Positions 1 through 64,000 of a stretch of 64,000 nt of DNA are shown here, one piece after another. Numbering within the stretch: the first letter of the stretch is position 1; every line of letters begins with the position of its first letter. Origin of the DNA: an uncultured virus (IMG/VR IMGVR_UViG_3300025413_000018) (taxonomy: Duplodnaviria > Heunggongvirae > Uroviricota > Caudoviricetes); IMG/VR virus record IMGVR_UViG_3300025413_000018; one strand, 5' to 3'. The notes under the pieces are model-generated. The model worked only from the letters and a program-made list of their open reading frames with translations, had not been told where the DNA came from and searched no databases. The position numbers were made by a program, and so were the translations under genes.

Positions 1-44
1 GGAGTATACTATGCGTAACCAGCCAAGGTTCACGATCCAGGTGA

Positions 45-350
45 AAAAGGGGGAATTGAGCAAAAGGGGGAATTGGGGGGAATTGGTTTTTTTGAATTCC
101 CCCTCGGCGAAGGCCGATAAACACAAGCTGTAGAGCCAACAGGGGGAAGGGGGGAATACCATGTTTCTTTCTTTTTCAAAATAAAATATATATATGGCTG
201 TGTGTATGGCTGTTTCTGTGGCTATTTACTATAAAGTGTTTCCCCCCGATAATTCCCCCCTTCCCCCTTTTCGTGTAACACGTTTCGTGTCACATACTTA
301 CCGATCGGGGGAACCCCTTGGGGGACTATGCCTCCTCAATTCCCCCTTAC
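45..350. repeat. Candidate replication origin: GGGGGAA/TTCCCCC iteron-like repeats around an AT-rich core
   Basis: About 11 copies of GGGGGAA in both orientations (e.g. 49, 66, 76, 142, 150, 307; reverse at 97, 240, 253, 261, 340), AT-rich tract 163-195, non-coding, downstream of the primase/NTPase genes. Origin function is inferred. Confidence 0.6.
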
Positions 351-469
351 GTTAAATGACTAATAGTCTACGATTCATGTTTCACGAACCATGAAACTTA
401 ACAAAAAGATATAACAAGTTAATAATTTACAGGCCGGAGCGTCACGCTTCACGGTTAATGGTTCAACTT

Positions 470-543
470 TGGAGGCGAGGGACGGACTCGAACCGTCGGT
501 GGGGCTTTTGCAGAGCCCTGCCTTACCACTTGGCTACCCCGCC
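470..543 (-). tRNA. tRNA-Cys(GCA)
   Basis: Reverse complement GGCGGGGTAGCCAAGTGGTAAGGCAGGGCTCTGCAAAAGCCCCACCGACGGTTCGAGTCCGTCCCTCGCCTCCA folds as a cloverleaf with GCA anticodon, GTTCGAG T-loop, U73 discriminator and encoded CCA. Confidence 0.96.
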
Positions 544-709
544 CTAGAAGTTGGGGTTACATTTCCTATACACATTTCAATATATGTAAAGGGGAATGCC
601 GCCCTGGCGTAGTTGGCCTGATCGGGGCGGCGTCGATCTGTAGGGGTGGACGCCGGAAACCTTGGGGGCGGAGTCCTCTTAACCACCTGGCTCTTTGGGG
701 CACTGACGC

Positions 710-2389
710 CTAGCCCACATTCACATGAACCGAGGATGGCTTTGCCGTGGATTCAACGTCGGTTATGAAGATCTTGTACTTATTGCAGTCCTTCTTCTTG
801 GATGTTTTGGGTATTAACGAGAGTCCTGTATCTGGTCTGGCACAGAGATCCTTGAGCTTGTAGCCCAGTTTATTACCTTCCAGACCCCGGAGGGCGTCAC
901 GAGAGCTTGTTTCAAGGCTTGTCGTTAACACTTCTCTCAGCTCTAGGGCGGTTCCTACCCAAGGCTTACGGCTTTCGCTAGATGGCAACTTCGCCCACCA
1001 TGCCTGGATAAGTTCGAGTAGACCGCTCTCAGGGCTGGACTGGAAAGCCGCTTCCCTAACCTTCTCGGATATGACGCTCTTTATGCCATACCTGCTCATT
1101 GGATCCGCAACCTCTGCTGGTATTACCCAAGCCTTTAGCCAAGCGAGGAAGTGTGACAACTCTTCGTCAACAATTTTGGAGTATACGGATGGCTCTGGAT
1201 GGTCTAGCCACTGGTGCAGATGTAGAGCAATCATCTTGTCCTCGTTGGACTGATCGAAATCGGGTAGTAACTTGATGGATCTCGGATCGTTGTTCAATCC
1301 TAATACGACACGACCCTTCCACTCGACCATCTTGGCCTGACCGTATTTCTCGTGAAACTTATGTTTTCCCGTTGCGGCAAGTTTCTTAATAACAGCCGAG
1401 TACCTCGATCTCATGGCTTCGCTTGAGGTTCCTTTGCTGTCGTCGATGACCGCAATAGGTGCGTGATATATTTCGCTGTTGAAGCTCGTTTCACCGCTTG
1501 CCATGTCCGAAAGATCGGCACTTCCACCCATAGCCGGCGTTAGGAGTTTCTCGATGATGAAGCTCTTGAAGCACTGAACCGGCCCAACGAGAGCCATGCT
1601 CTGCCCTAGGGCAAGTTCTCCGGCCTCCGCACTCTCGTAGAATCTCTTGAACCAAGCTAGGAAGGTCGTCTTGTAGAGATCAGAATCAAAGACGTTGTCG
1701 AGGATGGCGGCGTACCTGGGGAAGAATTCACCCCAATCTCCGGCTGTCTCTTCCGCAGGGAAGAGCTTTACTCTGGCGGTGTTAAGTAAAACCTCGCCGG
1801 AATCGGTATAGGTCTCGTTCTTGCAGTAGAGACGAGGTGCGGCACCATCGACCTTGCGGTCTTTGCGAATGGTTACCTTGGCACGATCCATCGGTGAGCA
1901 TGAGGCTCCCTTGGGTGCTTTGTCCGAGAATCCACGAACCTTTAGCTCTGCTGTTACCATCGCAACGCTTTCCACGCTCCAGTTCCCGTTGGGGTTCCTC
2001 ATGTAGAAGTTGCGACCATCCCAGTAGAGATCGTCGAAGTGCGCCGTGTTTGCGGCGGCGTTAATAACTGCCGCGCTTACTTCAGCGGCGGCCTCGGCGA
2101 AGAAGCTCGAATTAGCTTCGTCATTCGAGGCTCCCGATTCAGATAGATCAGCTTCTGCATCTTCCCCGTGTCCGTCCTCATCACCTGAGCCAGTCTGGTC
2201 AGCCTCACCGCTGTCAGACTCCCCGAGCACGCTCCCAGAGGGACTACAATCGCCGCTAGATCCGAGGCAATCTTCTGCCAGTGTTTCTTGTCCTTCGCAT
2301 TCACTTCCACAATGGAGTGAGCTGATTGATTCCCCGACAGCGTGATCGATTTGATCGGTAGGGAGAGATTCTTGAGTATCGTTAGCCAT
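710..2389 (-). CDS. Primase-associated P-loop NTPase/helicase (DUF5906/D5-like); start uncertain
   Basis: Degenerate Walker A (LVGPVQCFKS), Walker B-like AVIDD, HEKY motif; adjacent to the primase. The first ~100 codons overlap the primase gene. Confidence 0.7.
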   Translation of the reverse strand: MANDTQESLPTDQIDHAVGESISSLHCGSECEGQETLAEDCLGSSGDCSPSGSVLGESDSGEADQTGSGDEDGHGEDAEADLSESGASNDEANSSFFAEAAAEVSAAVINAAANTAHFDDLYWDGRNFYMRNPNGNWSVESVAMVTAELKVRGFSDKAPKGASCSPMDRAKVTIRKDRKVDGAAPRLYCKNETYTDSGEVLLNTARVKLFPAEETAGDWGEFFPRYAAILDNVFDSDLYKTTFLAWFKRFYESAEAGELALGQSMALVGPVQCFKSFIIEKLLTPAMGGSADLSDMASGETSFNSEIYHAPIAVIDDSKGTSSEAMRSRYSAVIKKLAATGKHKFHEKYGQAKMVEWKGRVVLGLNNDPRSIKLLPDFDQSNEDKMIALHLHQWLDHPEPSVYSKIVDEELSHFLAWLKAWVIPAEVADPMSRYGIKSVISEKVREAAFQSSPESGLLELIQAWWAKLPSSESRKPWVGTALELREVLTTSLETSSRDALRGLEGNKLGYKLKDLCARPDTGLSLIPKTSKKKDCNKYKIFITDVESTAKPSSVHVNVG

Positions 2390-3033
2390 TTTTCTACGGG
2401 TGTGTTGTCCGCCTCGATGAGGCAGTATTTGTATTTGGTGAGAGTTTCTTCGGAGCGACGGCTTTCTTTTCCGAGCCGATCGACGTATTTGGATTCCCCG
2501 CTGACGGGGTTAAGGAGCATCCAAGCACCTGACTTGTTATTTCTGACGGCATTCTCCAGCAGTGCATCAGGAGTCTCGTGACTCCAGACAAGCTGTCCTT
2601 GTGATTGCTCGTTGGTGAAGACGATGGTTTTCTCGTCATCTCCGTAAAGCACCCGAAGGTGATCAGCCGAGGAGAGTCCTTCGACAGCGATAGGGCTGTA
2701 CGACATGATTTCTTCGATACTGGTGTCCGGCTGTGATCCATATTCCTTGATGAGTGCTTCATTGAGTGGTGGTTTGGGTATCGAGAAGCGTTCTTCGGTC
2801 GGGTTGTTGATCTCGACCTTCACCTTACGAAGGGTGTTGGAAACTTCGCTTGGTTGAGGAGGCCGGCTCATCCAGCGATTTACCCAGGCATCGATTGCCT
2901 CATCCGGCCATCCGCCGGCAACCAAGGCATTAACCGCCCGATAGAGCCAAGCGTGGCAACCGGCTCCCGAAGCAGGGCAGGGTGGGATCCAGCCCTCTTC
3001 AGGGGGTGTTTCTGGATCATGTGGCTTAAACAT
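2077..3033 (-). CDS. RepB-like/AEP-type DNA primase
   Basis: Motifs LIEAD, SGNQSAH and RLTRL match RepB-primase patterns. Start placed at ATG 3033, just after a GTAATAACC motif. Confidence 0.7.
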   Translation of the reverse strand: MFKPHDPETPPEEGWIPPCPASGAGCHAWLYRAVNALVAGGWPDEAIDAWVNRWMSRPPQPSEVSNTLRKVKVEINNPTEERFSIPKPPLNEALIKEYGSQPDTSIEEIMSYSPIAVEGLSSADHLRVLYGDDEKTIVFTNEQSQGQLVWSHETPDALLENAVRNNKSGAWMLLNPVSGESKYVDRLGKESRRSEETLTKYKYCLIEADNTPVEKWLTILKNLSLPIKSITLSGNQSAHSIVEVNAKDKKHWQKIASDLAAIVVPLGACSGSLTAVRLTRLAQVMRTDTGKMQKLIYLNREPRMTKLIRASSPRPPLK

Positions 3034-3154
3034 AGGTTGTGGGGTTATTACTCTAGGTGTGAGATTCAATTTATCAACAGATAAACTTCCAGCACCAGGA
3101 ACCCTAAAAGGATAACCATCTGTACCAGAAGACTAGGGAACGAATCGAACCAGT

Positions 3155-3367
3155 TCATGCCATTCCTCCCACGAGTGCGAAGTAATTGGCTACGGCCTTT
3201 AGCTCGGATGCGGTCATGCCTCCGATTGATGAGTCAAGCTCCTTGGCACGGGATGCCGCCCATCCATGAAGGTAAGCGTATCGCATGAATCCTCTGTGAG
3301 TCATGTCCTCGAAGTATCTTACGCCTTCGCTCCTATAGAAATCGTCGAAGTGATCTTCAGCGGTCAT
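3155..3367 (-). CDS. Hypothetical protein
   Basis: 70-aa ORF co-oriented with and overlapping the upstream gene end. Confidence 0.55.
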   Translation of the reverse strand: MTAEDHFDDFYRSEGVRYFEDMTHRGFMRYAYLHGWAASRAKELDSSIGGMTASELKAVANYFALVGGMA

Positions 3368-3500
3368 TTTTCTTAGGCTTCTGGGGTGATGTCTTCTTTT
3401 TCTTGAAGATCCGGTCGTAGTTCTCAGCCCACTTGGTAGCCTTGTAGGGGCGAGGGCGAGGGCCTTTACCGGCGTGAACAGTGTAAATTTCTTGTGTCAT
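3357..3500 (-). CDS. Small basic phage protein (GKGPRPRP...NYDRIF)
   Basis: ATG at 3500 follows a GTAATAACC motif; the motif resembles small proteins seen in aquatic phages. Confidence 0.6.
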   Translation of the reverse strand: MTQEIYTVHAGKGPRPRPYKATKWAENYDRIFKKKKTSPQKPKKNDR

Positions 3501-3514
3501 GGGTTGTAGGGTTA

Positions 3515-5263
3515 TTACTTGGTGTATTGCTTGCAAATCGATGCCTCTGCTCCGAGTGGTAACGACCTGCAAAAGTGTGGTGATGTAGACATGATCTCCT
3601 GTATTTTTGTTCGATCTTTTTCTGCATCTTTTTCATCGACCAGGACTACCACCTCGTCGTGAACTCGCATGATTATCTCGTATCCTGCCTCTTCCAAGGC
3701 TCGGCATCTGTTCATAAAGATCGCCGCGGCAAAACCTTGAGTGGCATTTTCTGCCAGTAGACCTCCGTAAACCTTACTACGAACCATCTTTCCGTTGCGG
3801 CTGATGACCGCAGAAGCTCCGTATCCCTCTCGCTTTACGTCTCGGTAGATCAACGTCCGGTCGTCGGTTAGGTGAATCGTGAACTCTGATCCAACTCCCT
3901 TGATCATCTCTTGTTCAAACTTCTTCCAAAGAGCCACGATCTTTGGGTTAGACCTACGGTAGTCGTCTACGATCCTTGCACTCTCGGTGGGGGATATACG
4001 GAGTCTAGCCATCATCCATGCTACGACTTGGAACTTTGCCGCACCGCATCCGAATCCCAACCCTAGGACACGAGCCTTGGCAAGCTGACGCATATCGTTA
4101 TCGACTTCCTTGAGCGGCCTAGGATCCGAGTAACCCATCGTTGTCCGGGCATGGGCTTCGTAAATATCAATGCCGGTCTTTAAGATCTCTAGGGTGCTTC
4201 GATCCCCAGCAAGGTAAAGAATCACCCTGGACTCGATCTGAGCCAGGTCGCATACGACCAAAGCCTTTCCTTCTGGTGCCTCGATTAGCTTTCGTAGCTC
4301 CACCCCGGCAATCTCACCCTTCGGTAGGTTCTGAGCGTTCCAGCCACCGCCTCCTGAATCCCTTCCGGTCGTAGCTCCGTAGTATTTTATCTCATACCCC
4401 ATGCGCCCATCAGGTCGTGTACGGGAGAGCATAGTGGTTACCGCCTTGAGATGCTTGTTTGCTTTTCTGTAAGCACGCACAGCGGCAATCCAAGGATACT
4501 TGTCCGAGAACTCTTCTTCCCATTCTTGGGCTGATTCCTCCTTCTCGGAGAAGCTATCGGGAGACCAGATGCCTTCTTTCTCACATTCTTCTCGAATTGC
4601 GTGCAGGGAGAGGGGAGGTCGAGGGCCATCTACCCACGGAAGCAAGGCTTTTTGCCTCTCAGACTCCTCGTGTAAGGCAGAAACAGCTCGCTCTAGGGCG
4701 TATTTGTTCACCGGAACGCCTCTCATGGACATTTCTCGACCCATTCTGGAGATTTCCCGCTCATTTTCAGGCCACTTATTTCCTTCTGTTAACCAGAGAT
4801 TTAAGGTGTGTCTGGCGTCTTCGAGGGCGTAATTTGACACTTCTTTCTGAAATTCTGGCGTCATTGAGTCCCATTTCTTGCCTTTCATGTTGTCACGAGT
4901 GGTTTTCGTGAGGTCGATACCAAGGATATAGTGCGCCGCTTCTTTCAGTGACCTAGGCCACCCTAGGAAGGCTACCATATCGGCAGTATCGTATACCGCC
5001 GCCGGCGTTACTTGTGGCACGATACCCTTCTCCTGCAACGCTTCGAGCAGTGTCATGTCGAATGCGGCGTTGTGCATGATCACATTAGCTCCGTTTACCT
5101 GCTCCGTGGGAGCATCCTTTGGGTGACCGACAAATTCGATGCCGGTATCCGATACCATCGAGACCATGTAGATGTCGGTTGCCCTGGCATAGTGCCAAGC
5201 CCCCATTGTGGTTACTGAAATGTCTGCGCTATAGAAGGCTTCAAAGTCTATGGCGATGTTCAT
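3515..5263 (-). CDS. polA: Phage DNA polymerase, family A, with 3'-5' exonuclease
   Basis: ExoI IDFE, ExoII HNAAFD, ExoIII YALED; motif A DLAQIESR, motif B RQLAKARVLGLGFG, motif C VHDE. Start at MNIAIDFE gives an ATGA overlap with the upstream gene. Confidence 0.93.
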   Translation of the reverse strand: MNIAIDFEAFYSADISVTTMGAWHYARATDIYMVSMVSDTGIEFVGHPKDAPTEQVNGANVIMHNAAFDMTLLEALQEKGIVPQVTPAAVYDTADMVAFLGWPRSLKEAAHYILGIDLTKTTRDNMKGKKWDSMTPEFQKEVSNYALEDARHTLNLWLTEGNKWPENEREISRMGREMSMRGVPVNKYALERAVSALHEESERQKALLPWVDGPRPPLSLHAIREECEKEGIWSPDSFSEKEESAQEWEEEFSDKYPWIAAVRAYRKANKHLKAVTTMLSRTRPDGRMGYEIKYYGATTGRDSGGGGWNAQNLPKGEIAGVELRKLIEAPEGKALVVCDLAQIESRVILYLAGDRSTLEILKTGIDIYEAHARTTMGYSDPRPLKEVDNDMRQLAKARVLGLGFGCGAAKFQVVAWMMARLRISPTESARIVDDYRRSNPKIVALWKKFEQEMIKGVGSEFTIHLTDDRTLIYRDVKREGYGASAVISRNGKMVRSKVYGGLLAENATQGFAAAIFMNRCRALEEAGYEIIMRVHDEVVVLVDEKDAEKDRTKIQEIMSTSPHFCRSLPLGAEASICKQYTK

Positions 5264-5505
5264 TTGATAAACAAAGGGTTCTTCGGATTCTTTTCTAGGC
5301 AAGCCGCTTGCCATTCTAGGAGTCGGTCAAGGTCGGCAAAGTTGGACTTGCACCGTGGGCAAATTGGGTCACTGAGCCGAGCCTCACGGGAATTGTTACG
5401 CTTTCCCTTGGCACCACAGGCTATGCAAGTATACCGGCGTCGAGGCAACGATTCTCCTGCGGCCTTGGCTACGTTTGGGTCTAGTTCATTTTCGTAGTCC
5501 CTCAT
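5260..5505 (-). CDS. Zinc-ribbon protein
   Basis: CIAC...CPRC cysteine pairs; ATGA overlaps on both sides. Confidence 0.65.
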   Translation of the reverse strand: MRDYENELDPNVAKAAGESLPRRRYTCIACGAKGKRNNSREARLSDPICPRCKSNFADLDRLLEWQAACLEKNPKNPLFIK

Positions 5506-5711
5506 TCTTGAACTCGATATAGGTGTATTCTTAGAGCTTTAGGCTCACCTAGTTTTTCCATGAAGTAGACCTCGGCGTTTTGAAGCCCTAGACCTGCATC
5601 GATTAAAAATGCTTTGAGTTGACGAGCCAACTCCATGCCTTCATCCAGTTGGATGTCTTCCCCAGTTTTTAAGTCTCTGGCAAATCTGTGCAATCGTGGG
5701 TCAGTCTTCAT
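5502..5711 (-). CDS. Hypothetical protein
   Basis: 69-aa ORF with ATGA coupling on both sides. Confidence 0.6.
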   Translation of the reverse strand: MKTDPRLHRFARDLKTGEDIQLDEGMELARQLKAFLIDAGLGLQNAEVYFMEKLGEPKALRIHLYRVQE

Positions 5712-6361
5712 TTTTGTTTCAGCTTCTGGATCTCATCGCGAAGGTAGCGGATAGCCCTTGCTGTGTGAACGCATGACCATTCGATTGATGCGATGTCGGC
5801 ATCCAGCGGCATCTCCCCCTGCTTTGGCGACGGGCGGCGGGTGCGGAAACGAAGAAACTTATAACAACTTGCATCTGCCCCAATCATTTCATCAATAACA
5901 GGTTTATATTGCGGCTGGCCCTTCCATCGGGTCTCATCCCCCTCTTGTATTACCTCGTCAGGGCCAAGCTCTCGCCATTCGGTGTCCTTTTGAGAAGGAC
6001 AGGTTTCGGTGGATGTGTCCTTTTCTGAAGTTTCCTCTGTCGTTGGGGTGAGTTGCTGAATCTGCGACCTGTAGTAACTTCTGCGGTCTGGATCTTCGAT
6101 GTATTCGACTATGATTGAAGCGACCTCATGCAGTTGTTTGAACTTGGCATCGGTATTCCCCTCATGGGTGAATTCCGGTGCAGGATCTAAACTGACGGGT
6201 TCCTTGCAATCGCAATGGCTGAACTTGTGCGTAGTGTTGGCGCAAGTTGGGTTAGCTGGTTCCGTTACATTTCCTATGCACTTGTCGGGATGTGTTGAGG
6301 TTTCTGGTTCCTTGCCAGCAAAGAACGTGGTAGTTGAATTGACGGGTTTAAGTGGGTTCAT
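5708..6361 (-). CDS. Hypothetical protein, possibly mosaic
   Basis: Long ORF, likely start MNPLKP at 6361; contains a WRELGPDEVIQEGDE segment. Confidence 0.55.
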   Translation of the reverse strand: MNPLKPVNSTTTFFAGKEPETSTHPDKCIGNVTEPANPTCANTTHKFSHCDCKEPVSLDPAPEFTHEGNTDAKFKQLHEVASIIVEYIEDPDRRSYYRSQIQQLTPTTEETSEKDTSTETCPSQKDTEWRELGPDEVIQEGDETRWKGQPQYKPVIDEMIGADASCYKFLRFRTRRPSPKQGEMPLDADIASIEWSCVHTARAIRYLRDEIQKLKQK

Positions 6362-6389
6362 ATTCTTATTGAATGCGGTGTTGATGTTT

Positions 6390-6731
6390 TTATTGGTTGT
6401 GCGGCTTTTGAATGGCATCTCGGATTTCTTGACCCCTTGTAGGGCTGATGCCATCCATCATATCAGCAGCCCATTCGCATACCTCACGGAGCCTTGCGAC
6501 CTCTTTCTCCTGTTCGATAAAAGCCTGTTTGCATTTTTGCGCCTTGGAAGCCTCATCCCTGTAGTGCTGATGATAGTTGGAAACCTCGTTGGTTTTCTCG
6601 GCGAGTTCGATTTCAATAGTTTCAGCCACATAAGCCATATATAGGTATGCTTCATAATCGGTCTTTTGACCGTTGAATGCGGTATGTCTCGCTTGATTCG
6701 TCCTCGGTGTTGGTGTGGTGTTGGAGTTCAT
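6390..6731 (-). CDS. Coiled-coil small protein, TPRT...ELAEKTNEV paralog 1
   Basis: Shares N-terminal TTPTPRT and ELAEKTNEV blocks with neighbouring ORFs. Confidence 0.6.
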   Translation of the reverse strand: MNSNTTPTPRTNQARHTAFNGQKTDYEAYLYMAYVAETIEIELAEKTNEVSNYHQHYRDEASKAQKCKQAFIEQEKEVARLREVCEWAADMMDGISPTRGQEIRDAIQKPHNQ

Positions 6732-6871
6732 TTTGTTATTAGATGTGCGATGAGTTTTATTATTAGATACGCACCCCAGAATGGGACAATGCAGAGGATG
6801 AACTTTCCTTCTCCCTTGAGCATGAACCATGCAGCCCTTGCTCTTCTTTCAATGATTTCATAGATTTTCAC
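6728..6871 (-). CDS. Small membrane protein (47 aa, not in ORF track)
   Basis: GTG start, MKIYEIIERRARAAWFMLKGEGKFILCIVPFWGAYLIIKLIAHLITK; ATGA overlap with the next gene. Confidence 0.5.
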   Translation of the reverse strand: MKIYEIIERRARAAWFMLKGEGKFILCIVPFWGAYLIIKLIAHLITK

Positions 6872-6901
6872 TGGTTAGTAAACTTGTGGTGTTTCAGTAA
6901 A

Positions 6902-7210
6902 CTAGGAGGGTTTATCGTTCGGGTTGTGGTTGAGTTGTTCTTGGTACCTAATGCGTGTTTCAAGGGTCTCTGCAAAGTTGTGGAGTTGTTTAATGATAGC
7001 CTCGGCTTTCTCGGCTCGTCCTTTCCAATGCTCGGCGAGTTTGTCGCCACGCTTTGCGGCATCCATGACCATCTCCTTGAGTCGAGCTACCTCGTTGGTT
7101 TTTTCGGCGAGTTCGCGTTCTAGCTGACGGCATAATCTGCTCATATAGTGGGCTTTACCTGATGCTAGTAATTGGTAAGTCCTCGGCGTTGGTGTGGTGT
7201 CGGGGTTCAT
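6902..7210 (-). CDS. Coiled-coil small protein, paralog 2
   Basis: MNPDTTPTPRT...LERELAEKTNEVARL. Confidence 0.6.
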   Translation of the reverse strand: MNPDTTPTPRTYQLLASGKAHYMSRLCRQLERELAEKTNEVARLKEMVMDAAKRGDKLAEHWKGRAEKAEAIIKQLHNFAETLETRIRYQEQLNHNPNDKPS

Positions 7211-7383
7211 TTGACTTTTATTTCGTTGTTTGGTGTGCATGGTGGGGTGTTGTGGAAGAGTTCCAGCTTCACCCATTCAAGAACCGCTAGGGTATCCATG
7301 ACTTCCATATTTCCGTAGCGGCCCCGGATGAGTTGCCAGAGTTCGTTTTTGAAGTATTCGCGTTCGCTAGTGTCGAAGTTCAT
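7207..7383 (-). CDS. Hypothetical protein (58 aa, not in ORF track)
   Basis: MNFDTSEREYFKNELWQLIRGRYG...; fills the gap with ATGA overlaps at both ends. Confidence 0.55.
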   Translation of the reverse strand: MNFDTSEREYFKNELWQLIRGRYGNMEVMDTLAVLEWVKLELFHNTPPCTPNNEIKVK

Positions 7384-7757
7384 TTGGTGAGTTGGTTGAG
7401 TTGTTCGCGGTATCTGTCGGCTAAACGATGGGCCGTGAATGCGGTCAGCTTCGGAGTCTGGAATGGAACTTTCTCTAGCTCAAAAAGGACTTTTCCCAGA
7501 AGCTCACGGAGCCTTGCGACTTCGCGTTCAAGCTCTCTGGCTAAATCCCAGATTTGATAAGATTTAATTTCTTGGTTGTAATCTAATTCATCTACGCGAG
7601 GCGTGGCGACCTCGTTGGTTTTCTCGGCGAGTTCTCGTTCCAAAGCTCTACAAGCTGAACTCGGAACAACTATTGCTTTAAGACCCATGGCTTCTTCAGC
7701 CTGATCCGTGAACGGTGTATCACTTACTTTGCTAGTATCAGTATCTTGTAAATTCAT
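7380..7757 (-). CDS. Coiled-coil small protein, paralog 3
   Basis: SDTPFTD...LERELAEKTNEVA...LEREVARLRE. Confidence 0.6.
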   Translation of the reverse strand: MNLQDTDTSKVSDTPFTDQAEEAMGLKAIVVPSSACRALERELAEKTNEVATPRVDELDYNQEIKSYQIWDLARELEREVARLRELLGKVLFELEKVPFQTPKLTAFTAHRLADRYREQLNQLTK

Positions 7758-7821
7758 AAAAAAGTGCCGGTCTTTCCCGACTGCCATGCCCGTTTATCCT
7801 CTGAGGGCAATAGAGCAACTT

Positions 7822-8352
7822 CTAGTTCTTGCGAGGACGACCACGCTTTTTGGTCATTCCTGAAGCAACCTTTAGTAGGTTGATCTGCTTCTTCTGCTCT
7901 TCTGCGTAGGCTTTCATAATGTCGAGAGCCTCGGAGTATAGAGTTACCATCTTGTTCAGCCTCTCTATCTCTTCCTCTTGAGTGAGGTTCATGCAGAGAG
8001 ATTCCTCGAACATCTCGGAATTATCGTGATGGCTTTGATCCGCTAGAACCCTGCGAATCCATCGGGTGAACCTACGGATCATGGGAACCTGTTCCTCATC
8101 CTCTTCCGGTGGGATACAGCACCCATCACAGCCGTGAGGATGGTCACAGCCGTAGATATCATCTGGGTCTGGATGACCGATACCATGAGGACAGATACGC
8201 TCGGTGATTCCAAGATCACCCCTGTAGTGTTGAGGCCAATCTGCCATGTGATGATCACTTGGATTATGGACAGGGCAGAAGTCTCCCATGCAACGATCCT
8301 CGCTGTGGGTGATTAGTTCCTGATCGCTTTTGTGTGGTTTCCAGATGCTCAT
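7822..8352 (-). CDS. His/Cys-rich hypothetical protein
   Basis: CPVHNPSDHH...ERICPHGIGHPDPD...HGCDGCC putative metal-binding domain; C-terminal RGRPRK AT-hook-like tail. Confidence 0.65.
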   Translation of the reverse strand: MSIWKPHKSDQELITHSEDRCMGDFCPVHNPSDHHMADWPQHYRGDLGITERICPHGIGHPDPDDIYGCDHPHGCDGCCIPPEEDEEQVPMIRRFTRWIRRVLADQSHHDNSEMFEESLCMNLTQEEEIERLNKMVTLYSEALDIMKAYAEEQKKQINLLKVASGMTKKRGRPRKN

Positions 8353-9059
8353 ATAATTTCTAAGAGTGCGGTTTTGAGGTCTTCGATTGATCCAAGATTC
8401 TTGAGAACCTTCTGCCCTAGGAGATCCTGCGTCTCACTTGAGTGCTCGTAGCTTATGGTCTTAATTCCCAGCTCCAGGTCAGTTCTAATAACCCGATGGA
8501 CATCGCCACCAAGCTCACCGATGACATCGATTTCGTTTTGGAAACGAACATCGTCAACTACGACCTTACGACCATTGGATAGCCACTTTTCGATGGTTCT
8601 CTTGGTGATATGAGCCCAGATATTCTGACCGATGCAGTTGCGACCCCACTCTGTTCCGAGGGTCTGCATAGCAAACCTTGGGCTTTTCCAGTTGAGAGCC
8701 GCTAGTCCTTCCTCTTTAAGGTCTCCCTCTAGGGCGGATACAATGGTTTTGTTGTCCATGCCGGATTCCTCCAGAACGACCCTGAGCATCCTCTTTAGGA
8801 CATCGGCAAAACGAACACGAACAAATCCATAGTCTTCCGTTAGGATCTTTGCCGCTGTTGATTTGCCTGCTCCAGCTAGGCCGGAGAACCCGATAAGATT
8901 AACCTCATTGACCTGCTTCTCACCGATAAGATCTTCGATCTGCTTCCTATAGTGAGAAATCAAACGAAAGTGATCGTCCGTAGTGATATAAAGACGCTCA
9001 TCGTGAACGTAGCTTGGGATAACCTTATCCCCTGAATAAATGACTCCGTGTGTTTCCAT
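8349..9059 (-). CDS. Deoxynucleoside monophosphate kinase
   Basis: GLAGAGKST P-loop, FADVLK, PRFAMQTLGTEWGR, DDVRFQNE and HSSE motifs typical of phage dNMP kinases. Confidence 0.88.
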   Translation of the reverse strand: METHGVIYSGDKVIPSYVHDERLYITTDDHFRLISHYRKQIEDLIGEKQVNEVNLIGFSGLAGAGKSTAAKILTEDYGFVRVRFADVLKRMLRVVLEESGMDNKTIVSALEGDLKEEGLAALNWKSPRFAMQTLGTEWGRNCIGQNIWAHITKRTIEKWLSNGRKVVVDDVRFQNEIDVIGELGGDVHRVIRTDLELGIKTISYEHSSETQDLLGQKVLKNLGSIEDLKTALLEII

Positions 9060-9073
9060 GTATAAGAAAGTTT

Positions 9074-9105
9074 GTAGGGCGACAGCCTTTCGACTGCCGC
9101 CCTAC
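9074..9105 (-). terminator. GNRA-capped hairpin after the SSB gene (terminator or stabiliser)
   Basis: GTAGGGCGGCAGTC-GAAA-GGCTGTCGCCCTAC, followed by only a weak U tract. Confidence 0.6.
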
Positions 9106-9112
9106 GCATGGT

Positions 9113-9874
9113 TTAGGCTAACGAGGAGATCATTGCCGCCGTCTCGCTATCCACGAGACCTGCGGTCTTAATCGTTGGTGTCCACCAAGAGTTCTTGGTG
9201 TTGGCGGTAAGCTTGCTACCAAGCTCCCAGAGGCCACCCTGAAGGCCGGTTGTTGCAAGATGCCCACGAAGGCTACTAGCGAGGGTTACGGCAATCTGAC
9301 CATAGGCTGTCGAGCTTGCGGTGTAGATCACACGGGCAAAACGCTTGTCCCCTGCAACATTGTAGAAGAGTGCATCTGCATCCTCGTCAAGGTTGTCAGG
9401 TGCCTGAACGAGAAGCTCAATGTGAGCCAACTCGCTGAAGAGATCCGTTCCACGCTCGCGGGAAACACGACCTCCATTGGCTGTAACCTCTGCGGCTGTG
9501 TTAAAACGACGAACCGGCACTCCTGCCTTTTGCTCATCGAATGGGATGTTCTCCTGATACTGCTTGAGCATACGAAGGGCGATGACCGTAAGGGGAGCAC
9601 CCTTGGCTTTATCCTCCAACTTGGTGATCTGGTGAGTGCCTTCGAGCAACCAAGTACCAGGTGTGAAGTTATCTGCACGCTCGCCGGACTTATTGACCAG
9701 TGAGAGGCGTGGGAGCTTCGTGTCCTCGCTAGTCCACTCTCCGATAAGCCCTTTGGAGGCATCGGCAATAGGAGCGGCAATAACTACCTGCTGTGGGGCG
9801 ACCACCGCTACTGCGGTGCTGACTTCCGGCGTAGCCGGTGTGGTTTCAATGTCTGTGAATGATACTTTTGACAT
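9113..9874 (-). CDS. Putative single-stranded DNA-binding/annealing protein
   Basis: Lies between the nuclease and polymerase genes; LPRLSLV and NSWWTP patterns resemble phage SSBs. Inference. Confidence 0.5.
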   Translation of the reverse strand: MSKVSFTDIETTPATPEVSTAVAVVAPQQVVIAAPIADASKGLIGEWTSEDTKLPRLSLVNKSGERADNFTPGTWLLEGTHQITKLEDKAKGAPLTVIALRMLKQYQENIPFDEQKAGVPVRRFNTAAEVTANGGRVSRERGTDLFSELAHIELLVQAPDNLDEDADALFYNVAGDKRFARVIYTASSTAYGQIAVTLASSLRGHLATTGLQGGLWELGSKLTANTKNSWWTPTIKTAGLVDSETAAMISSLA

Positions 9875-9973
9875 GGTGTGTTGTTTTGTTGGTGTGTTGT
9901 ACACTTTCACAACCTGTAAGGTTATTACTCGCGATGGGTTTTAGACCGACGTTCGTTCAATACGTTCAAATAA

Positions 9974-12358
9974 TTATTTAGATTTTTTGAGATACAGAAT
10001 TGTGCCGTCAACTTTGGCGGCATTGGCGTCGATCAAAGCGTCTCTTAGCGCAGTCTTGGCCTTGCCCATCTGGCCTTTCTCGGCGACACGGGCAATGGCT
10101 TTTTCTAAATCTCCGATCTTGACTTCGGCGCAGGAGGCGAATGCTTCGGGGGTGATCTTCGTTTTAACCACTTCCCATGCGGCTTGGGAGTCCACGATCT
10201 TGAATGGTTCCGATTTCTCAGCCAGTTCCCAACCAGGAATCTCAATACCTTCCTGAACACGCATCTCCAGCGCACGGGCGTTCACCTTGGAAGCCCAAGC
10301 CTCCATGATTGGGGCTACCTTCTTAGCCAGAGCCATCTGCTCTGGATCCGTGATGTTGGCAGGATCGTACTTATCCGGTAATACCAACTCATCGGCTTTG
10401 TAGCTGGTAGCTATTGTAATAGCTAAGTTGTTTAAGGTGGGACAGGTTGCTCGGTTATTACACCATGCACAATGAGCACCGGACTGGTAATTTGCAGAAT
10501 CGTTCCTCTTAGCGGCCTCGATGATCGCTAGGGTAGCCGCAGAGAGACGGTCGAGATCGTGTTCACGAGTCCAGGTAACGATATCGATGATGTTCTGGAA
10601 CGGTAGCAGAACATGAACTGTGAGTTGTTCTAGCTCAGGATGATCGTTGAAGATACCGACAGCGTAAGCCCAGAACTGGGGGCTATCTGCCTCGTACTTT
10701 CCGAAAGCGAACTTGTGGTCTACCAGCTCCCCATAACGCCCTTCGTTATGGATAATCAGATGATCGATATGCCCGAACTGATCGTGCATATGGTAACGAC
10801 GCTCCCTGATCTCCTCGTACTTCCCGACGCACTTGCTACGCAGGTGAGCCAGATATTTCAAGCATCGCTCTGCGGCCTCCCTGAGTGGTTGATCGTCCAG
10901 GGGAATGATCTCGGTGTTTTCAATCTCAACGGCCTTGTGCCCTAGGGTACCTCGGTTTGCCGCCGACTTATCCCTGGTCTGGTCGTTCCTGAAGCCACAG
11001 CATTTTGCCTTCTCCTTGAGTGAAGATGGGCTGTGCTCGGCGTGGTCACGGAGTTCCGTGTCTTCTGCGGTGGATTTAACGACGACCGCTTCGTCTTGTT
11101 TTGGTTTCATAATTCCTTCGTTAAAAATTCGTGTGTTTTCTCTTTTGTGTCCGGTCACTCCAAGAGCTGACTTTTCTATCGTTCCTTCCACATAGAGGCG
11201 CAGGGCTAGGGCACGGCTTTTGGCTCCTACCCGTGAGATACGACCGATGGCCTGCTCCTCCATTGTCCCGGAGAACTGAGGGCACAGAAGAGCCGTCCTA
11301 GGGCAGTTTCCTGTGGTATCGTGTAGATCGATTGACTGCCCTCCGGCTCCTATCTGGACAATTAGCTTTTTGTGCTGACCGCTCTGGAAGTGTGACTGAA
11401 TTCTAAAACGCACATCTTGAGGAATCCGACCATCTATGACCGGACAATCTAGCATGGCTTTTGCTTGGTCTATTGAGTCATGAAAATTCAAAAATATCAC
11501 ACAGCTTCCTCCCTCGGAGACAATCTCTTCGGCTCTTTCGACCAGGTATGGAATCTTTACCTTCTCTATGGCCTGACGCTGACGGAGATTTTTTACTGCC
11601 CCGATGTCGTCAGGATTGGACATCTCTTTGTACAATTCTTCGATCGTTTTTCTATCAGCCGGCGATATAGAGATCGGTTCATCCGATACGGTAAGCTCTG
11701 GCAGTTGGGCTTTTAGAGTCTCTTCGGATACCCTGTATCCTCTAGGGCCAAAGATGCTCTCGTGGAGCCGGTTCATCTTTTCTTTGTTTTTTGGGTTTTT
11801 TGCGTCCCATTCCAAACCTCCGAATACACCATCGGTAGCTCCCATCTTGCGAACCCAAGACCAGTATTCAGAAGGATTAAAAAGTCGTAGCGTGGATCCT
11901 ATAGCCCGTAGTTTTAAGGGGGATTCGGCGGCAGTTGCCGATAGAAGTAGAACTCGGTAATTCCCTTGTGCCGCTAGAAGCATCTTTGCGTTTAGGGAAT
12001 TAGAAGCTGAATACATATGCGCCTCGTCAAATATCAGAAGAGCCCCGACAGGAAGTGTCCACTTGATGCCTTTTCCTACTTTCTTCACGAAATCAGTATT
12101 TCCTGCCCGTAGTTTTTCGGGGTTCAAAACAAACAGCGGACTTACTCCAAAAGCGTTAAGCGTTTGCTCCCATTTTTTTAACACCGACTTTGGGCAGATA
12201 ACCGCCACTGGTAGGGCAAATCTTTTGGCTACCTCACTTGCAATGACGGTTTTTCCTCCTCCACATCCGGTTCCGTCAATGGATGCACCTACCTGATCTA
12301 ATACTTTCAGGTGATGATTTACCGCCTCTTGCTGAAATGGGAATAGGGTGAATGTCAT
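9974..12358 (-). CDS. SF2 helicase fused to a Cas4-like PD-(D/E)XK nuclease (DUF2800-like)
   Basis: GCGGGKT, DEAH, SAT and QAIGRISR helicase motifs; C-terminal half has SPSSL..C, GTLGH, GHID, VDHKF, QFWAYA and CAWC-x5-C. Confidence 0.85.
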   Translation of the reverse strand: MTFTLFPFQQEAVNHHLKVLDQVGASIDGTGCGGGKTVIASEVAKRFALPVAVICPKSVLKKWEQTLNAFGVSPLFVLNPEKLRAGNTDFVKKVGKGIKWTLPVGALLIFDEAHMYSASNSLNAKMLLAAQGNYRVLLLSATAAESPLKLRAIGSTLRLFNPSEYWSWVRKMGATDGVFGGLEWDAKNPKNKEKMNRLHESIFGPRGYRVSEETLKAQLPELTVSDEPISISPADRKTIEELYKEMSNPDDIGAVKNLRQRQAIEKVKIPYLVERAEEIVSEGGSCVIFLNFHDSIDQAKAMLDCPVIDGRIPQDVRFRIQSHFQSGQHKKLIVQIGAGGQSIDLHDTTGNCPRTALLCPQFSGTMEEQAIGRISRVGAKSRALALRLYVEGTIEKSALGVTGHKRENTRIFNEGIMKPKQDEAVVVKSTAEDTELRDHAEHSPSSLKEKAKCCGFRNDQTRDKSAANRGTLGHKAVEIENTEIIPLDDQPLREAAERCLKYLAHLRSKCVGKYEEIRERRYHMHDQFGHIDHLIIHNEGRYGELVDHKFAFGKYEADSPQFWAYAVGIFNDHPELEQLTVHVLLPFQNIIDIVTWTREHDLDRLSAATLAIIEAAKRNDSANYQSGAHCAWCNNRATCPTLNNLAITIATSYKADELVLPDKYDPANITDPEQMALAKKVAPIMEAWASKVNARALEMRVQEGIEIPGWELAEKSEPFKIVDSQAAWEVVKTKITPEAFASCAEVKIGDLEKAIARVAEKGQMGKAKTALRDALIDANAAKVDGTILYLKKSK

Positions 12359-12801
12359 TGCTTGCAGGTATGCAGAATGCAGAGAGCGTCAGCCTGATTG
12401 TCGTCTTCTATGACTTGATCAGGATAAAGTCGTTTTGCGGCTTCGATCATTGCGGCTTTCTTCGCCGCACCAGATCCGGTGGCGGCTTTCTTAATTGTTC
12501 CTACTGGAATGCCAGTATACGGGATCTCTTTAGCTTCACATTCCGCGGTAAGTACGGCCAGCAGACCTCCGTGAACATGAGCGGCGTCTGTCGATAGATG
12601 CCGTCGTACCTCCTCGAAGTAGACTACCTCCGGCTTGGCTGTCTCGAACATCTCCCGAAGCCAAGACCTGAACCGCAGGTATCGCATACCACCGCCCTCG
12701 TACCGACTTGATTTGAAAGATATTGTTCCACTCGTTACGACTCCGCTGGCTTCCACAGCCCATCCGGTCGTTGTTGCTAGGTCGAGTGTTAGGATTGTCA
12801 C
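12355..12801 (-). CDS. RuvC-like Holliday junction resolvase
   Basis: LTLDLATTTGWA, VYFEEV, IKKAATGSG and DDNQADAL acidic catalytic pattern. Confidence 0.85.
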   Translation of the reverse strand: MTILTLDLATTTGWAVEASGVVTSGTISFKSSRYEGGGMRYLRFRSWLREMFETAKPEVVYFEEVRRHLSTDAAHVHGGLLAVLTAECEAKEIPYTGIPVGTIKKAATGSGAAKKAAMIEAAKRLYPDQVIEDDNQADALCILHTCKQ

Positions 12802-13088
12802 AGGACGCTTCCATGTTTTGCGGTTGCCCAGTTGAGCAAGTCGGATTCTTTGTATGTGAACTTCTTGGGGCCAATACGCTGAAAAGGAAGGCCGAGCTCA
12901 TCTCTCCAATAGGCAAGATTCCATCGAGTAACTTTGCGCCCTAGGAGTTCTTCTAGCCGAGCGCACGCGGAAGAAGCCTCGTATACTTCAGCAGGAGCTT
13001 TCTTTTCGGCGTTCTGGATCTCCAGTCGAACCTTACCTTCCCCTAGTGGAATTACTGAAAAAGAAGAACAATCAATGATGAGTGACAT
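12798..13088 (-). CDS. Excisionase-like HTH protein
   Basis: LAYWRDELGLPFQRIGPKKFTYKESDLLNW matches the MerR/Xis-type wHTH pattern; near the integrase. Confidence 0.7.
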   Translation of the reverse strand: MSLIIDCSSFSVIPLGEGKVRLEIQNAEKKAPAEVYEASSACARLEELLGRKVTRWNLAYWRDELGLPFQRIGPKKFTYKESDLLNWATAKHGSVL

Positions 13089-13105
13089 AGAAGGTTACAA
13101 GGTTA

Positions 13106-13270
13106 TTACTCAAGGCCAAAGAATTTACGGACGGCTTCTCGAATGATTGAAGAAACAGACCGACCCGTCCTGGCACGCTCCTCGCGGAGTCGTGCTTCTA
13201 GGACAGGATCACTTGGAAAAGATCGAATGAGTTTAGGGTTTCGATTCGACGAGGGATTCTCTGAGTTCAT
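13106..13270 (-). CDS. RHH (CopG-like) protein, 54 aa, not in ORF track
   Basis: MNSENPSSNRNPKLIRSFPSDPVLEARLREERARTGRSVSSIIREAVRKFFGLE; G-x-S-x-S-x-x-IR-x-A RHH signature. Confidence 0.7.
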   Translation of the reverse strand: MNSENPSSNRNPKLIRSFPSDPVLEARLREERARTGRSVSSIIREAVRKFFGLE

Positions 13271-13406
13271 GTTTATCTATGCTGTAAGACTCGGCGGAGT
13301 CTTTGATGAATGTGACCGCAAGTTGTTCTTTTGGCATCCCACAGAAGGTTGCCAGTTCAGAAAGCCTTTCGGCGGTTGTGTTGTCTAAGGGGATTATGAG
13401 TTCCAT
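13233..13406 (-). CDS. RHH-like protein, 57 aa, not in ORF track
   Basis: MELIIPLDNTTAERLSELATFCGMPKEQLAVTFIKD...; alternating beta strand then two helices; ATG follows GTAATAACC. Confidence 0.55.
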   Translation of the reverse strand: MELIIPLDNTTAERLSELATFCGMPKEQLAVTFIKDSAESYSIDKHELRESLVESKP

Positions 13407-13456
13407 GTGCGGTTATTACAGGTTTGAGGCTTTGATTTTTTGTAGTCACTATCTTT

Positions 13457-13747
13457 TTACTTTTTGAACTTCTTGAGGATCTTGGCAAGAGCCGCAGTGG
13501 TTTCCTTGTCGAAACTCTCTCCTACTCGCTCAAGGGCGGAGTCGGAAAGGGTCTTACCAACCGTCTTGGCGATCTTCAGAATCTCACCCGTAGGGTCTTC
13601 TTTCTTGAGATAGTCCAGGTTGGCTTCCCTGATAAGCGCAGAGATCGTGCAACCTTTGGCGGCGGCTAGGATCCCTAGGGCTTTACTGGTACTGACTTCT
13701 TCGACATAGGAAACACGATGGCTTCCGGCTTTGAGTTGGTTTGGCAT
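13457..13747 (-). CDS. RHH DNA-binding protein (candidate repressor)
   Basis: RVSYV strand then ALGILAAAKGCTISALIREA; directly downstream of the integrase. Confidence 0.65.
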   Translation of the reverse strand: MPNQLKAGSHRVSYVEEVSTSKALGILAAAKGCTISALIREANLDYLKKEDPTGEILKIAKTVGKTLSDSALERVGESFDKETTAALAKILKKFKK

Positions 13748-13810
13748 TTTGTTTTCCTGTTTTTATGAGTTTGTGTTTTAGGTATCGTAGGTTCCGACAT
13801 TCACACCCTA

Positions 13811-15052
13811 CTACCAAGTTAATAACCCGTCAAGGTTATTCTTCTTCGCATATTGTCGTACAGATTCTGGGGTTATGGAGAACCACGCCTGAGCCGCCGC
13901 ATTGCTGACGTTGGAGGAGACATAGTGTTTATCCAGCATCTTCTGGCTATTTCCGGCCAAACGACTCGCTAGAACTGGGTTATCGGTCAACTCGGTGAAA
14001 TAGGTGCAGAAGCTATGGCGAAGTCCGTTGTGCTTCCAAGTGATCCCTACTTTGTCGAACTTTTCCTTGTAGGCACAGGGGTTGGTCAGCCTCTCAGACC
14101 TGACTAGCTTTCCATCATACTTGGCAAACTCGGTAAGCCATAGGTCTAGATTCTCTTGAATCTTCAATGCCCTGCCTGAGTTCTTTTTGGCAATCTCAGG
14201 AGCAATGAAAAGTTTTCCATCCTCCAGATTGAGGTTTTCCATTGGGGATTTCTCCAACTCACTACGTCGACCACCGCCAAAAGCCATAATCGTGAAATAG
14301 GGGATGGCATCCGGCTTTACGCAAATCAAGATCTTCATCAGCTCTTCCGGCGTGAAGATCTCCGGCGTCTTGAGGGGAGGGCGAGGTAGTTCAACGCCAC
14401 TGGTCGATATGTGCTCTCGGCTGATGTAGTTCTTGGTCTGGGCAAAGCGCATGATGGATCCCAGCGTCCCAAGCAATTTCCACTTGGATACCAGGCTGTA
14501 CTTGTCCATCCAGACATCGATGAGTTGGTTCGCAATCACAGGTGCTGTGAGCGTCTTAATGTTCTTTTCCGAGAATACCGATTGCCAAGTGTTGATGTGG
14601 GATCTCAGGGTGTCCAGGTATCGATCTCCCTTGTCCGGTTTACCCGCCAAGCGTTTTTTCTTTTTGCGGTCTTCGAGGAACTCTTCGGATACGACTTTGA
14701 AAGTCTTCTCCTCGCCTGTGTTCAAGCCGTGGTACTTGATGTAGAAATCGATTGCTGTGTGAAGCTCGACGCCCTGGAGTTTCTTTTTGCACTCCAAGAA
14801 ATAGGAAATATCGGCTCCGTTTACTCGTGCCTTCTCGCCTTCGCCTGCAAAAAGTGCTTCGGCGATTCGAGAAGCCTCAGCGATAGCTTTTTCCTCGTTC
14901 GAGATTGCTCGGCGCATTGACTTCCTTCCGACCTTCCATACGAGCCGGTACGAGTTCCACTGCCCCATTTTTGTTGGCGTAATGCGAACAATAGCGTGTC
15001 CACAAGTTGCGATAATTACACCATTTTCTGTTTTTGTGAGCTTTGTTTTCAT
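13811..15052 (-). CDS. int: Tyrosine recombinase/integrase
   Basis: Catalytic residues: GGRRSEL (R), AKK (K), LRHSF (with HNG upstream, H-x-x-R variant), AGNS and KHY (Y). Confidence 0.9.
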   Translation of the reverse strand: MKTKLTKTENGVIIATCGHAIVRITPTKMGQWNSYRLVWKVGRKSMRRAISNEEKAIAEASRIAEALFAGEGEKARVNGADISYFLECKKKLQGVELHTAIDFYIKYHGLNTGEEKTFKVVSEEFLEDRKKKKRLAGKPDKGDRYLDTLRSHINTWQSVFSEKNIKTLTAPVIANQLIDVWMDKYSLVSKWKLLGTLGSIMRFAQTKNYISREHISTSGVELPRPPLKTPEIFTPEELMKILICVKPDAIPYFTIMAFGGGRRSELEKSPMENLNLEDGKLFIAPEIAKKNSGRALKIQENLDLWLTEFAKYDGKLVRSERLTNPCAYKEKFDKVGITWKHNGLRHSFCTYFTELTDNPVLASRLAGNSQKMLDKHYVSSNVSNAAAQAWFSITPESVRQYAKKNNLDGLLTW

Positions 15053-15072
15053 GTGTTTGTTTTACCTATTTT

Positions 15073-15329
15073 CTAGCCAATCCTAGCCAAAAAAGTCGGC
15101 TAGAATTGGCTAAAAGGTGTAATACCCTTAACAGAAAATTAAGACACCGCAACAAAAAAAGAAGTATCTTCTCTGTAGAATCTTCAAACTAGCCAACTTT
15201 TGTCCCTCTAAACACAACACGCCTGTTAGGAGTCGAAGCAGTAACCGAATATGTATAAATATCTAGAATCTTAATAACTTATGAAGATTCACCTTGCGCC
15301 CTAACCAAGTCTTGCCATCTTCTAGCCGA
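15073..15329. other. Candidate attP: tRNA-3'-like core (15218-15237) with repeated CTAGCCRA arm-type sites
   Basis: Minus strand TTCGACTCCTAACAGGCGTG mimics a tRNA T-loop, T-stem and acceptor 3' strand. CTAGCCAA-like repeats at 15073, 15083, 15096(r), 15106(r), 15189, 15301 and 15322. Confidence 0.65.
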
Positions 15330-15330
15330 G

Positions 15331-17094
15331 ATGTCGATTCGAGTTGATGACGGTAACTACGCAGGACTGCCTAAAGGAACCATAGCACGATACGGGTATC
15401 TATTTCCACCAGGTACATCCGACTGGGCTATCGAACTATTTTGCTACAGCCGAGGATCGCTAGACGGCACTCCGGCGGAGGACAACTTTCGTCGTGCGGC
15501 TCAGATGTTTTTCACCAAGAAGACATCACCCTTTGTCTGGCATCCTTGGGCTGACGATATGCTCTATGAGTGCTGTCATTCGCCTTTCGTTGGTTTTGCC
15601 GGCTGTGGTTCTAGTGGCAAGTCCGATTTCATGGCGATCTGGATTCTTCTAAACTGGCTTTCCGCCCCCTACAAAACGCTTGGCTTGTTGACCTCGACAT
15701 CCATCCGCGATTCCAAAAAACGTGTTTGGGGTGCGGTGCAACGCTACTGGCCTGCTATTCAGCCGGTGGCTCCTGCGAAACTCACTGATACTCCTACGCC
15801 GGCAATCTACGTCATCAAAGATGGAGTCCGGCTAGAACAAGCAGGAATCTACCTAATCCCGGCTGAAGCCAAGAAGACCAGTGAGGTCACAGGCAAGATG
15901 CGTGGTATGAAAGCAGACCGTGTGTTTTTAGCCGCCGACGAGTTGAGCGAGTTGTCACACGCCTTGATCGATACCGCTATCTCCAACCTTTCCAACAACG
16001 CGATTCTTCACATCTGCGCGGCGTCGAACCCAACTTCCCACTACGACCCGTTCGGCAAGTTCGTTGAGCCGAAAGACGGTTGGACTTCGATTACGGTCAA
16101 TGACGATCGCTGGCTTACTAAGCTGGGTGGCGTTTGTCTTCACTTTGATGCCATGCGTAATCCCAACTACCTTGAAAGGGAGAACAAGTGGCCTATCCAA
16201 AAATGGGAGAAGATCGAAGAGGCTCGTGATCGCCTTGGCGAAGACTCTCCGCTTTTCTGGCGAGATTACCGAGGGTTCTGGGCACCGCAGGGAACCAGCA
16301 CAACCATCTATTCGGAATCGGAAATCATTCGTTTCGGTGGTGACAAAGCTCCCCTCTGGCTTCGACCGCCAACCAGGATAGCCGGGATTGATCCCTCGTT
16401 TGTTTCCGGCGGAGATCGATGCGTTTTGTTTTTGGGAAGTTACGGAACAAATCGAGACGGAGCCGAACAAGTTTCTTTCGATGAGTTCTTCTATATCGAA
16501 GATGACGCAACCAACTCGGAGCCTAGGACATTCCAGGTATCTAGGAAAATTGCCGGCATTCTTCGCGAAGAGGGAGTGGATATCTACAATGTCGGAGTAG
16601 ACGTTACAGGAGGAGGCGTTCCTTTCTGCGATGCGCTTGCCACCGTCCTAGGGTCGAACGAGTTTCTTCGAGTTCACTTTGGTGGCTCGGCTACCGATAG
16701 AGCTGTCTCCGTTTACGACTCCACGAAGGCAAATGAGAAATACGCCAATAAGGTGACGGAGCTTTGGTTCGGAGCTAAGGAACTTCTTCAGAATGGTCAG
16801 TTGCGAGGAATCTCGCCTGATCTTGCTCAGGAGATGACAGCTCGTAACTACGAGACCAAGAAGTCTGGAAGCATGAAGGTTCTTGTAGAAAGCAAGCGAG
16901 AGATGAAATCACGAACAGGGAAAAGCCCGGATATAGCGGATGCCGCTTTTGTGATGCTCGACACCGTAAGAGAACGCTTCGGCCTCCGCACCGTTCAAGA
17001 TGGAGGAATTGGATCAGGAGCCAATGAATCTTGGAAATCCATTATGAGAAAACGCTTTTCGCCTAAGAGAACTATTTCCTTGAACAAATGGTAA
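15331..17094 (+). CDS. terL: Terminase large subunit
   Basis: Walker A GCGSSGKS, Walker B LAADE, ASNP coupling motif, nuclease GIDP...D and SPDIADA. Confidence 0.9.
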   Translation: MSIRVDDGNYAGLPKGTIARYGYLFPPGTSDWAIELFCYSRGSLDGTPAEDNFRRAAQMFFTKKTSPFVWHPWADDMLYECCHSPFVGFAGCGSSGKSDFMAIWILLNWLSAPYKTLGLLTSTSIRDSKKRVWGAVQRYWPAIQPVAPAKLTDTPTPAIYVIKDGVRLEQAGIYLIPAEAKKTSEVTGKMRGMKADRVFLAADELSELSHALIDTAISNLSNNAILHICAASNPTSHYDPFGKFVEPKDGWTSITVNDDRWLTKLGGVCLHFDAMRNPNYLERENKWPIQKWEKIEEARDRLGEDSPLFWRDYRGFWAPQGTSTTIYSESEIIRFGGDKAPLWLRPPTRIAGIDPSFVSGGDRCVLFLGSYGTNRDGAEQVSFDEFFYIEDDATNSEPRTFQVSRKIAGILREEGVDIYNVGVDVTGGGVPFCDALATVLGSNEFLRVHFGGSATDRAVSVYDSTKANEKYANKVTELWFGAKELLQNGQLRGISPDLAQEMTARNYETKKSGSMKVLVESKREMKSRTGKSPDIADAAFVMLDTVRERFGLRTVQDGGIGSGANESWKSIMRKRFSPKRTISLNKW

Positions 17095-17117
17095 AGGTGT
17101 AATAACCATATAACCGC

Positions 17118-17705
17118 ATGAATCTCGAAACCATCTGCGCCCGCAATAACGTAACCAATCTACCCGTCGAACTCCAGGCAGACGCCAACGGGGTACTTCA
17201 AGTTAACAACATAGGCGGTGGCGGAACAGGTGGAAGTGTTTCCGTTTCTAATTTCCCAGCTACACAACCTGTTTCTGGAAATGTTACTGCTACCATCAGC
17301 GGAACCCCTTCTGTTTCTGCAACTGTTAACAATTTTCCTTCTAGTCAAGCAGTAACAAATGCTGGAACTTTTGCGGTTCAAAATACTGCCGCTATTCCCG
17401 CTGGAAGCAATTTGATTGGATCAGTAACTTCACAAGCGGCATCTGGTTCTATCACAATGAGCAATAGCTCAGTAGGAGCTACTTCTGCCACACTTCTTGC
17501 GGCTTCTTCTGCATCCAAGATGCTTACGATTCAGAACACTTCGGCATCCAATACCCTGTATGTCAGCACGACTTCCCCAGCCACTTCCACTAACGGAATC
17601 GCTATTGGAGCAGGAGTTGGGTATCAGTTCCCATACATCCCAACCAATGCTTTGTATTGCTTGGGATCTGCCGCATCTACCACTTATACAATTTGGTACG
17701 CATAA
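17118..17705 (+). CDS. Virion-associated Ser/Thr-rich protein
   Basis: NFPATQPVSG repeats and a C-terminal beta-sandwich-like IQNTS..LYV region. Confidence 0.55.
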   Translation: MNLETICARNNVTNLPVELQADANGVLQVNNIGGGGTGGSVSVSNFPATQPVSGNVTATISGTPSVSATVNNFPSSQAVTNAGTFAVQNTAAIPAGSNLIGSVTSQAASGSITMSNSSVGATSATLLAASSASKMLTIQNTSASNTLYVSTTSPATSTNGIAIGAGVGYQFPYIPTNALYCLGSAASTTYTIWYA

Positions 17706-17718
17706 ACCCCTCTAAACG

Positions 17719-18420
17719 ATGGGCTTTATCATTAAAAAAAAATTGTGGGGTGACACAGGGTTTTTGAACCTAAATGTGGTAACCGCACCATCTGGATACA
17801 CCATCAACTATCTTTTGGTTGGTGGAGGTGGAGGAGGAAGTAACGTTGTTGAATTTGGAGATGGAGGAGACGGAGGAAGCGTAATAAGTGGTAATTTTTC
17901 AGCTATTCCATCAATTATTTATACTGCCACAATAGGTCAAGGTGGTGCTGGCTATTACTATAACGCAACCAATACAGGAGATAATTCCGATGGAACCGCT
18001 GGTGGAAATTCTATTTTATATTATTCAAGAAATATAAATATAGCAGTGGCCGCTGGGGGTGCTTATACAACTGATCGAGTCACACCAAATGGAGGATATG
18101 GAGCGGGAGTAAACGCTGGAAATGGTGGAAATGGAGGTAATGGCATAACCTCAAATATTACTGGATCTAGCGTTTATTATGCTGGTGGTGGTGGTGGTTA
18201 TACAGGGGTTATTGGAACACCGGGATTAGGGTTAATTGGAAGAGGAGGAAATTCTGGACTGGGAGGACTTACTCAAGCAACAAGCGGTGCTAATGGAGTT
18301 GTTATTTTATCTATTCCTACATCAAAATATACAGGTACTATAACAGGTTCTCCTACAGTTACCACAAATGGATCAAATACTATTTTAACTTTTACAGGAA
18401 ACGGAACATATACAGCATAA
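17719..18420 (+). CDS. Glycine-rich tail-fibre-like protein
   Basis: YLLVGGGGGG, YYAGGGGG, GANGVVIL and FTGNGT motifs of phage Gly-rich domains. Confidence 0.7.
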   Translation: MGFIIKKKLWGDTGFLNLNVVTAPSGYTINYLLVGGGGGGSNVVEFGDGGDGGSVISGNFSAIPSIIYTATIGQGGAGYYYNATNTGDNSDGTAGGNSILYYSRNINIAVAAGGAYTTDRVTPNGGYGAGVNAGNGGNGGNGITSNITGSSVYYAGGGGGYTGVIGTPGLGLIGRGGNSGLGGLTQATSGANGVVILSIPTSKYTGTITGSPTVTTNGSNTILTFTGNGTYTA

Positions 18421-18422
18421 TT

Positions 18423-19214
18423 ATGCCAGTTTTTGCACAACTTGATACTAACAATATAGTAATAAATATTGTAACAATATCTGACGATGAATCACCATCA
18501 GAAGATGTGGGAATATCTTTTTGTGAATCTTTTTATGATGGTGGGAATTTTATACAAACATTTCCCGACAATTCAAAAAGACGTAGATATGCACGATTAG
18601 GAGATTATTACGACAAGTCAACCGATGGTTTTTATATCGGGAATATTGAGCAAAATAATATTGATCCTGTTAGGTATTGTAATTTAAGCAATAACACTTC
18701 TTATTGCGTTATTTATAGAAATGCAAGTTCTCTTTTTACTGGCTTAATTGCATCTACATATTTTGACCAGCAATACAGTCCATCTCAGTCTGCAATAAAC
18801 TTAAAAAAAATAAATACATACAATTCGTGTACGGGAACACCATACGCAATTATTCGTGATCCAGTTGATCGTTTTATTTCTTCATATTCGCTTACTACAG
18901 GAGGAGTTCCTGCTTGGCTTCCAGTAGATCAATTTATTTCTTGGCTGGTTCAACAGGACAAAACAAAGCTGAACCCTCACTTCATGCCCCAAGTAAACCT
19001 TATTGGCATTCCTGCTCCGTCAAACATTGTTTATTTTGATTTTGCGAAAGACCTCACGCCTATGGCTGTTGCCCTTGGGCTACCAACTCCTCTTCCTTCT
19101 GTGAATGTAACGGATACTTCCAAGAAGCCAACCCTCACGGCAGATCAGATCGCAACGCTTCAGAGCTTCTACGCTGACGATGTGGCGTTATACAAACAAG
19201 TATCTGCTTCGTGA
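18423..19214 (+). CDS. Sulfotransferase (Sulfotransfer_2-like) with an N-terminal phage fibre-associated domain
   Basis: 5'-PSB-like IYRNASS, 3'-PB IIRDPVDRFISSY, PHFMPQ; N-terminal FAQLD.NN.V.N...YD...D.F domain. Confidence 0.72.
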   Translation: MPVFAQLDTNNIVINIVTISDDESPSEDVGISFCESFYDGGNFIQTFPDNSKRRRYARLGDYYDKSTDGFYIGNIEQNNIDPVRYCNLSNNTSYCVIYRNASSLFTGLIASTYFDQQYSPSQSAINLKKINTYNSCTGTPYAIIRDPVDRFISSYSLTTGGVPAWLPVDQFISWLVQQDKTKLNPHFMPQVNLIGIPAPSNIVYFDFAKDLTPMAVALGLPTPLPSVNVTDTSKKPTLTADQIATLQSFYADDVALYKQVSAS

Positions 19215-19645
19215 AGATTGCTCCGGTGATATGGCTCACCGGACGTTCAGGTGCCGGTAAATCTACTCTGGCAGAAGAGTATCGTAAACTACTCTACTCC
19301 CTAGGGTACTCCGTATTGGTTTTGGACGGGGATGGAATTCGATCTACTTTGTCCATTGATCTCGGCTTCTCACAAGAGGATCGGCAAGAAAACATCCGCC
19401 GAGTCGGCGAGATCGCAGTCATGGCGGCTTCACAGGGAATCACGACCATTGTGTCGATGATTTCCCCTTTTCGCGCTTGCCGAAACCTGGTGCGAACTAA
19501 GTGCCAAGAAGCAGGAATCAAGTTCATTGAAGTCTTGGTCAAGTGCCCGGAAGAGAACTACCGAACATACGATCAAGAAGTTGGGTACGAAGACCCTCTC
19601 ACGCCTGAGATTGTATCTGAGAACCGTCAAAACCTTCTTGCCTAG
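19211..19645 (+). CDS. cysC: Adenylyl-sulfate (APS) kinase, shortened
   Basis: IWLTGRSGAGKST, LDGDGIR, DLGFSQEDRQENIRR and ISPF are CysC signatures. Confidence 0.9.
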   Translation: MKIAPVIWLTGRSGAGKSTLAEEYRKLLYSLGYSVLVLDGDGIRSTLSIDLGFSQEDRQENIRRVGEIAVMAASQGITTIVSMISPFRACRNLVRTKCQEAGIKFIEVLVKCPEENYRTYDQEVGYEDPLTPEIVSENRQNLLA

Positions 19646-19701
19646 AAAACAATTTGCAGGTGTAATAACCACACACTATGAATCACGCATCATAAGTCCT
19701 C

Positions 19702-19986
19702 ATGGATACCCCAGAGAAACCAAACTTCATAATGAGACATCTTCCTCTTTTGGGAGGGCTCTCCGGTGTCGCCGCATTTGGGGCAATTTTTTGGTCTTAC
19801 GCACTATTACCGACCAGGGTGACCATGATTGAAGAGATCAACAAACAACATGAAACCCGTCTTTCCGCTATCGAGTTAGATAACTCCCAACGCCGTGAGG
19901 CACTTGCAACGGCTCTAGCACTAATACAGCAAATTGATTCCCGAACACGAAGGATTGAAGATCACTTGATCGCCCCTAGCAAATGA
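19702..19986 (+). CDS. Membrane/coiled-coil protein (holin-like)
   Basis: One N-terminal TM segment plus a coiled coil; first gene of the lysis cluster. Confidence 0.5.
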   Translation: MDTPEKPNFIMRHLPLLGGLSGVAAFGAIFWSYALLPTRVTMIEEINKQHETRLSAIELDNSQRREALATALALIQQIDSRTRRIEDHLIAPSK

Positions 19987-20195
19987 CACCGTTAGCAAAA
20001 GAAGCTGTTGCCGCGTTTCTTATGACGAGTTTCTTACTTGGACTGATTACGATTGCTCTTTCTATCCTAGTGGGGTGTTCCTCTGATCCACTTTCCAAGC
20101 GGCATACCTCATCCCCCGACACATACATACAAGGGGCCACTTCAATCAACGATCAGATTGACCAGAAGGTCATCATTCTCGAACACTCTCGATGA
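19983..20195 (+). CDS. Small lipoprotein (spanin-like)
   Basis: Hydrophobic signal ending in the lipobox LVGC. Confidence 0.5.
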   Translation: MTPLAKEAVAAFLMTSFLLGLITIALSILVGCSSDPLSKRHTSSPDTYIQGATSINDQIDQKVIILEHSR

Positions 20196-20671
20196 AAAGT
20201 ATATTTTTCTTTTTTGTGCTTTCCGCCGGTCTATTGGCAAGCCCACTTTCCAAACAGCAAATAAACCTGCTCAATCAAATAGAAGTTCTATCAGCGCAGG
20301 AAAAAACGGATCTTTTGCACGCCCAACAAGACTATTTGAAAGTTGAAGGGCAGTTAAACTGGTATGTCGAAGACGATACCAAGCAGGCACAGCGCGGAGA
20401 TCTATGGGAGCATCGTACTGAAGTAGTGGTAGAGATAGGTGCTTTCTTTTTTGCTCTTTATGTGGGGACAGTGATTGCAGGACTCATCATCAGAAACTTC
20501 CCAGCCGTCGAGGGTTGGATTGCAAGTGCGGTAGCCTACGCTCTTTGTTTCTTTGCTAGTATGTACGTTCTAAATCATTTTATCGATGAAATCGGGAAGC
20601 TTATACCTACTGTTCCTTCTTGGGACGAGGCAACTAGGTGGTTTCATCACGCTAAACAATCTCTTCGGTGA
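20192..20671 (+). CDS. Membrane protein of the lysis cluster
   Basis: Signal peptide, coiled coil and two TM segments. Confidence 0.5.
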   Translation: MKSIFFFFVLSAGLLASPLSKQQINLLNQIEVLSAQEKTDLLHAQQDYLKVEGQLNWYVEDDTKQAQRGDLWEHRTEVVVEIGAFFFALYVGTVIAGLIIRNFPAVEGWIASAVAYALCFFASMYVLNHFIDEIGKLIPTVPSWDEATRWFHHAKQSLR

Positions 20672-20967
20672 ACTTCTCCGGTATCGTAGACTGGATTCGC
20701 AGGGCGTTATCCGAGTCCGACGGAACACCCTCTAGCCTTCGACCTCCTTTTTGGTTTCACGATTTCATCCTAGGGCTGTGCATTGTCTCCGTCGTGGTTT
20801 TTACACTTTGGTCGCATTACCACGACCCCAAGAATCCCTTTAATCCTACTGCGATTGGTGCTGTTTTGGCCGGATGGTTCACTATCAATAGAGGTAGCAA
20901 GATTGTTCAAAAGGGTGTTGAAGCAACTCCGGCTCAAGAAACTTCATCGCTCCCCTCAAAATTATGA
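20668..20967 (+). CDS. Putative holin
   Basis: LSESDGTPSS.R followed by two TM segments, directly upstream of the endolysin. Confidence 0.55.
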   Translation: MNFSGIVDWIRRALSESDGTPSSLRPPFWFHDFILGLCIVSVVVFTLWSHYHDPKNPFNPTAIGAVLAGWFTINRGSKIVQKGVEATPAQETSSLPSKL

Positions 20968-21545
20968 CAATCCAAGAGATCTTGAATTACGCCGCAGAAG
21001 GGCAGTCTCCTAGGTTTGTTAAGTGGCTAGGTTTTGTCCTAGGGTGGGAGTGTGCTTACGAGTCGGATGGTGTGACTATTCGGATTGAAAATGTGCCAGG
21101 TGATAGTGGAGGAAGGACTGTTTGCGGCATTGATGAAGCCAGCCATCCGACGTTTCCTTTCGATAGCTGGACGGCGGAAGACGTTGTCCAGGCGTATTTG
21201 AAAGATGCTTGGAACTTTCTCTCTTCTTTGCAGTTTCCCGTTTGTGAAGTAGCCGCAAACTTTGCTGTCAACATGGGGCTAGGCAATTCAGTTAGGCTCC
21301 TTCAAGAAGCTATAGAGGCTCAAACTACAATCACCATCGATGGAAAACTTGGCCCCGATACCCTAGGATCCGCCAATCAAGTAAACCCTTATCGCCTAGC
21401 CGAGGACATAGAGTCAGCCGCAGACGCACGATATCGGAGAATTGCGTATAAGAATCCGGTAGACCGAAAGTTCCTTGCTGGGTGGCTGGCAAGGGATGTT
21501 TCACTTGATCACTGGTGGAAAAAACTTTCTGATTTAGAAAAGTAA
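20964..21545 (+). CDS. Endolysin, glycoside hydrolase family 108-like
   Basis: E...GDSGGRTVCGI, FAVNMG, IDGKLGPDTL and KFLAGWLAR. Confidence 0.85.
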   Translation: MTIQEILNYAAEGQSPRFVKWLGFVLGWECAYESDGVTIRIENVPGDSGGRTVCGIDEASHPTFPFDSWTAEDVVQAYLKDAWNFLSSLQFPVCEVAANFAVNMGLGNSVRLLQEAIEAQTTITIDGKLGPDTLGSANQVNPYRLAEDIESAADARYRRIAYKNPVDRKFLAGWLARDVSLDHWWKKLSDLEK

Positions 21546-21589
21546 TACTTGCATAAAAGGTTATTACATCCATATTCCCTGCGACTCTC

Positions 21590-22426
21590 ATGGCAAAGAA
21601 AACCAAAGCAGTTAAACTGCCGCCAGTAAATCCTAGGATCGGAGGAGCCGTCGTTGTTTCCGATCTTCACTGCGGTTCTTCCGTGGGGCTATGGCCTGAT
21701 GGTTTTGAAACTGAGACCGGAAATCAGATTAAGCTGGGTAACAATCTTCATCAGCAATGGCTTTGGAAGTGCTGGCTTGATGCGGTCAATAAAGCTGTAA
21801 ATCACTTTAAGGGCAGGCCGTTTGTCGTAATCGTCAACGGAGATTGTATCGAAGGCCGGCATCATGGGACTACCGAGATTGTAGTGGCAAAGAACATTGA
21901 TCATGCCGCCGCCGCAACCGAATGTTTGCGCCCTCTTGTGGAGTCTTGTTTCAAGACTTATTTTACCGCTGGTACTGAGTGCCATGTGGGAGACTTCGAG
22001 AAAGTCATCTGCAAAGAACTTGGCGGTGAGTGGTGTGGAGACAAGGGACTTATTGAGATTAACGGAACACTTCTTGACGTAGCTCATCATATGCCCACCG
22101 CAGGTCGTGCTTACCTTGAGGCCGGAGCCATGTCGATTACGATGGGCAACGCCAGACTGAACTACGCTAGGGTAGGCCAGCGTGTCCCTAGGGTGTATCT
22201 ACGAGGTCATCGCCACACAGGAGGATATTACTCGGATGGACACGCGCTGTTCCTAGTCACGCCAGCGTGGCAACTTCTTACCAGATACGGACACAAAGTA
22301 GTCGGAGACTCAATTTGCCGACCTGGCATTGCCATTCTGGATTGGGACGCCACTCCAGATGGAGGTCTTCCATCCACGCAACTATTGACTTATGACCCAG
22401 AAGAAAGTGAATCCACCCGAGCATGA
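21590..22426 (+). CDS. Calcineurin-like metallophosphoesterase
   Basis: SDLHCG, NGDCIEG, GTECH, AHH and GHRH metal-binding motifs. Confidence 0.82.
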   Translation: MAKKTKAVKLPPVNPRIGGAVVVSDLHCGSSVGLWPDGFETETGNQIKLGNNLHQQWLWKCWLDAVNKAVNHFKGRPFVVIVNGDCIEGRHHGTTEIVVAKNIDHAAAATECLRPLVESCFKTYFTAGTECHVGDFEKVICKELGGEWCGDKGLIEINGTLLDVAHHMPTAGRAYLEAGAMSITMGNARLNYARVGQRVPRVYLRGHRHTGGYYSDGHALFLVTPAWQLLTRYGHKVVGDSICRPGIAILDWDATPDGGLPSTQLLTYDPEESESTRA

Positions 22427-22691
22427 CCTCCTAGCATCTGCATGGGATGCTATAAAAACAGAACTAATAACGGCTTCTGTAGATACCTACAGAGAGCAGG
22501 GTTGGAAGAGCTTATACGATCTCAAAGCTGAGGCAGATCTTCCTCAGTCTACGATGAACAATCGCCTCAACAAGCTGGTAGAGGAAGGAAAGATGGAAAA
22601 GATACAGGTCAGCGTAGTCGGAAATAATGGAGTTCGCAGACCTATAAACTTTTATCGTCCAACACTCATCCAGCGTTTGACTAAAAAGTAA
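22392..22691 (+). CDS. Winged-helix DNA-binding protein
   Basis: LPQSTMNNRLNKLVEEGKMEK wHTH pattern. Confidence 0.65.
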   Translation: MTQKKVNPPEHDLLASAWDAIKTELITASVDTYREQGWKSLYDLKAEADLPQSTMNNRLNKLVEEGKMEKIQVSVVGNNGVRRPINFYRPTLIQRLTKK

Positions 22692-22713
22692 TAACCGCTT
22701 AACCTCTTTATTC

Positions 22714-23493
22714 ATGCTTCTCATTCTTCCCATTAGCCGAATCGATTCTGGGTTGGCTTTACGACTAGCAAACTGGATTTCTACCCTAGGAGGCGGAGCT
22801 AACCATCATTTATTGGTTTCTTGCCCACTCAACCAGAAAAGCGTAGCTGAAGAAATCCAGAACATCCTTAAAGGAACTTTTGCTTCTGCTGGAATTTACG
22901 TCCTTGATCAGGATCATGAGCTGGGTTGGCCTTCTTCCGCAAATTTCATGTTCAAGAAAACCGCGGGGTATGTCTACGCGAGAGGAAACCGTCTCCCTTT
23001 TTATTGGTTTGAAGCCGACAACGTACCCATGAAGTCTTCTTGGCTGGACGATCTCCAGACTGAGTACAACCTGGCACAGAAACCCTTTATGGGCGTCGTA
23101 GAAGATTCCATCGTAAGGAAGCCGGATACCAAAGAGTTCATTAGGAAGGACGGACAACATATGAATGGAAGTGGAATCTACCCTGCAAATTTTGTTCGTG
23201 CCTCACAGCTATTTGATTCGATTCATACTCATAAGGAAGCACAGCCTTGGGATATCTATCTGCGCTGGGAAATGAAGGGTTGTATCCACAACAGCAAGCA
23301 GATGATCAACAACTGGAAGAGCAAGGAATACGTTCGCACTTCCGACGGAATGATCGCCTGCACGGCTATGGATCCCAATCACCCACCCAAGTATGTTACC
23401 GACGCTATTGCCGTTGTGCATGGGTGTAAGGACGAGTCTCTTATCGATCTTTTGGAGAACAAATCAGCCAAGCCCTCTAAGAAATCAAAGTAA
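22714..23493 (+). CDS. Glycosyltransferase-like protein
   Basis: WFEADNVP (DxD-like), PFMG, HMNGSGIYP, PWD and VVHGCK pattern of GT-A-like proteins. Inference. Confidence 0.5.
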   Translation: MLLILPISRIDSGLALRLANWISTLGGGANHHLLVSCPLNQKSVAEEIQNILKGTFASAGIYVLDQDHELGWPSSANFMFKKTAGYVYARGNRLPFYWFEADNVPMKSSWLDDLQTEYNLAQKPFMGVVEDSIVRKPDTKEFIRKDGQHMNGSGIYPANFVRASQLFDSIHTHKEAQPWDIYLRWEMKGCIHNSKQMINNWKSKEYVRTSDGMIACTAMDPNHPPKYVTDAIAVVHGCKDESLIDLLENKSAKPSKKSK

Positions 23494-25853
23494 TGGAGAT
23501 CTCGACTGCCCCTTTAGATATTGCTGGACTCGATCCAGTAACAGGAGAAGTTCCTGAACGTAGAGTTGCTGATGTAGATGCGGCTCGTAGCATCTACGAC
23601 ACCATTTGGACAAGCGATCTTGGTAGCTCAAAAAACCGTTCTTTGGTGGATGCCATGTTTGGAGGTGCCCCTCCTTTCAATCCCGATGACCTAGTCGAAA
23701 TCGGACAATCAGAAAGAACCAACATTGATTTCGGAATTGCCGCCGCAGTCAAAGATCAGGCTTTAGCTCAGTATTACGATCTGACTTCGAGTGTTCCTCG
23801 CCTAGCCTCGGTTCATGTTGACTACGGAACGGATGAACAGCGGGTCGAATGGGAAGGGATTATCGCCGAAGAGTTCCATCATACGCTGATGAACTGGACG
23901 GAGTTTGAGTTCAACCATCAGCTTCTTTCAGACCAGTTTGTTTCACATGGAGTGGGAGTTGCTTACTTCGAGGATGAGACCGACTGGCGTTATCGTGTAA
24001 CCGGACTCAATGAGTTCAAGATGCCCCGCGGAACAAAAGCCAGCGAGGCTGAGATTGAAGTTGCAACCGTGGAGCGTGAATACCTAGCCCATCAGCTTTA
24101 TGCTTTTATCCGAAATCCTGAAGTAGCCGAGGAACTAGGATGGAATGTAGATATGGTAAAGCAGGCACTTATGCACGCCTGCCTCGCCACTCCTACCCCA
24201 TATCTTGCTGACTGGGAAAAACTCGAAATCGAACTCAAGAACAACGATCTACTCTATGGCAATTCCAAGGCCAAGAGGGTCAAGGTTGTCCATATGTGGG
24301 TTCAAGAGTTTTCAGGCAAAGTCTCTCACATGATTTTCCTTAAAGACCCGCTTCCGGCAGACACCGGATTCGGTGAGGCAAACGAGCAGTTCTTGTACGA
24401 GAAGTTCGAGCGTTTTGATGCCCCAACTCGTTGCTTTGTTACTTTCACCTACGGAATTGGAAATGGTTGCTACCACGGAATTCGAGGACTTGGGTACAAG
24501 ATTTACCCTCACATCCAGCTCATCAATCGTATGCGGTGTGGCATGAGTGATGGGGCTCTTCTGTCTTCCGCACTCATCGTCCAGCCCAGTGATGCCAGCA
24601 CTCGTTCCCTAGAGGATCTGACGCTGAACTACTTTGGGCCTTACGCCCTTTTCCCTGCCGGCCTTAAAATCGTTGAAAAAGCGGTTCCTGATTTCCGCGC
24701 CAACATGATGCCGGTATTGGCAGACATGACGCAGACTCTTCAGAACAATACGATCGGGTTTCAGAGCCGTGCCATTACTCCCGAAGGACAAGCTCGCACC
24801 GCTTTTGAAGTCCGCGCCCAACTTCAACAAGAAGCAACTCTTACCAGTGCATCCATCAACCTGTTCTACCATCCTTGGAAGCGTCTTCTTTGGGAGGTTT
24901 TTCGTAGACTCAGCCGCAGGGACTCTTCTCCTTTCGAGCCGGGTGGCAAGGAAGCGGTAGCGTTTAAGAAGCGTTGCATGGAGCGCGGTGTTCCTGCCGA
25001 GGCTATCTACCACGTTACTGCTGTTTGGCCTGTCCGTGCCGTCGGTAACGGGAGCCCCGCCATGCGTAGTCAGGTGCTTTCCCAGATGATGTCCATGTAT
25101 GGTGCTCTCGATCAGGAAGGTCAGGCACATCTTCTACGAGACAACATTGCCGCACTTGTAGGTCAAGAAGCGGTTAATCGGTACGCCAAACCTATTGATC
25201 AACCTCTTCGTCCCCCTATTGACGATAAGATTGCTATTCTGGAAAACGCCACCATGAGCCACGGAACCACCATTCCCGTATCTCCTGGTGAAGATGACTT
25301 TATTCATGCCGGTCGTCACTTGCAGGCCCTTGACGAACTCGATCAAGCCCTAGGGCAGGGTCAAGCAGATCCCAAGGCTTCCCTTATGGCGATGGAAGCA
25401 TTTTTGCCGCATACAGCACAACACGTTCAGAGACTAGGGCAAGACAAGCTACGAGGACAGCAGGTAGGTTTGATGCGCCAGCGACTTCAGCAACTCAATG
25501 CAACTGCAAAGCGTTTGCAAGATCAGCTACAAGCCCAGCAGATCAACGCTCAGAAAGCCCAGCAGGCACAGGCTCAACGTAATGCAGAGCAACAACAGGC
25601 TCAGATAAAGATGCTTCAGCAGAAGGCCGCGGAAGCCGATGCGATGTCGCCAAAACTGAAACAGCAGATTTTGGAAAGCCAAGCCAAGATGCAGATGGAA
25701 GCACAACGTCATCAGCAGGAGATGGCTTTGAAGCAAGCCGAAGTTTCTCAGAAGCTCGCTCTGCGAGATGCTGAAACCGCCGCTAAAGTTAAAGCCGCCG
25801 GTATGCCGGCAGTACCTACGACCGTCCCGATGGCTCAACCCGATCAGGAATAG
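23493..25853 (+). CDS. Portal protein
   Basis: 786 aa, upstream of scaffold and capsid; RTAFEV motif and a Gln-rich C-terminal helical barrel as in podovirus portals. Confidence 0.75.
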   Translation: MEISTAPLDIAGLDPVTGEVPERRVADVDAARSIYDTIWTSDLGSSKNRSLVDAMFGGAPPFNPDDLVEIGQSERTNIDFGIAAAVKDQALAQYYDLTSSVPRLASVHVDYGTDEQRVEWEGIIAEEFHHTLMNWTEFEFNHQLLSDQFVSHGVGVAYFEDETDWRYRVTGLNEFKMPRGTKASEAEIEVATVEREYLAHQLYAFIRNPEVAEELGWNVDMVKQALMHACLATPTPYLADWEKLEIELKNNDLLYGNSKAKRVKVVHMWVQEFSGKVSHMIFLKDPLPADTGFGEANEQFLYEKFERFDAPTRCFVTFTYGIGNGCYHGIRGLGYKIYPHIQLINRMRCGMSDGALLSSALIVQPSDASTRSLEDLTLNYFGPYALFPAGLKIVEKAVPDFRANMMPVLADMTQTLQNNTIGFQSRAITPEGQARTAFEVRAQLQQEATLTSASINLFYHPWKRLLWEVFRRLSRRDSSPFEPGGKEAVAFKKRCMERGVPAEAIYHVTAVWPVRAVGNGSPAMRSQVLSQMMSMYGALDQEGQAHLLRDNIAALVGQEAVNRYAKPIDQPLRPPIDDKIAILENATMSHGTTIPVSPGEDDFIHAGRHLQALDELDQALGQGQADPKASLMAMEAFLPHTAQHVQRLGQDKLRGQQVGLMRQRLQQLNATAKRLQDQLQAQQINAQKAQQAQAQRNAEQQQAQIKMLQQKAAEADAMSPKLKQQILESQAKMQMEAQRHQQEMALKQAEVSQKLALRDAETAAKVKAAGMPAVPTTVPMAQPDQE

Positions 25854-25867
25854 TAATAACCACATAT

Positions 25868-26119
25868 ATGACCACCATTAAAAAGCGATTCACTAAAGTC
25901 ATAAAGAACGCCACAACAGGACGTACTAGAACCGTTCACTACGGACAGGCTGGAAAAGCTAAAGATGGCGGTGATCGCATTCGCCCAGGAACTAAAAAGG
26001 GCGATGCCTATTGCGCTCGATCCAACAAGATCAAAGGAGATTGGAGAAAAGACCCCAACTCCCCCAACAGCCTTTCTCGCAAGAAGTGGAAATGCCACGG
26101 AAACAAGTCCATGCGATAA
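25868..26119 (+). CDS. Small basic phage protein (YCARS...RKKWKC)
   Basis: Motif typical of small basic proteins in aquatic phage head modules. Confidence 0.65.
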   Translation: MTTIKKRFTKVIKNATTGRTRTVHYGQAGKAKDGGDRIRPGTKKGDAYCARSNKIKGDWRKDPNSPNSLSRKKWKCHGNKSMR

Positions 26120-26122
26120 TTT

Positions 26123-26350
26123 ATGCCAAGAGTCAGAGACTACGCCAAGGAGTATAGGGATTACCACGGTAAGCCCGAACAAATCAAACGTCGAGCCGAG
26201 CGCAATGCTGCTCGTGCAAAGATGGAAAAAGCAGGCCGAGTCCGAAAGGGCGACGGAAAGGATGTTGATCATAAAGATCACCGAACCAGCAATAACCGCC
26301 GTTCCAACCTTCGGGTTATGTCGGCATCTAAAAATAGGTCTCGCCAATAA
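26123..26350 (+). CDS. Small HNH-motif protein
   Basis: GDGKDVDHKD...NNRRSNLRV...KNR. Confidence 0.7.
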   Translation: MPRVRDYAKEYRDYHGKPEQIKRRAERNAARAKMEKAGRVRKGDGKDVDHKDHRTSNNRRSNLRVMSASKNRSRQ

Positions 26351-26658
26351 TGACGATCCTCGATTTTAGATCGAACGAGGCTTTGGTGACTGTGTTTTCA
26401 CAGCTTATCAAAGCTCCCGAATTCGAGTTGGCGATTAACACAATCAAAGACGCCTACCTGCCCATCTCTTCGGAGCCTCCTAAAGGGGTTTCTTTTGAGA
26501 CATGGAATAGTCATCAGAATACCCGCCGTGAGGGGTTTTATGAGGCCATTCGTCTTATCGAACTCATGGCAAAGCCAGTCTCAAAACAAAAAGAAATTTC
26601 AACCCGTGGCCTTATGCCATCGCTCGTAAACGAAGATACTTATGAACCCGCAAACTGA
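26350..26658 (+). CDS. Hypothetical head-module protein
   Basis: 102-aa ORF coupled to its neighbours. Confidence 0.55.
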   Translation: MTILDFRSNEALVTVFSQLIKAPEFELAINTIKDAYLPISSEPPKGVSFETWNSHQNTRREGFYEAIRLIELMAKPVSKQKEISTRGLMPSLVNEDTYEPAN

Positions 26659-27955
26659 CGCAAACCCCGAAACTAGCACCATGATTCCTCCTCCGCCTGA
26701 TTTGGCAGAGTTCTCCAGCAAAGGAGATACCGGAGGAACACAATCGTTCGAGGCCGCCACCGCATTTGGTGCCGCCTTCGATAAACTAAAAGACGAGGGT
26801 AAGCTGACTTTTGACGAACCCGCTCCATCAACTCCGGCATCGGAAGCCAAAGCCCCTAGGGTGGACGATGATCCAGGTTTCAAACCCTCCGAGATTGTCA
26901 AAGAGGAGAAAGCTCCCGCCAAATCAAAAGTAAAAGAACCTGTAAAGGAAGAGACTAAATCCCCCGCGGATTCTGTTTTCCCTAGCGCAGAGGATCTCGC
27001 AAGCATCATTTCCCCCAAGAAAGATGAGGCTACGACTGCCGAAAGCGATGAGATTCCAGAGAACTTGAAGGGTGCTACCAAGAAAGCCCAAGAGGCTTGG
27101 AAGGAACAGCGTGAGGCCATCAAAGCCGAGAAAAAACGAGCTGATGAGCTTGCCGCTAGGGTAGCCGAGCTTGAGAAACAGAAGATCGACCCCACGGAAC
27201 TTGAGCGTATTCGCAAAGTTAACGAAGAGTACGAACGCGAGCTTCAGGTAGTTCGAGTCGAAGCTACTCAGGAGTATAAAGAAGCCGTCTTGGTTCCTCT
27301 TTCTAAGGTTCAAGAGTCAGTCACTGGCCTTGCCACAAAGTACGATATCAGCCCCAAGGATCTCTTTGAATCACTTGCGGATCCAGAAGGCGATAAAATC
27401 ACCGACCTAGCGGCTGGAATGAACGATCGTGATCGTTTCCGTCTGTACGAGATGGCGGATCAATTCTCGAAAGTTCGCACTATCCGTGACCGAGTTGTCA
27501 ATAATGCCAAACTCGCCCTAGAGAAGATTAACGCCCACCGTGAGGAGCAGGCTAAGGTTCAGATGGAAGAGGGTAGTAAAGCTTACTCTCAAGCTATCGA
27601 AACCATTGGCAAAACAATCACCGAAGCCAGCCCTATCTTTAAGCGGGTCGAAGGAAATGATGAGTGGAACAAACAGCTCGACGAGGCTGAAGCATTCGCT
27701 AGGAATGCACAGCTTCAAAGCCCTGATCCCGCTATTAGGGCAGGTATTGCTTGGAGAGCGGCTCTTTCGCCGATGCTCTTTAACCAAGTAACCAAGCTCT
27801 ACAGCGAACTAAAGGAAGCCCAGTCACAGCTCGCCAAGTACACCAGTGCGAAACCGAAGGCTGGGGGAGGGGCATCACCTGCTGACGTAGCCGGTGGCGG
27901 TAAGCCTCAGTACGACGACTTCCTCGATGCCCTAAAAGGAGAACTCAGGTTTTAG
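26642..27955 (+). CDS. Capsid scaffolding protein
   Basis: Acidic/Pro-rich N-terminus, long coiled coil, directly upstream of the capsid gene. Confidence 0.65.
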   Translation: MNPQTDANPETSTMIPPPPDLAEFSSKGDTGGTQSFEAATAFGAAFDKLKDEGKLTFDEPAPSTPASEAKAPRVDDDPGFKPSEIVKEEKAPAKSKVKEPVKEETKSPADSVFPSAEDLASIISPKKDEATTAESDEIPENLKGATKKAQEAWKEQREAIKAEKKRADELAARVAELEKQKIDPTELERIRKVNEEYERELQVVRVEATQEYKEAVLVPLSKVQESVTGLATKYDISPKDLFESLADPEGDKITDLAAGMNDRDRFRLYEMADQFSKVRTIRDRVVNNAKLALEKINAHREEQAKVQMEEGSKAYSQAIETIGKTITEASPIFKRVEGNDEWNKQLDEAEAFARNAQLQSPDPAIRAGIAWRAALSPMLFNQVTKLYSELKEAQSQLAKYTSAKPKAGGGASPADVAGGGKPQYDDFLDALKGELRF

Positions 27956-27972
27956 TTTTTAAGATCTAAAAT

Positions 27973-28017
27973 AACGCCCTAGGGTTGTGACTTTATTGTT
28001 GCACCCTAGGGTGTTTT
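27973..28017 (+). terminator. Hairpin/terminator built from two CCCTAGGG copies
   Basis: AACGCCCTAGGGT...ACCCTAGGGTGTT followed by T residues. Confidence 0.6.
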
Positions 28018-28183
28018 GGTGTAATAACCTGACCATGCCGGTTACAGGGCAGTAAATCTGTGGCAACAAAAACTGCGTGTAACCACTCTCGACCGCACGA
28101 GGGAACAAGAACTACTACTCTTTGCCCACCTCAAATGAGGAAAGGGACAACAAAGTGTAATAACCCCATACTTTTCAAAAATC

Positions 28184-29518
28184 ATGGCAGCTCAAACAAA
28201 TATCGAGCAGTTGTTCGTTGAGTGGTCTGGTCTTATCCGCAACAACGTGGCTAAGAACATTGTCACCAGCGACTTCTATCTTAAATATCTTCCCAAGGAG
28301 CCTTGGGTCGATGGTCAGGGTACCGCAATCACCTATCCGGTGTACGAGCGTACTCTTCCTACCAACCCTGTTACCTTCTCCGCTTGGCAGTCGTCCGGTG
28401 GCGATGGCGTTATGAATCCTGGTCAGAATGCCGACGGATCTCCGTTTGCTTCCACCCAGCAGAACGCTGACGGTACTACTTCCATCAATAACCAGGGCGA
28501 TACCTCAGTATCCGGTGGTGTTGCCGGAATCGTTGGTGGCGGATCCTATAGCGCAGGTAGCAACATCGATTCTTTCGGTGTTACCCTCCGCACTGCTTCG
28601 CTCAAGAAGGCCGCTCTGAACTCACCCAACATCGATCTGAATGACCTTCAGTTCGCATGGCAGGTTGAAGATCAGGTCAAAAACGTCATTCGTGTCCTCT
28701 CTGAGAACACCAAGTACGTCTGGACAAACGCCTATCAGGACGAGTACATCGCCGCTACGGGTGCTAAGATTATCGCCGCCGCTGGTCTTCCAGAGGGCAC
28801 GACTAGCTTCCCGCTCACGGCTCCTACCAGCCGCCTCACCTGGGGTATTCTGGAGTACATCTACGAGCGTCTCGGCTACAATGGTGGTTCCATCAATCCG
28901 TTCATGCGTGTTGATGAGACGACCCCCATCTATGCAGTTGTCGGCGAGCGTTGGACGTTCCGTGATCTCCTCATGGATGACAACAACGTCCGTCAGGACT
29001 TCCGTTTTGCCTACCAGGGCGACAGCAACGAGAAGAGCAATCCTCTCCTTGCCGCTCCCGGCCTGAACGGTGTCTATCGTGGATTCAAGTTCTTCAACAT
29101 CGAGCTACCCCCACGGTATGACCTCGTTGCCGGAGCTTGGGTGCGTCGTTTCCCATACAGCCCCCTTGCCACCACTCGTGGTGATGCTTGGGAAGTCCAG
29201 CAGGCTTACAAAGCCGCCGCTTACACGGACACGGCTGTGTACCATCAGGATGTTCTCAAGATCCTCATTCCGAAGCCAAAGGTTTCGGGTGGCGGAATGA
29301 CCTACAATCCCCAGTATTCATGGACTGGTGAATTTGTATGGCGTAACATACCTGACAGGACATCTAACATCGATGGAAGCATCGGTTTCTTTAGGGCTTT
29401 ATATGGTTATGGCCCTAAAGTTGAGCGTCCTGATCTCGGTTTCGTGGTGCGCCACCAGCGTGCCCCTCGCGGAATCTCTGATCTGGTTCCCGTCGGCACT
29501 CCTGACGCCAGCTACTAA
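28184..29518 (+). CDS. Major capsid protein
   Basis: 444 aa after the scaffold, strong codon bias, flanked by hairpins. Positional inference. Confidence 0.75.
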   Translation: MAAQTNIEQLFVEWSGLIRNNVAKNIVTSDFYLKYLPKEPWVDGQGTAITYPVYERTLPTNPVTFSAWQSSGGDGVMNPGQNADGSPFASTQQNADGTTSINNQGDTSVSGGVAGIVGGGSYSAGSNIDSFGVTLRTASLKKAALNSPNIDLNDLQFAWQVEDQVKNVIRVLSENTKYVWTNAYQDEYIAATGAKIIAAAGLPEGTTSFPLTAPTSRLTWGILEYIYERLGYNGGSINPFMRVDETTPIYAVVGERWTFRDLLMDDNNVRQDFRFAYQGDSNEKSNPLLAAPGLNGVYRGFKFFNIELPPRYDLVAGAWVRRFPYSPLATTRGDAWEVQQAYKAAAYTDTAVYHQDVLKILIPKPKVSGGGMTYNPQYSWTGEFVWRNIPDRTSNIDGSIGFFRALYGYGPKVERPDLGFVVRHQRAPRGISDLVPVGTPDASY

Positions 29519-29526
29519 TTAGAACA

Positions 29527-29586
29527 GCCCCTCTACCTCAACTGCCCTAGAGCCTACAAAGCCCTAGGGTAGCCAGGTGGAGGGGC
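29527..29586 (+). terminator. Long hairpin after the capsid gene
   Basis: GCCCCTCTACCT/AGGTGGAGGGGC outer stem and CTGCCCTAG/CTAGGGTAG inner stem. Confidence 0.6.
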
Positions 29587-29595
29587 CTTCTACTT

Positions 29596-30000
29596 ATGAA
29601 ACCTCACAAATCACTTTTGATCATCGGCATCGCCGCAAAAAAACCTATGGAAGACGACAATAAGGTCATTGAATTCCCAGCCCCAAAAGGCTTCACCCCT
29701 CCCGATAACGCCAAAGAGGGTGATACCTTCGAGGCTCTCGCCACTCTGCGTATGCAGGCTGACGGGGTTCTTCAGCTTGATGCCATCGATGGTATGCCTG
29801 TGATGCACGACGCAAAACAGGAGATGATGGAAGATCAAGACCAGTCCCCTGAAGAAGATCAGCATGAAGCTGAAATGAACGAGGATCAGGAAAGCGCAAC
29901 AAGCACCCAGCCTAGTGAAGACGAAGCTGATCAGGGTGAGGATGGCGATTTCTTGAAAGCCGTCATGGGCGGTCTGAAAAAGAAAGGGATGAATAAATAA
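29596..30000 (+). CDS. Acidic hypothetical protein
   Basis: 134-aa ORF with a D/E-rich tract. Confidence 0.6.
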   Translation: MKPHKSLLIIGIAAKKPMEDDNKVIEFPAPKGFTPPDNAKEGDTFEALATLRMQADGVLQLDAIDGMPVMHDAKQEMMEDQDQSPEEDQHEAEMNEDQESATSTQPSEDEADQGEDGDFLKAVMGGLKKKGMNK

Positions 30001-30017
30001 TCCCCTAGGGGATCTCA

Positions 30018-32654
30018 ATGATCACCGATCCGAAGCGTCTTACCGACGGATTCAGGGGGTTACCAGATGGTATGGATGGCAGTCGCCTTCCGCCTCTGGT
30101 GCCTCCTACTTCCGTTTGGTATGCTGAGAACGTCTCTTTCCGAGACGGACTTGGTGCAAAGACCCGTCCGATTTTCAACGAGATCCCTCCTTCTTTTTGG
30201 AGGCCATCTGTTCGTGGAGACAACGGACAGCTAGAATCTACGGTACTTGGAGATCAAATAACGATTGCCGGATACGGAGTCACCACATCATCGAGCAGAT
30301 ACAACCTGTTCGTCCAACAAGCACTTAATTTTCAAGGAGTATATTTTTACAACGATCCTCGTTTTGGAAATCCTGCCCAAGTAATTGTTGTCAGTAGCGG
30401 CGTTATTGTGGCTCTTAACTTTGCCGCTAGAAGTTGTTTTGTTCTCAATTTAGATTCGACCGGGGCTATCAAGTTCCTCAATCCTTCTTTGCCTGTCTAT
30501 ATGTGTCAGGCAGGTAGATTTTTGATTATACAGAATGGATATGATACTCCTCAAATCTACGATGGGTATCAGTTAAGACCCTCAACTGCATTTGGGAATG
30601 GAGTTAATGTAGTACCAGTAGGAAAGCAGATGGCCTTTGGTCAAGGTCGTCTTTTTGTTGCAAACTCTGATGGTACACAGATTACCGCAGGGGATCTTAT
30701 CTACAGCGGAAGTTCTGCTTCGGTAAACATTTCCTCAATTACTCCACCTTCTTTCAAGGTAACTGCCTCCATAGTACAACCTACAAGCTACCCTGTAACT
30801 GCTTCGGTAACTGGAACAACCTGCACATTGACAGGTACAGGGCTCCCGTTCACCGCCGGTAGCGTATTTTACATCACCAGTAACAATTCAAACGACTCTA
30901 CGAATGCAGTTTTAGAAGCCAATTTTATTGTGGCATCAACTGCAAACGCCACGACAATTACCTATCCTGTACCTAATGGAACAAATGCTCCGGTAGGAAA
31001 ACTTTCGATAAGCCAACCGATTGCAACGTGCACACTTTCTGGAGTTCAGATGCCTGTAGTTCCTGGAGCTAGTTTTTTAGTTTCTAGCGATAATACCTTG
31101 GATGTTTCAAATGGTGCCCTAGGGACATTTGTTGCAGGAACCCCCACAACTCCTACTACCATAACGTATCAAGTGCCGGCAGGCACGACATTACCTGTTG
31201 GTAATCTTATGGTGAACTATGGGTTCCCTGGCTATGTCACGGTGTCAACTGCAACACCTCATGGGTTTTCTGTGGATAGCGTCGTAACGATTCAGGGAAC
31301 TACTACAACAGCCGCTTTGAACGGAACTTTTGTGGTTCAGCAGATCTTAAATTCTACGGCATTTACGATTGCGGTAGATGGCTATGCTTACGGGTTTGGT
31401 ACCGGAGGAACTGTAACTCTGACAAACTCCGGTCAAGATACTGATCTTTTGAATTTTACAGAGACTACGTTCCTAGCCGAAGGGGGAAACCTATCCATCC
31501 CTGCTGATCTAGGAACCATTGTCACTATGAACTTTGTCCCCTTGCAGGATACTTCGACGGGTCAGGGTGACTTGGTCGTTCTTTGCAATCGAGGCGCGGC
31601 TTCCATTGCGGTAGCTGTAGAACGATCTCTTTGGAGTCAAACACCTGGATTTCAACGAGTTCTCTATCGAGACATTGGAGCTGTTTCCGATAGCACGGCT
31701 ATTGTAAACGGGGACTTATTTTTCCGGTCTTTGGATGGAAATGGTATACGGTCATATCGAAGCGCACGAGCCGAGTTTACGGGGTATGGTCAGGTACCTA
31801 TATCAGCAGAAATTGATCCCATTCTAAAACAAGATACTACCTGGTTGCTGGGAAACGTTTCTTTCCTTTACCACAACGACAGGCTGTTGATGACTTGCCT
31901 GCCTGAACAATTTCCTCCCCAAGCCGGAGACCCGTCGTCCATCAGCACGCTTCCTATTTACTATCGAGGAATTGTCGCTTTGGATTTTAGGGCGGTTGCA
32001 AACGGGCATCTAAGCGGAACTGCGAAACCGGCGTTCGATGGCGTTTGGACAGGGCAGAACATTCTTAGGATCTTTGGAGGTAATGATGCTGGTGTTAAGA
32101 GAGCATTTTTCCTTTCCTACAATACAACGTCAGTAGGCACACCTGGAGTAGGACTCTGGGAGATCGTTGAAACTGGTGAGTGCGACTTAGGTACTCAAGG
32201 GCCAATTCCAATTACAAGTACCCTGATAACCAGAGCATACAATTTTAACGAAAATATGGCTTTGAAAAAGCTGATCCGGCTTGATCTCTGGTTTGACTCC
32301 ATAGAAGGAGGCCCAAACAGATCGGTAATCGGAAGCGTGTCGTATAGACCTGACGATTGGCCTAGTTGGATTCCTTGGGCAACGATTACTAAGACTTCAA
32401 ATTCTGAGACGGTACCTGGCAATTACGCACTCTATCCCACACTTTCTGACGGATATGCACCGCAACTAAGGCTACCAGCTCCTTCCTACCCAACATCTTC
32501 AGCAGACGCTACAGCCAATACTTATAGCTCAAAACCTTCTGCCCTAGGGTATGATTTTAATTTTCAACTTTCTTGGACAGGCCATGCCCGTCTGGGTCGT
32601 TTAATGCTCCATGCTCTAGAGATCGTAGAGCCAGTCGGAGGAGGATCGATATGA
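30018..32654 (+). CDS. Tail/nozzle (DNA-stabilisation) structural protein with inserted beta-rich repeats
   Basis: Beta-rich 878-aa ORF; internal repeats such as TPHGFSVDSVVTIQG...LNGTFVV. Confidence 0.6.
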   Translation: MITDPKRLTDGFRGLPDGMDGSRLPPLVPPTSVWYAENVSFRDGLGAKTRPIFNEIPPSFWRPSVRGDNGQLESTVLGDQITIAGYGVTTSSSRYNLFVQQALNFQGVYFYNDPRFGNPAQVIVVSSGVIVALNFAARSCFVLNLDSTGAIKFLNPSLPVYMCQAGRFLIIQNGYDTPQIYDGYQLRPSTAFGNGVNVVPVGKQMAFGQGRLFVANSDGTQITAGDLIYSGSSASVNISSITPPSFKVTASIVQPTSYPVTASVTGTTCTLTGTGLPFTAGSVFYITSNNSNDSTNAVLEANFIVASTANATTITYPVPNGTNAPVGKLSISQPIATCTLSGVQMPVVPGASFLVSSDNTLDVSNGALGTFVAGTPTTPTTITYQVPAGTTLPVGNLMVNYGFPGYVTVSTATPHGFSVDSVVTIQGTTTTAALNGTFVVQQILNSTAFTIAVDGYAYGFGTGGTVTLTNSGQDTDLLNFTETTFLAEGGNLSIPADLGTIVTMNFVPLQDTSTGQGDLVVLCNRGAASIAVAVERSLWSQTPGFQRVLYRDIGAVSDSTAIVNGDLFFRSLDGNGIRSYRSARAEFTGYGQVPISAEIDPILKQDTTWLLGNVSFLYHNDRLLMTCLPEQFPPQAGDPSSISTLPIYYRGIVALDFRAVANGHLSGTAKPAFDGVWTGQNILRIFGGNDAGVKRAFFLSYNTTSVGTPGVGLWEIVETGECDLGTQGPIPITSTLITRAYNFNENMALKKLIRLDLWFDSIEGGPNRSVIGSVSYRPDDWPSWIPWATITKTSNSETVPGNYALYPTLSDGYAPQLRLPAPSYPTSSADATANTYSSKPSALGYDFNFQLSWTGHARLGRLMLHALEIVEPVGGGSI

Positions 32655-32696
32655 TCTTGCTTGTAACTCTACCCTAGTGTAATAACCTCATAACCT

Positions 32697-33650
32697 ATGG
32701 CCTTAATCCCCGGAACCTTACCTACTGGAACGAATTTTCCTGGTACTCCACAGGCTCTCCTTAATCTTCTTTCCTCATACTTATCCGCTCCTCCATCATC
32801 TAGGCAGTTGTTTGTTCAGCCTACTTCCGTTGGTGTCCCTACTGATGGAACGGCTCTTTGGTACAACACCGGAGCCAATACCCTTAACGTATACTCTAAC
32901 GGGAGCTGGAATACTCCGACGGTTGCCAACGGTGCTATCTCTGCTAGTGCTATTGCTACTGGTGCGGTAAATACCAATGCGATTGCTACCGGCGCAGTCA
33001 CCACATCTACGATTGCCCTAGGAGCAGTTACTCCTGGTCTTTTATCGGCTGGAGCACCTAGCTGGACTACGCAGGGAGCTTTAACTGTCCCTGGTGCCGT
33101 TACCGCTACCAAGTTCTACGGTGATGGTACGTCCTTGACGCTACCGACGGCGGCTCAAGCCATACCTAGCGGAGCAATACTTCCGTTTGCTTTCAATACT
33201 ACACCTTCTGGTTGGTTGATCTGCGATGGAACCGCCTATTCTAGGAGCACCTATTCGGCTCTCTGGACTGCGCTAGGAACTACTGCAAGCCCTTATGGGC
33301 AAGGCGACGGATCGACCACATTCAACGTGCCGGATCTCCAAGGGCAATTCATCAGGGGTTATGGAGGGAATTCTGCCGCTTTTGGAACTAAGCAAACAGA
33401 TGCTCTGCAAGGTCACTACCATTCCGCCACAACAAACGCGAATCCTGCGCCTGGAATAGGAGTAACCTCTTTTAACAATTACGGAATCAATAACAGTCAA
33501 TACGGAATTAACGGCGTTAATGTAACGTATAATGGAGCGGGTACCGTAACGGTTACAAGTCCCACGACTGACGGAACCAATGGCACTCCTAGGACTGCCG
33601 CGGAAACACGCCCCTCCAACATTGCGATGCTCTACTGCATCAAAGCATAA
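32697..33650 (+). CDS. Tail fibre with tail-collar domain
   Basis: PSGAILPFA...PSGWLICDG...GDGSTTFNVPDLQGQFIRG...ETRPSNIAMLYCIK. Confidence 0.88.
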   Translation: MALIPGTLPTGTNFPGTPQALLNLLSSYLSAPPSSRQLFVQPTSVGVPTDGTALWYNTGANTLNVYSNGSWNTPTVANGAISASAIATGAVNTNAIATGAVTTSTIALGAVTPGLLSAGAPSWTTQGALTVPGAVTATKFYGDGTSLTLPTAAQAIPSGAILPFAFNTTPSGWLICDGTAYSRSTYSALWTALGTTASPYGQGDGSTTFNVPDLQGQFIRGYGGNSAAFGTKQTDALQGHYHSATTNANPAPGIGVTSFNNYGINNSQYGINGVNVTYNGAGTVTVTSPTTDGTNGTPRTAAETRPSNIAMLYCIKA

Positions 33651-34273
33651 TGAGCATTTCCATAGGAACAATCACACCTTTAGCTCCTGGCTCTAAGGCA
33701 ACTGCAAGCCTTACAGGAACAGCACCTAATCAGGTTTTGAATCTTGGGGTTCCCCAGAACGTAAGCTCTGCCGCCTCTGTTCCTGTAGGCCCAACTCAGA
33801 TTAACGGAGCATCTGTTCCGATCAGCGTGAACATCCTAGGTGCTAATGCCCTAGGGCAGATTGTGGATAATTCTTCCATTGTTCTTTCAAACAGCACAAC
33901 GGGTAATGCCGCTACCGCCTCTGCGCCTCAAGCTGGTTCTACTTTGGCTTCTTTAATACCCGCTTCGTGGGGTTCTTTTACTAATCCTCTTGGGGGAGGC
34001 GCATTAACTAAAGGAGGTGGATATAACTTTGGATCAATTAGCACAGTACCTATCTCCTCGCTTCCATATCCTACATATCAAGCCTACAGCATAACATTCA
34101 CAACTCCTCTAAATAATACAAATTATGCGGTTTTAGTTACGGGTCAAGGGTGGGCAAACATACAGAGCGTAAGCACTACCGGATTTGTTGTATCTTTTTA
34201 TACCGCTTCATCCACCGGAGCGCTGTTAATCAGCAAGCCTCTTTTTGGGAACTTTGTGGTTTATTCTAATTAG
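33650..34273 (+). CDS. Tail fibre-associated protein
   Basis: YSITFTTPLNNTNYAV...STTGF C-terminal fibre domain. Confidence 0.6.
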   Translation: MSISIGTITPLAPGSKATASLTGTAPNQVLNLGVPQNVSSAASVPVGPTQINGASVPISVNILGANALGQIVDNSSIVLSNSTTGNAATASAPQAGSTLASLIPASWGSFTNPLGGGALTKGGGYNFGSISTVPISSLPYPTYQAYSITFTTPLNNTNYAVLVTGQGWANIQSVSTTGFVVSFYTASSTGALLISKPLFGNFVVYSN

Positions 34274-34274
34274 T

Positions 34275-34604
34275 ATGCCATCCGCCATCTACAATCTTAT
34301 CTTTGACAAGGGTGCTGACTACAACTTCGGCCTTGTATTCTCGGATCAGAACGGAAATCCGCTTAATCTTACCGGAATAACGATTACTGCGCCTATTTAT
34401 GCAAAAGAAGGGGATGCGAATCCTATTTCTTCTTTTGCAGTTACTTTGGATTCCTCAACCGTAGGACGAGCTATCTTCACCCTTTCTGCCACCGCAAGCT
34501 CTTCTATTATTTACAGCAAGCCTTACTTTGAAGTCTGGCTTCAGTATCCCTACAACGGAGCACATAGCCGCTACCTTAGAGGCATAGTCAACTTAGATAA
34601 ATAG
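34275..34604 (+). CDS. Small Ig-like tail protein
   Basis: YNLIFDKGAD...PLNLTG...RYLRG pattern; ATG at 34275. Confidence 0.55.
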   Translation: MPSAIYNLIFDKGADYNFGLVFSDQNGNPLNLTGITITAPIYAKEGDANPISSFAVTLDSSTVGRAIFTLSATASSSIIYSKPYFEVWLQYPYNGAHSRYLRGIVNLDK

Positions 34605-34605
34605 T

Positions 34606-34836
34606 ATGAGCGGAGCCGTAAACGTCACATTTCAAGATCTAGTAAGCACTGAGACGATTGTGGTTGACTCAGGTGTTTTTGTTAACAATTTGCAAAACGC
34701 CTCGATAACTCTATTGCCACTTAGTTCTAATCCTACGGTTTCCATAACTGGAAATGCCCCTAATCAGTCAATTAACTTTGGCATACCCGCAGGTATTACC
34801 CAATCACAAGCCATCGCTTTTTCTGTAGCTCTATGA
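34606..34836 (+). CDS. Small tail protein
   Basis: Shares an ITG.APNQ..N.G.P motif with 33650..34273. Confidence 0.5.
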   Translation: MSGAVNVTFQDLVSTETIVVDSGVFVNNLQNASITLLPLSSNPTVSITGNAPNQSINFGIPAGITQSQAIAFSVAL

Positions 34837-36980
34837 AACAAATCGCAACCTCATATTCCGTATCTGGAAACCAAGTAACTCTTACAGGTGTTAATGTACC
34901 TTTGTCTCAGGTTACTTTGATATCGGATGTAAGTACCGGAACAGTGCTTTATTCAGTGGCCGGCCCCGCCGCCACAAGTTACGTCCAAGGAACAAATTCG
35001 GTAATCACGTTGGCTACTGCTCCGGGATCGAATGACGGACTTTATATCGCTTATGATGATGGAGTAAAGACCACGAATGCCCCGACAACGGTAACCGCCA
35101 ATGTAACTTTTCCTGCAACCCAGAATGTTTCTTTGGTTAGTTCCAGCGATGCTACTGCTATTCCGGTAACCGCAAGTAGTTTGCCTCTCCCTACAGGTGC
35201 CGCTACCGCAACAAATCAGGCTACTGAAATCAACTATCTCAATACGATTGCGGGAAATACAAACTCTGGATCTGCAATCACAGGGCAAAACCTAGGGTCA
35301 GGGTCGGGTGTACTAGGGTGGCTATCTTCAATTTACAAACAACTGACAAGCACTCTTGTCAGTCAGATATCAGATGGAGTCAACACCTCCAATAAGGTAA
35401 CCGTTTCTGCTTTTCATAACCAAGATAACACCACTACTGGGACGGGTTATGGTATCTTGACGGGGGGAGTTGCTCAAGTTCTTAACCCTGCTGGCACAAT
35501 CGATCGTCAGCGGAGTACCGGATTTGATAATATCCCTTCTAGAGGCGTGGCTACTGGGTCTCAACAGCTTGCCTCCGCCTTAATGTCTACGACAGTCACC
35601 AGCGGAGCAATCAATGGAAACAATCTCCCACAGAACGTGACTTTGGCGGCTTTGTCTTTTACCTTCCGAGGAGCAACCGGAACTATTCAACCTGGGTCTA
35701 TCCTTTTGGTCGATGGCGGAAACACAAACCAAGAGTATGTTTATGTTAACTCAGTAAATACCGTAACTAATTCAGTTAACGGTATTTTCTACAATAACCA
35801 TGCCGCTAATGTCACCGTATCGACTTACTCCTACAATCAAGCCAAAGATGCTACCCTAACTGATGGGTCTACAACTGCTGGGGTTCCGGCTGGAGTAATG
35901 TTTTTCTGGAACGCATCGTTGAATAACGGAGTTGGCGGTCTGGAGATGGAGCGTTCTTTCTCCGGCGAGCTTACTGGAGCCACGGGTCAAGGTGCCGCCT
36001 GTGCCGTTGTTTACGAGGATGCCAGTGGTGGCCCTGTACTAGCAACAGGAATACCTTCTGGAAAACGACTTTTCCAAGGTCAATCTATGGTCGGTAAAGG
36101 ATACGCAAGTGCACCAATAACCGCTAGTGTAGCTGGAAATACCAGTCTTGTTTTCTCTTCGGCATCTGCCGCTCAGACAATTCCTGCGGGTCATGCTATT
36201 AGGCTTACCGGCGGCGCAACCGCTGAGACTGTGTTTTCTTCTAGCACATGGGTTCCAGGGTCAAGTGCCACGGTTCCGTTGCAGTCTGCGGTAGTAAATG
36301 CAGGTCAGACCACCGCTTCTTGGGACATCTATAGTGCAAATGGCCCCGGAATTTCAGGCTTTTTGCCGCACGGAATCGGAATTGAGGAAGAGGCAATTTT
36401 TGATCCGGTTACAAACCTTTACTACATCGAGCGTTCCGCAACTCAAGATGGAGTTTCTTCTCAGAATATCGTCCTAGAGTCACCTGGGCTGTGGAACGGG
36501 TCTTCAATGGATCGTGCTCGTGAAGTCATTGGAGATGCACAATCTGCGACAGGTCTTCCTGCTGAAGTTCCGATGCTGTTTAATGGAACAACATACGACA
36601 GGGCTCGTTCGGGGCAAACGGCACCCATTGCCGCGACAGGACTACAAAACGAGATTACTATGTCAGTGTATAATAGCACTGCTCCAACTGCCACAAGTGG
36701 TCAAGCGGTACCATTACAGGGAGACTCTGCCGGAAGGTTACTCGTAAAAGACCATAACGCCGCCGCCTCCGGTAGTGCATTTCTCACAGGAACTGGATCT
36801 GCTACGGGCAACTTCTATGCAGTCCAAGTGCTTACCAACACCATATTTGCAACTCTAACGGATTCAACTCGTACTGGTTCAACTATGACGGGTGTAACGA
36901 TACCGGCTGGAACTACTTTCTTCGGTAACATTACCTCTATTGCTCTTACCAGCGGAACGATTATTGCGTACAACGCTTAA
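34833..36980 (+). CDS. Tail fibre/spike-like structural protein
   Basis: 715 aa, Thr/Ser/Gly-rich; LPLPTGAAT and WNG..DRAR repeats. Confidence 0.6.
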   Translation: MKQIATSYSVSGNQVTLTGVNVPLSQVTLISDVSTGTVLYSVAGPAATSYVQGTNSVITLATAPGSNDGLYIAYDDGVKTTNAPTTVTANVTFPATQNVSLVSSSDATAIPVTASSLPLPTGAATATNQATEINYLNTIAGNTNSGSAITGQNLGSGSGVLGWLSSIYKQLTSTLVSQISDGVNTSNKVTVSAFHNQDNTTTGTGYGILTGGVAQVLNPAGTIDRQRSTGFDNIPSRGVATGSQQLASALMSTTVTSGAINGNNLPQNVTLAALSFTFRGATGTIQPGSILLVDGGNTNQEYVYVNSVNTVTNSVNGIFYNNHAANVTVSTYSYNQAKDATLTDGSTTAGVPAGVMFFWNASLNNGVGGLEMERSFSGELTGATGQGAACAVVYEDASGGPVLATGIPSGKRLFQGQSMVGKGYASAPITASVAGNTSLVFSSASAAQTIPAGHAIRLTGGATAETVFSSSTWVPGSSATVPLQSAVVNAGQTTASWDIYSANGPGISGFLPHGIGIEEEAIFDPVTNLYYIERSATQDGVSSQNIVLESPGLWNGSSMDRAREVIGDAQSATGLPAEVPMLFNGTTYDRARSGQTAPIAATGLQNEITMSVYNSTAPTATSGQAVPLQGDSAGRLLVKDHNAAASGSAFLTGTGSATGNFYAVQVLTNTIFATLTDSTRTGSTMTGVTIPAGTTFFGNITSIALTSGTIIAYNA

Positions 36981-37915
36981 TGCCCTCCCTAAGCCTTAAA
37001 CTAGCCCTAGGGGCATCGATTGGCGGGATTTACACTTCGCCAGTCACATCAGCCCCCACTTGGACACCTTACGGGAGTTATACCGCAGGGCAGTATGTTT
37101 GGTATTCCGGCAACATCTACCAATGTTCTTTGGCAACTTCTTCGGTTGTTCCTACCAACCCTTCAAACTGGCTGATCATTGGTAGCGGTTCAGTAATCTT
37201 TGATTCTATCTCGACTACTTGGTTTAACGCAGTTTCCGCCGCAGGATCTTCTATTTCTGCCCAAAACCAGATATCGATTAACACGTTCTTGGTATCGCTG
37301 AATAACGCAGGAGTATGGAGTTCAATCCAACAGGCAAACCTGCTTGTCGGGCCAACGTCTATTGCGGGTGCGCTAGTTCCATTGGCGGGTACTGTAACCA
37401 ACAATAACTTTGTTGCGGCAGACTACAATTACCTGACGGGGCTTATGGGCAATGCAGGAAACAAGTATTTGATTACCGGATACGCTAACAACTCAAACGC
37501 AAGCAAGCATATGTACGTCTGTGCTACGTCCATGCCCACAAAAACAACGGCCATGTTCTTTATGGGGTCTGGAAACACTTCGGGAGACGGTAGGATAGAG
37601 ATGCCGACTGGCGTGGGTAGCGGAATCTCAATGGGTCTTAGCTGTACCACTACGAACTATACAAATACCCTCTCGGCTACCAATGGTTTTGGAATGAACC
37701 ACAACAGTTCTACTACGACGATTCCGTACATTAACGGTAACCTCACCACAATCACCGGAACTGCTCCCACCCAAACCACCGCAAACTATGGAGTTTTCTG
37801 CGGAAATACGGCAGGTGCGAGTGATGCAAGGATTGCTTTTTATTCCTTGGGGGCTTCCGCATCTATCCCGATCATCGATACCTGCGTAAAGACTCTTCTA
37901 ACCGCTCTTGTATGA
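36980..37915 (+). CDS. Structural protein with a CBM5/12-like module
   Basis: WTPYGSYTAGQYVWYSGNIYQC...P...W aromatic pattern. Confidence 0.6.
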   Translation: MPSLSLKLALGASIGGIYTSPVTSAPTWTPYGSYTAGQYVWYSGNIYQCSLATSSVVPTNPSNWLIIGSGSVIFDSISTTWFNAVSAAGSSISAQNQISINTFLVSLNNAGVWSSIQQANLLVGPTSIAGALVPLAGTVTNNNFVAADYNYLTGLMGNAGNKYLITGYANNSNASKHMYVCATSMPTKTTAMFFMGSGNTSGDGRIEMPTGVGSGISMGLSCTTTNYTNTLSATNGFGMNHNSSTTTIPYINGNLTTITGTAPTQTTANYGVFCGNTAGASDARIAFYSLGASASIPIIDTCVKTLLTALV

Positions 37916-37947
37916 TAAATGATACCAGAGTAATATCCGCATAACCT

Positions 37948-39195
37948 ATGGCAACCCTGTACACAACTGCTCTTCAGATTCTTGCACCCGTCGTGGACAA
38001 CGGCGTGTTGCCAGGTGACCCTAGGGTGGCCGCTCGCCTGGATGAAGCCCAGCGGAGGCTGATCAATCAGTATAACTTTGTTTCTGCCAGGGAAGAATCA
38101 CTAGAAACCGCCCTAGTGTGGCAAGCCGGTGGAACTAACCCAGGATTTGCGGACTCCACGTTGATTCTTGATGACATCGATTCAACAAAGTTGATGGTTC
38201 TTTGTGCTTTTCGAGAAGAAAACAACCAGATCGATATGGCTGAAGGGCTTGAGAAAAAAGCTTTTGGTTACGTCGAGCGTGACATTGTTGATAACGTAAG
38301 TAGGGCTAGATACGCCCTTTTTTCTTCTTTGGCTTTGTCTGATCAAAACACTTTCGGTGGTTTGGTGGGGCGTATCGGATTGGAAACCTTTGAAAGTTAC
38401 AAAGCACCTAAAGCCCGTCTTCAGAGTTTTGTTAATCAGGGATACCAGCAGGCTATCGACCACTACAATTTCATCGTTCGTAACGAGCAGGCAGAGCTTG
38501 CTGTAATGAGCTACAGCCCACTGGTTAACGATACCGACGCATTTCCCCAGATTCTTCCGGCGGAGGTTATTCGTGGGTTTGTACTTTCCATGCTGTCGCA
38601 GAATGCTGACAGCGAAGTCCAATACACCAGTGGAAAAGAACTTCAAAACTTCAAGGCGGAGGCACAACAGCTCATCGAGCGTAACGTACAAGCCGCAATC
38701 CAACGCCAAAGGTATGAAAATCGTAAGAACAACTTTGAGACCTTGGATCCATCTACCTTCGGATATCACTGGGGTCGCATCGGATTGGATCTAGCGAACG
38801 GGCTCCAATACTCCGATGATCAAATAAAACGTGCTGTAAATACCGCCGAAGAACTTCTGATGAACGCCGGCAAGTGGGTTGGCACCATTGATACATACGT
38901 TCTTCCGGTTGTTACGAGCGGTGAGGTTTTCCTCCCTAGGGAGGTTGAGACTGTTTTGTTCGCACAATTTGGAAGCAATCCCCAACCTGTCTACGATCGA
39001 TTCAACGAATGGATGATGGAAGGAAGCGGATTGAGAACCGACGACCAACCTTGGCGGTATTCGTTTATCGATCGCGGCGAGGGTATCGATCCTATAGATG
39101 GGCATTTGAAGCGAAAATACTTTGTGAGTTATCCAGACGATGCCGGAGCCAGCATGGCTGACCGATACGGGGGAGAAGCCTTTGCACCTTATTAA
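37948..39195 (+). CDS. Head-tail adaptor (tail tubular A-like), N-terminal part
   Basis: Repeated helical units, GKWVGT...LPREVETV motif. Positional inference. Confidence 0.5.
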   Translation: MATLYTTALQILAPVVDNGVLPGDPRVAARLDEAQRRLINQYNFVSAREESLETALVWQAGGTNPGFADSTLILDDIDSTKLMVLCAFREENNQIDMAEGLEKKAFGYVERDIVDNVSRARYALFSSLALSDQNTFGGLVGRIGLETFESYKAPKARLQSFVNQGYQQAIDHYNFIVRNEQAELAVMSYSPLVNDTDAFPQILPAEVIRGFVLSMLSQNADSEVQYTSGKELQNFKAEAQQLIERNVQAAIQRQRYENRKNNFETLDPSTFGYHWGRIGLDLANGLQYSDDQIKRAVNTAEELLMNAGKWVGTIDTYVLPVVTSGEVFLPREVETVLFAQFGSNPQPVYDRFNEWMMEGSGLRTDDQPWRYSFIDRGEGIDPIDGHLKRKYFVSYPDDAGASMADRYGGEAFAPY

Positions 39196-39198
39196 ACC

Positions 39199-39669
39199 AT
39201 GAGCACTCCTGTAACTGTTAACATCTCTAATCAAGTATATGCGTATATGCCAAACACGGCATTTTCCGCTGTCTACTCTACAACACCGGCAAATGTAACT
39301 TGCTCGGTAACCTACACTGATGCCCTAGGGAACGTAACGACATCAGCTCCTTCTGCCATAGGTAACTACACTGTTACGGTTACTCCGACTCAATCTGGGT
39401 ACACGGGATCTGCCGCAACCGCTATAATGACAATTAGCATTGTTACCATTTTAGCTAAAAAGCGACCCATAGCCCATGTAGCTGATTCGGAAACCATGAT
39501 TCTTAGACACTATCGGGCGATCCTTGAGACAGTTCAGTATATTCTCTCTGATGGAAAAGCCGGAACGCTCGACAGTCCTAAGCAACTTTTGGCGGCTCAA
39601 GTTAGCCAAAACTACTTTAAGCAGAACATGAACTCACCTCATAACAAACGAGTTGTCAGTTTCCGATAA
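39199..39669 (+). CDS. MBG/Ig-like domain followed by an adaptor-like C-terminal segment
   Basis: VTY...APSAIGNYTVTVT...YTGSA MBG-like pattern; in frame with the upstream ORF. Confidence 0.55.
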   Translation: MSTPVTVNISNQVYAYMPNTAFSAVYSTTPANVTCSVTYTDALGNVTTSAPSAIGNYTVTVTPTQSGYTGSAATAIMTISIVTILAKKRPIAHVADSETMILRHYRAILETVQYILSDGKAGTLDSPKQLLAAQVSQNYFKQNMNSPHNKRVVSFR

Positions 39670-39697
39670 CTGGTGTAATAACCTTGCAACCTTTTTC

Positions 39698-40168
39698 ATG
39701 GAAGCCCCTGTACCTACACCAGAACCCGCCCTAGAGTCAGAGTACCTGATTGACCAGTTGGAGGCAGGCTTGGCTTCTAATCAGGAAAATCTTGTCGATC
39801 TTCCTCTGAAGCATCTCTTTACGCCGGGGCTTTACCTGCGTCAAATCTTCATGCCAGCCGGTTCCGTTGTGGTTTCACGACGCCACCTTACCGAACATCC
39901 CTTCATTGTCTTAGAAGGGGTAGCGGAAGTCTTTGACGAAAAAGGTGAGTTTATCCAGACCCTAGAAGCTCCTTTTGTCGGAGTTACAAAGCCAGGTACC
40001 CGCAGGGTTCTCAACATCATCAAGGACTCTGTATGGCTCACGGCTCACGTTACAGACCTCACGGATCCTAATGAGATCGTTGCGACCATTACGGAGCACA
40101 ACAACAAGCTCATGCCTGAAGGGTTCGTGGATCAGGCTTTCGAGAACACAAAGGAGTTGCCGCTATGA
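39698..40168 (+). CDS. Cupin-fold phage protein
   Basis: HLFTPGLYLRQIFMPAG...H.TEH...PGTRR...W.T.H; ATG 39698 follows GTAATAACC. Confidence 0.7.
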   Translation: MEAPVPTPEPALESEYLIDQLEAGLASNQENLVDLPLKHLFTPGLYLRQIFMPAGSVVVSRRHLTEHPFIVLEGVAEVFDEKGEFIQTLEAPFVGVTKPGTRRVLNIIKDSVWLTAHVTDLTDPNEIVATITEHNNKLMPEGFVDQAFENTKELPL

Positions 40169-41490
40169 CAATGGCCGCTATTGGAGCTTCGGTTGCCGTC
40201 GGTGCCCTAGGGGCTGGGGCTAACTATTTGATCGGACAGTCAAATAAACCTAGTGCATACAACCCAGGAGCAAACAATTTCCTAGCACAGCAACAACAAC
40301 AGGCACTATCCGATCTTGCGGCTAAGTATCAAGGTCAGGTTGCCGGGTATGGTCAGAACTTCCTCACCGCAGAACAGGGACTGGCTAACACATACGGAAC
40401 TCAAGGTGCAGGAGCTTCTACGAACTACCTGACCAACACAGGCAATTACCTTAGCAACTACGGCAACGACATCTCGAACCTTGCGATGGGGGCTCCACAG
40501 AATGAGCTAAACGCCGCGCAATCAGGGTTGGGCTTTAACGTAAACAACCTAGGGCTCTACGGGGGCATTGCCAATAACCTCTCTAACCAAGCCCAGAACT
40601 CTCAGATTGGCCTGGTAAATAATGCGTTACCCTCGTGGCAACAGCAGTATTCACAAGGAATGGAGAATGCAGGCCAGATGCAACAGGGTCTCATTGCCTC
40701 AGATGTTCAGGGCAACGTGGGTCGCACCGCCGGATTCAACGCTCTTCAGTCAGGTGTAGGTGGGGGGAGCGGATTGGGTCGCAACCTTACCGCTCGTGAT
40801 CTGGGGCTGACCTCGATGCAACTGCAACAGCAGGGAACGGCGCAAGCCCAGTCCCTAGGACAGCAACAGTATGGAATGGAGGTGGCGGGACTGCTTACCA
40901 ACCCAAATGCCATCTACAACAACTCTGGCGTAAATTCTGGTCAGGCCATGAACGCAGGTGCCCTAGGGACGAATATCGCCGCTACTGGGCTACAGACCGG
41001 ACTTCAAGGAGGTCTCTCTACTCAAGGAACAAACTTCGGAGGTTTGATGAACCTCTATGGGAACGTCTTCAACACCGGAGTCGGTGCAAACCAAAGCGTG
41101 ATGAACGCAGAAGCGGCGGCGGCGGCACAGGCGGCGGCACTACAGGCTCAAGGAATCACTGGAAACTACGGAACCCAGATGAACGGCAACCTGATGCAGT
41201 ACCAGTCCAACAACGCACTTTCTGCGTATAACACGCAGATGCAACAGGGGCTTGTCAACGGCTTGACCTCGGCACTAGGAAGCGGGATCGGGGCGTACAA
41301 CTTCAACAACGCCCTTTCCAACCTAGGAGGAGGAAATCCATACGCCAACACTTTCAACGGAGGGCCACAACCTATGTCCAGCGGATTCTACCCCACTCAA
41401 CAGGCCGCGCTAACTGCGGCTACAGGAGACAATGGGCTAGTAGGAAACGTAAGCCAATACGGCACAGGGCAGTGGTATATCGGAGGATAA
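40165..41490 (+). CDS. Putative ejection/internal virion protein
   Basis: Gly/Ala/Gln/Asn-rich with a hydrophobic N-terminus; first of three large genes at the end of the virion module. Confidence 0.6.
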   Translation: MTMAAIGASVAVGALGAGANYLIGQSNKPSAYNPGANNFLAQQQQQALSDLAAKYQGQVAGYGQNFLTAEQGLANTYGTQGAGASTNYLTNTGNYLSNYGNDISNLAMGAPQNELNAAQSGLGFNVNNLGLYGGIANNLSNQAQNSQIGLVNNALPSWQQQYSQGMENAGQMQQGLIASDVQGNVGRTAGFNALQSGVGGGSGLGRNLTARDLGLTSMQLQQQGTAQAQSLGQQQYGMEVAGLLTNPNAIYNNSGVNSGQAMNAGALGTNIAATGLQTGLQGGLSTQGTNFGGLMNLYGNVFNTGVGANQSVMNAEAAAAAQAAALQAQGITGNYGTQMNGNLMQYQSNNALSAYNTQMQQGLVNGLTSALGSGIGAYNFNNALSNLGGGNPYANTFNGGPQPMSSGFYPTQQAALTAATGDNGLVGNVSQYGTGQWYIGG

Positions 41491-41491
41491 T

Positions 41492-43729
41492 ATGGCTGAA
41501 GGATATATTGCACCAATAGTACCGAATGACATTCAGACTCCAGGTTGGAACTGGAACCCGTCCACTGCGTATCTGAATGCGATTCAGCAGGGAGAAGACG
41601 AAGCGGCTAAAACTGCAACCGCCGCCCGTCAGTACCAGCTTCTTCCGATCCAGTTAGCCTACGAGCAAGCCAGAGCAAAGTATTACGATGCGAGGGCAGA
41701 TAAGTACGAGAAGGATATAAATACCGAGTCTCCAATCTTGGATCTAAAAGGAGCCGCAGGTTCGTCCAATGCTATAGACGAAATATCCCCTGATCTTTTG
41801 AAGCAAATGAACTTCAAATCGGCTGATGATATGGGAGCCGGAGACACAGGAACTACTGCGTCAAATGATTCAAAAACACCCGGCACAACTCCAACTGATT
41901 CAGAAATGGATTCAGCGGCGGATAAAAGCAAAAATCCAGCCCCTCCGAGTGGATCAGGCTACGGATCTCTAACTACAGATGATTTGATCCATCTTGGTAT
42001 CGACCCTAATACTCCCCTAGGAGCAATCATAACCGCTCCAGGTGCACCTTCTACAGGAGATGCGCTTGCCACTATCGCGCAAGGACTTCCAATCACTCCT
42101 GAGAACCTAGGCGCAAATTCTCCGGCTAGACTAGCAGATCAGACCACGAGTTCTTCGGGGGATATGCCTACTGCCGCATCTGATGTAGGGATTTCACCTG
42201 TTCAATCTGCACAGCTTGCCGCCGCAAATGCAGTACCCGATAGGCTTCAGGCCAATAACCCTTTGGCAGATTTTGCTCACGGAACTGATCAAACTCCAAA
42301 AACCCTAGGACTTGGAGGCGAACAAATTCTATCAGGAAGCAAAGGGGTTCTAAACATCGCTGACGCATTGAAGAGCGACGCAAGCACTACTCCAAAAAAC
42401 GATGGTTCGATTGGCAACAAGATTTCTGCGTATGACACCGCTATGAATCAACTGGCTCTAAGAGCCACGATGGCAAAGCAGGATAGTTTGAGGTACGGAG
42501 CACTCGCCAGAGCTACCAGCTCCAAGGATCCTAATCGCATACCACTACTTCAAAAGGCATTCAATGCCTCTGCGGAATCCGATAAGTATGCAAATACGGG
42601 TCAAATCCTAGCATTGCACATGACGCAGGAAACCGGACTTGCCCCCCAAAACATCGAATATCTTCGCACGTTAAAAGATCCCAACAAGATCAATGCGATT
42701 CACTCGTATGTTCAGAACGGAAAAGCTCCTGACTACGCATCAGCCGCACAGCTATTTACCGCCGAAAGAAATGCCGCAAGTAAACAGGTAGACCCAGCGG
42801 CACAGCAGGCTCTTCTTACAAAAATGCTCGGAGACCTTAAAAACGTCACCGATGTAAAAAACTCAGGTAACGTCACCGGAGACAACTATGTCAAACTTCA
42901 GGCGCAAGAAAATGCGTTGACCGACCAAATCAACAAATTGACTGGAGTTCAGCCAGCGCAGTCTTCGCAGTATGTTGATCCGCTAGACAAGTTCAACGGA
43001 ATCAATACAAAACTCTCCGCGCTGAACGCTTCAGGCGTCAAAACCACGGATCTTGATTTAGGAGGAGGGACTAAGCTGACAGGAATTGCTACTGACCCAA
43101 ACAAGGCGTCAGCGATTATACGGCCTGAAATTATGAAGGCGGCGGCGAACAATAACGCCCTTTACGATATTCCTCACTTCAAGCTCGATACGAATACGCC
43201 AGAGGTTCAGAGGTTTATTCAGGATTACAATCAAGCTCCGGCAGGTAAGAACTACGTCATTACAGGGCTACCTGGAATGATTAGGAAAGATCCTTCAATC
43301 ACAGCCCAGCAGGTATTGGCTGACCATTTTGGTGTGTCTTCAACCCCAGCTAAAAAAGAATCCGAAAAATCTAGTTCTTCGACAACAGCGAATTCTGCAA
43401 ACCCACTCTTGGTGGATTACACCAAAGACCTATCCCCCGATAATCCTCTGAAGCAACCTACTCAAAACGCAAACGTAGAGGCGGCAAAACAAGAAGCTAG
43501 TGCTCAAAAAGCACAGATGGATTTTAAGACATCGCAGGCCAAACAAATGGCGATATCAAACGCTAAAGCTCAACTAGCACAAACCCAGCAAAAACTAGCA
43601 GAGATTCAAAACTACTCAAAGAGTAGCGACGCGGGTTTTGGCATATTCTCAAATACATTTGCTCATAACTATGAAGCGTTGAAAGCACAGGAAAAACAGC
43701 TCTCCGATTACCTAGCTTCCAATAAATAA
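41492..43729 (+). CDS. Putative ejection/internal virion protein
   Basis: 745 aa, helical/low complexity. Positional inference. Confidence 0.55.
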   Translation: MAEGYIAPIVPNDIQTPGWNWNPSTAYLNAIQQGEDEAAKTATAARQYQLLPIQLAYEQARAKYYDARADKYEKDINTESPILDLKGAAGSSNAIDEISPDLLKQMNFKSADDMGAGDTGTTASNDSKTPGTTPTDSEMDSAADKSKNPAPPSGSGYGSLTTDDLIHLGIDPNTPLGAIITAPGAPSTGDALATIAQGLPITPENLGANSPARLADQTTSSSGDMPTAASDVGISPVQSAQLAAANAVPDRLQANNPLADFAHGTDQTPKTLGLGGEQILSGSKGVLNIADALKSDASTTPKNDGSIGNKISAYDTAMNQLALRATMAKQDSLRYGALARATSSKDPNRIPLLQKAFNASAESDKYANTGQILALHMTQETGLAPQNIEYLRTLKDPNKINAIHSYVQNGKAPDYASAAQLFTAERNAASKQVDPAAQQALLTKMLGDLKNVTDVKNSGNVTGDNYVKLQAQENALTDQINKLTGVQPAQSSQYVDPLDKFNGINTKLSALNASGVKTTDLDLGGGTKLTGIATDPNKASAIIRPEIMKAAANNNALYDIPHFKLDTNTPEVQRFIQDYNQAPAGKNYVITGLPGMIRKDPSITAQQVLADHFGVSSTPAKKESEKSSSSTTANSANPLLVDYTKDLSPDNPLKQPTQNANVEAAKQEASAQKAQMDFKTSQAKQMAISNAKAQLAQTQQKLAEIQNYSKSSDAGFGIFSNTFAHNYEALKAQEKQLSDYLASNK

Positions 43730-43734
43730 TAGTT

Positions 43735-46700
43735 ATGTCAGACGATACAAATTCTTTACTACAGGATCCTAATTGGTTGCAGAGTATCGGTCAGGAAATA
43801 CCTGGTACTTCCGATGCGCCAGAGGATACCGCTCAATTATCTCTAGAGGAGAGGTTGGCAAGGACATCAGGAGGTATGCTCCCCCCTAAACCAACTTCGT
43901 TGGTCGGTGAGATCGGAAAAGGTATTGCCGCAGGAGCCCGTGATCTTTACGGAACAGCAGGAGGTTTGGTTGGACTGGCTGGAGATGCCCTAGGGAATCA
44001 GGACGTTAAAAATTTTGGATTGGGCATTTACCAAGATCAGCAGGAGGCCAATCAGCAGAACAATGCGCCGGCGGTATCGAGTATCGGAGAGGCAACAAAG
44101 AGCTTTGGAAACTTCGCTGACTACGCCGCCTACAATCTTTCAAAGGGACTCACGGAGATGGTTCCCATGCTTGCCGCCGGTGGAGTCGGTGGAGAAATCG
44201 CAGGTAGCCTAGCCGAAGGAGCCGTACAGAAGGCTGTCCAATACGGAGTTGAAAAGGGGCTTTCGCAAGAGGCCGCCGAGGCCGCAGTAGCCGCTTCTGT
44301 TCGTCAAGGCGGAGCAGAAAAAGCCGCTCAGAGTTTCAGCGAAGCCTTAGCCCCGACGATGGGTGAAGACGCCGCCTCTAAGTTCGGTGAAGAAGCGTTT
44401 AAGGCACAATCCGCCAAGAACACGGCATCTTTTCTAGGGGCACAGGCCGGAAATGCCGCCACGATTATTCCTCAGTCCGTTGGTGATGAGTATGGGCAGA
44501 CCAAAGACGCCGAGACTGCCCTAGGATATGGCACGGCAAGCGGAGCATTGAATGCTGTCGCTATGGGTATTGTTGCCGCTCCTGCTTTCCGATCCATGCT
44601 CGGAATCGGAACGGAAGCCGCCGCAAAGTCATCGTTCCTGAAGAGTGCCGCAACCCGCATCGGTACTGATACCGCTCTCATGGTAGGTCTTGCCTACCCT
44701 AGCACCTACCTGAATCAGGAGGCACAGGCATCGGTAGATCCAAGTTTCGATATCAATAGCCCTGAAGCCCAGAAACAGCGCATGGAATCAGTAGCAGGCG
44801 GGGCTCTTCAAGGTGCCGCTTTTGGTGGACTAGGTTCCCTAGAGTTCCTGCATAATACTGCCCCCCTTACCGCAGACGCCCTTCAGAAGATAACTTTCAC
44901 ATCAAAGGGTGAACAACCTGCACTGACGCCAGAAAAACTACCGGACAACGCAACTCCTCACACGGTATCGCCGGAAGTTACCATCACGGATCCTCGTACC
45001 GGCGAAAGCATCAAGGCTCAGAAAAACAACACGGTCGGAAAATGGACGATCAATCATCCAGATGGATCGATGACCATTCTGAATACCGAAGACCCCAATA
45101 ACACCCATGCGGCTACCCTAGAGTTGCTGGCACAGGAGGAGTTGGACAAGCTCAACAACAAATCAGAAGAAGATAACAACGAGAGTTCTGAATCTGAAAA
45201 GCTTCCAGTTGCGACTACCTCTGAACTGCCGGCGGACACATCCGAGTTCTACCCTGCTTCCTTCCCAACCGCATCGGGTCAGGCATTTGCCGGTCAGCCA
45301 GCGGAAGAATCAACCGCGGAGCCGGTATCCTCTACGGAAACCCCAACTGAAAAGCAGAAGTTTGCAGAAGCAGGCCAAGTCCTAGGACAACTTGCGGCTA
45401 ACAAACAAGATACCAGGACGGAATTTCCTGTAGGAACAATCACTGAGTCAACCAGGGATCCAAACCTACTATCTTCAGCACTTCAAAAAGTAACAGGAAT
45501 CGACCTAGGGTCACAGGTATCGGAGAAAAAAGCACAAGCCGATGCGGCTGTTGCCGCTTCTAAAACACCAGAAAACTTCACCCAAAACCTTCAGGTGGGT
45601 GATCCCGTATCCTTCGATCACCCAGAGCTAGGTAAAGTCGATGCAGTGGTCACACAGGCCGAAACCCCAAGCGAGCACGGACTGCCCGAAGCAGATTCAA
45701 TAAAAGTTCAATATAATAACCCTGTAACCGGACGTAAAAAAACACAGGTTATTCCTCGCTCAAGCTGGAGTCGCATAGAGGCACCAAAGCCAGAGGTTCC
45801 GACAACGGATGAAATCGTAAATACCGCCCTAGGGGATAATCCAACACCTCAGAAACTCCAGCAGTCAGGGATGTCCAACATCCGTGTTGAGGGCGATCAG
45901 CAAAGCCCAACGGCAGTATCGGGAGATATTGTTCTTAAAGATGGATTGCTTCCGTTCAATGAGAACAAGAATCGAGAGAATGACCCGATCCATGCACTGC
46001 TTGATGAAGCCGGAAAGACGGGAGATTACTCCAAGGTGGTCGCAACCGGAGCCCTGCCTGCTCGTTACGAATCAAAATCAAAAAAAACCCACGGAATTTG
46101 GACGGGCGGTGAGCTTTCTTCTGCAGATCGGATTGCCCTACTTAACGCGGAAGATGGCGTTACAGACGGAGGAAGATCAGCTTCAAAGGCGCAAGAAATA
46201 AAGAACAGATTAGAAAAAGTAAAAGAAACCACGGTTCGGCAGATGAACCAAGGTCTACGGGTTCTTGCTCCGAAAGGATCGATTGCGCCTCCTGGATTTG
46301 AATTTACCAAGCTACCAAATGGCTTGATGCAAGTTACCGCTGTTCACGATTACCTTGGAACATCATGGAGAATGCGAGGAGCTTTGGATCCGGTAATGAC
46401 CAAAGCTAATGGTCATCCTACCTACTTTCCAGGAAAGCCAGACACGTTCAGCGTGGACGTTCCAGTTGGGATCAAAGGCAAATACAGCCAGAAGCGAGGG
46501 CCGGACATACTTACAACTAGGTTCAATACGCCAGGTCTTCGTGCAGAGCGGTCTGATATTGCCCGTGAAGGTCACATTACCCGCAGGGAGAATCAGGAAA
46601 ATTCTGAAAACTCGGAGATCCAAAAGAACCCTCTGAACCATACCGAGTCGCAACTGTTAAACACGGTGGCGGGTCGTGCCCTAGAGCATATCGATAACAG

Positions 46701-49700
46701 CACTTTCCGAGATTCAGTTAAGGAAGAAGCCAAGTCTGGGGTCGTGCCACGCCTTGCTCGTGATATCCGCAAGAGCGGAAGAAAAGCACCTGAACCTAAA
46801 AACGATACCCAGAAGTCTTTGACTTCAATGCTGTTCTCAAACATAGCGAGGATCGCACGAGCCAAGATTGAAGGTGCATCCGACAAGGCTGATGAGGCGG
46901 TTGTCCGTGCCGAACAACGAGGTGTAGGTCGTGCAGGTAAAAGCGAAAAAGGCGAAAAGGGAGTTCCGCTTATGCGGAAGGTCAATGGATCCGTGCAAGA
47001 AGACGATCTCGCAACCGCAAAGAACCTTTCTTCAGGTCTTCTAGAAAAAGGGATCAAGGTACAAGACTCAGACTACACAAGCGAAGGTCTAAGGAAAATT
47101 GAACAGCACTTTAAGGATACGCTAAACAAGGGTGCCGAAGAAACAGACTATACCACCAAGCAGTTGATGGGCATGGAAGCCCTCCTAGAGAAAATAAAAA
47201 ACAGAACTTTCAACAGGGATGACTTTAGATCTGCCGTAGAGCAAAAGCTGATAGACGCACCAAAGTCATATACTGTAGCCAGAGGAGATGTAGAATCTTC
47301 AATCGCAGGGAAAACAATACCAGGATCATCTGGAACACCTGGCGGTGGAACACTTTCCGGTAGCGACGCTTCAAAAATAGAAGAACGTATCCGTAATAAT
47401 GCAGGCCGTAAGTTGACCGATAAGGAATACTCGCAGGCAGTTCAGTCTACCCTAGAACAGGCCAAACAGCGTCAAATGAAACTGACCAAGGCCGACAAGA
47501 CTCATCTCACTTCGGTGATGGAATATCACAAGGTGGCGGCTCCTAGGTTGTCGGAAAACAATGTTTACGCCGCATCAAAACAGGCACTTCTCAAGGCTAA
47601 TGAGAAAACTAAAACTGCCGGCGCACGATCACGGACGTTCTTATCCATTGACGACCCAAACACAGGGTTGTCAGACCTTCACGATGAAGGGGATACCCGC
47701 ATCGAAGGCGATAATTTTTCAGAGCAAACTACCGACACACAGCCTAAGCCTGTAAGCGACGCAAATCAGGGAGACACAGTTCTAAAAAGTCTTTCTGATC
47801 TTCCAGATGGTGTGGGTAGCGACACTCATCCAGCATTCCAAGGTCTACCAAAAGCAAGTAGTGACTTTATCGATAAAGTCGGAATGGATGCACTAGAGCT
47901 TCACGAAGCCTTGATTGCGTCGAACAAAAAGTCAAATCTCACCAAGGCTCAACGCAACACTTGGAACAAAATTAAGAAAGAAATTTATGATAACGAAACC
48001 AACAGAAGAAACGGAGGAGCCAGAGGTTCCGATGTCCAAGTCGGCGAGGGTTCAACTCCTGTCTCTGGCGATGGCGAAAGCACATCCGACGGATTGGAAA
48101 GCCCTGCCAGATCAAGTGAAAATGAAGCTACAGCAGGGGGATCAGTCGGGTCTGGCGGATCTACTGAAGACACAGCCGGAAGCGTTTCAGCATCCGATGC
48201 TACAGCACCACGAGGATTCAGCTTGGGAGCATCTCCTGAGCAATCCAGAGCCCTCTCAGCCGCAGTAAAGAGCCGACTCGTTCAGTCGGCAGGGCGACTC
48301 TCCGATGCGGAGATCGCAAAGATGTCGCCTGAAGAGATCGACAAAGCGCATACCGCGCTAACCACGCAGGCCGACTCAAGCTCGGCCCATGCTAATGAGC
48401 GCATTGAAAGTGCCGCTCCTAGGGTGGAGGATGTGGTCAACAAAACCCTAGGAGAACTTGTAGCCGGTGCCAGGGAGGAAAGTATCAGGAGAACGCCTGC
48501 CGAAAGGGCACAGATCATCCGTAAAAACTACGCAGACCTGATTCGCTCTGGTGCTTTCCGTTCCCCTGCCGAATTCCTCACTAGGGTGGCTTCCGGTAAA
48601 CTAGAAGGAGTTCCTAGCGATCTCGCCCTTGTAGCTCGAACCATGTTGTCGGGAACCAAGGTTGACTGGAACAAAGTTGCCACGCAGATCGGTCGCTTCA
48701 CCGACAAGACCAGCCCCACAGGAGAAGCTCCTTGGAGCGGACTGGCGACAAAGCAGGGCAAAGGACACAACGTAGCCCTTAACCTGAACGCCCAAGCCGA
48801 TAGGGGAATCATCGGAACGTATATCCACGAACTCCTCCATACGGTAGAGCGAGACAAGATCACGGGTAAAACAAAGCTAAACCCAACCGAATCCAAGGCA
48901 CTTGATGAAATCAAGTCAGCCTACAAAGCTTTTTTGGATCGTGCGGGGATTGCCGGAACTCCCGCCGAGATCGAAGCCAAAGCCCGTGAAATGTCTCAGG
49001 GCAAAGGCGAGAACGATTACGGATATACTTTCCTGCGTAGCCCGGAAGAATTTGTCCGGGGAATCCAGGAGAGCCCGGATCTCCATGCCCTAGGGCAGTC
49101 CCTGGGATTGGATTACGGAGACGGCAAAGGCCCTCTGAAAGGTACCGCACGCAAGGTTTACGGAGCACTTACAGAGCTGGTCTCTGGGCGCAAAGCAGAT
49201 CAAAACTCCCCTCTGGTTCGTGCTTTCAGTTCTGCATTTGACCTGACGCATAGCAATCCTAGGGAGAACAAAGCATCTCCGTTGCACGCAGAGATGAAGG
49301 GCTACGAGCGTCGTGAATCATGGATCAGGGATCAGATCGAACAACGCAACCTACGCGGAACGACCAATGATAGGACGGCTCTGATCAAGGAGTGGAACTC
49401 CAAGGAAGGAATTAAAGACGTAGAGCCGGCCAAGGAGAATTCAAGTGGAGAAACATCTCCCAAGGAAACACCAACTCCGACGGACACAAAGAAGCCGGAT
49501 GAGGAGGAGCCGCCTGCGCCACCAGCCGGATCAGATAAGGGGCCTGAACCAGAGCCTCCTACTCCTGAACCCCCGAAGCCAAAACGAGGAAGGCCAAAGA
49601 AAGAAAGCACTCCGGTAGAGCGTAAGCAGGTGGCTGAAATAGCACCGGCACCTGAACCCCCTAGGGTGGAGCAGAAAACCGAAAAGCCGGCTGTCCAGGC

Positions 49701-52700
49701 AAAGAATGAGGAGGAGCCTGGAGAAACTTACTCGCAAGCAGATCTCCAACGACTTGCCGCTACTGCATCTTATGAGGAGTGGAAGAAAGCCGCTCAATCG
49801 GACGCTTCGGAGTGGGGTGGGGCTCCTACAAAAGAAGCGTACAGTGCAATGAAAAAGGTGGGGGCTCGTATGCTTGCCGGCAAGGAAACTCCTTTGGAGT
49901 CACCAGCTCGCGAGTCCCTAGGGGAATCGATGTTGCGCCTAGGGCGCGAGAAGGGTCAGGACATGTTCCGTCTCCCCCAAGAACTCTCAAAGAGTGATGA
50001 CCTGACGGAGGTTCTGAATTCCACGGGTAGCAAATTCTCTTCATTCGATGCCTATGGCATGAAGCTGATTTCTGAAACCCCGATCAAAGGAGATATGGTT
50101 CTTTTCCCTGCTACCGACGGAAAGAGAAACGATGGATACTCTGACGGAAAAGTAATCAAAGCCGAGAACGGCGTCCTTACGATTCGCCCAACAGACAAAA
50201 GCCCAGACTTTCAACTGCCAGAAACACAGGCGGTTGCCGCAAAGGGATCAGTTCGTCTGTACGATGATTCAGTACCTCACAGCGAAAAAGATAGCCTGAC
50301 AATCGATTCTTCCGACGGAGCCAACGGAACAATCCGTAAGGCTTCCAGCATTTATCAAGCGATCTACCAATGGGCTCACAACACCGGACAGAAGGTAGTT
50401 CCTGACACGACGACCTCATGGGCGGGTCATTTCCGTAGGAACGCACAACAGATCTCATCTGCAATACGAAACCAAGATGCAGAGCATTTCCGGCCTACCA
50501 TCGATCAGCGTAGCCGGATGTTCCCAAACCTCGACAAGGATGGATCCCTGCGTAAATGGGAGAGCCTAGATACCGCAGGAAAAGTCTCCGCTTTAATGCG
50601 TGCCGAGAAGAGTTATATTGAACAAGCCGCACCCGAACTTGTCTCACATAGCTATGACCCAGCCACAGGAAACTTTACCGACGAGAACGGAGCATCAGTA
50701 TCCATTCACGACATCCGAAGCAGAATTACTGAGGGACTTGCAGAGACGAAAAATGACGGGACTCCTGACCCTTTCCGAGTCGGAGAGGCAAGTCTTAGGA
50801 GATATCTGGGTGCGACGAGACCCGCGCTTGAAAACGCTGACGGACTCACAGCTTACAGCGCAGATAATAGCGGACATCTAGACAAAGCCCTTTATTCGGA
50901 GGAACGCCCTAGTGTCGTCAGGGACACATTAAGGAAGGTCGGTTCGATCATCCCAGAGGGGGCAAAGGAAACGCTATTTGGTAAAGACATCTCCTCCTAC
51001 AACGGAGTGAAAACTAGGTTGGCCGGACTCTTTACCGGCCCAGACAAGGGCGTAAACAAAAACGTATCGTTCAGTCACCAAGTGGCTCAGGGCATCAAGC
51101 TGAAGGCCGAGAACCACATCAAGTACGCAAATAGGTTGTGGTCTGAAGCCCTGAAGAACGATTACGGCAATAAGATATCCGAAGCGCAGTTGCTTGAAGC
51201 ACGAACCGCCCTAGGAAACTACGGGAATCCCCTGACCGACCTTGACGTAAAACGTGTCAACGAGGAGCAGGCAAAGAACGGGAGCGAGGCGGCAATCAAA
51301 CTCGCCAGGGAACTTACGCAAAAGAATCGTGAAACTTACCGGGACGAACAACAAAAAGCTCTGGATTCGCTACCCCCTAGGGCACGGGCGGCTATCGTTT
51401 CTTTCCGTGATGGCATTGACTCGTTGCAACAGGAGTTAATCCGGCAGGGCGTGGTCAGTGGTGATCTCAAGGCTACCCTAGAGGAGAATCATGGAATCTA
51501 TATTACCCGATCCTACGACCATCTGGATGCCGGTTTGACCCATGACGACATGGTCAAGAAGAACCCAGAGCTGGCACGCCGTATGGAGACCAGCACCCGT
51601 AACTTTTTGGCAAAGGAAAGGGCGCCGGAGATTCTTAACGAGAACCGCAAGGCCGGCGGAACAATGACAAAAGAGGAGGCACTTCAAGTTGCCAAGGATC
51701 AGGTTACAGAGGAAGAGGTTCACGATTCGTTGAACAGGCTTCTAAACCCTAGGGAGAATTCTTTGGATCGCCGGTTCACGATTGGACAGTTCCCTGGTCA
51801 AAAAGACCTGAGCACTTTCCTGAAACGCGGAAACCTAGAGGATGACCTCAAGCAGTACCTAGGGGAGCGAAAGGATCCTGCAACTATCGCCGCAGACACA
51901 ATGGGCAGGCAGGCCGCAGTTCTGGCAAATCATAAGTTCCTTTCAGACCTTCGGGAGTCCGGCCTCAAGGATGGTTCGCTATATGATCCGGCAGATCCAA
52001 AGAACAAAGGTAGGTCAATCCCTCACAAGTACGTTCCTATCGCTTCGATCAATAACGAATCATTGGCTCCGCTCAACGGCCTCTTTATCCAAAAAGAAAT
52101 CGGTGATGGACTGCTTCGGATGCTCCCTAGGATGGGCGCAAGCGACACGCCTTGGTTGCTCGATCTCTTCAAGAAAGTCACGGGTTACTCGATGGGCGCA
52201 AAGACCCAGTTCTCGCCGGCGGCGCAGGTTCGTCACAATGTATCCAACCTCCTAGGGTTGGTGACCACCGCCAACTGGCATGGTGGCCTAGTTCCAAAAA
52301 ACCTGAAGGAAGCGTATGGTAAGATCAATCCGTTCAGCTCCCTAGAGGACGCACGCAACAATCTTCCAGAGATCCAAAGGCTAACCGAGCTAGGTCTGCT
52401 CCACCAGTCAGAGGCAAACCGCCTGCTACATGAACTCATCGATGGTAATGAGAACGGAAAACAGACTCCCCTAGGGGACTTCCTACGCAAGATTGCCTCC
52501 CCGCTGAACAAGATCGGGGATACCGATATCCGTGGCGTGAAGCTAAAGCATCTCCCTGAAACCCTGTACGGAGTTTCGGATGCGGCTTACAAGGTTGCCA
52601 TCTTCTACGGCGAGCGTCAGAAATACGCAAACGCCCACCCAGAATGGACGCCGGAGCAGGTAGATCAGAAGGCGGCTCAGATCGCCCTAGATTGTCACTG

Positions 52701-53889
52701 GAGCTATGACCGATCGCCGGCGATCGTAAAGGAACTCTCCAAGGTTCCTATCGTTGCCCCGTTCGTTCGTTTCAGCTCCGAGGTTTATCGTACCAGCTAC
52801 AACCTGCTGAAGTTGGCACATGACGAGATCAAGGAAGGCAATGCCACCGGAAACGCGGAGCTTACCAAGATGGGCTGGGATCGTATGCGTGGTATCGCAA
52901 CGGTCGCCCTAGGGCCGTCCGCCCTGATTGCCATGACTCAGGCCGCAAGTGGCATGACCGACGAGGATCAGGAGGCTCTCCGTAAATTCCTACCTGAATG
53001 GCAGAAGAATGCTCAGATCATTCCTTTCCAGAAGGCCGATGGAAAGGTCGGGTACTTCGATCTCTCATGGTGGGATCACTATAAGATTCTTCGCACCCCG
53101 ATCAAGGCGGTGATCCGTGCGTTCTCCAACGATGAGGGCGACTTTGGAAAAGGACTCCACGACGCAATGATCGACGGAATGGGAGAACTCTTTCAGCCCT
53201 TCGATAAGGAACAGCTTACGACCAGTGCGATCATGGACATTGCTCGTAACAAAAACTCAGCCAATGGAGCACCGCTTTACAACCCGCAGGACTCGGCGGC
53301 AAACATCGGTCTTGCAGTCACCAACCGCTTGTGGACTGCCCTAAGCCCAGGTGCTATCGACAGCATAAATCGTATTTACAAGGGTGCTACTGGCTATGTT
53401 TCAGACAGCGGACGCTCCTACGATGCCGGTCAGGAAATTGCCAACATGGTTGGATGGCGTGCGGCTGACATGAACCTTGCAAACTCGTTGCATTTCACGG
53501 GATCCCAGTTCATGCAACAGAGTGCAAACGCTTCACAGCTATTGTCGCACGCCGCAACAAGCATCGGCTCTAGGACGGAACCGCAGGTTACCCAAGGGTA
53601 CAAGCAAGCGAATGAGGCTCACCAAGCCCTAGTGCAGGATCTACGCACAAAGTACGAGGCGGCAATCCAGCTCGGCATGAGCCCAGAGCAGATACAGACC
53701 GCCCTCAAGGGAGCTAGAGTATCTCAGGATGTCATCGACCAAGTTACCAGTGCGACTTACAAGAGATTCCAACCTAGTGCGGCATCGATCAAGCTACTCC
53801 AGAGCAGGGGTCAAGACGACCGAGTGCAGTGGTTGCAGAACGCAATCAACGCCACGCCGGAAACAGTAAACCTCAACCTAGGGCACTAG
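43735..53889 (+). CDS. Giant (3384 aa) internal virion/polyvalent protein with zincin HEXXH motif
   Basis: Uninterrupted ORF; Ala/Gly-rich N-terminus, IHELLH at 48826-48840, Pro-rich linker, helical C-terminal region. Confidence 0.75.
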   Translation: MSDDTNSLLQDPNWLQSIGQEIPGTSDAPEDTAQLSLEERLARTSGGMLPPKPTSLVGEIGKGIAAGARDLYGTAGGLVGLAGDALGNQDVKNFGLGIYQDQQEANQQNNAPAVSSIGEATKSFGNFADYAAYNLSKGLTEMVPMLAAGGVGGEIAGSLAEGAVQKAVQYGVEKGLSQEAAEAAVAASVRQGGAEKAAQSFSEALAPTMGEDAASKFGEEAFKAQSAKNTASFLGAQAGNAATIIPQSVGDEYGQTKDAETALGYGTASGALNAVAMGIVAAPAFRSMLGIGTEAAAKSSFLKSAATRIGTDTALMVGLAYPSTYLNQEAQASVDPSFDINSPEAQKQRMESVAGGALQGAAFGGLGSLEFLHNTAPLTADALQKITFTSKGEQPALTPEKLPDNATPHTVSPEVTITDPRTGESIKAQKNNTVGKWTINHPDGSMTILNTEDPNNTHAATLELLAQEELDKLNNKSEEDNNESSESEKLPVATTSELPADTSEFYPASFPTASGQAFAGQPAEESTAEPVSSTETPTEKQKFAEAGQVLGQLAANKQDTRTEFPVGTITESTRDPNLLSSALQKVTGIDLGSQVSEKKAQADAAVAASKTPENFTQNLQVGDPVSFDHPELGKVDAVVTQAETPSEHGLPEADSIKVQYNNPVTGRKKTQVIPRSSWSRIEAPKPEVPTTDEIVNTALGDNPTPQKLQQSGMSNIRVEGDQQSPTAVSGDIVLKDGLLPFNENKNRENDPIHALLDEAGKTGDYSKVVATGALPARYESKSKKTHGIWTGGELSSADRIALLNAEDGVTDGGRSASKAQEIKNRLEKVKETTVRQMNQGLRVLAPKGSIAPPGFEFTKLPNGLMQVTAVHDYLGTSWRMRGALDPVMTKANGHPTYFPGKPDTFSVDVPVGIKGKYSQKRGPDILTTRFNTPGLRAERSDIAREGHITRRENQENSENSEIQKNPLNHTESQLLNTVAGRALEHIDNSTFRDSVKEEAKSGVVPRLARDIRKSGRKAPEPKNDTQKSLTSMLFSNIARIARAKIEGASDKADEAVVRAEQRGVGRAGKSEKGEKGVPLMRKVNGSVQEDDLATAKNLSSGLLEKGIKVQDSDYTSEGLRKIEQHFKDTLNKGAEETDYTTKQLMGMEALLEKIKNRTFNRDDFRSAVEQKLIDAPKSYTVARGDVESSIAGKTIPGSSGTPGGGTLSGSDASKIEERIRNNAGRKLTDKEYSQAVQSTLEQAKQRQMKLTKADKTHLTSVMEYHKVAAPRLSENNVYAASKQALLKANEKTKTAGARSRTFLSIDDPNTGLSDLHDEGDTRIEGDNFSEQTTDTQPKPVSDANQGDTVLKSLSDLPDGVGSDTHPAFQGLPKASSDFIDKVGMDALELHEALIASNKKSNLTKAQRNTWNKIKKEIYDNETNRRNGGARGSDVQVGEGSTPVSGDGESTSDGLESPARSSENEATAGGSVGSGGSTEDTAGSVSASDATAPRGFSLGASPEQSRALSAAVKSRLVQSAGRLSDAEIAKMSPEEIDKAHTALTTQADSSSAHANERIESAAPRVEDVVNKTLGELVAGAREESIRRTPAERAQIIRKNYADLIRSGAFRSPAEFLTRVASGKLEGVPSDLALVARTMLSGTKVDWNKVATQIGRFTDKTSPTGEAPWSGLATKQGKGHNVALNLNAQADRGIIGTYIHELLHTVERDKITGKTKLNPTESKALDEIKSAYKAFLDRAGIAGTPAEIEAKAREMSQGKGENDYGYTFLRSPEEFVRGIQESPDLHALGQSLGLDYGDGKGPLKGTARKVYGALTELVSGRKADQNSPLVRAFSSAFDLTHSNPRENKASPLHAEMKGYERRESWIRDQIEQRNLRGTTNDRTALIKEWNSKEGIKDVEPAKENSSGETSPKETPTPTDTKKPDEEEPPAPPAGSDKGPEPEPPTPEPPKPKRGRPKKESTPVERKQVAEIAPAPEPPRVEQKTEKPAVQAKNEEEPGETYSQADLQRLAATASYEEWKKAAQSDASEWGGAPTKEAYSAMKKVGARMLAGKETPLESPARESLGESMLRLGREKGQDMFRLPQELSKSDDLTEVLNSTGSKFSSFDAYGMKLISETPIKGDMVLFPATDGKRNDGYSDGKVIKAENGVLTIRPTDKSPDFQLPETQAVAAKGSVRLYDDSVPHSEKDSLTIDSSDGANGTIRKASSIYQAIYQWAHNTGQKVVPDTTTSWAGHFRRNAQQISSAIRNQDAEHFRPTIDQRSRMFPNLDKDGSLRKWESLDTAGKVSALMRAEKSYIEQAAPELVSHSYDPATGNFTDENGASVSIHDIRSRITEGLAETKNDGTPDPFRVGEASLRRYLGATRPALENADGLTAYSADNSGHLDKALYSEERPSVVRDTLRKVGSIIPEGAKETLFGKDISSYNGVKTRLAGLFTGPDKGVNKNVSFSHQVAQGIKLKAENHIKYANRLWSEALKNDYGNKISEAQLLEARTALGNYGNPLTDLDVKRVNEEQAKNGSEAAIKLARELTQKNRETYRDEQQKALDSLPPRARAAIVSFRDGIDSLQQELIRQGVVSGDLKATLEENHGIYITRSYDHLDAGLTHDDMVKKNPELARRMETSTRNFLAKERAPEILNENRKAGGTMTKEEALQVAKDQVTEEEVHDSLNRLLNPRENSLDRRFTIGQFPGQKDLSTFLKRGNLEDDLKQYLGERKDPATIAADTMGRQAAVLANHKFLSDLRESGLKDGSLYDPADPKNKGRSIPHKYVPIASINNESLAPLNGLFIQKEIGDGLLRMLPRMGASDTPWLLDLFKKVTGYSMGAKTQFSPAAQVRHNVSNLLGLVTTANWHGGLVPKNLKEAYGKINPFSSLEDARNNLPEIQRLTELGLLHQSEANRLLHELIDGNENGKQTPLGDFLRKIASPLNKIGDTDIRGVKLKHLPETLYGVSDAAYKVAIFYGERQKYANAHPEWTPEQVDQKAAQIALDCHWSYDRSPAIVKELSKVPIVAPFVRFSSEVYRTSYNLLKLAHDEIKEGNATGNAELTKMGWDRMRGIATVALGPSALIAMTQAASGMTDEDQEALRKFLPEWQKNAQIIPFQKADGKVGYFDLSWWDHYKILRTPIKAVIRAFSNDEGDFGKGLHDAMIDGMGELFQPFDKEQLTTSAIMDIARNKNSANGAPLYNPQDSAANIGLAVTNRLWTALSPGAIDSINRIYKGATGYVSDSGRSYDAGQEIANMVGWRAADMNLANSLHFTGSQFMQQSANASQLLSHAATSIGSRTEPQVTQGYKQANEAHQALVQDLRTKYEAAIQLGMSPEQIQTALKGARVSQDVIDQVTSATYKRFQPSAASIKLLQSRGQDDRVQWLQNAINATPETVNLNLGH

Positions 53890-53892
53890 GGC

Positions 53893-54108
53893 ATGAGTCT
53901 CTGGGGCGAGGATAGTTCCATCACTCCTCCCGGAGGGTGGTACTACATTCAACCGGGAACCCGGTTCAGGTTCGAGGCTAATACCCTAGGGCAACTGGAG
54001 GATAAGGTTTCGGCCCACCGGCGGGGAAATAACATCACCCTAGGGCACCCTAGGGAGGATATCCTGGCGTGGACGCGTTCCCGCCTGGGTGGTGAAGAAG
54101 TGCTCTAG
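53893..54108 (+). CDS. Hypothetical protein
   Basis: PPGGWYYIQP motif; last plus-strand gene. Confidence 0.55.
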   Translation: MSLWGEDSSITPPGGWYYIQPGTRFRFEANTLGQLEDKVSAHRRGNNITLGHPREDILAWTRSRLGGEEVL

Positions 54109-54326
54109 GACGCCCTAGAGAGAAAACGAAAGAGGCAAAGCCAAAGACCGGCGAGGTTCAGGCAAAGAAAGAACAGCCTGACCAAGAGGGAAAACCAAAG
54201 CTCCTGATCGACTCCGCCTCCCAGTCTTCGCTCATTATGGATCTCCTCGGCGTACCCTAGTGCCCGTTCTAGGAGGTACAACGCATTGAGAAGCAAGATG
54301 CCAAAGACTGAGAGGGTGAAGTCCAT
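54105..54326 (-). CDS. Small membrane protein
   Basis: Two hydrophobic segments. Confidence 0.5.
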   Translation of the reverse strand: MDFTLSVFGILLLNALYLLERALGYAEEIHNERRLGGGVDQELWFSLLVRLFFLCLNLAGLWLCLFRFLSRAS

Positions 54327-54328
54327 CC

Positions 54329-54850
54329 CTAGTGGATGTTGGGAACGACGATGTTGCTAGGGTCGGAAGCTACTGGGTCGGCCTTACGCTCGCCTCCAAA
54401 CTCTTCGGTCACCTTTGCAATCTCTTTATCGACAGCTTCGATAACCTTTTGAGCAAGTGCCTCGTCGGCATTGATCGAATTAACAAGCATCAGATGCTGG
54501 GAGAACAGAGCAAACAAGTGCTTCATCTCCTCGCTCATTTCGTGTGCTGGCTTGTCGACGTACTCCGAAAGGAACTGACCGATCACATGAATCAGTCGGC
54601 TCACTAGGAGAGGTCGGGGCTCTTCGCCCTGTTCGACAGCAGGGGTTGCTGATGCACCCGTAGAAACAGCCTGTGGGTTGGGCTCTGTAGCTAAAGATGC
54701 CTCGGGGGCGTTGGCTGTATGACTCGTCTCCGAGGCTTGAGGAAAAAGCACCACGTTCTCCGGCGAGGGGGAAGCAGGTGCAGTTGTTGATGTCTCCGTT
54801 GCCGGAGTGGGTTCGACCGCAGGGGTCTCTGGTGTTGTTGTGTCTGACAT
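54329..54850 (-). CDS. Hypothetical protein, Pro/Thr-rich N-terminus
   Basis: 173-aa ORF in a tightly packed minus-strand run. Confidence 0.6.
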   Translation of the reverse strand: MSDTTTPETPAVEPTPATETSTTAPASPSPENVVLFPQASETSHTANAPEASLATEPNPQAVSTGASATPAVEQGEEPRPLLVSRLIHVIGQFLSEYVDKPAHEMSEEMKHLFALFSQHLMLVNSINADEALAQKVIEAVDKEIAKVTEEFGGERKADPVASDPSNIVVPNIH

Positions 54851-54853
54851 AAA

Positions 54854-55132
54854 TTATTCTTCGCCCTCGTATTCTGGATCCATCCGTTGAGCGATGGCGT
54901 AGGTCATCCCTGTACGCAGTGGCTCGGTTGCCCTAGTGCGGACGACGTACCTAAGACGCCCTAGGAGGCCACGCACGATACGCTCCTGCCTAGGGTCAAG
55001 GTCACATCGTTCGTTGATGGCTCGTATGGTTTTTGCAAATTCCTCCTGTATCGCCGGACAAGTTTGGGGGACAGAGTCGAACGCCTCGTCAGAGGCTTTC
55101 AGCCAGATGTCGTTTGGGAAGCGTCGGGGCAT
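54854..55132 (-). CDS. Hypothetical protein
   Basis: 92-aa ORF preceded by a GTAATAAACC variant motif. Confidence 0.6.
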   Translation of the reverse strand: MPRRFPNDIWLKASDEAFDSVPQTCPAIQEEFAKTIRAINERCDLDPRQERIVRGLLGRLRYVVRTRATEPLRTGMTYAIAQRMDPEYEGEE

Positions 55133-55156
55133 AACAAAGGTTACGCGGTTATTACC

Positions 55157-55300
55157 CTAGGGCTGTGCTTTGTCAATGGGCTTTTTTAACTTCGAGTTCA
55201 TCCTCCTGGCAATGGCCTCAAACTCCCTAGAGCAACTAGGGCAGGCGTGGGGTTTGCAGGGTGTCTGACACCTAGGGCATTTATGGATTTTAGGAGGCAC
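55157..55300 (-). CDS. Small zinc-ribbon protein (47 aa, not in ORF track)
   Basis: GTG start, MPPKIHKCPRCQTPCKPHACPSCSREF..., two CxxC pairs. Confidence 0.5.
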   Translation of the reverse strand: MPPKIHKCPRCQTPCKPHACPSCSREFEAIARRMNSKLKKPIDKAQP

Positions 55301-55523
55301 AGGCAGTCTGTTTTACTCTGTTAACTCGTGATTTAAGCCAGTCCCGAAGGGCATCGTTCTGCACCCATTGCTGGTTAACGTGGCGTTTATGTGCCTCGTA
55401 TCGGTGTGCTGGTATCCATCGCTCGGTTCGTTTGCCCGTCTTTTTGGATACATATTTCTGGTAGTTCCAGAAGCGTAGCGTTCCGCAAGGGGAGTAGTCT
55501 CCGCGGCGATATTTACCTTCCAT
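55290..55523 (-). CDS. Hypothetical protein
   Basis: YRRGD...FWNY...ERW pattern; coupled to neighbours. Confidence 0.55.
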   Translation of the reverse strand: MEGKYRRGDYSPCGTLRFWNYQKYVSKKTGKRTERWIPAHRYEAHKRHVNQQWVQNDALRDWLKSRVNRVKQTACAS

Positions 55524-55701
55524 GATAGGACGTTCTTTTGGGGTAAACCGTCTTGTGGATCCTAGGGGATCCGGTGCAGAGCTTCCCTAGGAGATAGATA
55601 TAGGCGTACTCAGGGAGGCAGGGCTTACGCATCGGATGGTGGAGCGATGGCCTAGTGCTACGGCGTAGCTGGGTTTCGGTGTCAGGTGTAGGTGATGTCA
55701 T
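55513..55701 (-). CDS. Hypothetical protein
   Basis: Likely start MTSPTP after a CA-rich leader. Confidence 0.45.
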   Translation of the reverse strand: MTSPTPDTETQLRRSTRPSLHHPMRKPCLPEYAYIYLLGKLCTGSPRIHKTVYPKRTSYHGR

Positions 55702-55857
55702 GGTGTGGTGGTGTTTGAAAGTGGATGCCGTTTCGTCGATTGACCGGAGGCTACGGCTTACCTCCCGAATGAGACTCCGCATCTCCGTCGGAAAAAAAAA
55801 TGCGGTCGGTCAGGGCTCTGGACGACTTACCCGATTGTACAAAAGGTTGTGGGGTTA

Positions 55858-56064
55858 TTACCTGTTTAGCGAATCAACTTTATTGAACAGCTCCTGTGCG
55901 CTGGATGTGTCGAAATAAAAATTCTCGCCCTCGTACTTCCAGACAAAGTCATCCTTGCCAGATTTGATGGCTTGCTCCATCGAGAACCGGAGATCCTCAA
56001 AGGCGAATTTGTCTAGCTGTAATGCTCGGTCTGCTGGTGGTCTGAAGAGTGCGTCAAGGATCAT
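55858..56064 (-). CDS. Hypothetical protein
   Basis: 68-aa ORF whose stop lies in a GTAATAACC motif. Confidence 0.5.
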   Translation of the reverse strand: MILDALFRPPADRALQLDKFAFEDLRFSMEQAIKSGKDDFVWKYEGENFYFDTSSAQELFNKVDSLNR

Positions 56065-56189
56065 GGCTCATTGTTTATGGTTAGTGGTTCAGAGAGCCGG
56101 CTCCATGAGCAGAGCCGACTCCCTGAGTTTCCACCTTTCACCGTCAGGTGTATTAAGACACTATGCGGTTATTATTGTTCAATCTTTTT

Positions 56190-56384
56190 TTAGATAACCA
56201 TGAGGTCATCATCTTTCCCGTCATTATACTTTTTAGGAATCTTCAAGCCTTTGAGCAGGTAGTTCATCCTATTGGGGGAGGGTATCGACTCATCGTTGTG
56301 CTTGGGAGTTGTGCCAAGGATCACGATGCACGCTCCGAACAGAAGGCCGGAGACAAAGGTAAAGACCGAACGTAGTTGTGCCAT
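56190..56384 (-). CDS. Small membrane-anchored protein
   Basis: N-terminal TM segment. Confidence 0.45.
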   Translation of the reverse strand: MAQLRSVFTFVSGLLFGACIVILGTTPKHNDESIPSPNRMNYLLKGLKIPKKYNDGKDDDLMVI

Positions 56385-56387
56385 AGG

Positions 56388-56678
56388 TTATTGGATTGGT
56401 GGGGTTGGTGGTGGGGTTGTGATGAAGGGGTTGTTCACGCTATCGGGGCTGTACGGACTTCCATACTGACCATAGGGATTGTTGATGCTGGTCGGGCTGT
56501 ACGGACTTCCATACTGGCCGTATGGGTTGGCCGTGCTGTTCGGGTCGTAGGGGTTAGCACTGAGGTTTCCTAGGTAGGTTCCGTCAGGTGCGACGATCCT
56601 AGGGGCTCCGTATTCCTGGGCGAATGCCGAGAGCAGGCGAATGATTACTGACGCTATGATCAGGTGTAATGTTTTCAT
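56388..56678 (-). CDS. Secreted protein with NPYGQYGSPYS repeats
   Basis: Signal peptide (SAFA/Q) and duplicated GGGCTGTACGGACTTCCATACTG at about 56446 and 56494. Confidence 0.75.
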   Translation of the reverse strand: MKTLHLIIASVIIRLLSAFAQEYGAPRIVAPDGTYLGNLSANPYDPNSTANPYGQYGSPYSPTSINNPYGQYGSPYSPDSVNNPFITTPPPTPPIQ

Positions 56679-56738
56679 GGTGTGTTGTGTTGTTGTTTGG
56701 GTTGTGCCCTAGGGATCGAACTCTAGGGCTGTGATTGT

Positions 56739-58415
56739 TTACCGAGCCGGCATCGACTTGAGCTGGCGAACTAGGGCATCTGCCATGCCCCACAGGGACT
56801 CACGCCAGATAGCCGCATCGAAGTGACACTTTAGCTCTCTGGTTGTCTCGTTGTGGGAACAGCAGATACCTACGGTGTACAGGCCACGAGCACGCAACGG
56901 CTTGCGATCCAACGGCTCGTCGGTGATGCAACCATCGGTGTAGACAAGGCAGATCTTGCTCTTGCTTACGATCTCGTTGAAGGCACTCCTCTTGGAGGGT
57001 TTTTGCTCTAGGGCATTTGCGATACCCTCGCTGTCGCTCCACGCATGGAACTTCTGGAAGATCCTAGGATCTTTGATCGGAAGCACCACACGCTCACGCA
57101 CACCGCCCAGTGCAGTTGCATAGGCAACTCCGGTGATACGGCCACGCTTGGCGAGTAGGTTCAAGGCTCGCAGAAGCACACGGCCAGCCCCGTCGCAACG
57201 GATGTCGATTTTGCGTTCACGATCCACATACGCCTCATGTGCCATCGAGCCGGAGCAATCTACAAGCAACGAGACATGGGGCTTGCCACGCTCGCTCTGG
57301 GGCTTGCCGATGTACGGATGCAGGAAGTCACCACGCAGGATGCCACGCACGTTGAGACGCTTGCTGGGGCTACTGGTGATCTCCTTGCCGTCACCCCTCA
57401 CACGGAATGCGGTGTCGAGCATACCGGCAAGCCGATGGGACAGCTTGAACTCCTTCAGCTCTTCGGGATCCTTGGGGGGCGTCTCACCGCTGAACGGATC
57501 AGAGTTGCACTCGCTTCCGTAACCATCGGTGGTGCCGTCGATAGCCTTGCCAGCTTCCTCGCCTGCACCTCCAGGTGAAGACGAGTCGCCGTCACCCTTG
57601 CCGTCGGGGGAAGCACCCTCGCCCTTGGGATCCTTGGCCTTGACATCGCTGGGAGCTTTGCCAGTTCCTTCCTTGAGAGCACCTGCAAGGTCACCTGTGC
57701 CGAGACCGCCTTCGCTCTCGATGGTGTCATCGCCGGAGTGGGGGAATTCCCTGAGCCAATCTTTAAGGATCGGGATAAGCTCCTCGGTGGTACGAGCCCT
57801 GACGATCCTGCAATAGTACGCCCAGACCTTGCGGTAGAAAGGCAGGGGGCTCATCAGGATGCTGAAGTCACGGCTAGGACGCCCTAGGAGCGACTCGCAC
57901 TTGATGCGGTAGAGGAGATGCTGTGCCGAGATCTTGTCTACGTCCTTGGACTCTGGACGCTTATCCCAGTAGAGCCACTTCCACTTGCCGGCTCCGGCAA
58001 CGCCACGGCGATACCCAAAGAACCATCGGCGTTCGATGCGGCAGTCCTCGAAGAGGTTCTGCAAACGCCAAGGGATCTTCTCGGCAGACAGCTTGTCGGA
58101 AAGACCCTTGAGATCTTTGGTAGTGAACTTGCTGTGAGCCGCTTCATGCTCATAGACATGGCGGAACAACTGGGGCACTTGGATGCGTTTGGTCTTGTCG
58201 GTTGACAACTCGTTGTATGCGAGAGGTGAGATGCGGATGGTGTGACGATCCGTGGTCGGGTCGTACTTCCAGTAGCCTGTCTTGCAAGGGTCGGACTTGA
58301 GACCCTTGAGCCAGTCTAGGTCGTACTTCTCGTCGAGCACTCCGCGGGTGCGGAAGTCAACGTGGTGGTCTAGCACTTCCTTACGGATGTGTGGGGTTGC
58401 TACGATTTTGCTCAT
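56739..58415 (-). CDS. VWA-domain protein with N-terminal HEXXH domain (CobT-like MoxR partner)
   Basis: HEAAH...NLFEDCRIE, Gly/Asp-rich linker, MIDAS DCSGS and YTDG. Confidence 0.8.
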   Translation of the reverse strand: MSKIVATPHIRKEVLDHHVDFRTRGVLDEKYDLDWLKGLKSDPCKTGYWKYDPTTDRHTIRISPLAYNELSTDKTKRIQVPQLFRHVYEHEAAHSKFTTKDLKGLSDKLSAEKIPWRLQNLFEDCRIERRWFFGYRRGVAGAGKWKWLYWDKRPESKDVDKISAQHLLYRIKCESLLGRPSRDFSILMSPLPFYRKVWAYYCRIVRARTTEELIPILKDWLREFPHSGDDTIESEGGLGTGDLAGALKEGTGKAPSDVKAKDPKGEGASPDGKGDGDSSSPGGAGEEAGKAIDGTTDGYGSECNSDPFSGETPPKDPEELKEFKLSHRLAGMLDTAFRVRGDGKEITSSPSKRLNVRGILRGDFLHPYIGKPQSERGKPHVSLLVDCSGSMAHEAYVDRERKIDIRCDGAGRVLLRALNLLAKRGRITGVAYATALGGVRERVVLPIKDPRIFQKFHAWSDSEGIANALEQKPSKRSAFNEIVSKSKICLVYTDGCITDEPLDRKPLRARGLYTVGICCSHNETTRELKCHFDAAIWRESLWGMADALVRQLKSMPAR

Positions 58416-58491
58416 GGTGTGTTGTTGGTTGTGGGCGGAGAATCCTGTACGAGATTCTCCGCCCTAGGTTGTGTTTGTTGGTGCGTGGTTA

Positions 58492-59997
58492 TTACAGCGT
58501 TGGAACAGTGAAGCCGTACTTGCCGAAGATCTTGACGAACGCCTCGTTGACCTTCTTGACCTGCTCAGGCTCAGGCTCGCCCTCGATGGTGTTGCTCACC
58601 CAGAGGTTGACGCCCAGACGATACAGCTCGGTAGCAACGCCAGCCTCACCCTTGGCAGGGTCGGAGAACTGCAACGCCTCGCAGAACGTGCTGATGTTGG
58701 GAACCGATCCGAGGAAGCCATCGGCGGCAAGAACCTTGGCGTGCTTCCAGAACTCGACCAGCGAGTCGAGCAAGGAGGACTTGTAACCTAGGGCAGAGGT
58801 GTAGCCTCCGACCACGGCACGAACCTTGGCCTCGTCAACCCTGACATGGATGTGAACGAAGCGACGCTTGGTGGCGGGATCGCCCTCGTCGATGTCGTAC
58901 TGGCTACCGACGTTGGTGGTTGCGACGATCGCAAGGTTGGCAACCGGAGCAAGCAACTCCTCGCTGACATGAACCTTGGTGACTGGATCCTCGATGAAGC
59001 GTCCGGTACGGAGCTTGTAATACTCCACGCCGCCGATGTTGGTCGGCTGGAACGGAGTGAGGAACAAGGACTGAACCGAAGACCTAGCGCGGAGGATCTC
59101 GTCGGCCACGAACAGGACGGTCTGTCCTAGAGCGGCCTTACGCCACGCCTCGGACATCGGGCCATCGACCCAAGGTACGGTCGGAGTCTGATACCCTAGG
59201 AGGTCGGTCGCCTCGGTCGAGTTGTGGATGCCGACCTCGATGTAGTGGTCGAACATCGAGCCGTGGTTACGAGCCTGGTACGTCTTGCCTGCACCGGGCT
59301 CACCCTTGATGAGCAACGGCTTGATCGCACGAGCCGGAGAGGCGTAACGCTCTAGGGCATGGGCGACCTGACACGTTGTCGTGCTGGTCGGGGTGGGGGC
59401 GATGATCGCACTGATCTTGCGTGCCGCCGAAGCACCGCCGGAGGCAAGGGCATCGGTGATGTCCTTGGTCAGCTTGTCGAGCTTCTCGTCGGTGACGGTC
59501 TGCAATGCGTCCATGCCAGCACAGATCTTGTCAGCCATCTCGGTCTTGAAGTCATCAAGCTCCGCCTTGCGAACGATGTCGGGGTCGGTGACGCTGGAAG
59601 CAACGCCTCCGCTGGAAACGCTGGATGCGATCTTGGCCTCGATCTCGTCGAACTTCTCCTGCACCTCGGAGAGCTTCTCGCCCTGTGCCTCGATGAACGC
59701 CTTGGCCTCGCCAACGTCCTTGCGGATGTCAGCGGTCTGATCCTCGACGATGCGGTTGATGGCCTCCTCCATAGCCTCGCTTGGAGGCGGTGTGCTGGCA
59801 GGAGTGCCGGAGGTTCCTAGGGTGATCTCCTGCGCCTGTGACGCCGTGATCTCGCCCTTGATGAACCGACGGAACGTGTCGGTCTTTGCGGTCGCAACCC
59901 AGATGCCGGTGGCACCTAGGCGACGAGCTTCCTTGATGGCCTCCTTGTAGTTGAGGCTGTCGATCTGCTCTGCTGTCAGGGTGGTGTGCTTGCTCAT
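58492..59997 (-). CDS. MoxR/CobS-like AAA+ ATPase
   Basis: GEPGAGKT, WVDGPM, ADEILR, ATTN and DPATKRRF. Confidence 0.85.
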   Translation of the reverse strand: MSKHTTLTAEQIDSLNYKEAIKEARRLGATGIWVATAKTDTFRRFIKGEITASQAQEITLGTSGTPASTPPPSEAMEEAINRIVEDQTADIRKDVGEAKAFIEAQGEKLSEVQEKFDEIEAKIASSVSSGGVASSVTDPDIVRKAELDDFKTEMADKICAGMDALQTVTDEKLDKLTKDITDALASGGASAARKISAIIAPTPTSTTTCQVAHALERYASPARAIKPLLIKGEPGAGKTYQARNHGSMFDHYIEVGIHNSTEATDLLGYQTPTVPWVDGPMSEAWRKAALGQTVLFVADEILRARSSVQSLFLTPFQPTNIGGVEYYKLRTGRFIEDPVTKVHVSEELLAPVANLAIVATTNVGSQYDIDEGDPATKRRFVHIHVRVDEAKVRAVVGGYTSALGYKSSLLDSLVEFWKHAKVLAADGFLGSVPNISTFCEALQFSDPAKGEAGVATELYRLGVNLWVSNTIEGEPEPEQVKKVNEAFVKIFGKYGFTVPTL

Positions 59998-60053
59998 GTT
60001 GTGTTGGTGTTGTGAATCCTGTACGAGATTGTTGTGTACAGGATTCGGGTGGT

Positions 60054-60116
60054 TGACCTACTGCTCATCAGTGCCAGCTCGGTCGTTGCTGGCAGACCGC
60101 CACTCGGCGGTTTCGC
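60054..60116 (-). ncRNA. Hammerhead ribozyme, type II (HH-1)
   Basis: GC-GAAA-C-CGCC-GAGU-GGCG-GUC/UGCCAGC-AACGACCGA-GCUGGCA-CUGAUGA-GC, with 3' tail GGUC able to pair with loop I GACC. All conserved core nucleotides are present. Confidence 0.9.
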
Positions 60117-60117
60117 T

Positions 60118-60495
60118 TTAGAACTTGAAGGTCGTCGCCTTGGCCTTGCTCACGAGCAATGAGGCAATCGATAGCGGGAGCCGTTCGGCTTCCCCTCGTT
60201 CAACCCTGATCGGATACCCCAATTCGATGGCGCACTTGATACCGCTTTCATATGTTTGAAAGCAGTAGCTTACCTTCCAGTCGTCTGTACGAACCGGGAT
60301 CTGAATGTACTTTCCATCCATTACCCAGTCGTTGTTTTCCAGCCACAGGACGCCATCGTCCGTAGTATCGGGAGTCGGGCCGGATCGATCTTTGATCGCA
60401 ATCATTCCCGTGATGTCGTCTTTCCAGAACGAATGCCCATCCTCGGACTGGTACTGCTTGATCCATGCGTACTTACGTTTGACTGCTGTGCTCAT
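60118..60495 (-). CDS. Hypothetical protein bracketed by two hammerheads
   Basis: 125-aa ORF with a canonical TAAGGAG Shine-Dalgarno. Confidence 0.7.
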   Translation of the reverse strand: MSTAVKRKYAWIKQYQSEDGHSFWKDDITGMIAIKDRSGPTPDTTDDGVLWLENNDWVMDGKYIQIPVRTDDWKVSYCFQTYESGIKCAIELGYPIRVERGEAERLPLSIASLLVSKAKATTFKF

Positions 60496-60526
60496 GTTTA
60501 ACTCCTTATGCTTCTGTGTTTCTGTT

Positions 60527-60610
60527 TGACCTAGTGCTCATCAGTGCATGGTGGTCAGCCATACAGACACCCTAGGGTTGGGCGGTTAAGACACCCCTAG
60601 GATGTTTCGC
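60527..60610 (-). ncRNA. Hammerhead ribozyme, type II (HH-2)
   Basis: GC-GAAA-C-AUCCUAGGG-loop-CCCUAGGGU-GUC/UGUAUGG-CUGACCA-CCAUGCA-CUGAUGA-GC, with tail GGUCA pairing loop I UGACC. Confidence 0.9.
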
Positions 60611-60650
60611 GTTCAATCTTTCTACCTACTACTACCCGCTGGTGTCGGGT

Positions 60651-61775
60651 TTACTCTGTTAACGCCGGCTCGGCCTTGTACTTGAGCTGGTCGATTGTGC
60701 AGTCCGTTCGGGCGATGTCATCACGCTCGCCCAGGTACACGGGCTGGAACAACGAGCCGCCTTCGTAAGCATAGAGATACTGAACCTCGATCACCGATCC
60801 GATGGACGGTATCGGAATCGTACCTCCGATGGTGACGTTACCTATCGGTGTGAGTATGGGGCTTCCGTCTGCTGGATCGTAGACACCCATTCCAACCGAA
60901 CGCTTGCCTTCGGTGTGCCCAGTCACAACGACCGATGCCGTAGCAACGAACTTGAACTTGAGTTGCGTACCGCCGGATGCCGGACGGCCTGACTTGTACG
61001 CAGACATCTTCCGCTTGAACACGACTCCCTCGCCCCTCTCTTCCTTGATCACGGTGAACGCTTCACGCTTCGTTGCGTTAGTGTGCCATGACAATACCCA
61101 GTGAATGCAGTTGTCGTGACGGCTCGGCTTGCCAGCGAGGAGGTTCATCAGCTTGGTCAGACGGAAGTGGTAGGAGTTCTCCGTCATGTCCGTACCTCCT
61201 AGGGAGAGCAGATCAAAGACATGGTACTGATCCCCGATCAACTCGCCGTCGATAATGAAGTCCTGCCCTAGGTCTTCCGCCTGCTCTAGGACATTGGCTG
61301 GGATGCCACACTCCAATCCGGTTCGGTTGGTTCCGAAGACACGGCTTCCGGTTCGGTGCAACAGGATACGCTTGCCGTCCATCTTGGGTTGCATGAGCCA
61401 GTTGTCGTCCATGAACAGACGCTCCAGCTCCGACTCATCCACGGGGTTGAGGAGCTGTGGCAACACTCGGTCTGCCATCGGTGGTGGCTCGGCGACTGGC
61501 GTGGCCGGAGCCGTCATCTTGGGAGCCGAGGTGCTACTGATCTCGGTGTACCCCTTGGCTTTCTTCTCGTTGACGATCTTGGTGTAGAGGATCAATGCCG
61601 CCGTCGCGGATACAGGAGTCATGGTTTTCGTTCCATGATTCATGGTTCCTCCACGGCGTCCGTATGTGAAGTTGACGCAGTAGCCGTCTTTGACCATCTC
61701 ATCCACTCGGATGCTGTACACCTTGTCGCTACTGCCTTCGCAGTACCCTAGGGTTGTTGATACGATTGTGCTCAT
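60651..61775 (-). CDS. WGR domain fused to a minimal ATP-dependent ligase
   Basis: WGR: SDKVY...YGRRG...KGY. Ligase motifs: KMDGKR, IDGEL, VFDLL, EGVVFK, LKFK, plus a C-terminal OB-like domain. Confidence 0.85.
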   Translation of the reverse strand: MSTIVSTTLGYCEGSSDKVYSIRVDEMVKDGYCVNFTYGRRGGTMNHGTKTMTPVSATAALILYTKIVNEKKAKGYTEISSTSAPKMTAPATPVAEPPPMADRVLPQLLNPVDESELERLFMDDNWLMQPKMDGKRILLHRTGSRVFGTNRTGLECGIPANVLEQAEDLGQDFIIDGELIGDQYHVFDLLSLGGTDMTENSYHFRLTKLMNLLAGKPSRHDNCIHWVLSWHTNATKREAFTVIKEERGEGVVFKRKMSAYKSGRPASGGTQLKFKFVATASVVVTGHTEGKRSVGMGVYDPADGSPILTPIGNVTIGGTIPIPSIGSVIEVQYLYAYEGGSLFQPVYLGERDDIARTDCTIDQLKYKAEPALTE

Positions 61776-61805
61776 CGGTTTGATTCCTTTCTGGTTGTGT
61801 GGTTA

Positions 61806-62345
61806 TTACTTGTTTTCCTGTACAGGATTCTTATCGAGGGGCGTTCCCTCAAAGCTGACCCATGCCCATACCTGGACATAGGCTCCGTTGTCCTCGCCTT
61901 CGCTGACCTCGGCGTCATCGTCGATCTCAACGCCACGAGGTTCGAGTTCACCCGATGACCTCTGGCTCTTTGCCAACTGCACGATGTCCTGACGGCGACT
62001 CTCTTCCGGCGAGAGGCTTGGGTAGGCAATTCCAATGTCCTTAAAAGGCAACCCATTCTTCTTGCAGTACCTCTGCATGACCCCAGTCTTTCCCTGCTCC
62101 AGAATCTCCTCCTCTCCCAGCCACTCGACTAGCAACTGGATGCCCTCGTCGCTGATGATATCGTCGTTGATCTCGTTGCCGGATTGATCCTGATACTCTT
62201 CCAACTCGTCCTCGGTAAGCGTGACCTGCACGTTGCCGGATTCGTTGTCGAGGATTACGACGCCGCGTAAGTCGAGGCGTTCGTCGTCAGGGCAAGCAGA
62301 CATCAGCTTGCCAGCTTCAATGGTGGTGTATGTTTTGGTGCTCAT
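61806..62345 (-). CDS. Acidic hypothetical protein
   Basis: VEIDDDAEVSEGEDNGAYVQVWAWV motif. Confidence 0.65.
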   Translation of the reverse strand: MSTKTYTTIEAGKLMSACPDDERLDLRGVVILDNESGNVQVTLTEDELEEYQDQSGNEINDDIISDEGIQLLVEWLGEEEILEQGKTGVMQRYCKKNGLPFKDIGIAYPSLSPEESRRQDIVQLAKSQRSSGELEPRGVEIDDDAEVSEGEDNGAYVQVWAWVSFEGTPLDKNPVQENK

Positions 62346-62347
62346 GT

Positions 62348-62530
62348 TTACTTGGTGGCTGTGAGTTTGTCTAACTTGGCTTCGAGCTTGTCGATCTGCT
62401 TGGAGATGGCGTCGGCGTTTTCGGATTCACCTCCGGCGTATGAGTCAGCAAGTTCCCAAGCGTCAGCGGCTAATGAGATTGCTTCATTAGCTAGGCTTGC
62501 TAGTGCTTTGATTTTATTTTTGTCGGTCAT
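62348..62530 (-). CDS. Small helical protein
   Basis: 60-aa ORF with a CA-rich leader. Confidence 0.6.
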   Translation of the reverse strand: MTDKNKIKALASLANEAISLAADAWELADSYAGGESENADAISKQIDKLEAKLDKLTATK

Positions 62531-62574
62531 GTTGTGTGGTGTTGTTGGTTTGGTTTCCTGTACAGGATTGTTGG

Positions 62575-62980
62575 TTATTTCTTGGCCGCGTACTCACTGA
62601 CGCGGCGAAGGTTGTAAACATTGCTCAAGTGGTTCTTGATGAGCTTGGTGATGGCGGGTTTAAGAGATGTGAGAACATTAGGAACCATCTCCCAATCCCG
62701 GCATTCACTCCTCGGCCCTAGGATTCCCCACGCTCCAGACTCCCACACCCCGACATAAAACTTGTCGAAGTCGGGGTGTCCTATGCTGAAGGTTACATCG
62801 CGGCGTCCTGTTGGCCTAGGATTCAAGTCAGCTACGGCGTTGGTGAAGCCAAGTCCCTGCAAATGCTTGGCGATCGATAGCAATGAGCTTCATCGCTTTC
62901 TGTCGATTGAACTGGTTTTCCATTTCGTTCCGATGGTTCGTGTTGGACTCCTCGATGAGGTCGTCAAGTAGTGTGCTCAT
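62575..62980 (-). CDS. Hypothetical gene, apparently in two frames (MSTLLDD... and ...LSIAKHL...)
   Basis: A good start at 62980 stops after about 50 codons; the overlapping frame 62575..62883 has only a TTG start. Confidence 0.4.
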
Positions 62981-63115
62981 GTTTGTTTTCTTTCGTGTTG
63001 TGTTGTTGTTTGACTCCAGCGATCCGATGGATCACCAGACGGCTACGCCCTAGGGATGGAACCTTGGACGCAGGTTGTCTGATGAGAATCCTGTACGGGA
63101 TTCTGTGTGGGGTTA

Positions 63116-63238
63116 TTACTTGTTGCGAAGATCCCAGTACCGAAAGACCCGCTTGCCGTACTCGGACAGCTTGCCTTCCTTGATGACCGGCAGTCGCTTC
63201 GCCTTCGCCCAGCGGAGGAACATCATCTGCTTAATCAT
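63116..63238 (-). CDS. Small basic protein (40 aa)
   Basis: MIKQMMFLRWAKAKRLP...; overlaps the upstream stop and ends in GTAATAACC. Confidence 0.5.
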   Translation of the reverse strand: MIKQMMFLRWAKAKRLPVIKEGKLSEYGKRVFRYWDLRNK

Positions 63239-63650
63239 CTGATTCGATGTCGGCTCCGAACAGGTTGACCAAGACATCGACCAGTCCCCACGCCAAGGCG
63301 ACTGCTGGCTTGGGTGTCCCGATGTCTGGGTCACTCGTATCGACCGAGCTGATCTTCGCCTCCCACCAAGGGGAGCTGACGCTTGGGTAGTAGATACCTC
63401 TCTCGATATGGCAGAGCAGGATCTCGGCCACGCCATGTTGTCCTAGGGTAATCTCGTACCCTTCGTGGTCTCCTGGCACTCCATCCTTCTTGATCAACTC
63501 CTCGAAATACTCGGTGAGAATCGGAAGGATCAGCGGGCTGTACTCATCCGCAAAGTCGCTCATGTCAGCGAACTCCTTGCGTGCTTTGAGATCGTTGGCG
63601 ATCTGCTCTAGGACTGCGATGTCCAAGGTAGGTGTCGGTGTCGTTACCAT
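63231..63650 (-). CDS. Hypothetical protein
   Basis: 139-aa acidic ORF with a CA-rich leader. Confidence 0.6.
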   Translation of the reverse strand: MVTTPTPTLDIAVLEQIANDLKARKEFADMSDFADEYSPLILPILTEYFEELIKKDGVPGDHEGYEITLGQHGVAEILLCHIERGIYYPSVSSPWWEAKISSVDTSDPDIGTPKPAVALAWGLVDVLVNLFGADIESDD

Positions 63651-63684
63651 AGTGTGTGTATGTGTTGCTGTGGGTGTGCGGTTA

Positions 63685-63789
63685 TTACTGCTGGGGATAG
63701 AGTAGGTAGATGATCCGGCAACCTAGGGCAACCAAAAGAAACCCTAGAACGCAGGTGAGTCTGATCAACTTGTAATGATCCTCGGTCAT
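63685..63789 (-). CDS. Small membrane peptide (34 aa)
   Basis: MTEDHYKLIRLTCVLGFLLVALGCRIIYLLYPQQ; start abuts a palindrome and the stop lies in GTAATAACC. Confidence 0.5.
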   Translation of the reverse strand: MTEDHYKLIRLTCVLGFLLVALGCRIIYLLYPQQ

Positions 63790-63814
63790 AATCGTGTACA
63801 GGATTGTTGGGTTA

Positions 63815-64000
63815 TTACCGGATGGCGTAGGCCGCTTCGGCAAGATCCTCGATGAATGCCGCACGAGCCTGCTTCATGGTGTAGCCCATGTAGACCTGAC
63901 GAATGAGGCGGTTGTTGTAGACGGCGGACGCAAGAAGCGATCCGTTGTGCTGACGCTCCAAGATTACTTGAACCCTAGGGACTGCTGGCTTGGCAACAGG
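63815..64000 (-). CDS. Hypothetical protein (5' truncated by window edge)
   Basis: Open frame ...ERQHNGSLLASAVYNNRLIRQVYMGYT...; stop lies in GTAATAACC. Confidence 0.55.
   Translation of the reverse strand, partial: PVAKPAVPRVQVILERQHNGSLLASAVYNNRLIRQVYMGYTMKQARAAFIEDLAEAAYAIR

Follow-up and report, generated by a model that had tools for sequence, protein, structure and literature searches.

A highly iterated palindrome in a tailed phage genome, possibly a HIP1-type word shared with the lineage of its host

Short words can be spread over genomes at high density. DNA uptake sequences (Neisseria DUS, Pasteurellaceae USS) occur about once per kb and inside genes in several reading frames; they are enriched between genes, are often paired as terminator hairpins and are common to the cell and some phages. 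To our knowledge, neither DUS nor USS is a palindrome. Chi sites, which act on RecBCD/AddAB, are host-specific words of 5-8 nt; the chromosome has them in excess, and in some phages they protect against exonuclease. Known Chi sequences are asymmetric and strand-skewed. In cyanobacteria, the corresponding phenomenon is the highly iterated palindrome HIP1, GCGATCGC, and alternate highly iterated palindromes occur there as well (PMC4390886, PMC5861425, PMC13756078). According to the available text of the same sources, HIP1 is present at 300-2700/Mb with a periodicity of 10-90 kb, a scale to be set against the 64 kb examined here. Each HIP has been linked to a methyltransferase (Elhai 2015, PMC4390886), and an uptake-sequence role has been proposed for HIP1 (Rodriguez-Cruz et al. 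2026, PMC13756078). The word described below, CCCTAGGG, is not mentioned in the available portions of Elhai 2015 (PMC4390886), Xu, Lawrence & Durand 2018 (PMC5861425) and Rodriguez-Cruz et al. 2026 (PMC13756078), and that of Elhai 2015 contains neither "phage" nor "CTAG" (0 occurrences each).

The stretch of DNA analysed (the window, 64 kb) represents about 64 of the 66 kb of the genome of an uncultured tailed lake phage encoding an integrase, PolA and a 3384-aa protein. The window and G001 join end to start, and the genome is therefore circular or permuted. CCCTAGGG is found 38 times, against a mean of 0.79 and a maximum of 3 in 100 dinucleotide shuffles, and its core CCTAGG 97 times, against a mean of 13.7 and a maximum of 23. 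These are the top-ranked octamer and hexamer of the window, and the hand counts of an earlier sequence-only reading were exact. The density of CCCTAGGG, 594/Mb, is 48 times the dinucleotide null. The same reading stated that phages usually avoid palindromes, which is true of this phage apart from CCCTAGGG: of the 64 possible six-letter palindromes, 35 are missing or almost missing. The one-mismatch variants it had noticed are indeed abundant, with 32 copies of TCCTAGGG/CCCTAGGA (5.4 expected) and 19 of CTCTAGGG/CCCTAGAG (2.5 expected). One-letter variants cluster at the two outer positions (position 1, 44 vs 13 expected; position 2, 34 vs 7) and are not raised at the inner ones (position 3, 2 vs 5.6; position 4, 5 vs 5.2). 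No conserved flanks or flank information were found around the sites in the window. CCCTAGGG is a short word kept at high genome-wide density, and not at fixed positions.

The sites and the structures built from them are collected in Table 1. Noncoding DNA is 4.5 times denser in CCCTAGGG (8 sites in 3.6 kb), and the first 19 kb are poor in it: compatible contexts are realised as CCCTAGGG in 3 of 14 cases in 1..19250 versus 24 of 43 in 19251-54200. The capsid-like gene (28184-29518), the integrase (13811-15052) and the AT-rich genes (17118-19214) contain 0 CCTAGG each, as the sequence-only reading had it.

Table 1. Sites of CCCTAGGG and associated features in the window
Feature	Position	Strand	Location	Remarks
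Word-poor module	1..19250		Replication genes, integrase, terminase, AT-rich block	3 CCCTAGGG, 12 CCTAGG
CCCTAGGG	1604..1611		Primase/helicase-like gene 710-2389(-)	A-L-G; first copy
CCCTAGGG	10940..10947		SNF2-helicase/DUF2800 nuclease gene 9974-12358(-)	T-L-G; only window site also CCCTAGGG at aligned G007 position
CCCTAGGG	13673..13680		Gene 13457-13747(-)	A-L-G
CCCTAGGG	19299..19306		APS-kinase gene 19211-19645(+)	S-L-G
CCCTAGGG	22186..22193		Gene 21590-22426(+)	P-R frame
CCCTAGGG	25348..25355		Gene 23493-25853(+)	A-L-G
CCCTAGGG	26854..26861		Gene 26642-27955(+)	P-R frame
Intergenic hairpin	27973..28017	+	Upstream of capsid-like gene	Terminator-like; two CCCTAGGG (27977, 28004), then U-run; -31.4 kcal/mol, z -6.4
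Hairpin	29520..29595	+	After capsid-like gene	CCCTAGGG 29562 pairs with variant CCCTAGAG 29545; -44.7 kcal/mol, z -6.3
CCCTAGGG	30003..30010		Intergenic, 29596-30000 / 30018-32654	
CCCTAGGG	31117..31124		Gene 30018-32654(+)	A-L-G
CCCTAGGG	32542..32549		Gene 30018-32654(+)	A-L-G
CCCTAGGG	33849..33856		Gene 33650-34273(+)	A-L-G; another CCTAGG 15 bp upstream
CCCTAGGG	37005..37012		Gene 36980-37915(+)	A-L-G
CCCTAGGG	38019..38026		Gene 37948-39195(+)	P-R frame
CCCTAGGG	38934..38941		Gene 37948-39195(+)	P-R frame; aligned G007 position is CCCCAGGG
CCCTAGGG	39323..39330		Gene 39199-39669(+)	A-L-G
CCCTAGGG	40205..40212		Gene 40165-41490(+)	A-L-G
CCCTAGGG	40961..40968		Gene 40165-41490(+)	A-L-G
Nine CCCTAGGG	43988..52914		3384-aa gene 43735-53889(+)	43988, 45827, 49088, 49659, 49916, 51375, 51747, 52469, 52907; 9/17 compatible contexts
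CCTAGG pair 29 bp apart	48418..48452		Inside ORF	Could form 10-bp stem
Three CCCTAGGG	53984..54055		71-aa gene 53893-54108(+)	53984, 54038, 54048; G009 reads CCCTAGGG and TCCTAGGG at positions aligned to 54038 and 54048
CCCTAGGG	55155..55162		Intergenic	Adjoins GGTTATTA word
Intergenic hairpin	56701..56724	-	Intergenic	CCCTAGGG 56707 pairs with CTCTAGGG 56721; -12.9 kcal/mol, z -4.8
Hammerhead_II-like RNA, sub-threshold	60530..60612	-		27.3 bits vs gathering 37; stem CCCTAGGG 60570 / CCTAGG 60596
CCCTAGGG	61746..61753		ATP-dependent DNA ligase gene 60651-61775(-)	T-L-G
CCCTAGGG	63048..63055		Gene 62971-63183(+)	P-R frame
CCCTAGGG	63973..63980		Window's end, outside called genes	Last copy

Among relatives of the phage, G007 has 28 CCCTAGGG and five partial relatives have 10-14, while G008 and G416-418 have 0-2 CCTAGG (0 in G008). 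The genome of G009 is divided: its 31 YCCTAGGR all lie within 33-62 kb, beside some 40 kb with 0 CCTAGG; the agent that writes the word is therefore inactive in that part at present, or has not acted there for long. CCCTAGGG tracks lineage (clade) and module, not gene function. Its flanks form "dialects", C and T in phage clades and C, G and A in Hymenobacter species, which differ in the same manner. G007 retains only 1 of the 12 window sites that align to it. Relatives at 82-94% identity keep 8 of 9 (background 0.41) and 9 of 10 (background 0.72). Over the closer relatives, 30 of 45 sites are kept versus 19.6 expected, in pairs that are not independent. Such retention is compatible with selection acting on the phage itself and also with a drive still under way.

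Outside the phages, we found CCCTAGGG at HIP level in 5 of 251 sampled Hymenobacteraceae genomes, a new observation, with 902-3302 copies each; the next-best genomes have 178, 128 and 117 copies and most have 1-30. The densities in G422 (590/Mb) and G661 (549/Mb) are close to that of the phage. In 200 kb of H. polaris the three frames are used 69/15/0 times, 44 of 128 sites lie in the noncoding 14% of the sequence, and contexts are realised in 69/219 and 15/54 cases; the corresponding values are 40/94 and 13/31 in G661, and 0/43 and 0/23 in a word-poor relative. The phage and a few Hymenobacter genomes have the same word, with the same frame use, saturation and density. L333, a prophage-like virus unrelated to our phage and 72-77% identical to a contig of G661, has 7 CCCTAGGG and 19 CCTAGG in 20 kb, and, as in its host, GATC is missing (0 vs 48 expected). 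The bacterial surveys were samples and not the whole collection. They revealed no HIP-level CCCTAGGG among 401 cyanobacteria (max 346 per 4.1 Mb), 401 Cytophagales besides the centre genome (max 120), 401 genomes of a betaproteobacterial order (max 37; 4 unpublished) or 10 hand-picked genomes. One cyanobacterium with 4099 copies of GGGATCCC in 3.0 Mb served as positive control, indicating that the counting detects such words.

The word had been suggested as a handle for host prediction. It did lead to bacterial genomes sharing CCCTAGGG, but these are probably not the host. GATC has an observed/expected ratio of 0.01-0.02 in three word-rich Hymenobacter genomes, versus 0.98 in the window and 0.83-1.06 in 14 of 14 relatives; palindromic-hexamer profiles of the window and word-rich Hymenobacter are uncorrelated (rho -0.03 to 0.12), and the phage terminase has no match in the five genomes.

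Could the word be a by-product of peptide motifs or of codon or dicodon usage? Among the coding copies, two thirds read x-L-G, and [SPTA]LG peptides are mildly raised in the window (52 vs 38.6 expected, P 0.023; under expectation in word-free relatives). However, synonymous-codon shuffles (n = 300) that preserved every protein and per-gene codon usage left a mean of 9.0 CCCTAGGG, including the 8 untouched intergenic copies, hence about 1 coding copy versus 30 observed (z 28.6, about 30-fold), and codon-order shuffles gave a matching outcome. CCCTAGGG is used in both stop-free frames (xCC-CTA-GGG 21, xxC-CCT-AGG-G 9, TAG-reading frame 0), in genes on both strands and in noncoding DNA. It is carried by 21 of 52 [SPTA]-L-G and 9 of 15 x-P-R-[VADEG] contexts, with CCCTAGGA at 12 further compatible ones. 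The by-product explanation is thus refuted, and the claim that the word is HIP-like and not a peptide motif was upheld by shuffles, frames, variants and context saturation; CCCTAGGG is written mostly via synonymous codon choice, the protein sequence being bent slightly. Hardly more credible is a passive sink, in which the 5-methylcytosine of CCWGG would deaminate and, Vsr repair being absent, CCAGG would become CTAGG. CCWGG is depleted in the window (90 vs ~158 expected), and CCCTAGGG and CCCCAGGG/CCCTGGGG interchange at aligned positions of the G007 clade in 6 cases. But the sequence-only reading, which had offered this route, had pointed to CTTGG and CCWGG as the telling comparison, and there the sink fails: CTAGG+CCTAG reach 311 vs ~116 expected while the equally likely sister product, CTTGG+CCAAG, is barely raised (236 vs ~203), and CCWGG is also short in relatives lacking the word, to an equal degree in G008, which has no CCTAGG. 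The precursor CCCCAGGG is expected about once per strand in the window and therefore cannot feed 38 sites; in G007 it is itself enriched about 12-fold. Neither the flanking C/G preference nor the 40-60% saturation is predicted. Vsr was found in 0 of the 5 word-rich Hymenobacter genomes, a C5 methyltransferase in 1, and neither has a Pfam match in the phage. We reject this route as well.

A role as hairpin building block, any two copies pairing into terminators or other stems, seems improbable as a general explanation, although part of the evidence is real. The three intergenic stems that had been pointed out fold well (Table 1), and CCTAGG pairs spaced 25-29 bp number 7 vs 0.74 expected, some within ORFs. 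The proposed second hammerhead does use a CCTAGG pair (60571/60596) in its stem, but its match stays below threshold, and the hammerhead above threshold (60055-60118) contains no CCTAGG. Hairpins would account for roughly 14-20 of the 97 occurrences of CCTAGG. Most of the 97 stand alone, with over 250 bp to the next copy; four other intergenic copies fold no better than shuffles, and short-spaced pairs are nearly absent in relatives. A rival of more weight, which we still consider rather unlikely, is a cis-acting signal of the phage, read on its DNA by a phage or host protein and selected independently of host sequence. The word might serve a helicase-nuclease as a Chi-like stop or modulator, be bound by a protein that condenses or packages DNA, or mark phage DNA as self and so spare it. 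Being a palindrome, it would function in either orientation of a circularly permuted genome. The above-background retention among close relatives is in favour of this rival, and the density in the phage exceeds that in every cyanobacterium sampled by a factor of about 7-10. In G007, CTAG is depleted overall (83 vs 277 predicted from base composition), but one in three copies lies inside CCCTAGGG. Candidate readers exist: a SNF2-helicase/PD-(D/E)XK fusion is encoded by all family members, and a MoxR-type AAA_5 ATPase with a 558-aa neighbour is present in 6 of 6 complete genomes with an iterated word and 0 of 4 without. However, the helicase-nuclease is equally conserved (~63%) in word-free relatives, and the ATPase pair resembles NorQ/midasin-type MoxR proteins rather than DNA readers, lies within the exchanged module of G009, and owes its association partly to TCCCAGA in G010-type phages (2.9 times the codon null). 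Spacing is Poisson-like (CV 1.04; 19-64 kb alone CV 0.76, P 0.07), and the low retention towards G007 also speaks against such a signal. Finally, it would be a coincidence that Hymenobacter chromosomes have the very same word at the same density and with the same anatomy at codon level.

We consider it an even call whether CCCTAGGG, with core CCTAGG and flanks Y/R, is a HIP1-type word that the phage shares with its cell lineage. In that case the phage would not be its inventor: the word would be common to the lineage in which the phage replicates and, given its integrase, probably also resides. Whatever process in the cell loads some bacterial chromosomes with CCCTAGGG would act on phage DNA, or be exploited by it. 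This process may be a sequence-directed repair or conversion bias, or else selection by a cellular DNA-reading system that treats the word as "self" (an uptake-, recombination- or Chi-type reader). Word statistics, anatomy, clade- and module-wise spread, and occurrence in a few Hymenobacter and one prophage-like virus were observed directly; by analogy with the latter, the phage's own host would carry the word too, and we infer a word-writing process of one of these kinds, different from the classical 5mC/Vsr route.

The six-letter core is identical to the AvrII/BlnI-type restriction site. CCTAGG is strongly depleted, as if restricted, in G008, G416-418 and most sampled Hymenobacteraceae and cyanobacteria, whereas its enrichment in the phage goes in the opposite direction. 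With Chi, CCCTAGGG shares over-representation of a short word, and a palindrome would act from both ends; known Chi sequences, however, are asymmetric and strand-skewed, while CCCTAGGG is palindromic and showed no link to a nuclease here. DUS/USS are similar in being short words at about 1/kb, in several frames, with intergenic enrichment, hairpin pairing and sharing between cell and phage; they differ in being non-palindromic. As far as the available text on HIP1 goes, its core is GATC and not CTAG, it belongs to cyanobacteria and not to a phage and Bacteroidota, and each HIP is linked to a methyltransferase (PMC4390886), whereas Pfam gave no DNA methyltransferase in the window, the missing 2.3 kb or the complete G007, and no single methyltransferase family is common to the five word-rich Hymenobacter genomes. 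On the same sources, the two words are palindromic, GC-rich and 8 bp long, each with a 4-bp core that is itself a palindrome; they are of comparable density (594/Mb vs 300-2700/Mb) and dispersed within and between genes in more than one reading frame, without flanks, with one-letter deviations that favour the outer letters and with lineage "dialects". Highly iterated palindromes are still unexplained, and CCCTAGGG looks like a second case of them, outside the cyanobacteria.

The iterated palindrome reported by the sequence-only reading was confirmed in number and position: CCCTAGGG occurs 38 times in the window and its core, CCTAGG, 97 times. Dinucleotide-preserving shuffles of the window gave 0.79 (maximum 3) and 13.7 (maximum 23) copies, respectively, and the two words are the most frequent octamer and hexamer of the window. 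At 594 per Mb, CCCTAGGG exceeds the dinucleotide null 48-fold and a third-order Markov null 17-fold. For a codon-level null, 72 ORFs covering 94.5% of the window were called crudely, with two likely wrong-strand calls swapped for the opposite-strand ORF, and synonymous codons were shuffled 300 times within each gene, which left the 8 non-coding copies untouched. The mean of 9.0 copies includes these 8, which leaves about 1 coding copy by chance where 30 were observed, an approximately 30-fold excess, and codon-order shuffles gave the same outcome. Disappearance under such shuffles had been named beforehand as grounds for rejecting the word; the enrichment therefore stands. The phage strongly avoids six-letter palindromes (35 of 64 have an observed/expected ratio, O/E, below 0.15), and GATC stands at O/E 0.98 in the window.

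Coding copies fall in the frames xCC-CTA-GGG (21) and xxC-CCT-AGG-G (9), never in the frame that would give TAG, and in genes of both strands; together with the 8 non-coding copies, this agrees with the earlier statement that the word is not a peptide motif. Those 8 copies lie in 3.6 kb without ORFs, where the word is 4.5-fold denser than elsewhere. Repeats of the REP/MITE type are longer conserved elements, mostly intergenic, and were ruled out, since the flanks are not conserved (information of at most 0.15 bit at any position outside the eight letters) and 30 of the 38 copies lie in frame within genes. One-letter deviations are enriched at the outer two positions and not at the inner two (observed/expected by position 44/13.2, 34/6.9, 2/5.6 and 5/5.2). 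Thirty-two copies of TCCTAGGG/CCCTAGGA were counted in the window against 5.4 expected, and 19 of CTCTAGGG/CCCTAGAG against 2.5, with none of CCTTAGGG or of CCCCAGGG/CCCTGGGG. The word nearly saturates the codon contexts compatible with it: 21 of the 52 [SPTA]-L-G tripeptides in the window are spelled as CCCTAGGG and a further 12 as CCCTAGGA, as are 9 of 15 x-P-R-[VADEG] contexts as CCCTAGGG, where independent codon choice would give fewer than one. The protein sequence itself seems slightly bent toward the word, since the 52 [SPTA]LG compare with 38.6 in amino-acid shuffles of the window proteins (P 0.023), and word-free relatives fall below expectation. Short-range spacing is Poisson-like, and a search for regular spacing of the sites gave nothing significant. 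Seven pairs of CCTAGG stand 25-29 bp apart (0.74 expected), stem-capable and some of them within ORFs, and the word builds three intergenic hairpins whose folding is much stronger than that of shuffled sequences.

The window belongs to a tailed phage. A second IMG/VR record, 99.985% identical and thus the same phage, joins the end of the window to its start via 2.3 kb, indicating a genome of about 66.3 kb, circular or circularly permuted. Its genes and other features are listed in the table. PolA, the lysin and the helicase are no more than 32% identical to proteins of cultured relatives, and no match came up for the capsid-like protein, so that no host can be read from these four proteins; an ESM Atlas search with the terminase returned viral clusters only.

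Genes and other features of the window (positions and strand where assigned)
Feature	Position	Strand	Remark
Family-A DNA polymerase
DUF5906 primase/helicase-like protein
SNF2 helicase fused to DUF2800 nuclease
RuvC-like resolvase
dNMP kinase
Integrase
Large terminase
GH108-type lysin
Tail-collar protein
3384-aa protein with LPD37 domain
ATP-dependent ligase
APS kinase
tRNA-Cys			one copy
AT-rich block	17118-19214		38-47% GC; 0 CCTAGG
GGTTATTA/GTAATAAC, example	28019-28030
GGTTATTA/GTAATAAC, example	55145-55154
MoxR-type AAA_5 ATPase (501 aa) and 558-aa neighbour without family match	56739-59997	-
Type II hammerhead ribozyme	60055-60118	-	43.5 bits, above Rfam gathering score
Small gene	60118-60495		flanked by the two hammerhead matches
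Second hammerhead copy, sub-threshold	60530-60612	-	27.3 bits; 470 bp from the first

In the AT-rich block, genes for a protein with a glycine-rich domain and for a sulfotransferase-like protein stand beside the APS kinase; the block looks like a recent acquisition and is possibly a sulfation cassette. Another word, GGTTATTA/GTAATAAC, is iterated as well: the window has 26 copies (1.4 expected), and nearly all relatives share it, those free of CCCTAGGG included. Twelve of its 24 copies in the relative G007 are intergenic, and the word probably serves the whole family as a promoter-like signal.

The capsid-like protein matched 49 IMG/VR loci, and 14 phage records were analysed whole. Among them, occurrence of CCCTAGGG tracks clades. 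G007 (72.9 kb, 56% GC) has 28 copies despite overall CTAG depletion, and five partial relatives have 10-14 each; G009 has 31 YCCTAGGR, all within 33-62 kb, and no CCTAGG in the remainder, and G008 and G416-G418 have 0-2 CCTAGG. G007 also has 36 copies of CCCCAGGG/CCCTGGGG, against 3.1 (Markov) or 7.8 (codon null), and in a comparison of three taxa with no outgroup the TA form (CCCTAGGG) and the CA/TG forms (CCCYRGGG) swap at aligned places in the close relatives of G007. Site positions are mostly unshared between distant relatives: among fully aligned window sites, 1 of 12 is kept in G007 and 1 reads CCCCAGGG; 1 of the 14 aligned to G009 is kept and 1 reads TCCTAGGG; and none of the 17 aligned to G008 is kept. 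Relatives that are 82-94% identical keep 30 of 45 sites, against 19.6 expected from random octamers, in overlapping pairs and small numbers, which is weak to moderate evidence of retention above background. A Hymenobacter prophage pair keeps 1 of 7 sites (background 0.20).

The MoxR-type ATPase and its neighbour are found in the window, G007, G009, G010, G419 and G420 and are missing from G008 and G416-G418 (6/6 versus 0/4). As a driver of the word the pair was kept as no more than a weak lead, because phylogeny confounds the correlation and its fold family offers no link to DNA. Depletion of CTTAGG proved uninformative as a repair footprint: it reaches 0.49 in the window and 0.19 in G007, but also 0.30 in the word-free G008.

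Other words differ among these phages. In G010, G419 and G420 the heptamer TCCCAGA has about 51 copies per 72 kb, on both strands and with unconserved flanks, and those in G010 lie mostly in the first 33 kb; at 2.9-fold the codon null, close to other words at 2.3-fold, it was not counted as an analogous word. GTAC is fully purged (O/E 0.00-0.03) in nine relatives, G007, G412, G414, G415, G009, G008 and G416-G418, and ACGT in three of them (O/E 0.00-0.05); in the window both words persist (0.69 and 0.58, respectively). These differing purges indicate different restriction landscapes, i.e. different hosts or strains.

The word was also found in bacteria. Among the matches listed (at least 122), pairs of CCCTAGGG within 30 bp appeared in genome contigs of Hymenobacter polaris (G422) twice and of H. 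bucti once, and whole-genome counts gave 3302 copies in the 5.6 Mb of H. polaris (590 per Mb) and 943 in H. bucti. In a sample of 251 Hymenobacteraceae, five genomes have 902-3302 copies, the next have 178, 128 and 117, and most have 1-30, well under the composition expectation. The anatomy of the word in H. polaris matches that in the phage: over 200 kb the frames are 69/15/0, the flanks are weak, 44 of 128 sites fall within the 14% of DNA that is non-coding, and compatible contexts are realised in 69 of 219 and 15 of 54 cases. CCTAGG reaches 1245-1430 per Mb in three word-rich Hymenobacter genomes sampled, versus 1516 in the phage, and the flank preferences of the word vary by species. L333, a prophage-like viral contig unrelated to the window phage, is 72-77% identical to a contig of the word-rich Hymenobacter G661, bears CCCTAGGG and, as in its host, is without GATC. 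The word is thus iterated in cellular genomes too, and at least one virus of these cells reflects it. CCTAGG is abundant, at normal GATC, in two further unrelated viral contigs (L310 and L320), which hints at additional hosts with the word.

At the family loci compared (L223-L242), GATC has O/E of 0.36 in a word-poor related genome (G563) and 0.65-0.83 in three low-GC members, against 0.01-0.02 in the word-rich G422, G661 and G421, which are virtually free of it. A Porphyromonas MAG (G423) and two further genomes (G425, G1041) hold CCCTAGGG in tandem arrays of 16 or 22-23 bp spacing, often at contig ends; such copies form repeat arrays rather than a dispersed word. In two cyanobacterial MAGs, where the word is 4-5 times chance, contig ends repeatedly show pairs at a distance of 36-37 bp, which suggest a small dispersed repeat element. 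With 284-503 sites per 4.4-6 Mb, partly belonging to this repeat, cyanobacteria with paired copies were not accepted as HIP-level (HIP, highly iterated palindrome).

Is Hymenobacter the host of this phage? The evidence is against it. GATC has O/E 0.01-0.02 in the three word-rich genomes sampled versus 0.83-1.06 in the window and all 14 relatives, palindrome-avoidance profiles of the window and of word-rich Hymenobacter show no correlation, and a terminase search of the five word-rich genomes found no prophage match. The APS kinase has no match in word-rich Hymenobacter and is 46% identical to one from a Phormidium. In samples of their groups, no HIP-level genome was found among 401 cyanobacteria (at most 346 CCCTAGGG per 4.1 Mb), 401 Cytophagales, the centre genome aside, or 401 genomes of one betaproteobacterial order (4 unpublished, all low); 10 further genomes gave none, and lake or other MAGs (n=5) likewise.

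The reading we consider most likely, at about even chances, is that the phage would share CCCTAGGG with its own, putative host. A serious rival, to which we give roughly half that weight, holds that a phage-intrinsic signal keeps the word; it is favoured by the retention of sites above background among close relatives and by the searches that turned up no host for this phage. The sequence-only reading had offered, beside a DNA-level signal, a passive sink in which 5-methylcytosine deamination turns CCAGG into CTAGG. Very-short-patch bias of the Dcm/Vsr type involves a C5 methyltransferase and the Vsr endonuclease, and a reciprocal shift between CCWGG and CTWGG. This explanation fails here: the excesses of its two expected products, CTAGG and CTTGG, are unequal, the precursor is too rare, and flank preference and saturation are left unexplained. 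Pfam searches (E<=0.001) found no DNA methyltransferase domain in any of the 72 ORFs called in the window, 7 in the joining 2.3 kb and 77 in G007, and neither a C5 methyltransferase nor a Vsr domain in the phage. Among the five word-rich Hymenobacter, none has Vsr and one has a C5 methyltransferase (PF00145); of the families searched (PF00145, PF01555), the N4/N6 methyltransferase PF01555 is present in three. With the deamination sink gone, the word is filed as HIP-like.

The occurrence of the word is sporadic (5 of 251 Hymenobacteraceae, one clade of a lake-phage family and some of the modules in that family, and unrelated viral contigs such as L310 and L320), which, with flank dialects particular to each lineage, would suggest a horizontally moving factor that writes or selects it. 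It is tempting to speculate, though we hold it to be rather doubtful, that HIPs exist outside cyanobacteria as a second and independent system, centred on CCTAGG, in which such a factor, other than methylation/Vsr, would write or select the word, and phages would be marked by the factor they lived with. In that case, the 30-year-old HIP question would become open to experiment with a cultivable Hymenobacter and its phages.

A word of the HIP kind with equal codon-level saturation is now at hand both for a family of phages and for a few Bacteroidota genomes whose close relatives avoid it. This sharp contrast of presence and absence is evidence against a 5mC/Vsr route for CCCTAGGG and could guide a comparative search for the gene behind it. 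It also offers a test of whether phages acquire words from their hosts; if they do, words would serve as host-prediction markers. Since G009 bears the word in one half and not in the other, the exchange of modules in mosaic phages could be dated by it. Among the open-access papers searched, we found none that describes an iterated CCCTAGGG or CCTAGG for phages or for Hymenobacter. New here are the measure of codon-context saturation, the interconversion with CCCYRGGG, the bacterial counterpart of the word in Hymenobacter and the GATC argument against Hymenobacter as host. The function of HIPs, a question since the 1990s, has to our knowledge been investigated in cyanobacteria alone.

Among known words, HIP1, the cyanobacterial precedent, and its alternates come closest. 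Words of the HIP1 type are described as the top octamer of their genome, 15-300 times over expectation (Xu, 2018, PMC5861425), with O/E of 55-228 and 300-2700 copies per Mb (Elhai, 2015, PMC4390886); CCCTAGGG is likewise a GC-rich palindromic octamer, the top octamer of the window, tens-fold enriched and of similar density. Like HIP1, it is spread over coding and non-coding DNA with no longer repeat and no peptide motif, and its one-letter deviations are skewed to the outer positions, as reported for HIP1 (Elhai, 2015, PMC4390886). HIP1 sites are conserved between genomes above neutral expectation and their spacing is periodic at 10-90 kb (Xu, 2018, PMC5861425). For HIP1, biased repair (Elhai, 2015, PMC4390886), selection (Xu, 2018, PMC5861425) and a role as an uptake signal (Rodriguez-Cruz, 2026, PMC13756078) compete as explanations, and CCCTAGGG faces the same choice. 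Genomes with a HIP also have a methyltransferase whose specificity is for that word or for its core (Elhai, 2015, PMC4390886), whereas Pfam searches of the window phage found no cognate enzyme, and CCCTAGGG resides here in a phage genome rather than a cyanobacterial chromosome. On these two grounds we class the word as HIP-like in its working but outside the HIP1 family.

What the first reader, a model, noticed from the sequence alone, without database searches (positions are those of the whole stretch)
60054..60610. Twin type II hammerhead ribozymes that excise one orphan gene as a discrete RNA
Seen: two complete hammerhead cores (GAAA-stem III-GUC, stem I, CUGAUGA, 2-bp stem II) on the coding strand. 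Their stems differ in sequence but both pair, and both have a loop I/3' tail pseudoknot (GACC:GGUC). HH-1 starts 1 nt after the stop of ORF 60118..60495, and HH-2 lies upstream of its RBS. Predicted cuts at 60566/60565 and 60095/60094 release a ~471-nt RNA holding the whole ORF. Known: cleavage leaves 5'-OH and 2',3'-cyclic phosphate ends, which RtcB-type ligases join, as for retrozyme circles. Inference: protein-free processing of the early polycistron, possibly yielding a circular mRNA.
Basis: partly seen in the sequence, partly recalled or inferred. Interest (0 to 1): 0.88.

Follow-up and report, generated by a model that had tools for sequence, protein, structure and literature searches.

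The report
Twin hammerhead ribozymes flank phage gene
Two self-cutting hammerhead RNA motifs really do bracket a small gene in this phage, but this layout has been known in phages since 2011, the gene is not an orphan, and nothing supports a circular RNA.

Summary
Two complete type II hammerheads lie on the minus strand. The downstream one (60118..60055) scores 43.5 bits against Rfam RF02276, above the curated cut-off of 37. The upstream one (60612..60528) scores 27.3 bits, below the cut-off. It is rescued by an orthologue in a related metagenomic phage whose stem I carries four fully compensated pairs. The predicted cuts (60566/60565 and 60095/60094) would release a 471-nt RNA holding the RBS and the whole 125-aa ORF.

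Clustered hammerheads flanking single phage genes, and the idea of spliced or circular products, were published in 2011 (PMC3088659); those authors looked for such products and found none. The gene is not an orphan: an exhaustive HMMER search found 142 proteins including itself. A circle would carry an intact chimeric hammerhead at its junction.

New here: a relative has one hammerhead at the same junction and no cassette. A second relative shows a mosaic breakpoint inside the upstream hammerhead. The most likely role is protein-free cutting of a polycistronic message at gene borders, at the edge of a variable gene slot. This scan has already noted similar twin or arrayed phage hammerheads on other DNA. 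I rate it a new member of a known kind, of modest interest.

The parts
60528..60612 (-). Upstream type II hammerhead (HH-up). Stem II strand is G60610 C60609. GAAA is 60608-60605. Stem III is 60605-60595 paired with 60577-60567. C17 is 60566, so the cut is 60566/60565. Stem I is 60565-60559 paired with 60551-60545. CUGAUGA is 60544-60538. Stem II strand is G60537 C60536. The pseudoknot pairs GACC 60556-60553 with GGUC 60531-60528.
   Evidence: RF02276 27.3 bits, below the gathering score. Descriptor hit. The orthologue L017:359-442 scores 34.2 bits and has 4 compensated stem I pairs; 70 of 70 cells pair.
60055..60118 (-). Downstream type II hammerhead (HH-down). Stem II strand is G60116 C60115. 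Stem III is 60111-60106 paired with 60101-60096. C17 is 60095, so the cut is 60095/60094. Stem I is 60094-60088 paired with 60078-60072. CUGAUGA is 60071-60065. Stem II strand is G60064 C60063. The pseudoknot pairs GACC (loop I) with GGUC 60058-60055.
   Evidence: RF02276 43.5 bits, above the gathering score of 37. 45.8 bits with the lineage model R1. Descriptor hit.
60118..60495 (-). 125-aa gene between the ribozymes, with RBS AAGGAG at 60507-60502. It belongs to an uncatalogued family of small phage proteins whose conserved block contains the residues GH, AI.D.SG.TPD and TDDGVLWLD.
   Evidence: 142 HMMER hits including the query. Alignment A3. No Pfam or PHROG family for the 68 aligned members. 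AF2 model with pLDDT 92. Only weak PH-like fold matches, Z about 5.
60095..60565 (-). Predicted excised RNA of 471 nt. The 5'-OH end carries the stem I hairpin and pseudoknot of HH-up. The 3' end carries the stem III hairpin of HH-down, ending GUC with a 2',3'-cyclic phosphate.
   Evidence: Length and junction tests. The end chemistry follows from established hammerhead chemistry and was not tested here.
60613..60665 (-). Conserved leader of about 50 nt in front of HH-up. It is shared with L012 and L017, although the upstream gene differs in each. It holds stop codons that three different upstream genes use.
   Evidence: A second copy without a hammerhead lies at L012:196-229.
60010..60046 (-). 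11-bp hairpin between HH-down and the ATPase start codon (59997). It belongs to a repeated intergenic palindrome family.
   Evidence: MFE -16.4 kcal/mol, z -7.4. 8 motif copies against 1 expected. An equivalent hairpin follows the L017 hammerhead.
60651..61775 (-). Upstream gene: ATP-dependent DNA ligase with a WGR domain.
   Evidence: Pfam PF01068 and PF05406; phrog_114.
58492..59997 (-). Downstream gene: AAA_5 (MoxR/CobS-like) ATPase. Its 5' UTR begins at the HH-down cut.
   Evidence: Pfam PF07728. Its relatives were used to fetch L012-L018.

Best explanation
Both elements are functional, cis-acting type II hammerhead ribozymes in a same-strand gene array of a tailed phage.

As the array is transcribed, each hammerhead should fold: stems I and III as hairpins, a 2-bp stem II, and a 4-bp pseudoknot between loop I and the 3' tail. 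Each should then cut after C17. This would split the message at two gene borders:
1. The ligase mRNA would end in the stem III hairpin of HH-up with a 2',3'-cyclic phosphate.
2. A 471-nt monocistronic mRNA for the 125-aa protein would be released, with a 5'-OH behind a hairpin-plus-pseudoknot cap and a 3' hairpin.
3. The ATPase mRNA would start with a 5'-OH at the HH-down stem I hairpin.

The likely effect is to uncouple the stability and translation of neighbouring genes.

In evolutionary terms, a hammerhead in front of the ATPase gene is the older feature. The 125-aa gene with its second hammerhead sits as a cassette in a variable slot, and the hammerhead-plus-leader unit marks the edge of that slot.

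What is shown: motif integrity, covariation, position, and the cassette's presence or absence. What is inferred: cleavage in vivo, the nature of the RNA ends, and the effect on expression.
For: Motif integrity:
- Rfam hits. All core positions and all three stems are present in both motifs (my parse).
- My descriptor gives 2 hits in the window and 0 in 200 randomisations.

Selection on structure:
- The L017 orthologue of HH-up keeps stem III and loop I but has a different stem I, with 4 pairs changed on both sides.
- 70 of 70 cells pair, against 26-44% when the partners are slid.
- L012 turns a U.G in stem III into U-A.
- HH-up and HH-down differ throughout stems I and III, yet both pair, and they share the stem II and pseudoknot letters.

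Position:
- Both are intergenic on the coding strand. One starts one base after the stop codon; the other ends 20 nt before the RBS.
- No terminator-like site lies between the genes, and the single weak promoter-like site compares with 5.1 expected.

Conservation of the site:
- L017 (ATPase 61% identical) has one hammerhead between a homologue of window gene 61806..62345 and the ATPase, with no ligase and no 125-aa gene.
- All 4 near-identical contigs that cover the region keep both hammerheads (L003, L012, L013, L014).

Precedent:
- PMC3088659 (passages) reports clustered hammerheads flanking single prophage genes that cleave in vitro and in E. coli.
- PMC8782182 (passages) reports type II hammerheads near phage-like genes in D. 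vulgaris, two of them close together, cleaving in vivo.
Against: - No RNA evidence of any kind for this phage. Public runs could not be searched.
- HH-up scores below Rfam's gathering score (27.3 against 37).
- The covariation rests on only three distinct sequences, two of them nearly identical, so 4 compensated pairs amount to a single divergence event.
- The pseudoknot never varies, so it is neither supported nor refuted by covariation.
- A more distant relative (L005, ATPase 40% identical) has no hammerhead, so the element is not needed for ATPase expression in general.
- That one transcript crosses all three genes is assumed, not shown.
- A repeated gene-end motif elsewhere in the region could mark promoters or terminators of an unknown type.
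Confidence: 0.75

Rival explanations
1. Circular mRNA. After both cuts, the 5'-OH and 2',3'-cyclic-phosphate ends of the 471-nt RNA are joined, either by a host RtcB-type ligase or by hammerhead reversal. The result would be a translatable circle.
For: - The end chemistry fits RtcB (established knowledge).
- The two ends carry complementary hammerhead halves with identical 2-bp stem II strands, so they can dock. The circle junction satisfies the full hammerhead descriptor.
Against: - The same result argues the other way. A sealed circle contains an intact, presumably active hammerhead across its junction. With only 2 bp holding the halves together, the equilibrium should favour the open form.
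- No alternative rod-like fold of the kind viroids and retrozymes use to lock the circle was looked for or seen.
- No endless reading frame exists: stops occur in all three frames of the circle.
- No RtcB or RNA ligase was found in the 64 window ORFs scanned. The host is unknown.
- PMC3088659 states that spliced or circular products were sought in comparable prophage clusters and not detected.
Confidence: 0.06
2. Recombination joint. The hammerhead sequences, with their conserved leader, matter mainly at the DNA level. They would act as short conserved homology blocks at which phages swap, insert or delete gene cassettes, as promoter-stem-loop (PeSL) cassettes do in T4-type phages. RNA cleavage could be an additional function or the original one.
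For: - Against L012, differences are dense upstream of 60570 and absent from 60569 to 58117. The switch from diverged to identical sequence therefore falls inside HH-up, 4 nt before the cut site.
- The slot between the gene-61806 homologue and the ATPase holds three different contents in three phages, always bounded by a hammerhead.
- The 3' cores of the two hammerheads form a 25-nt direct repeat (23 of 25 identical) around the cassette. A deletion between them would leave one hybrid hammerhead, as in L017.
- The L017 tail matches HH-down at the one base where the two tails differ.
- Three different upstream genes end at three different stop codons inside the shared leader.
Against: - Only three configurations are known, from one lineage.
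- The crossover can be placed only downstream of the last difference. Its exact site is unknown because the other parent is not at hand.
- 25 nt is short for homologous recombination.
- Strict conservation of catalytic positions and compensated stem changes show selection on the RNA, which a DNA-only role does not explain.
- Mosaic joints at any conserved intergenic element are ordinary in phages.
- My paper search found nothing on hammerheads as recombination joints, but it was a word search and would miss other wording.
Confidence: 0.12
3. Inactive relics. The motifs are hammerhead-derived sequences that no longer cleave and persist only as intergenic hairpins.
For: HH-up is below the Rfam cut-off and has an unusually long stem III loop. 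No activity data exist.
Against: - No core position is mutated in any of the four variants (window HH-up, window HH-down, L012, L017).
- Stems are kept through compensated changes.
- The tail that forms the pseudoknot is kept in both paralogues and in the orthologue.
Confidence: 0.05

Closest known systems
Hammerhead ribozyme type II (Rfam RF02276), as defined by Perreault et al. 2011 (PMC3088659)
   Same: Open stem II with closed stems I and III. Canonical core (CUGAUGA, GAAA, A15.1-U16.1, C17). Very short stem II. Pseudoknot of 4 bp between loop I and the tail after stem II. Bacterial/phage setting.
   Different: HH-up has an 11-bp stem III with a 17-nt loop and scores below the family cut-off. 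The exact tail (17-mer) has no other true hammerhead match in IMG/VR: 4 stretches matched, 1 is this phage itself and 3 are chance hits without a hammerhead.
Clustered hammerheads flanking single genes in prophages (A. tumefaciens, A. caulinodans, C. scindens in PMC3088659; D. vulgaris loci 2 and 3 in PMC8782182)
   Same: Two or more hammerheads on one strand, a few hundred nt apart. They bracket one small gene of variable identity in a phage gene array. The proposed role is cutting long transcripts into single-gene mRNAs.
   Different: Here there is comparative evidence that the bracketed gene is a cassette absent from a relative that keeps one hammerhead, and that a mosaic boundary falls inside a hammerhead. 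I saw only passages of these papers, not their figures or supplements, so I cannot say whether they noted the same.
Retrozymes and viroid-like circular RNAs with hammerheads (PMC4918200 and PMC7761336, seen only in the search listing)
   Same: Two hammerheads release a unit-length RNA with 5'-OH and 2',3'-cyclic-phosphate ends that a tRNA-ligase/RtcB-type enzyme can seal.
   Different: From my own knowledge: those use type III or type I hammerheads inside long direct repeats, mostly carry no ORF, form rod-like circles and are eukaryotic or subviral. Here the hammerheads are type II, the only repeat is the 25-nt core, a protein gene lies inside, the genome is a dsDNA phage, and no circle is known.
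PeSL mobile regulatory cassettes of T4-type phages (PMC2839356, abstract read; PMC4122927, search listing)
   Same: A short conserved intergenic element flanks small genes of unknown function in a variable region. Insertions, deletions and replacements between related phages are bounded by the element.
   Different: PeSLs are a promoter plus a terminator stem-loop and act on DNA and transcription. Here the element is a self-cleaving RNA. DNA mini-circles are shown for PeSLs and not tested here.

Membership tests
Hammerhead ribozyme type II (RF02276) | Conserved catalytic core: C3 U4 G5 A6 N7 G8 A9, G12 A13 A14, A15.1-U16.1, H17 | tested here: met
   All positions are present in both motifs (my parse; descriptor; Rfam alignments).
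Hammerhead ribozyme type II (RF02276) | Three-way junction with stems I and III closed by loops and stem II open | tested here: met
   Stems I (7 bp each) and III (11 and 6 bp) are hairpins. Stem II is 2 bp between the 5' and 3' ends.
Hammerhead ribozyme type II (RF02276) | Score at or above Rfam's gathering score (37 bits) | tested here: met
   HH-down scores 43.5 bits, so the feature is met. HH-up scores 27.3 bits, so it is not met for that copy. The L017 orthologue of HH-up scores 34.2 bits.
Hammerhead ribozyme type II (RF02276) | Base pairs supported by covariation | tested here: met
   Stem I has 4 of 7 pairs changed on both sides between HH-up and L017. 70 of 70 cells pair; slid controls pair 26-44%. 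This rests on only 3 sequences. Stems II and III and the pseudoknot barely vary.
Hammerhead ribozyme type II (RF02276) | Tertiary contact: pseudoknot between loop I and the 3' tail, of 4 bp or more | tested here: inconclusive
   GACC:GGUC is possible in all four variants and is kept although loop I differs in length (7 against 9 nt). It never varies, so covariation cannot test it.
Hammerhead ribozyme type II (RF02276) | Site-specific self-cleavage | not testable with these tools
   Needs transcription and cleavage assays, or RNA end mapping.
Clustered gene-flanking hammerheads of phages and prophages (Perreault et al. 2011) | Two or more hammerheads on one strand, close together, flanking a single gene or a short block in a phage genome | tested here: met
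   The two cut sites are 471 nt apart around one gene. The window is a tailed phage: polymerase A, helicase, RuvC, integrase, terminase, tail fibre.
Clustered gene-flanking hammerheads of phages and prophages (Perreault et al. 2011) | The identity of the flanked gene is not constant | tested here: met
   None of 19 other phage loci carrying a member of the 125-aa family has any Rfam ribozyme within 1.5 kb. None of 24 such loci has a descriptor hit. L017 has the hammerhead without the gene.
Retrozyme / viroid-like circular RNA | A covalently closed circular RNA exists | not testable with these tools
Retrozyme / viroid-like circular RNA | Hammerheads embedded in long direct repeats | tested here: not met
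   The only repeat between the two ends is 25 nt, 23 of 25 identical. PBS/PPT elements and a locking fold were not examined.
PeSL-like mobile regulatory cassette | Indels and replacements between related phages are bounded by the repeated element | tested here: inconclusive
   One breakpoint lies inside HH-up and one cassette presence/absence is known. Three genomes are too few for a statistic.
PeSL-like mobile regulatory cassette | The element is a promoter plus a terminator stem-loop | tested here: not met
   No sigma-70-like promoter or intrinsic terminator lies at either hammerhead.

The most novel reading that the evidence does not exclude
The hammerhead pair marks a mobile gene cassette. 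The unit 'gene plus hammerhead' would move between phages by using the conserved ribozyme core and leader as a portable joint. The leader would also supply a stop codon for whatever gene lands upstream. On this reading, clustered phage hammerheads are the footprint of cassette traffic, an RNA-enzyme counterpart of PeSLs or integron sites. The RNA circle with its rebuilt hammerhead might be an intermediate.
Probability: 0.12. Interest if true: 0.65.

Novelty: new member of a known kind. Interest (0 to 1): 0.33.

Why it matters
Why phages place self-cleaving ribozymes between genes is still open; the 2019 review PMC6765202 (passages) says the purpose needs more work.

This locus adds one clean, well-defined example:
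- Two intact type II hammerheads, exact predicted ends, and a short 471-nt product.
- A natural 'before and after' comparison. A relative has one hammerhead and no cassette; another has the same cassette behind a different upstream gene.

That makes it a convenient test bed for two questions:
1. Does hammerhead cutting insulate a newly acquired gene from its neighbours?
2. Do ribozyme sequences double as recombination joints?

It does not change what is known about hammerheads, and it gives no support for a circular phage mRNA.

Tried and rejected
Searches that led nowhere:
- The window's own assembly is not held. The nearest record, G001, is near-identical and added nothing beyond the same two hits.
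- The phage GenBank collection gave no DNA match to 58400-61800.
- Public sequencing runs could not be searched, so I used neither read laying nor any RNA evidence.
I did not resend it and used the DNA search and BLAST in scripts instead.
- The 17-mer tail pattern in IMG/VR matched 4 stretches: 1 self and 3 chance hits with no hammerhead. The 16-mer of the HH-up 5' half matched only self.
- Distant relatives fetched through the ATPase (L005, 40% identity) and the ligase (L011, 38%) have no hammerhead and no shared gene order at this junction. They could not test insertion.
- The genome collection gave no ATPase relative and one relative of the 125-aa family, on a 2.9-kb MAG contig. The host remains unknown.

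The 125-aa gene:
- The word-indexed search found only the protein itself, which looked like 'orphan' until the exhaustive search.
- The ESM Atlas gave nothing usable.
- The single-sequence AF2 model was poor (pLDDT 34.6).
- With the alignment, the model is confident (pLDDT 92). Foldseek against PDB and BFVD gave nothing at E <= 1e-3.
- VIA-align's best matches are Z 5.0-5.3 to Ran-binding, EVH1, Dcp1 and PH domains. That is below the level the tool calls meaningful, so it is a hint of a PH-like fold and no function.

Other rejected ideas:
- That hammerheads are a trait of this gene family: rejected (0 of 19 loci; 0 of 24).
- Rolling-circle translation: rejected, because stops occur in all frames.
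- A MAFFT alignment that included HH-down mis-aligned stem I. I therefore counted pairs only on the three HH-up-type sequences.
Full report
**What is in the sequence**

I read the minus strand of 59900..60800. The gene order is: a 374-aa ATP-dependent DNA ligase with a WGR domain (60651..61775), a 125-aa ORF (60118..60495), then a 501-aa AAA_5 ATPase (58492..59997). Two type II hammerheads sit in the two intergenic spaces.

Rfam's model RF02276 matches 60118..60055 at 43.5 bits, against a gathering score of 37. It matches 60612..60530 at 27.3 bits, with E 0.023 in a 6-kb search and 0.24 in the whole window. No other ribozyme family and no third hammerhead appears in the 64 kb at E <= 5.

- Stem II is the same 2 bp (GC with GC) in both motifs.
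- Stems I are 7 bp each.
- Stems III are 11 bp (17-nt loop) and 6 bp (4-nt loop).
- GUC precedes the cuts at 60566/60565 and 60095/60094.
- Each loop I holds GACC, complementary to GGUC four bases after stem II.

The downstream hammerhead begins one base after the TAA stop (60120-60118). The upstream one ends 20 nt before the RBS AAGGAG (60507-60502). The piece between the cuts is 471 nt.

**Is it more than chance?**

I wrote a structural descriptor: the core, stems III and I of at least 4 bp, and a 2-bp stem II. It finds exactly these two sites on both strands of the window, and none in 200 second-order Markov randomisations of the window. Minimum-energy folds of each motif reproduce stems I and III.

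**Context**

The window is a tailed dsDNA phage. It has family A DNA polymerase, a helicase, a RuvC-like resolvase, an integrase, a large terminase, an endolysin, tail fibres and a 3384-aa virion protein. The hammerheads lie in a run of minus-strand genes (about 64000 to 54100). No terminator-like site lies between ligase, ORF and ATPase. One weak promoter-like match compares with 5.1 expected by chance. A single transcript across the three genes is therefore plausible but not shown.

**Relatives**

The window's own assembly is not held. The nearest record has the same two hits. The ATPase was the useful handle, because a metagenome scan with it returned seven loci.

- *L017* (ATPase 61% identical) is the key locus. 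It has one type II hammerhead (L017:359-442, 34.2 bits). This lies between an upstream gene and a hairpin followed by the ATPase start, with no ligase and no 125-aa gene.
  - Its upstream gene is a homologue of window gene 61806..62345, which in the window precedes the ligase.
  - Its stem III and loop I are nearly those of the window's upstream hammerhead, so I treat it as that motif's orthologue.
  - Its stem I is different, and four of the seven pairs are changed on both sides.
  - On the three-sequence alignment, 70 of 70 cells pair, against 26-44% when the partners are slid.
  - This is the main reason I accept the sub-threshold upstream motif as real.
- *L012* (ATPase 100% identical) carries the same cassette, but behind a 77-aa ORF instead of the ligase.
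  - Differences from the window are dense down to 60570 and then absent for 2.45 kb, from 60569 to 58117.
  - The boundary between diverged and identical sequence therefore lies inside the upstream hammerhead, 4 nt before its cut site.
  - One of the differences turns a U.G pair of stem III into U-A.
- A covariance model built from the three upstream-type sequences finds the downstream hammerhead at 45.8 bits. It finds no further complete copy in the window or in 26 loci.
- All 4 near-identical contigs that cover the region keep both hammerheads.
- More distant relatives of the ATPase (40%) and the ligase (38%) have no hammerhead.

**The gene is not an orphan**

Pfam and PHROGs give nothing, and the word-indexed search found only the protein itself. 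An exhaustive HMMER search of 1.84 billion representatives then found 142 proteins at E <= 1e-3, the query included. Seven are at 1e-10 or better, and the best non-self hit is 54% identical.

These are small proteins that share a strongly conserved block, with invariant D36, S38, G39 and P42 in alignment A3. None of the 68 aligned members has a convincing Pfam or PHROG family.

With this alignment AlphaFold gives a confident model (pLDDT 92, pTM 0.81), against 34.6 without it. Foldseek finds nothing at E <= 1e-3 in PDB or BFVD. The exhaustive structural search gives only Z 5.0-5.3 to Ran-binding, EVH1, Dcp1 and PH domains. That is below the level the tool regards as meaningful, so it is a possible PH-like fold with no function assigned.

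The family occurs on 24 IMG/VR loci. None of 19 non-redundant, non-self loci has any Rfam ribozyme within 1.5 kb, and none of 24 has a descriptor hit. The hammerheads belong to this phage lineage's junction, not to the gene family.

**How it most likely works**

By established hammerhead chemistry, each motif cuts after C17 and leaves a 2',3'-cyclic phosphate and a 5'-OH. In a type II hammerhead the two products are held together only by stem II, here 2 bp, so they should part at once. The predicted products are:
- a ligase mRNA ending in a long hairpin;
- a 471-nt mRNA for the 125-aa protein, with a hairpin and pseudoknot at its 5'-OH end and a hairpin at its 3' end;
- an ATPase mRNA beginning with a 5'-OH hairpin, followed by a second strong hairpin (60046..60010; z -7.4).

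Structured ends without a 5' phosphate or a 3'-OH are poor substrates for the usual bacterial decay enzymes. That is background knowledge, not tested here. I therefore favour insulation and differential stability of neighbouring genes. This is the role proposed in the literature (PMC3088659, passages; PMC6765202, passages).

**The circle**

Both hammerheads have the same stem II strands. As a result, the junction of a circularised 471-nt RNA satisfies the full hammerhead descriptor, and so does the junction of the reciprocal 'spliced' product.

This means the ends can dock. It also means any circle would carry an intact ribozyme at its seam. Other points against a circle:
- All three frames of the circle contain stops.
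- No RtcB or RNA ligase is among the 64 window ORFs scanned with Pfam.
- Perreault et al. state that they looked for spliced or circular products in comparable clusters and detected neither.

I put the circle at about 6%.

**The cassette and the joint**

Three phages show three contents for the slot between the gene-61806 homologue and the ATPase:
- L017: a hammerhead only.
- L012: a 77-aa ORF, a hammerhead, the 125-aa gene and a hammerhead.
- The window: the ligase, a hammerhead, the 125-aa gene and a hammerhead.

A conserved leader of about 50 nt precedes the upstream hammerhead in all three. The three different upstream genes end at three different stop codons within it: window TAA 60653-60651, L017 TAA 318-320, L012 TAG 2865-2867.

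The 3' cores of the two hammerheads form a 25-nt direct repeat, 23 of 25 identical. The L017 tail matches the downstream hammerhead at the single base where the two window tails differ.

All this fits hammerhead-plus-leader units serving as module joints, much as PeSL cassettes do in T4-type phages (PMC2839356, abstract). It rests on three genomes, and mosaic joints at conserved intergenic elements are common in phages. I hold it as a secondary, non-exclusive reading at about 12%.

**Comparison with what is known, and novelty**

The motifs are members of the type II hammerhead family. The downstream one qualifies by Rfam's own threshold, the upstream one by core, architecture and covariation.

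The arrangement matches the clustered gene-flanking hammerheads of prophages described in 2011. Type II hammerheads near phage-like genes, two of them close together, were shown to cleave in vivo in D. vulgaris (PMC8782182, passages).

This scan's own notes list many similar twin or arrayed phage hammerheads on other DNA. They are unchecked by me and are not evidence.

My word searches for hammerheads as recombination joints found nothing relevant. That shows only that those words do not co-occur in the library. I saw passages of the papers, not figures or supplements.

**Verdict:** a real feature and a new member of a known kind, of modest interest.

Noticed in passing
whole window, e.g. 60570-60577, 27977-28011, 54038-54055: The 8-base palindrome CCCTAGGG occurs 38 times in 64 kb against 0.8 expected, in genes and between them. 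CCTAGG occurs 97 times, while other 8-mer palindromes I counted occur 0-4 times. This is a highly iterated palindrome of unknown role, perhaps mirroring the host genome. One copy forms part of stem III of the upstream hammerhead.
   Followed up: partly
window 58440-58450, 60014-60046, 61820-61830, 62560-62570, 63086-63103, 63796-63806: A palindromic motif (GAATCCTGTAC and its complement) occurs 8 times in 58.4-63.8 kb against 1 expected. The copies lie at or near gene borders, between a stop codon and the A/C-rich leader of the next gene. It forms strong hairpins (z -7.4 at 60046..60010). It could be an RNA processing or stability signal, an operator, or a promoter of an unknown type.
   Followed up: partly
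26 sites, e.g. 61801, 63111, 63680, 63810 (minus strand); 17100, 22689, 25854 (plus strand): The motif TAATAACC (a double stop plus ACC) occurs 26 times. Where I read the context (minus-strand copies in 58.4-63.8 kb) it sits at gene ends on the gene's strand. It is missing at the two borders that carry hammerheads. It is a conserved gene-end or gene-start signal.
   Followed up: no
window 60628-60661 (minus strand) and L012:196-229: The leader in front of the upstream hammerhead has a second copy (94% over 34 nt) in a related phage, where no hammerhead follows. The leader is therefore a repeated junction element in its own right.
   Followed up: partly
window 60118-60495 (minus strand) and A3: The 125-aa protein defines an uncatalogued family of small phage proteins. 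There are 142 HMMER hits including the query, with invariant D, S, G and P in a conserved block. The AF2 model is confident, with at most a weak PH-like fold match.
   Followed up: yes
window 27945-28014 (minus strand): A hairpin built from two CCCTAGGG copies resembles stem III of the upstream hammerhead (21.7 bits with model R1, partial match only, no core). This suggests that stem III was recruited from the phage's iterated palindrome.
   Followed up: no
window 43735-53889 (plus strand): A 3384-aa virion-type protein (phrog_22602; Pfam LPD37 at residues 2187-2356) ends the structural block.
   Followed up: no
window 19211-19645 (plus strand): An adenylylsulphate (APS) kinase domain protein (PF01583, E 1.4e-37) lies among plus-strand genes downstream of the large terminase, which makes it a possible auxiliary metabolic gene.
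   Followed up: no
window 473-543 (minus strand), 13811-15052 (minus strand): A tRNA (61.6 bits) and a tyrosine-type integrase (phrog_1) are present, so the phage may be temperate. No relative of the ATPase was found in 185,579 species genomes.
   Followed up: no
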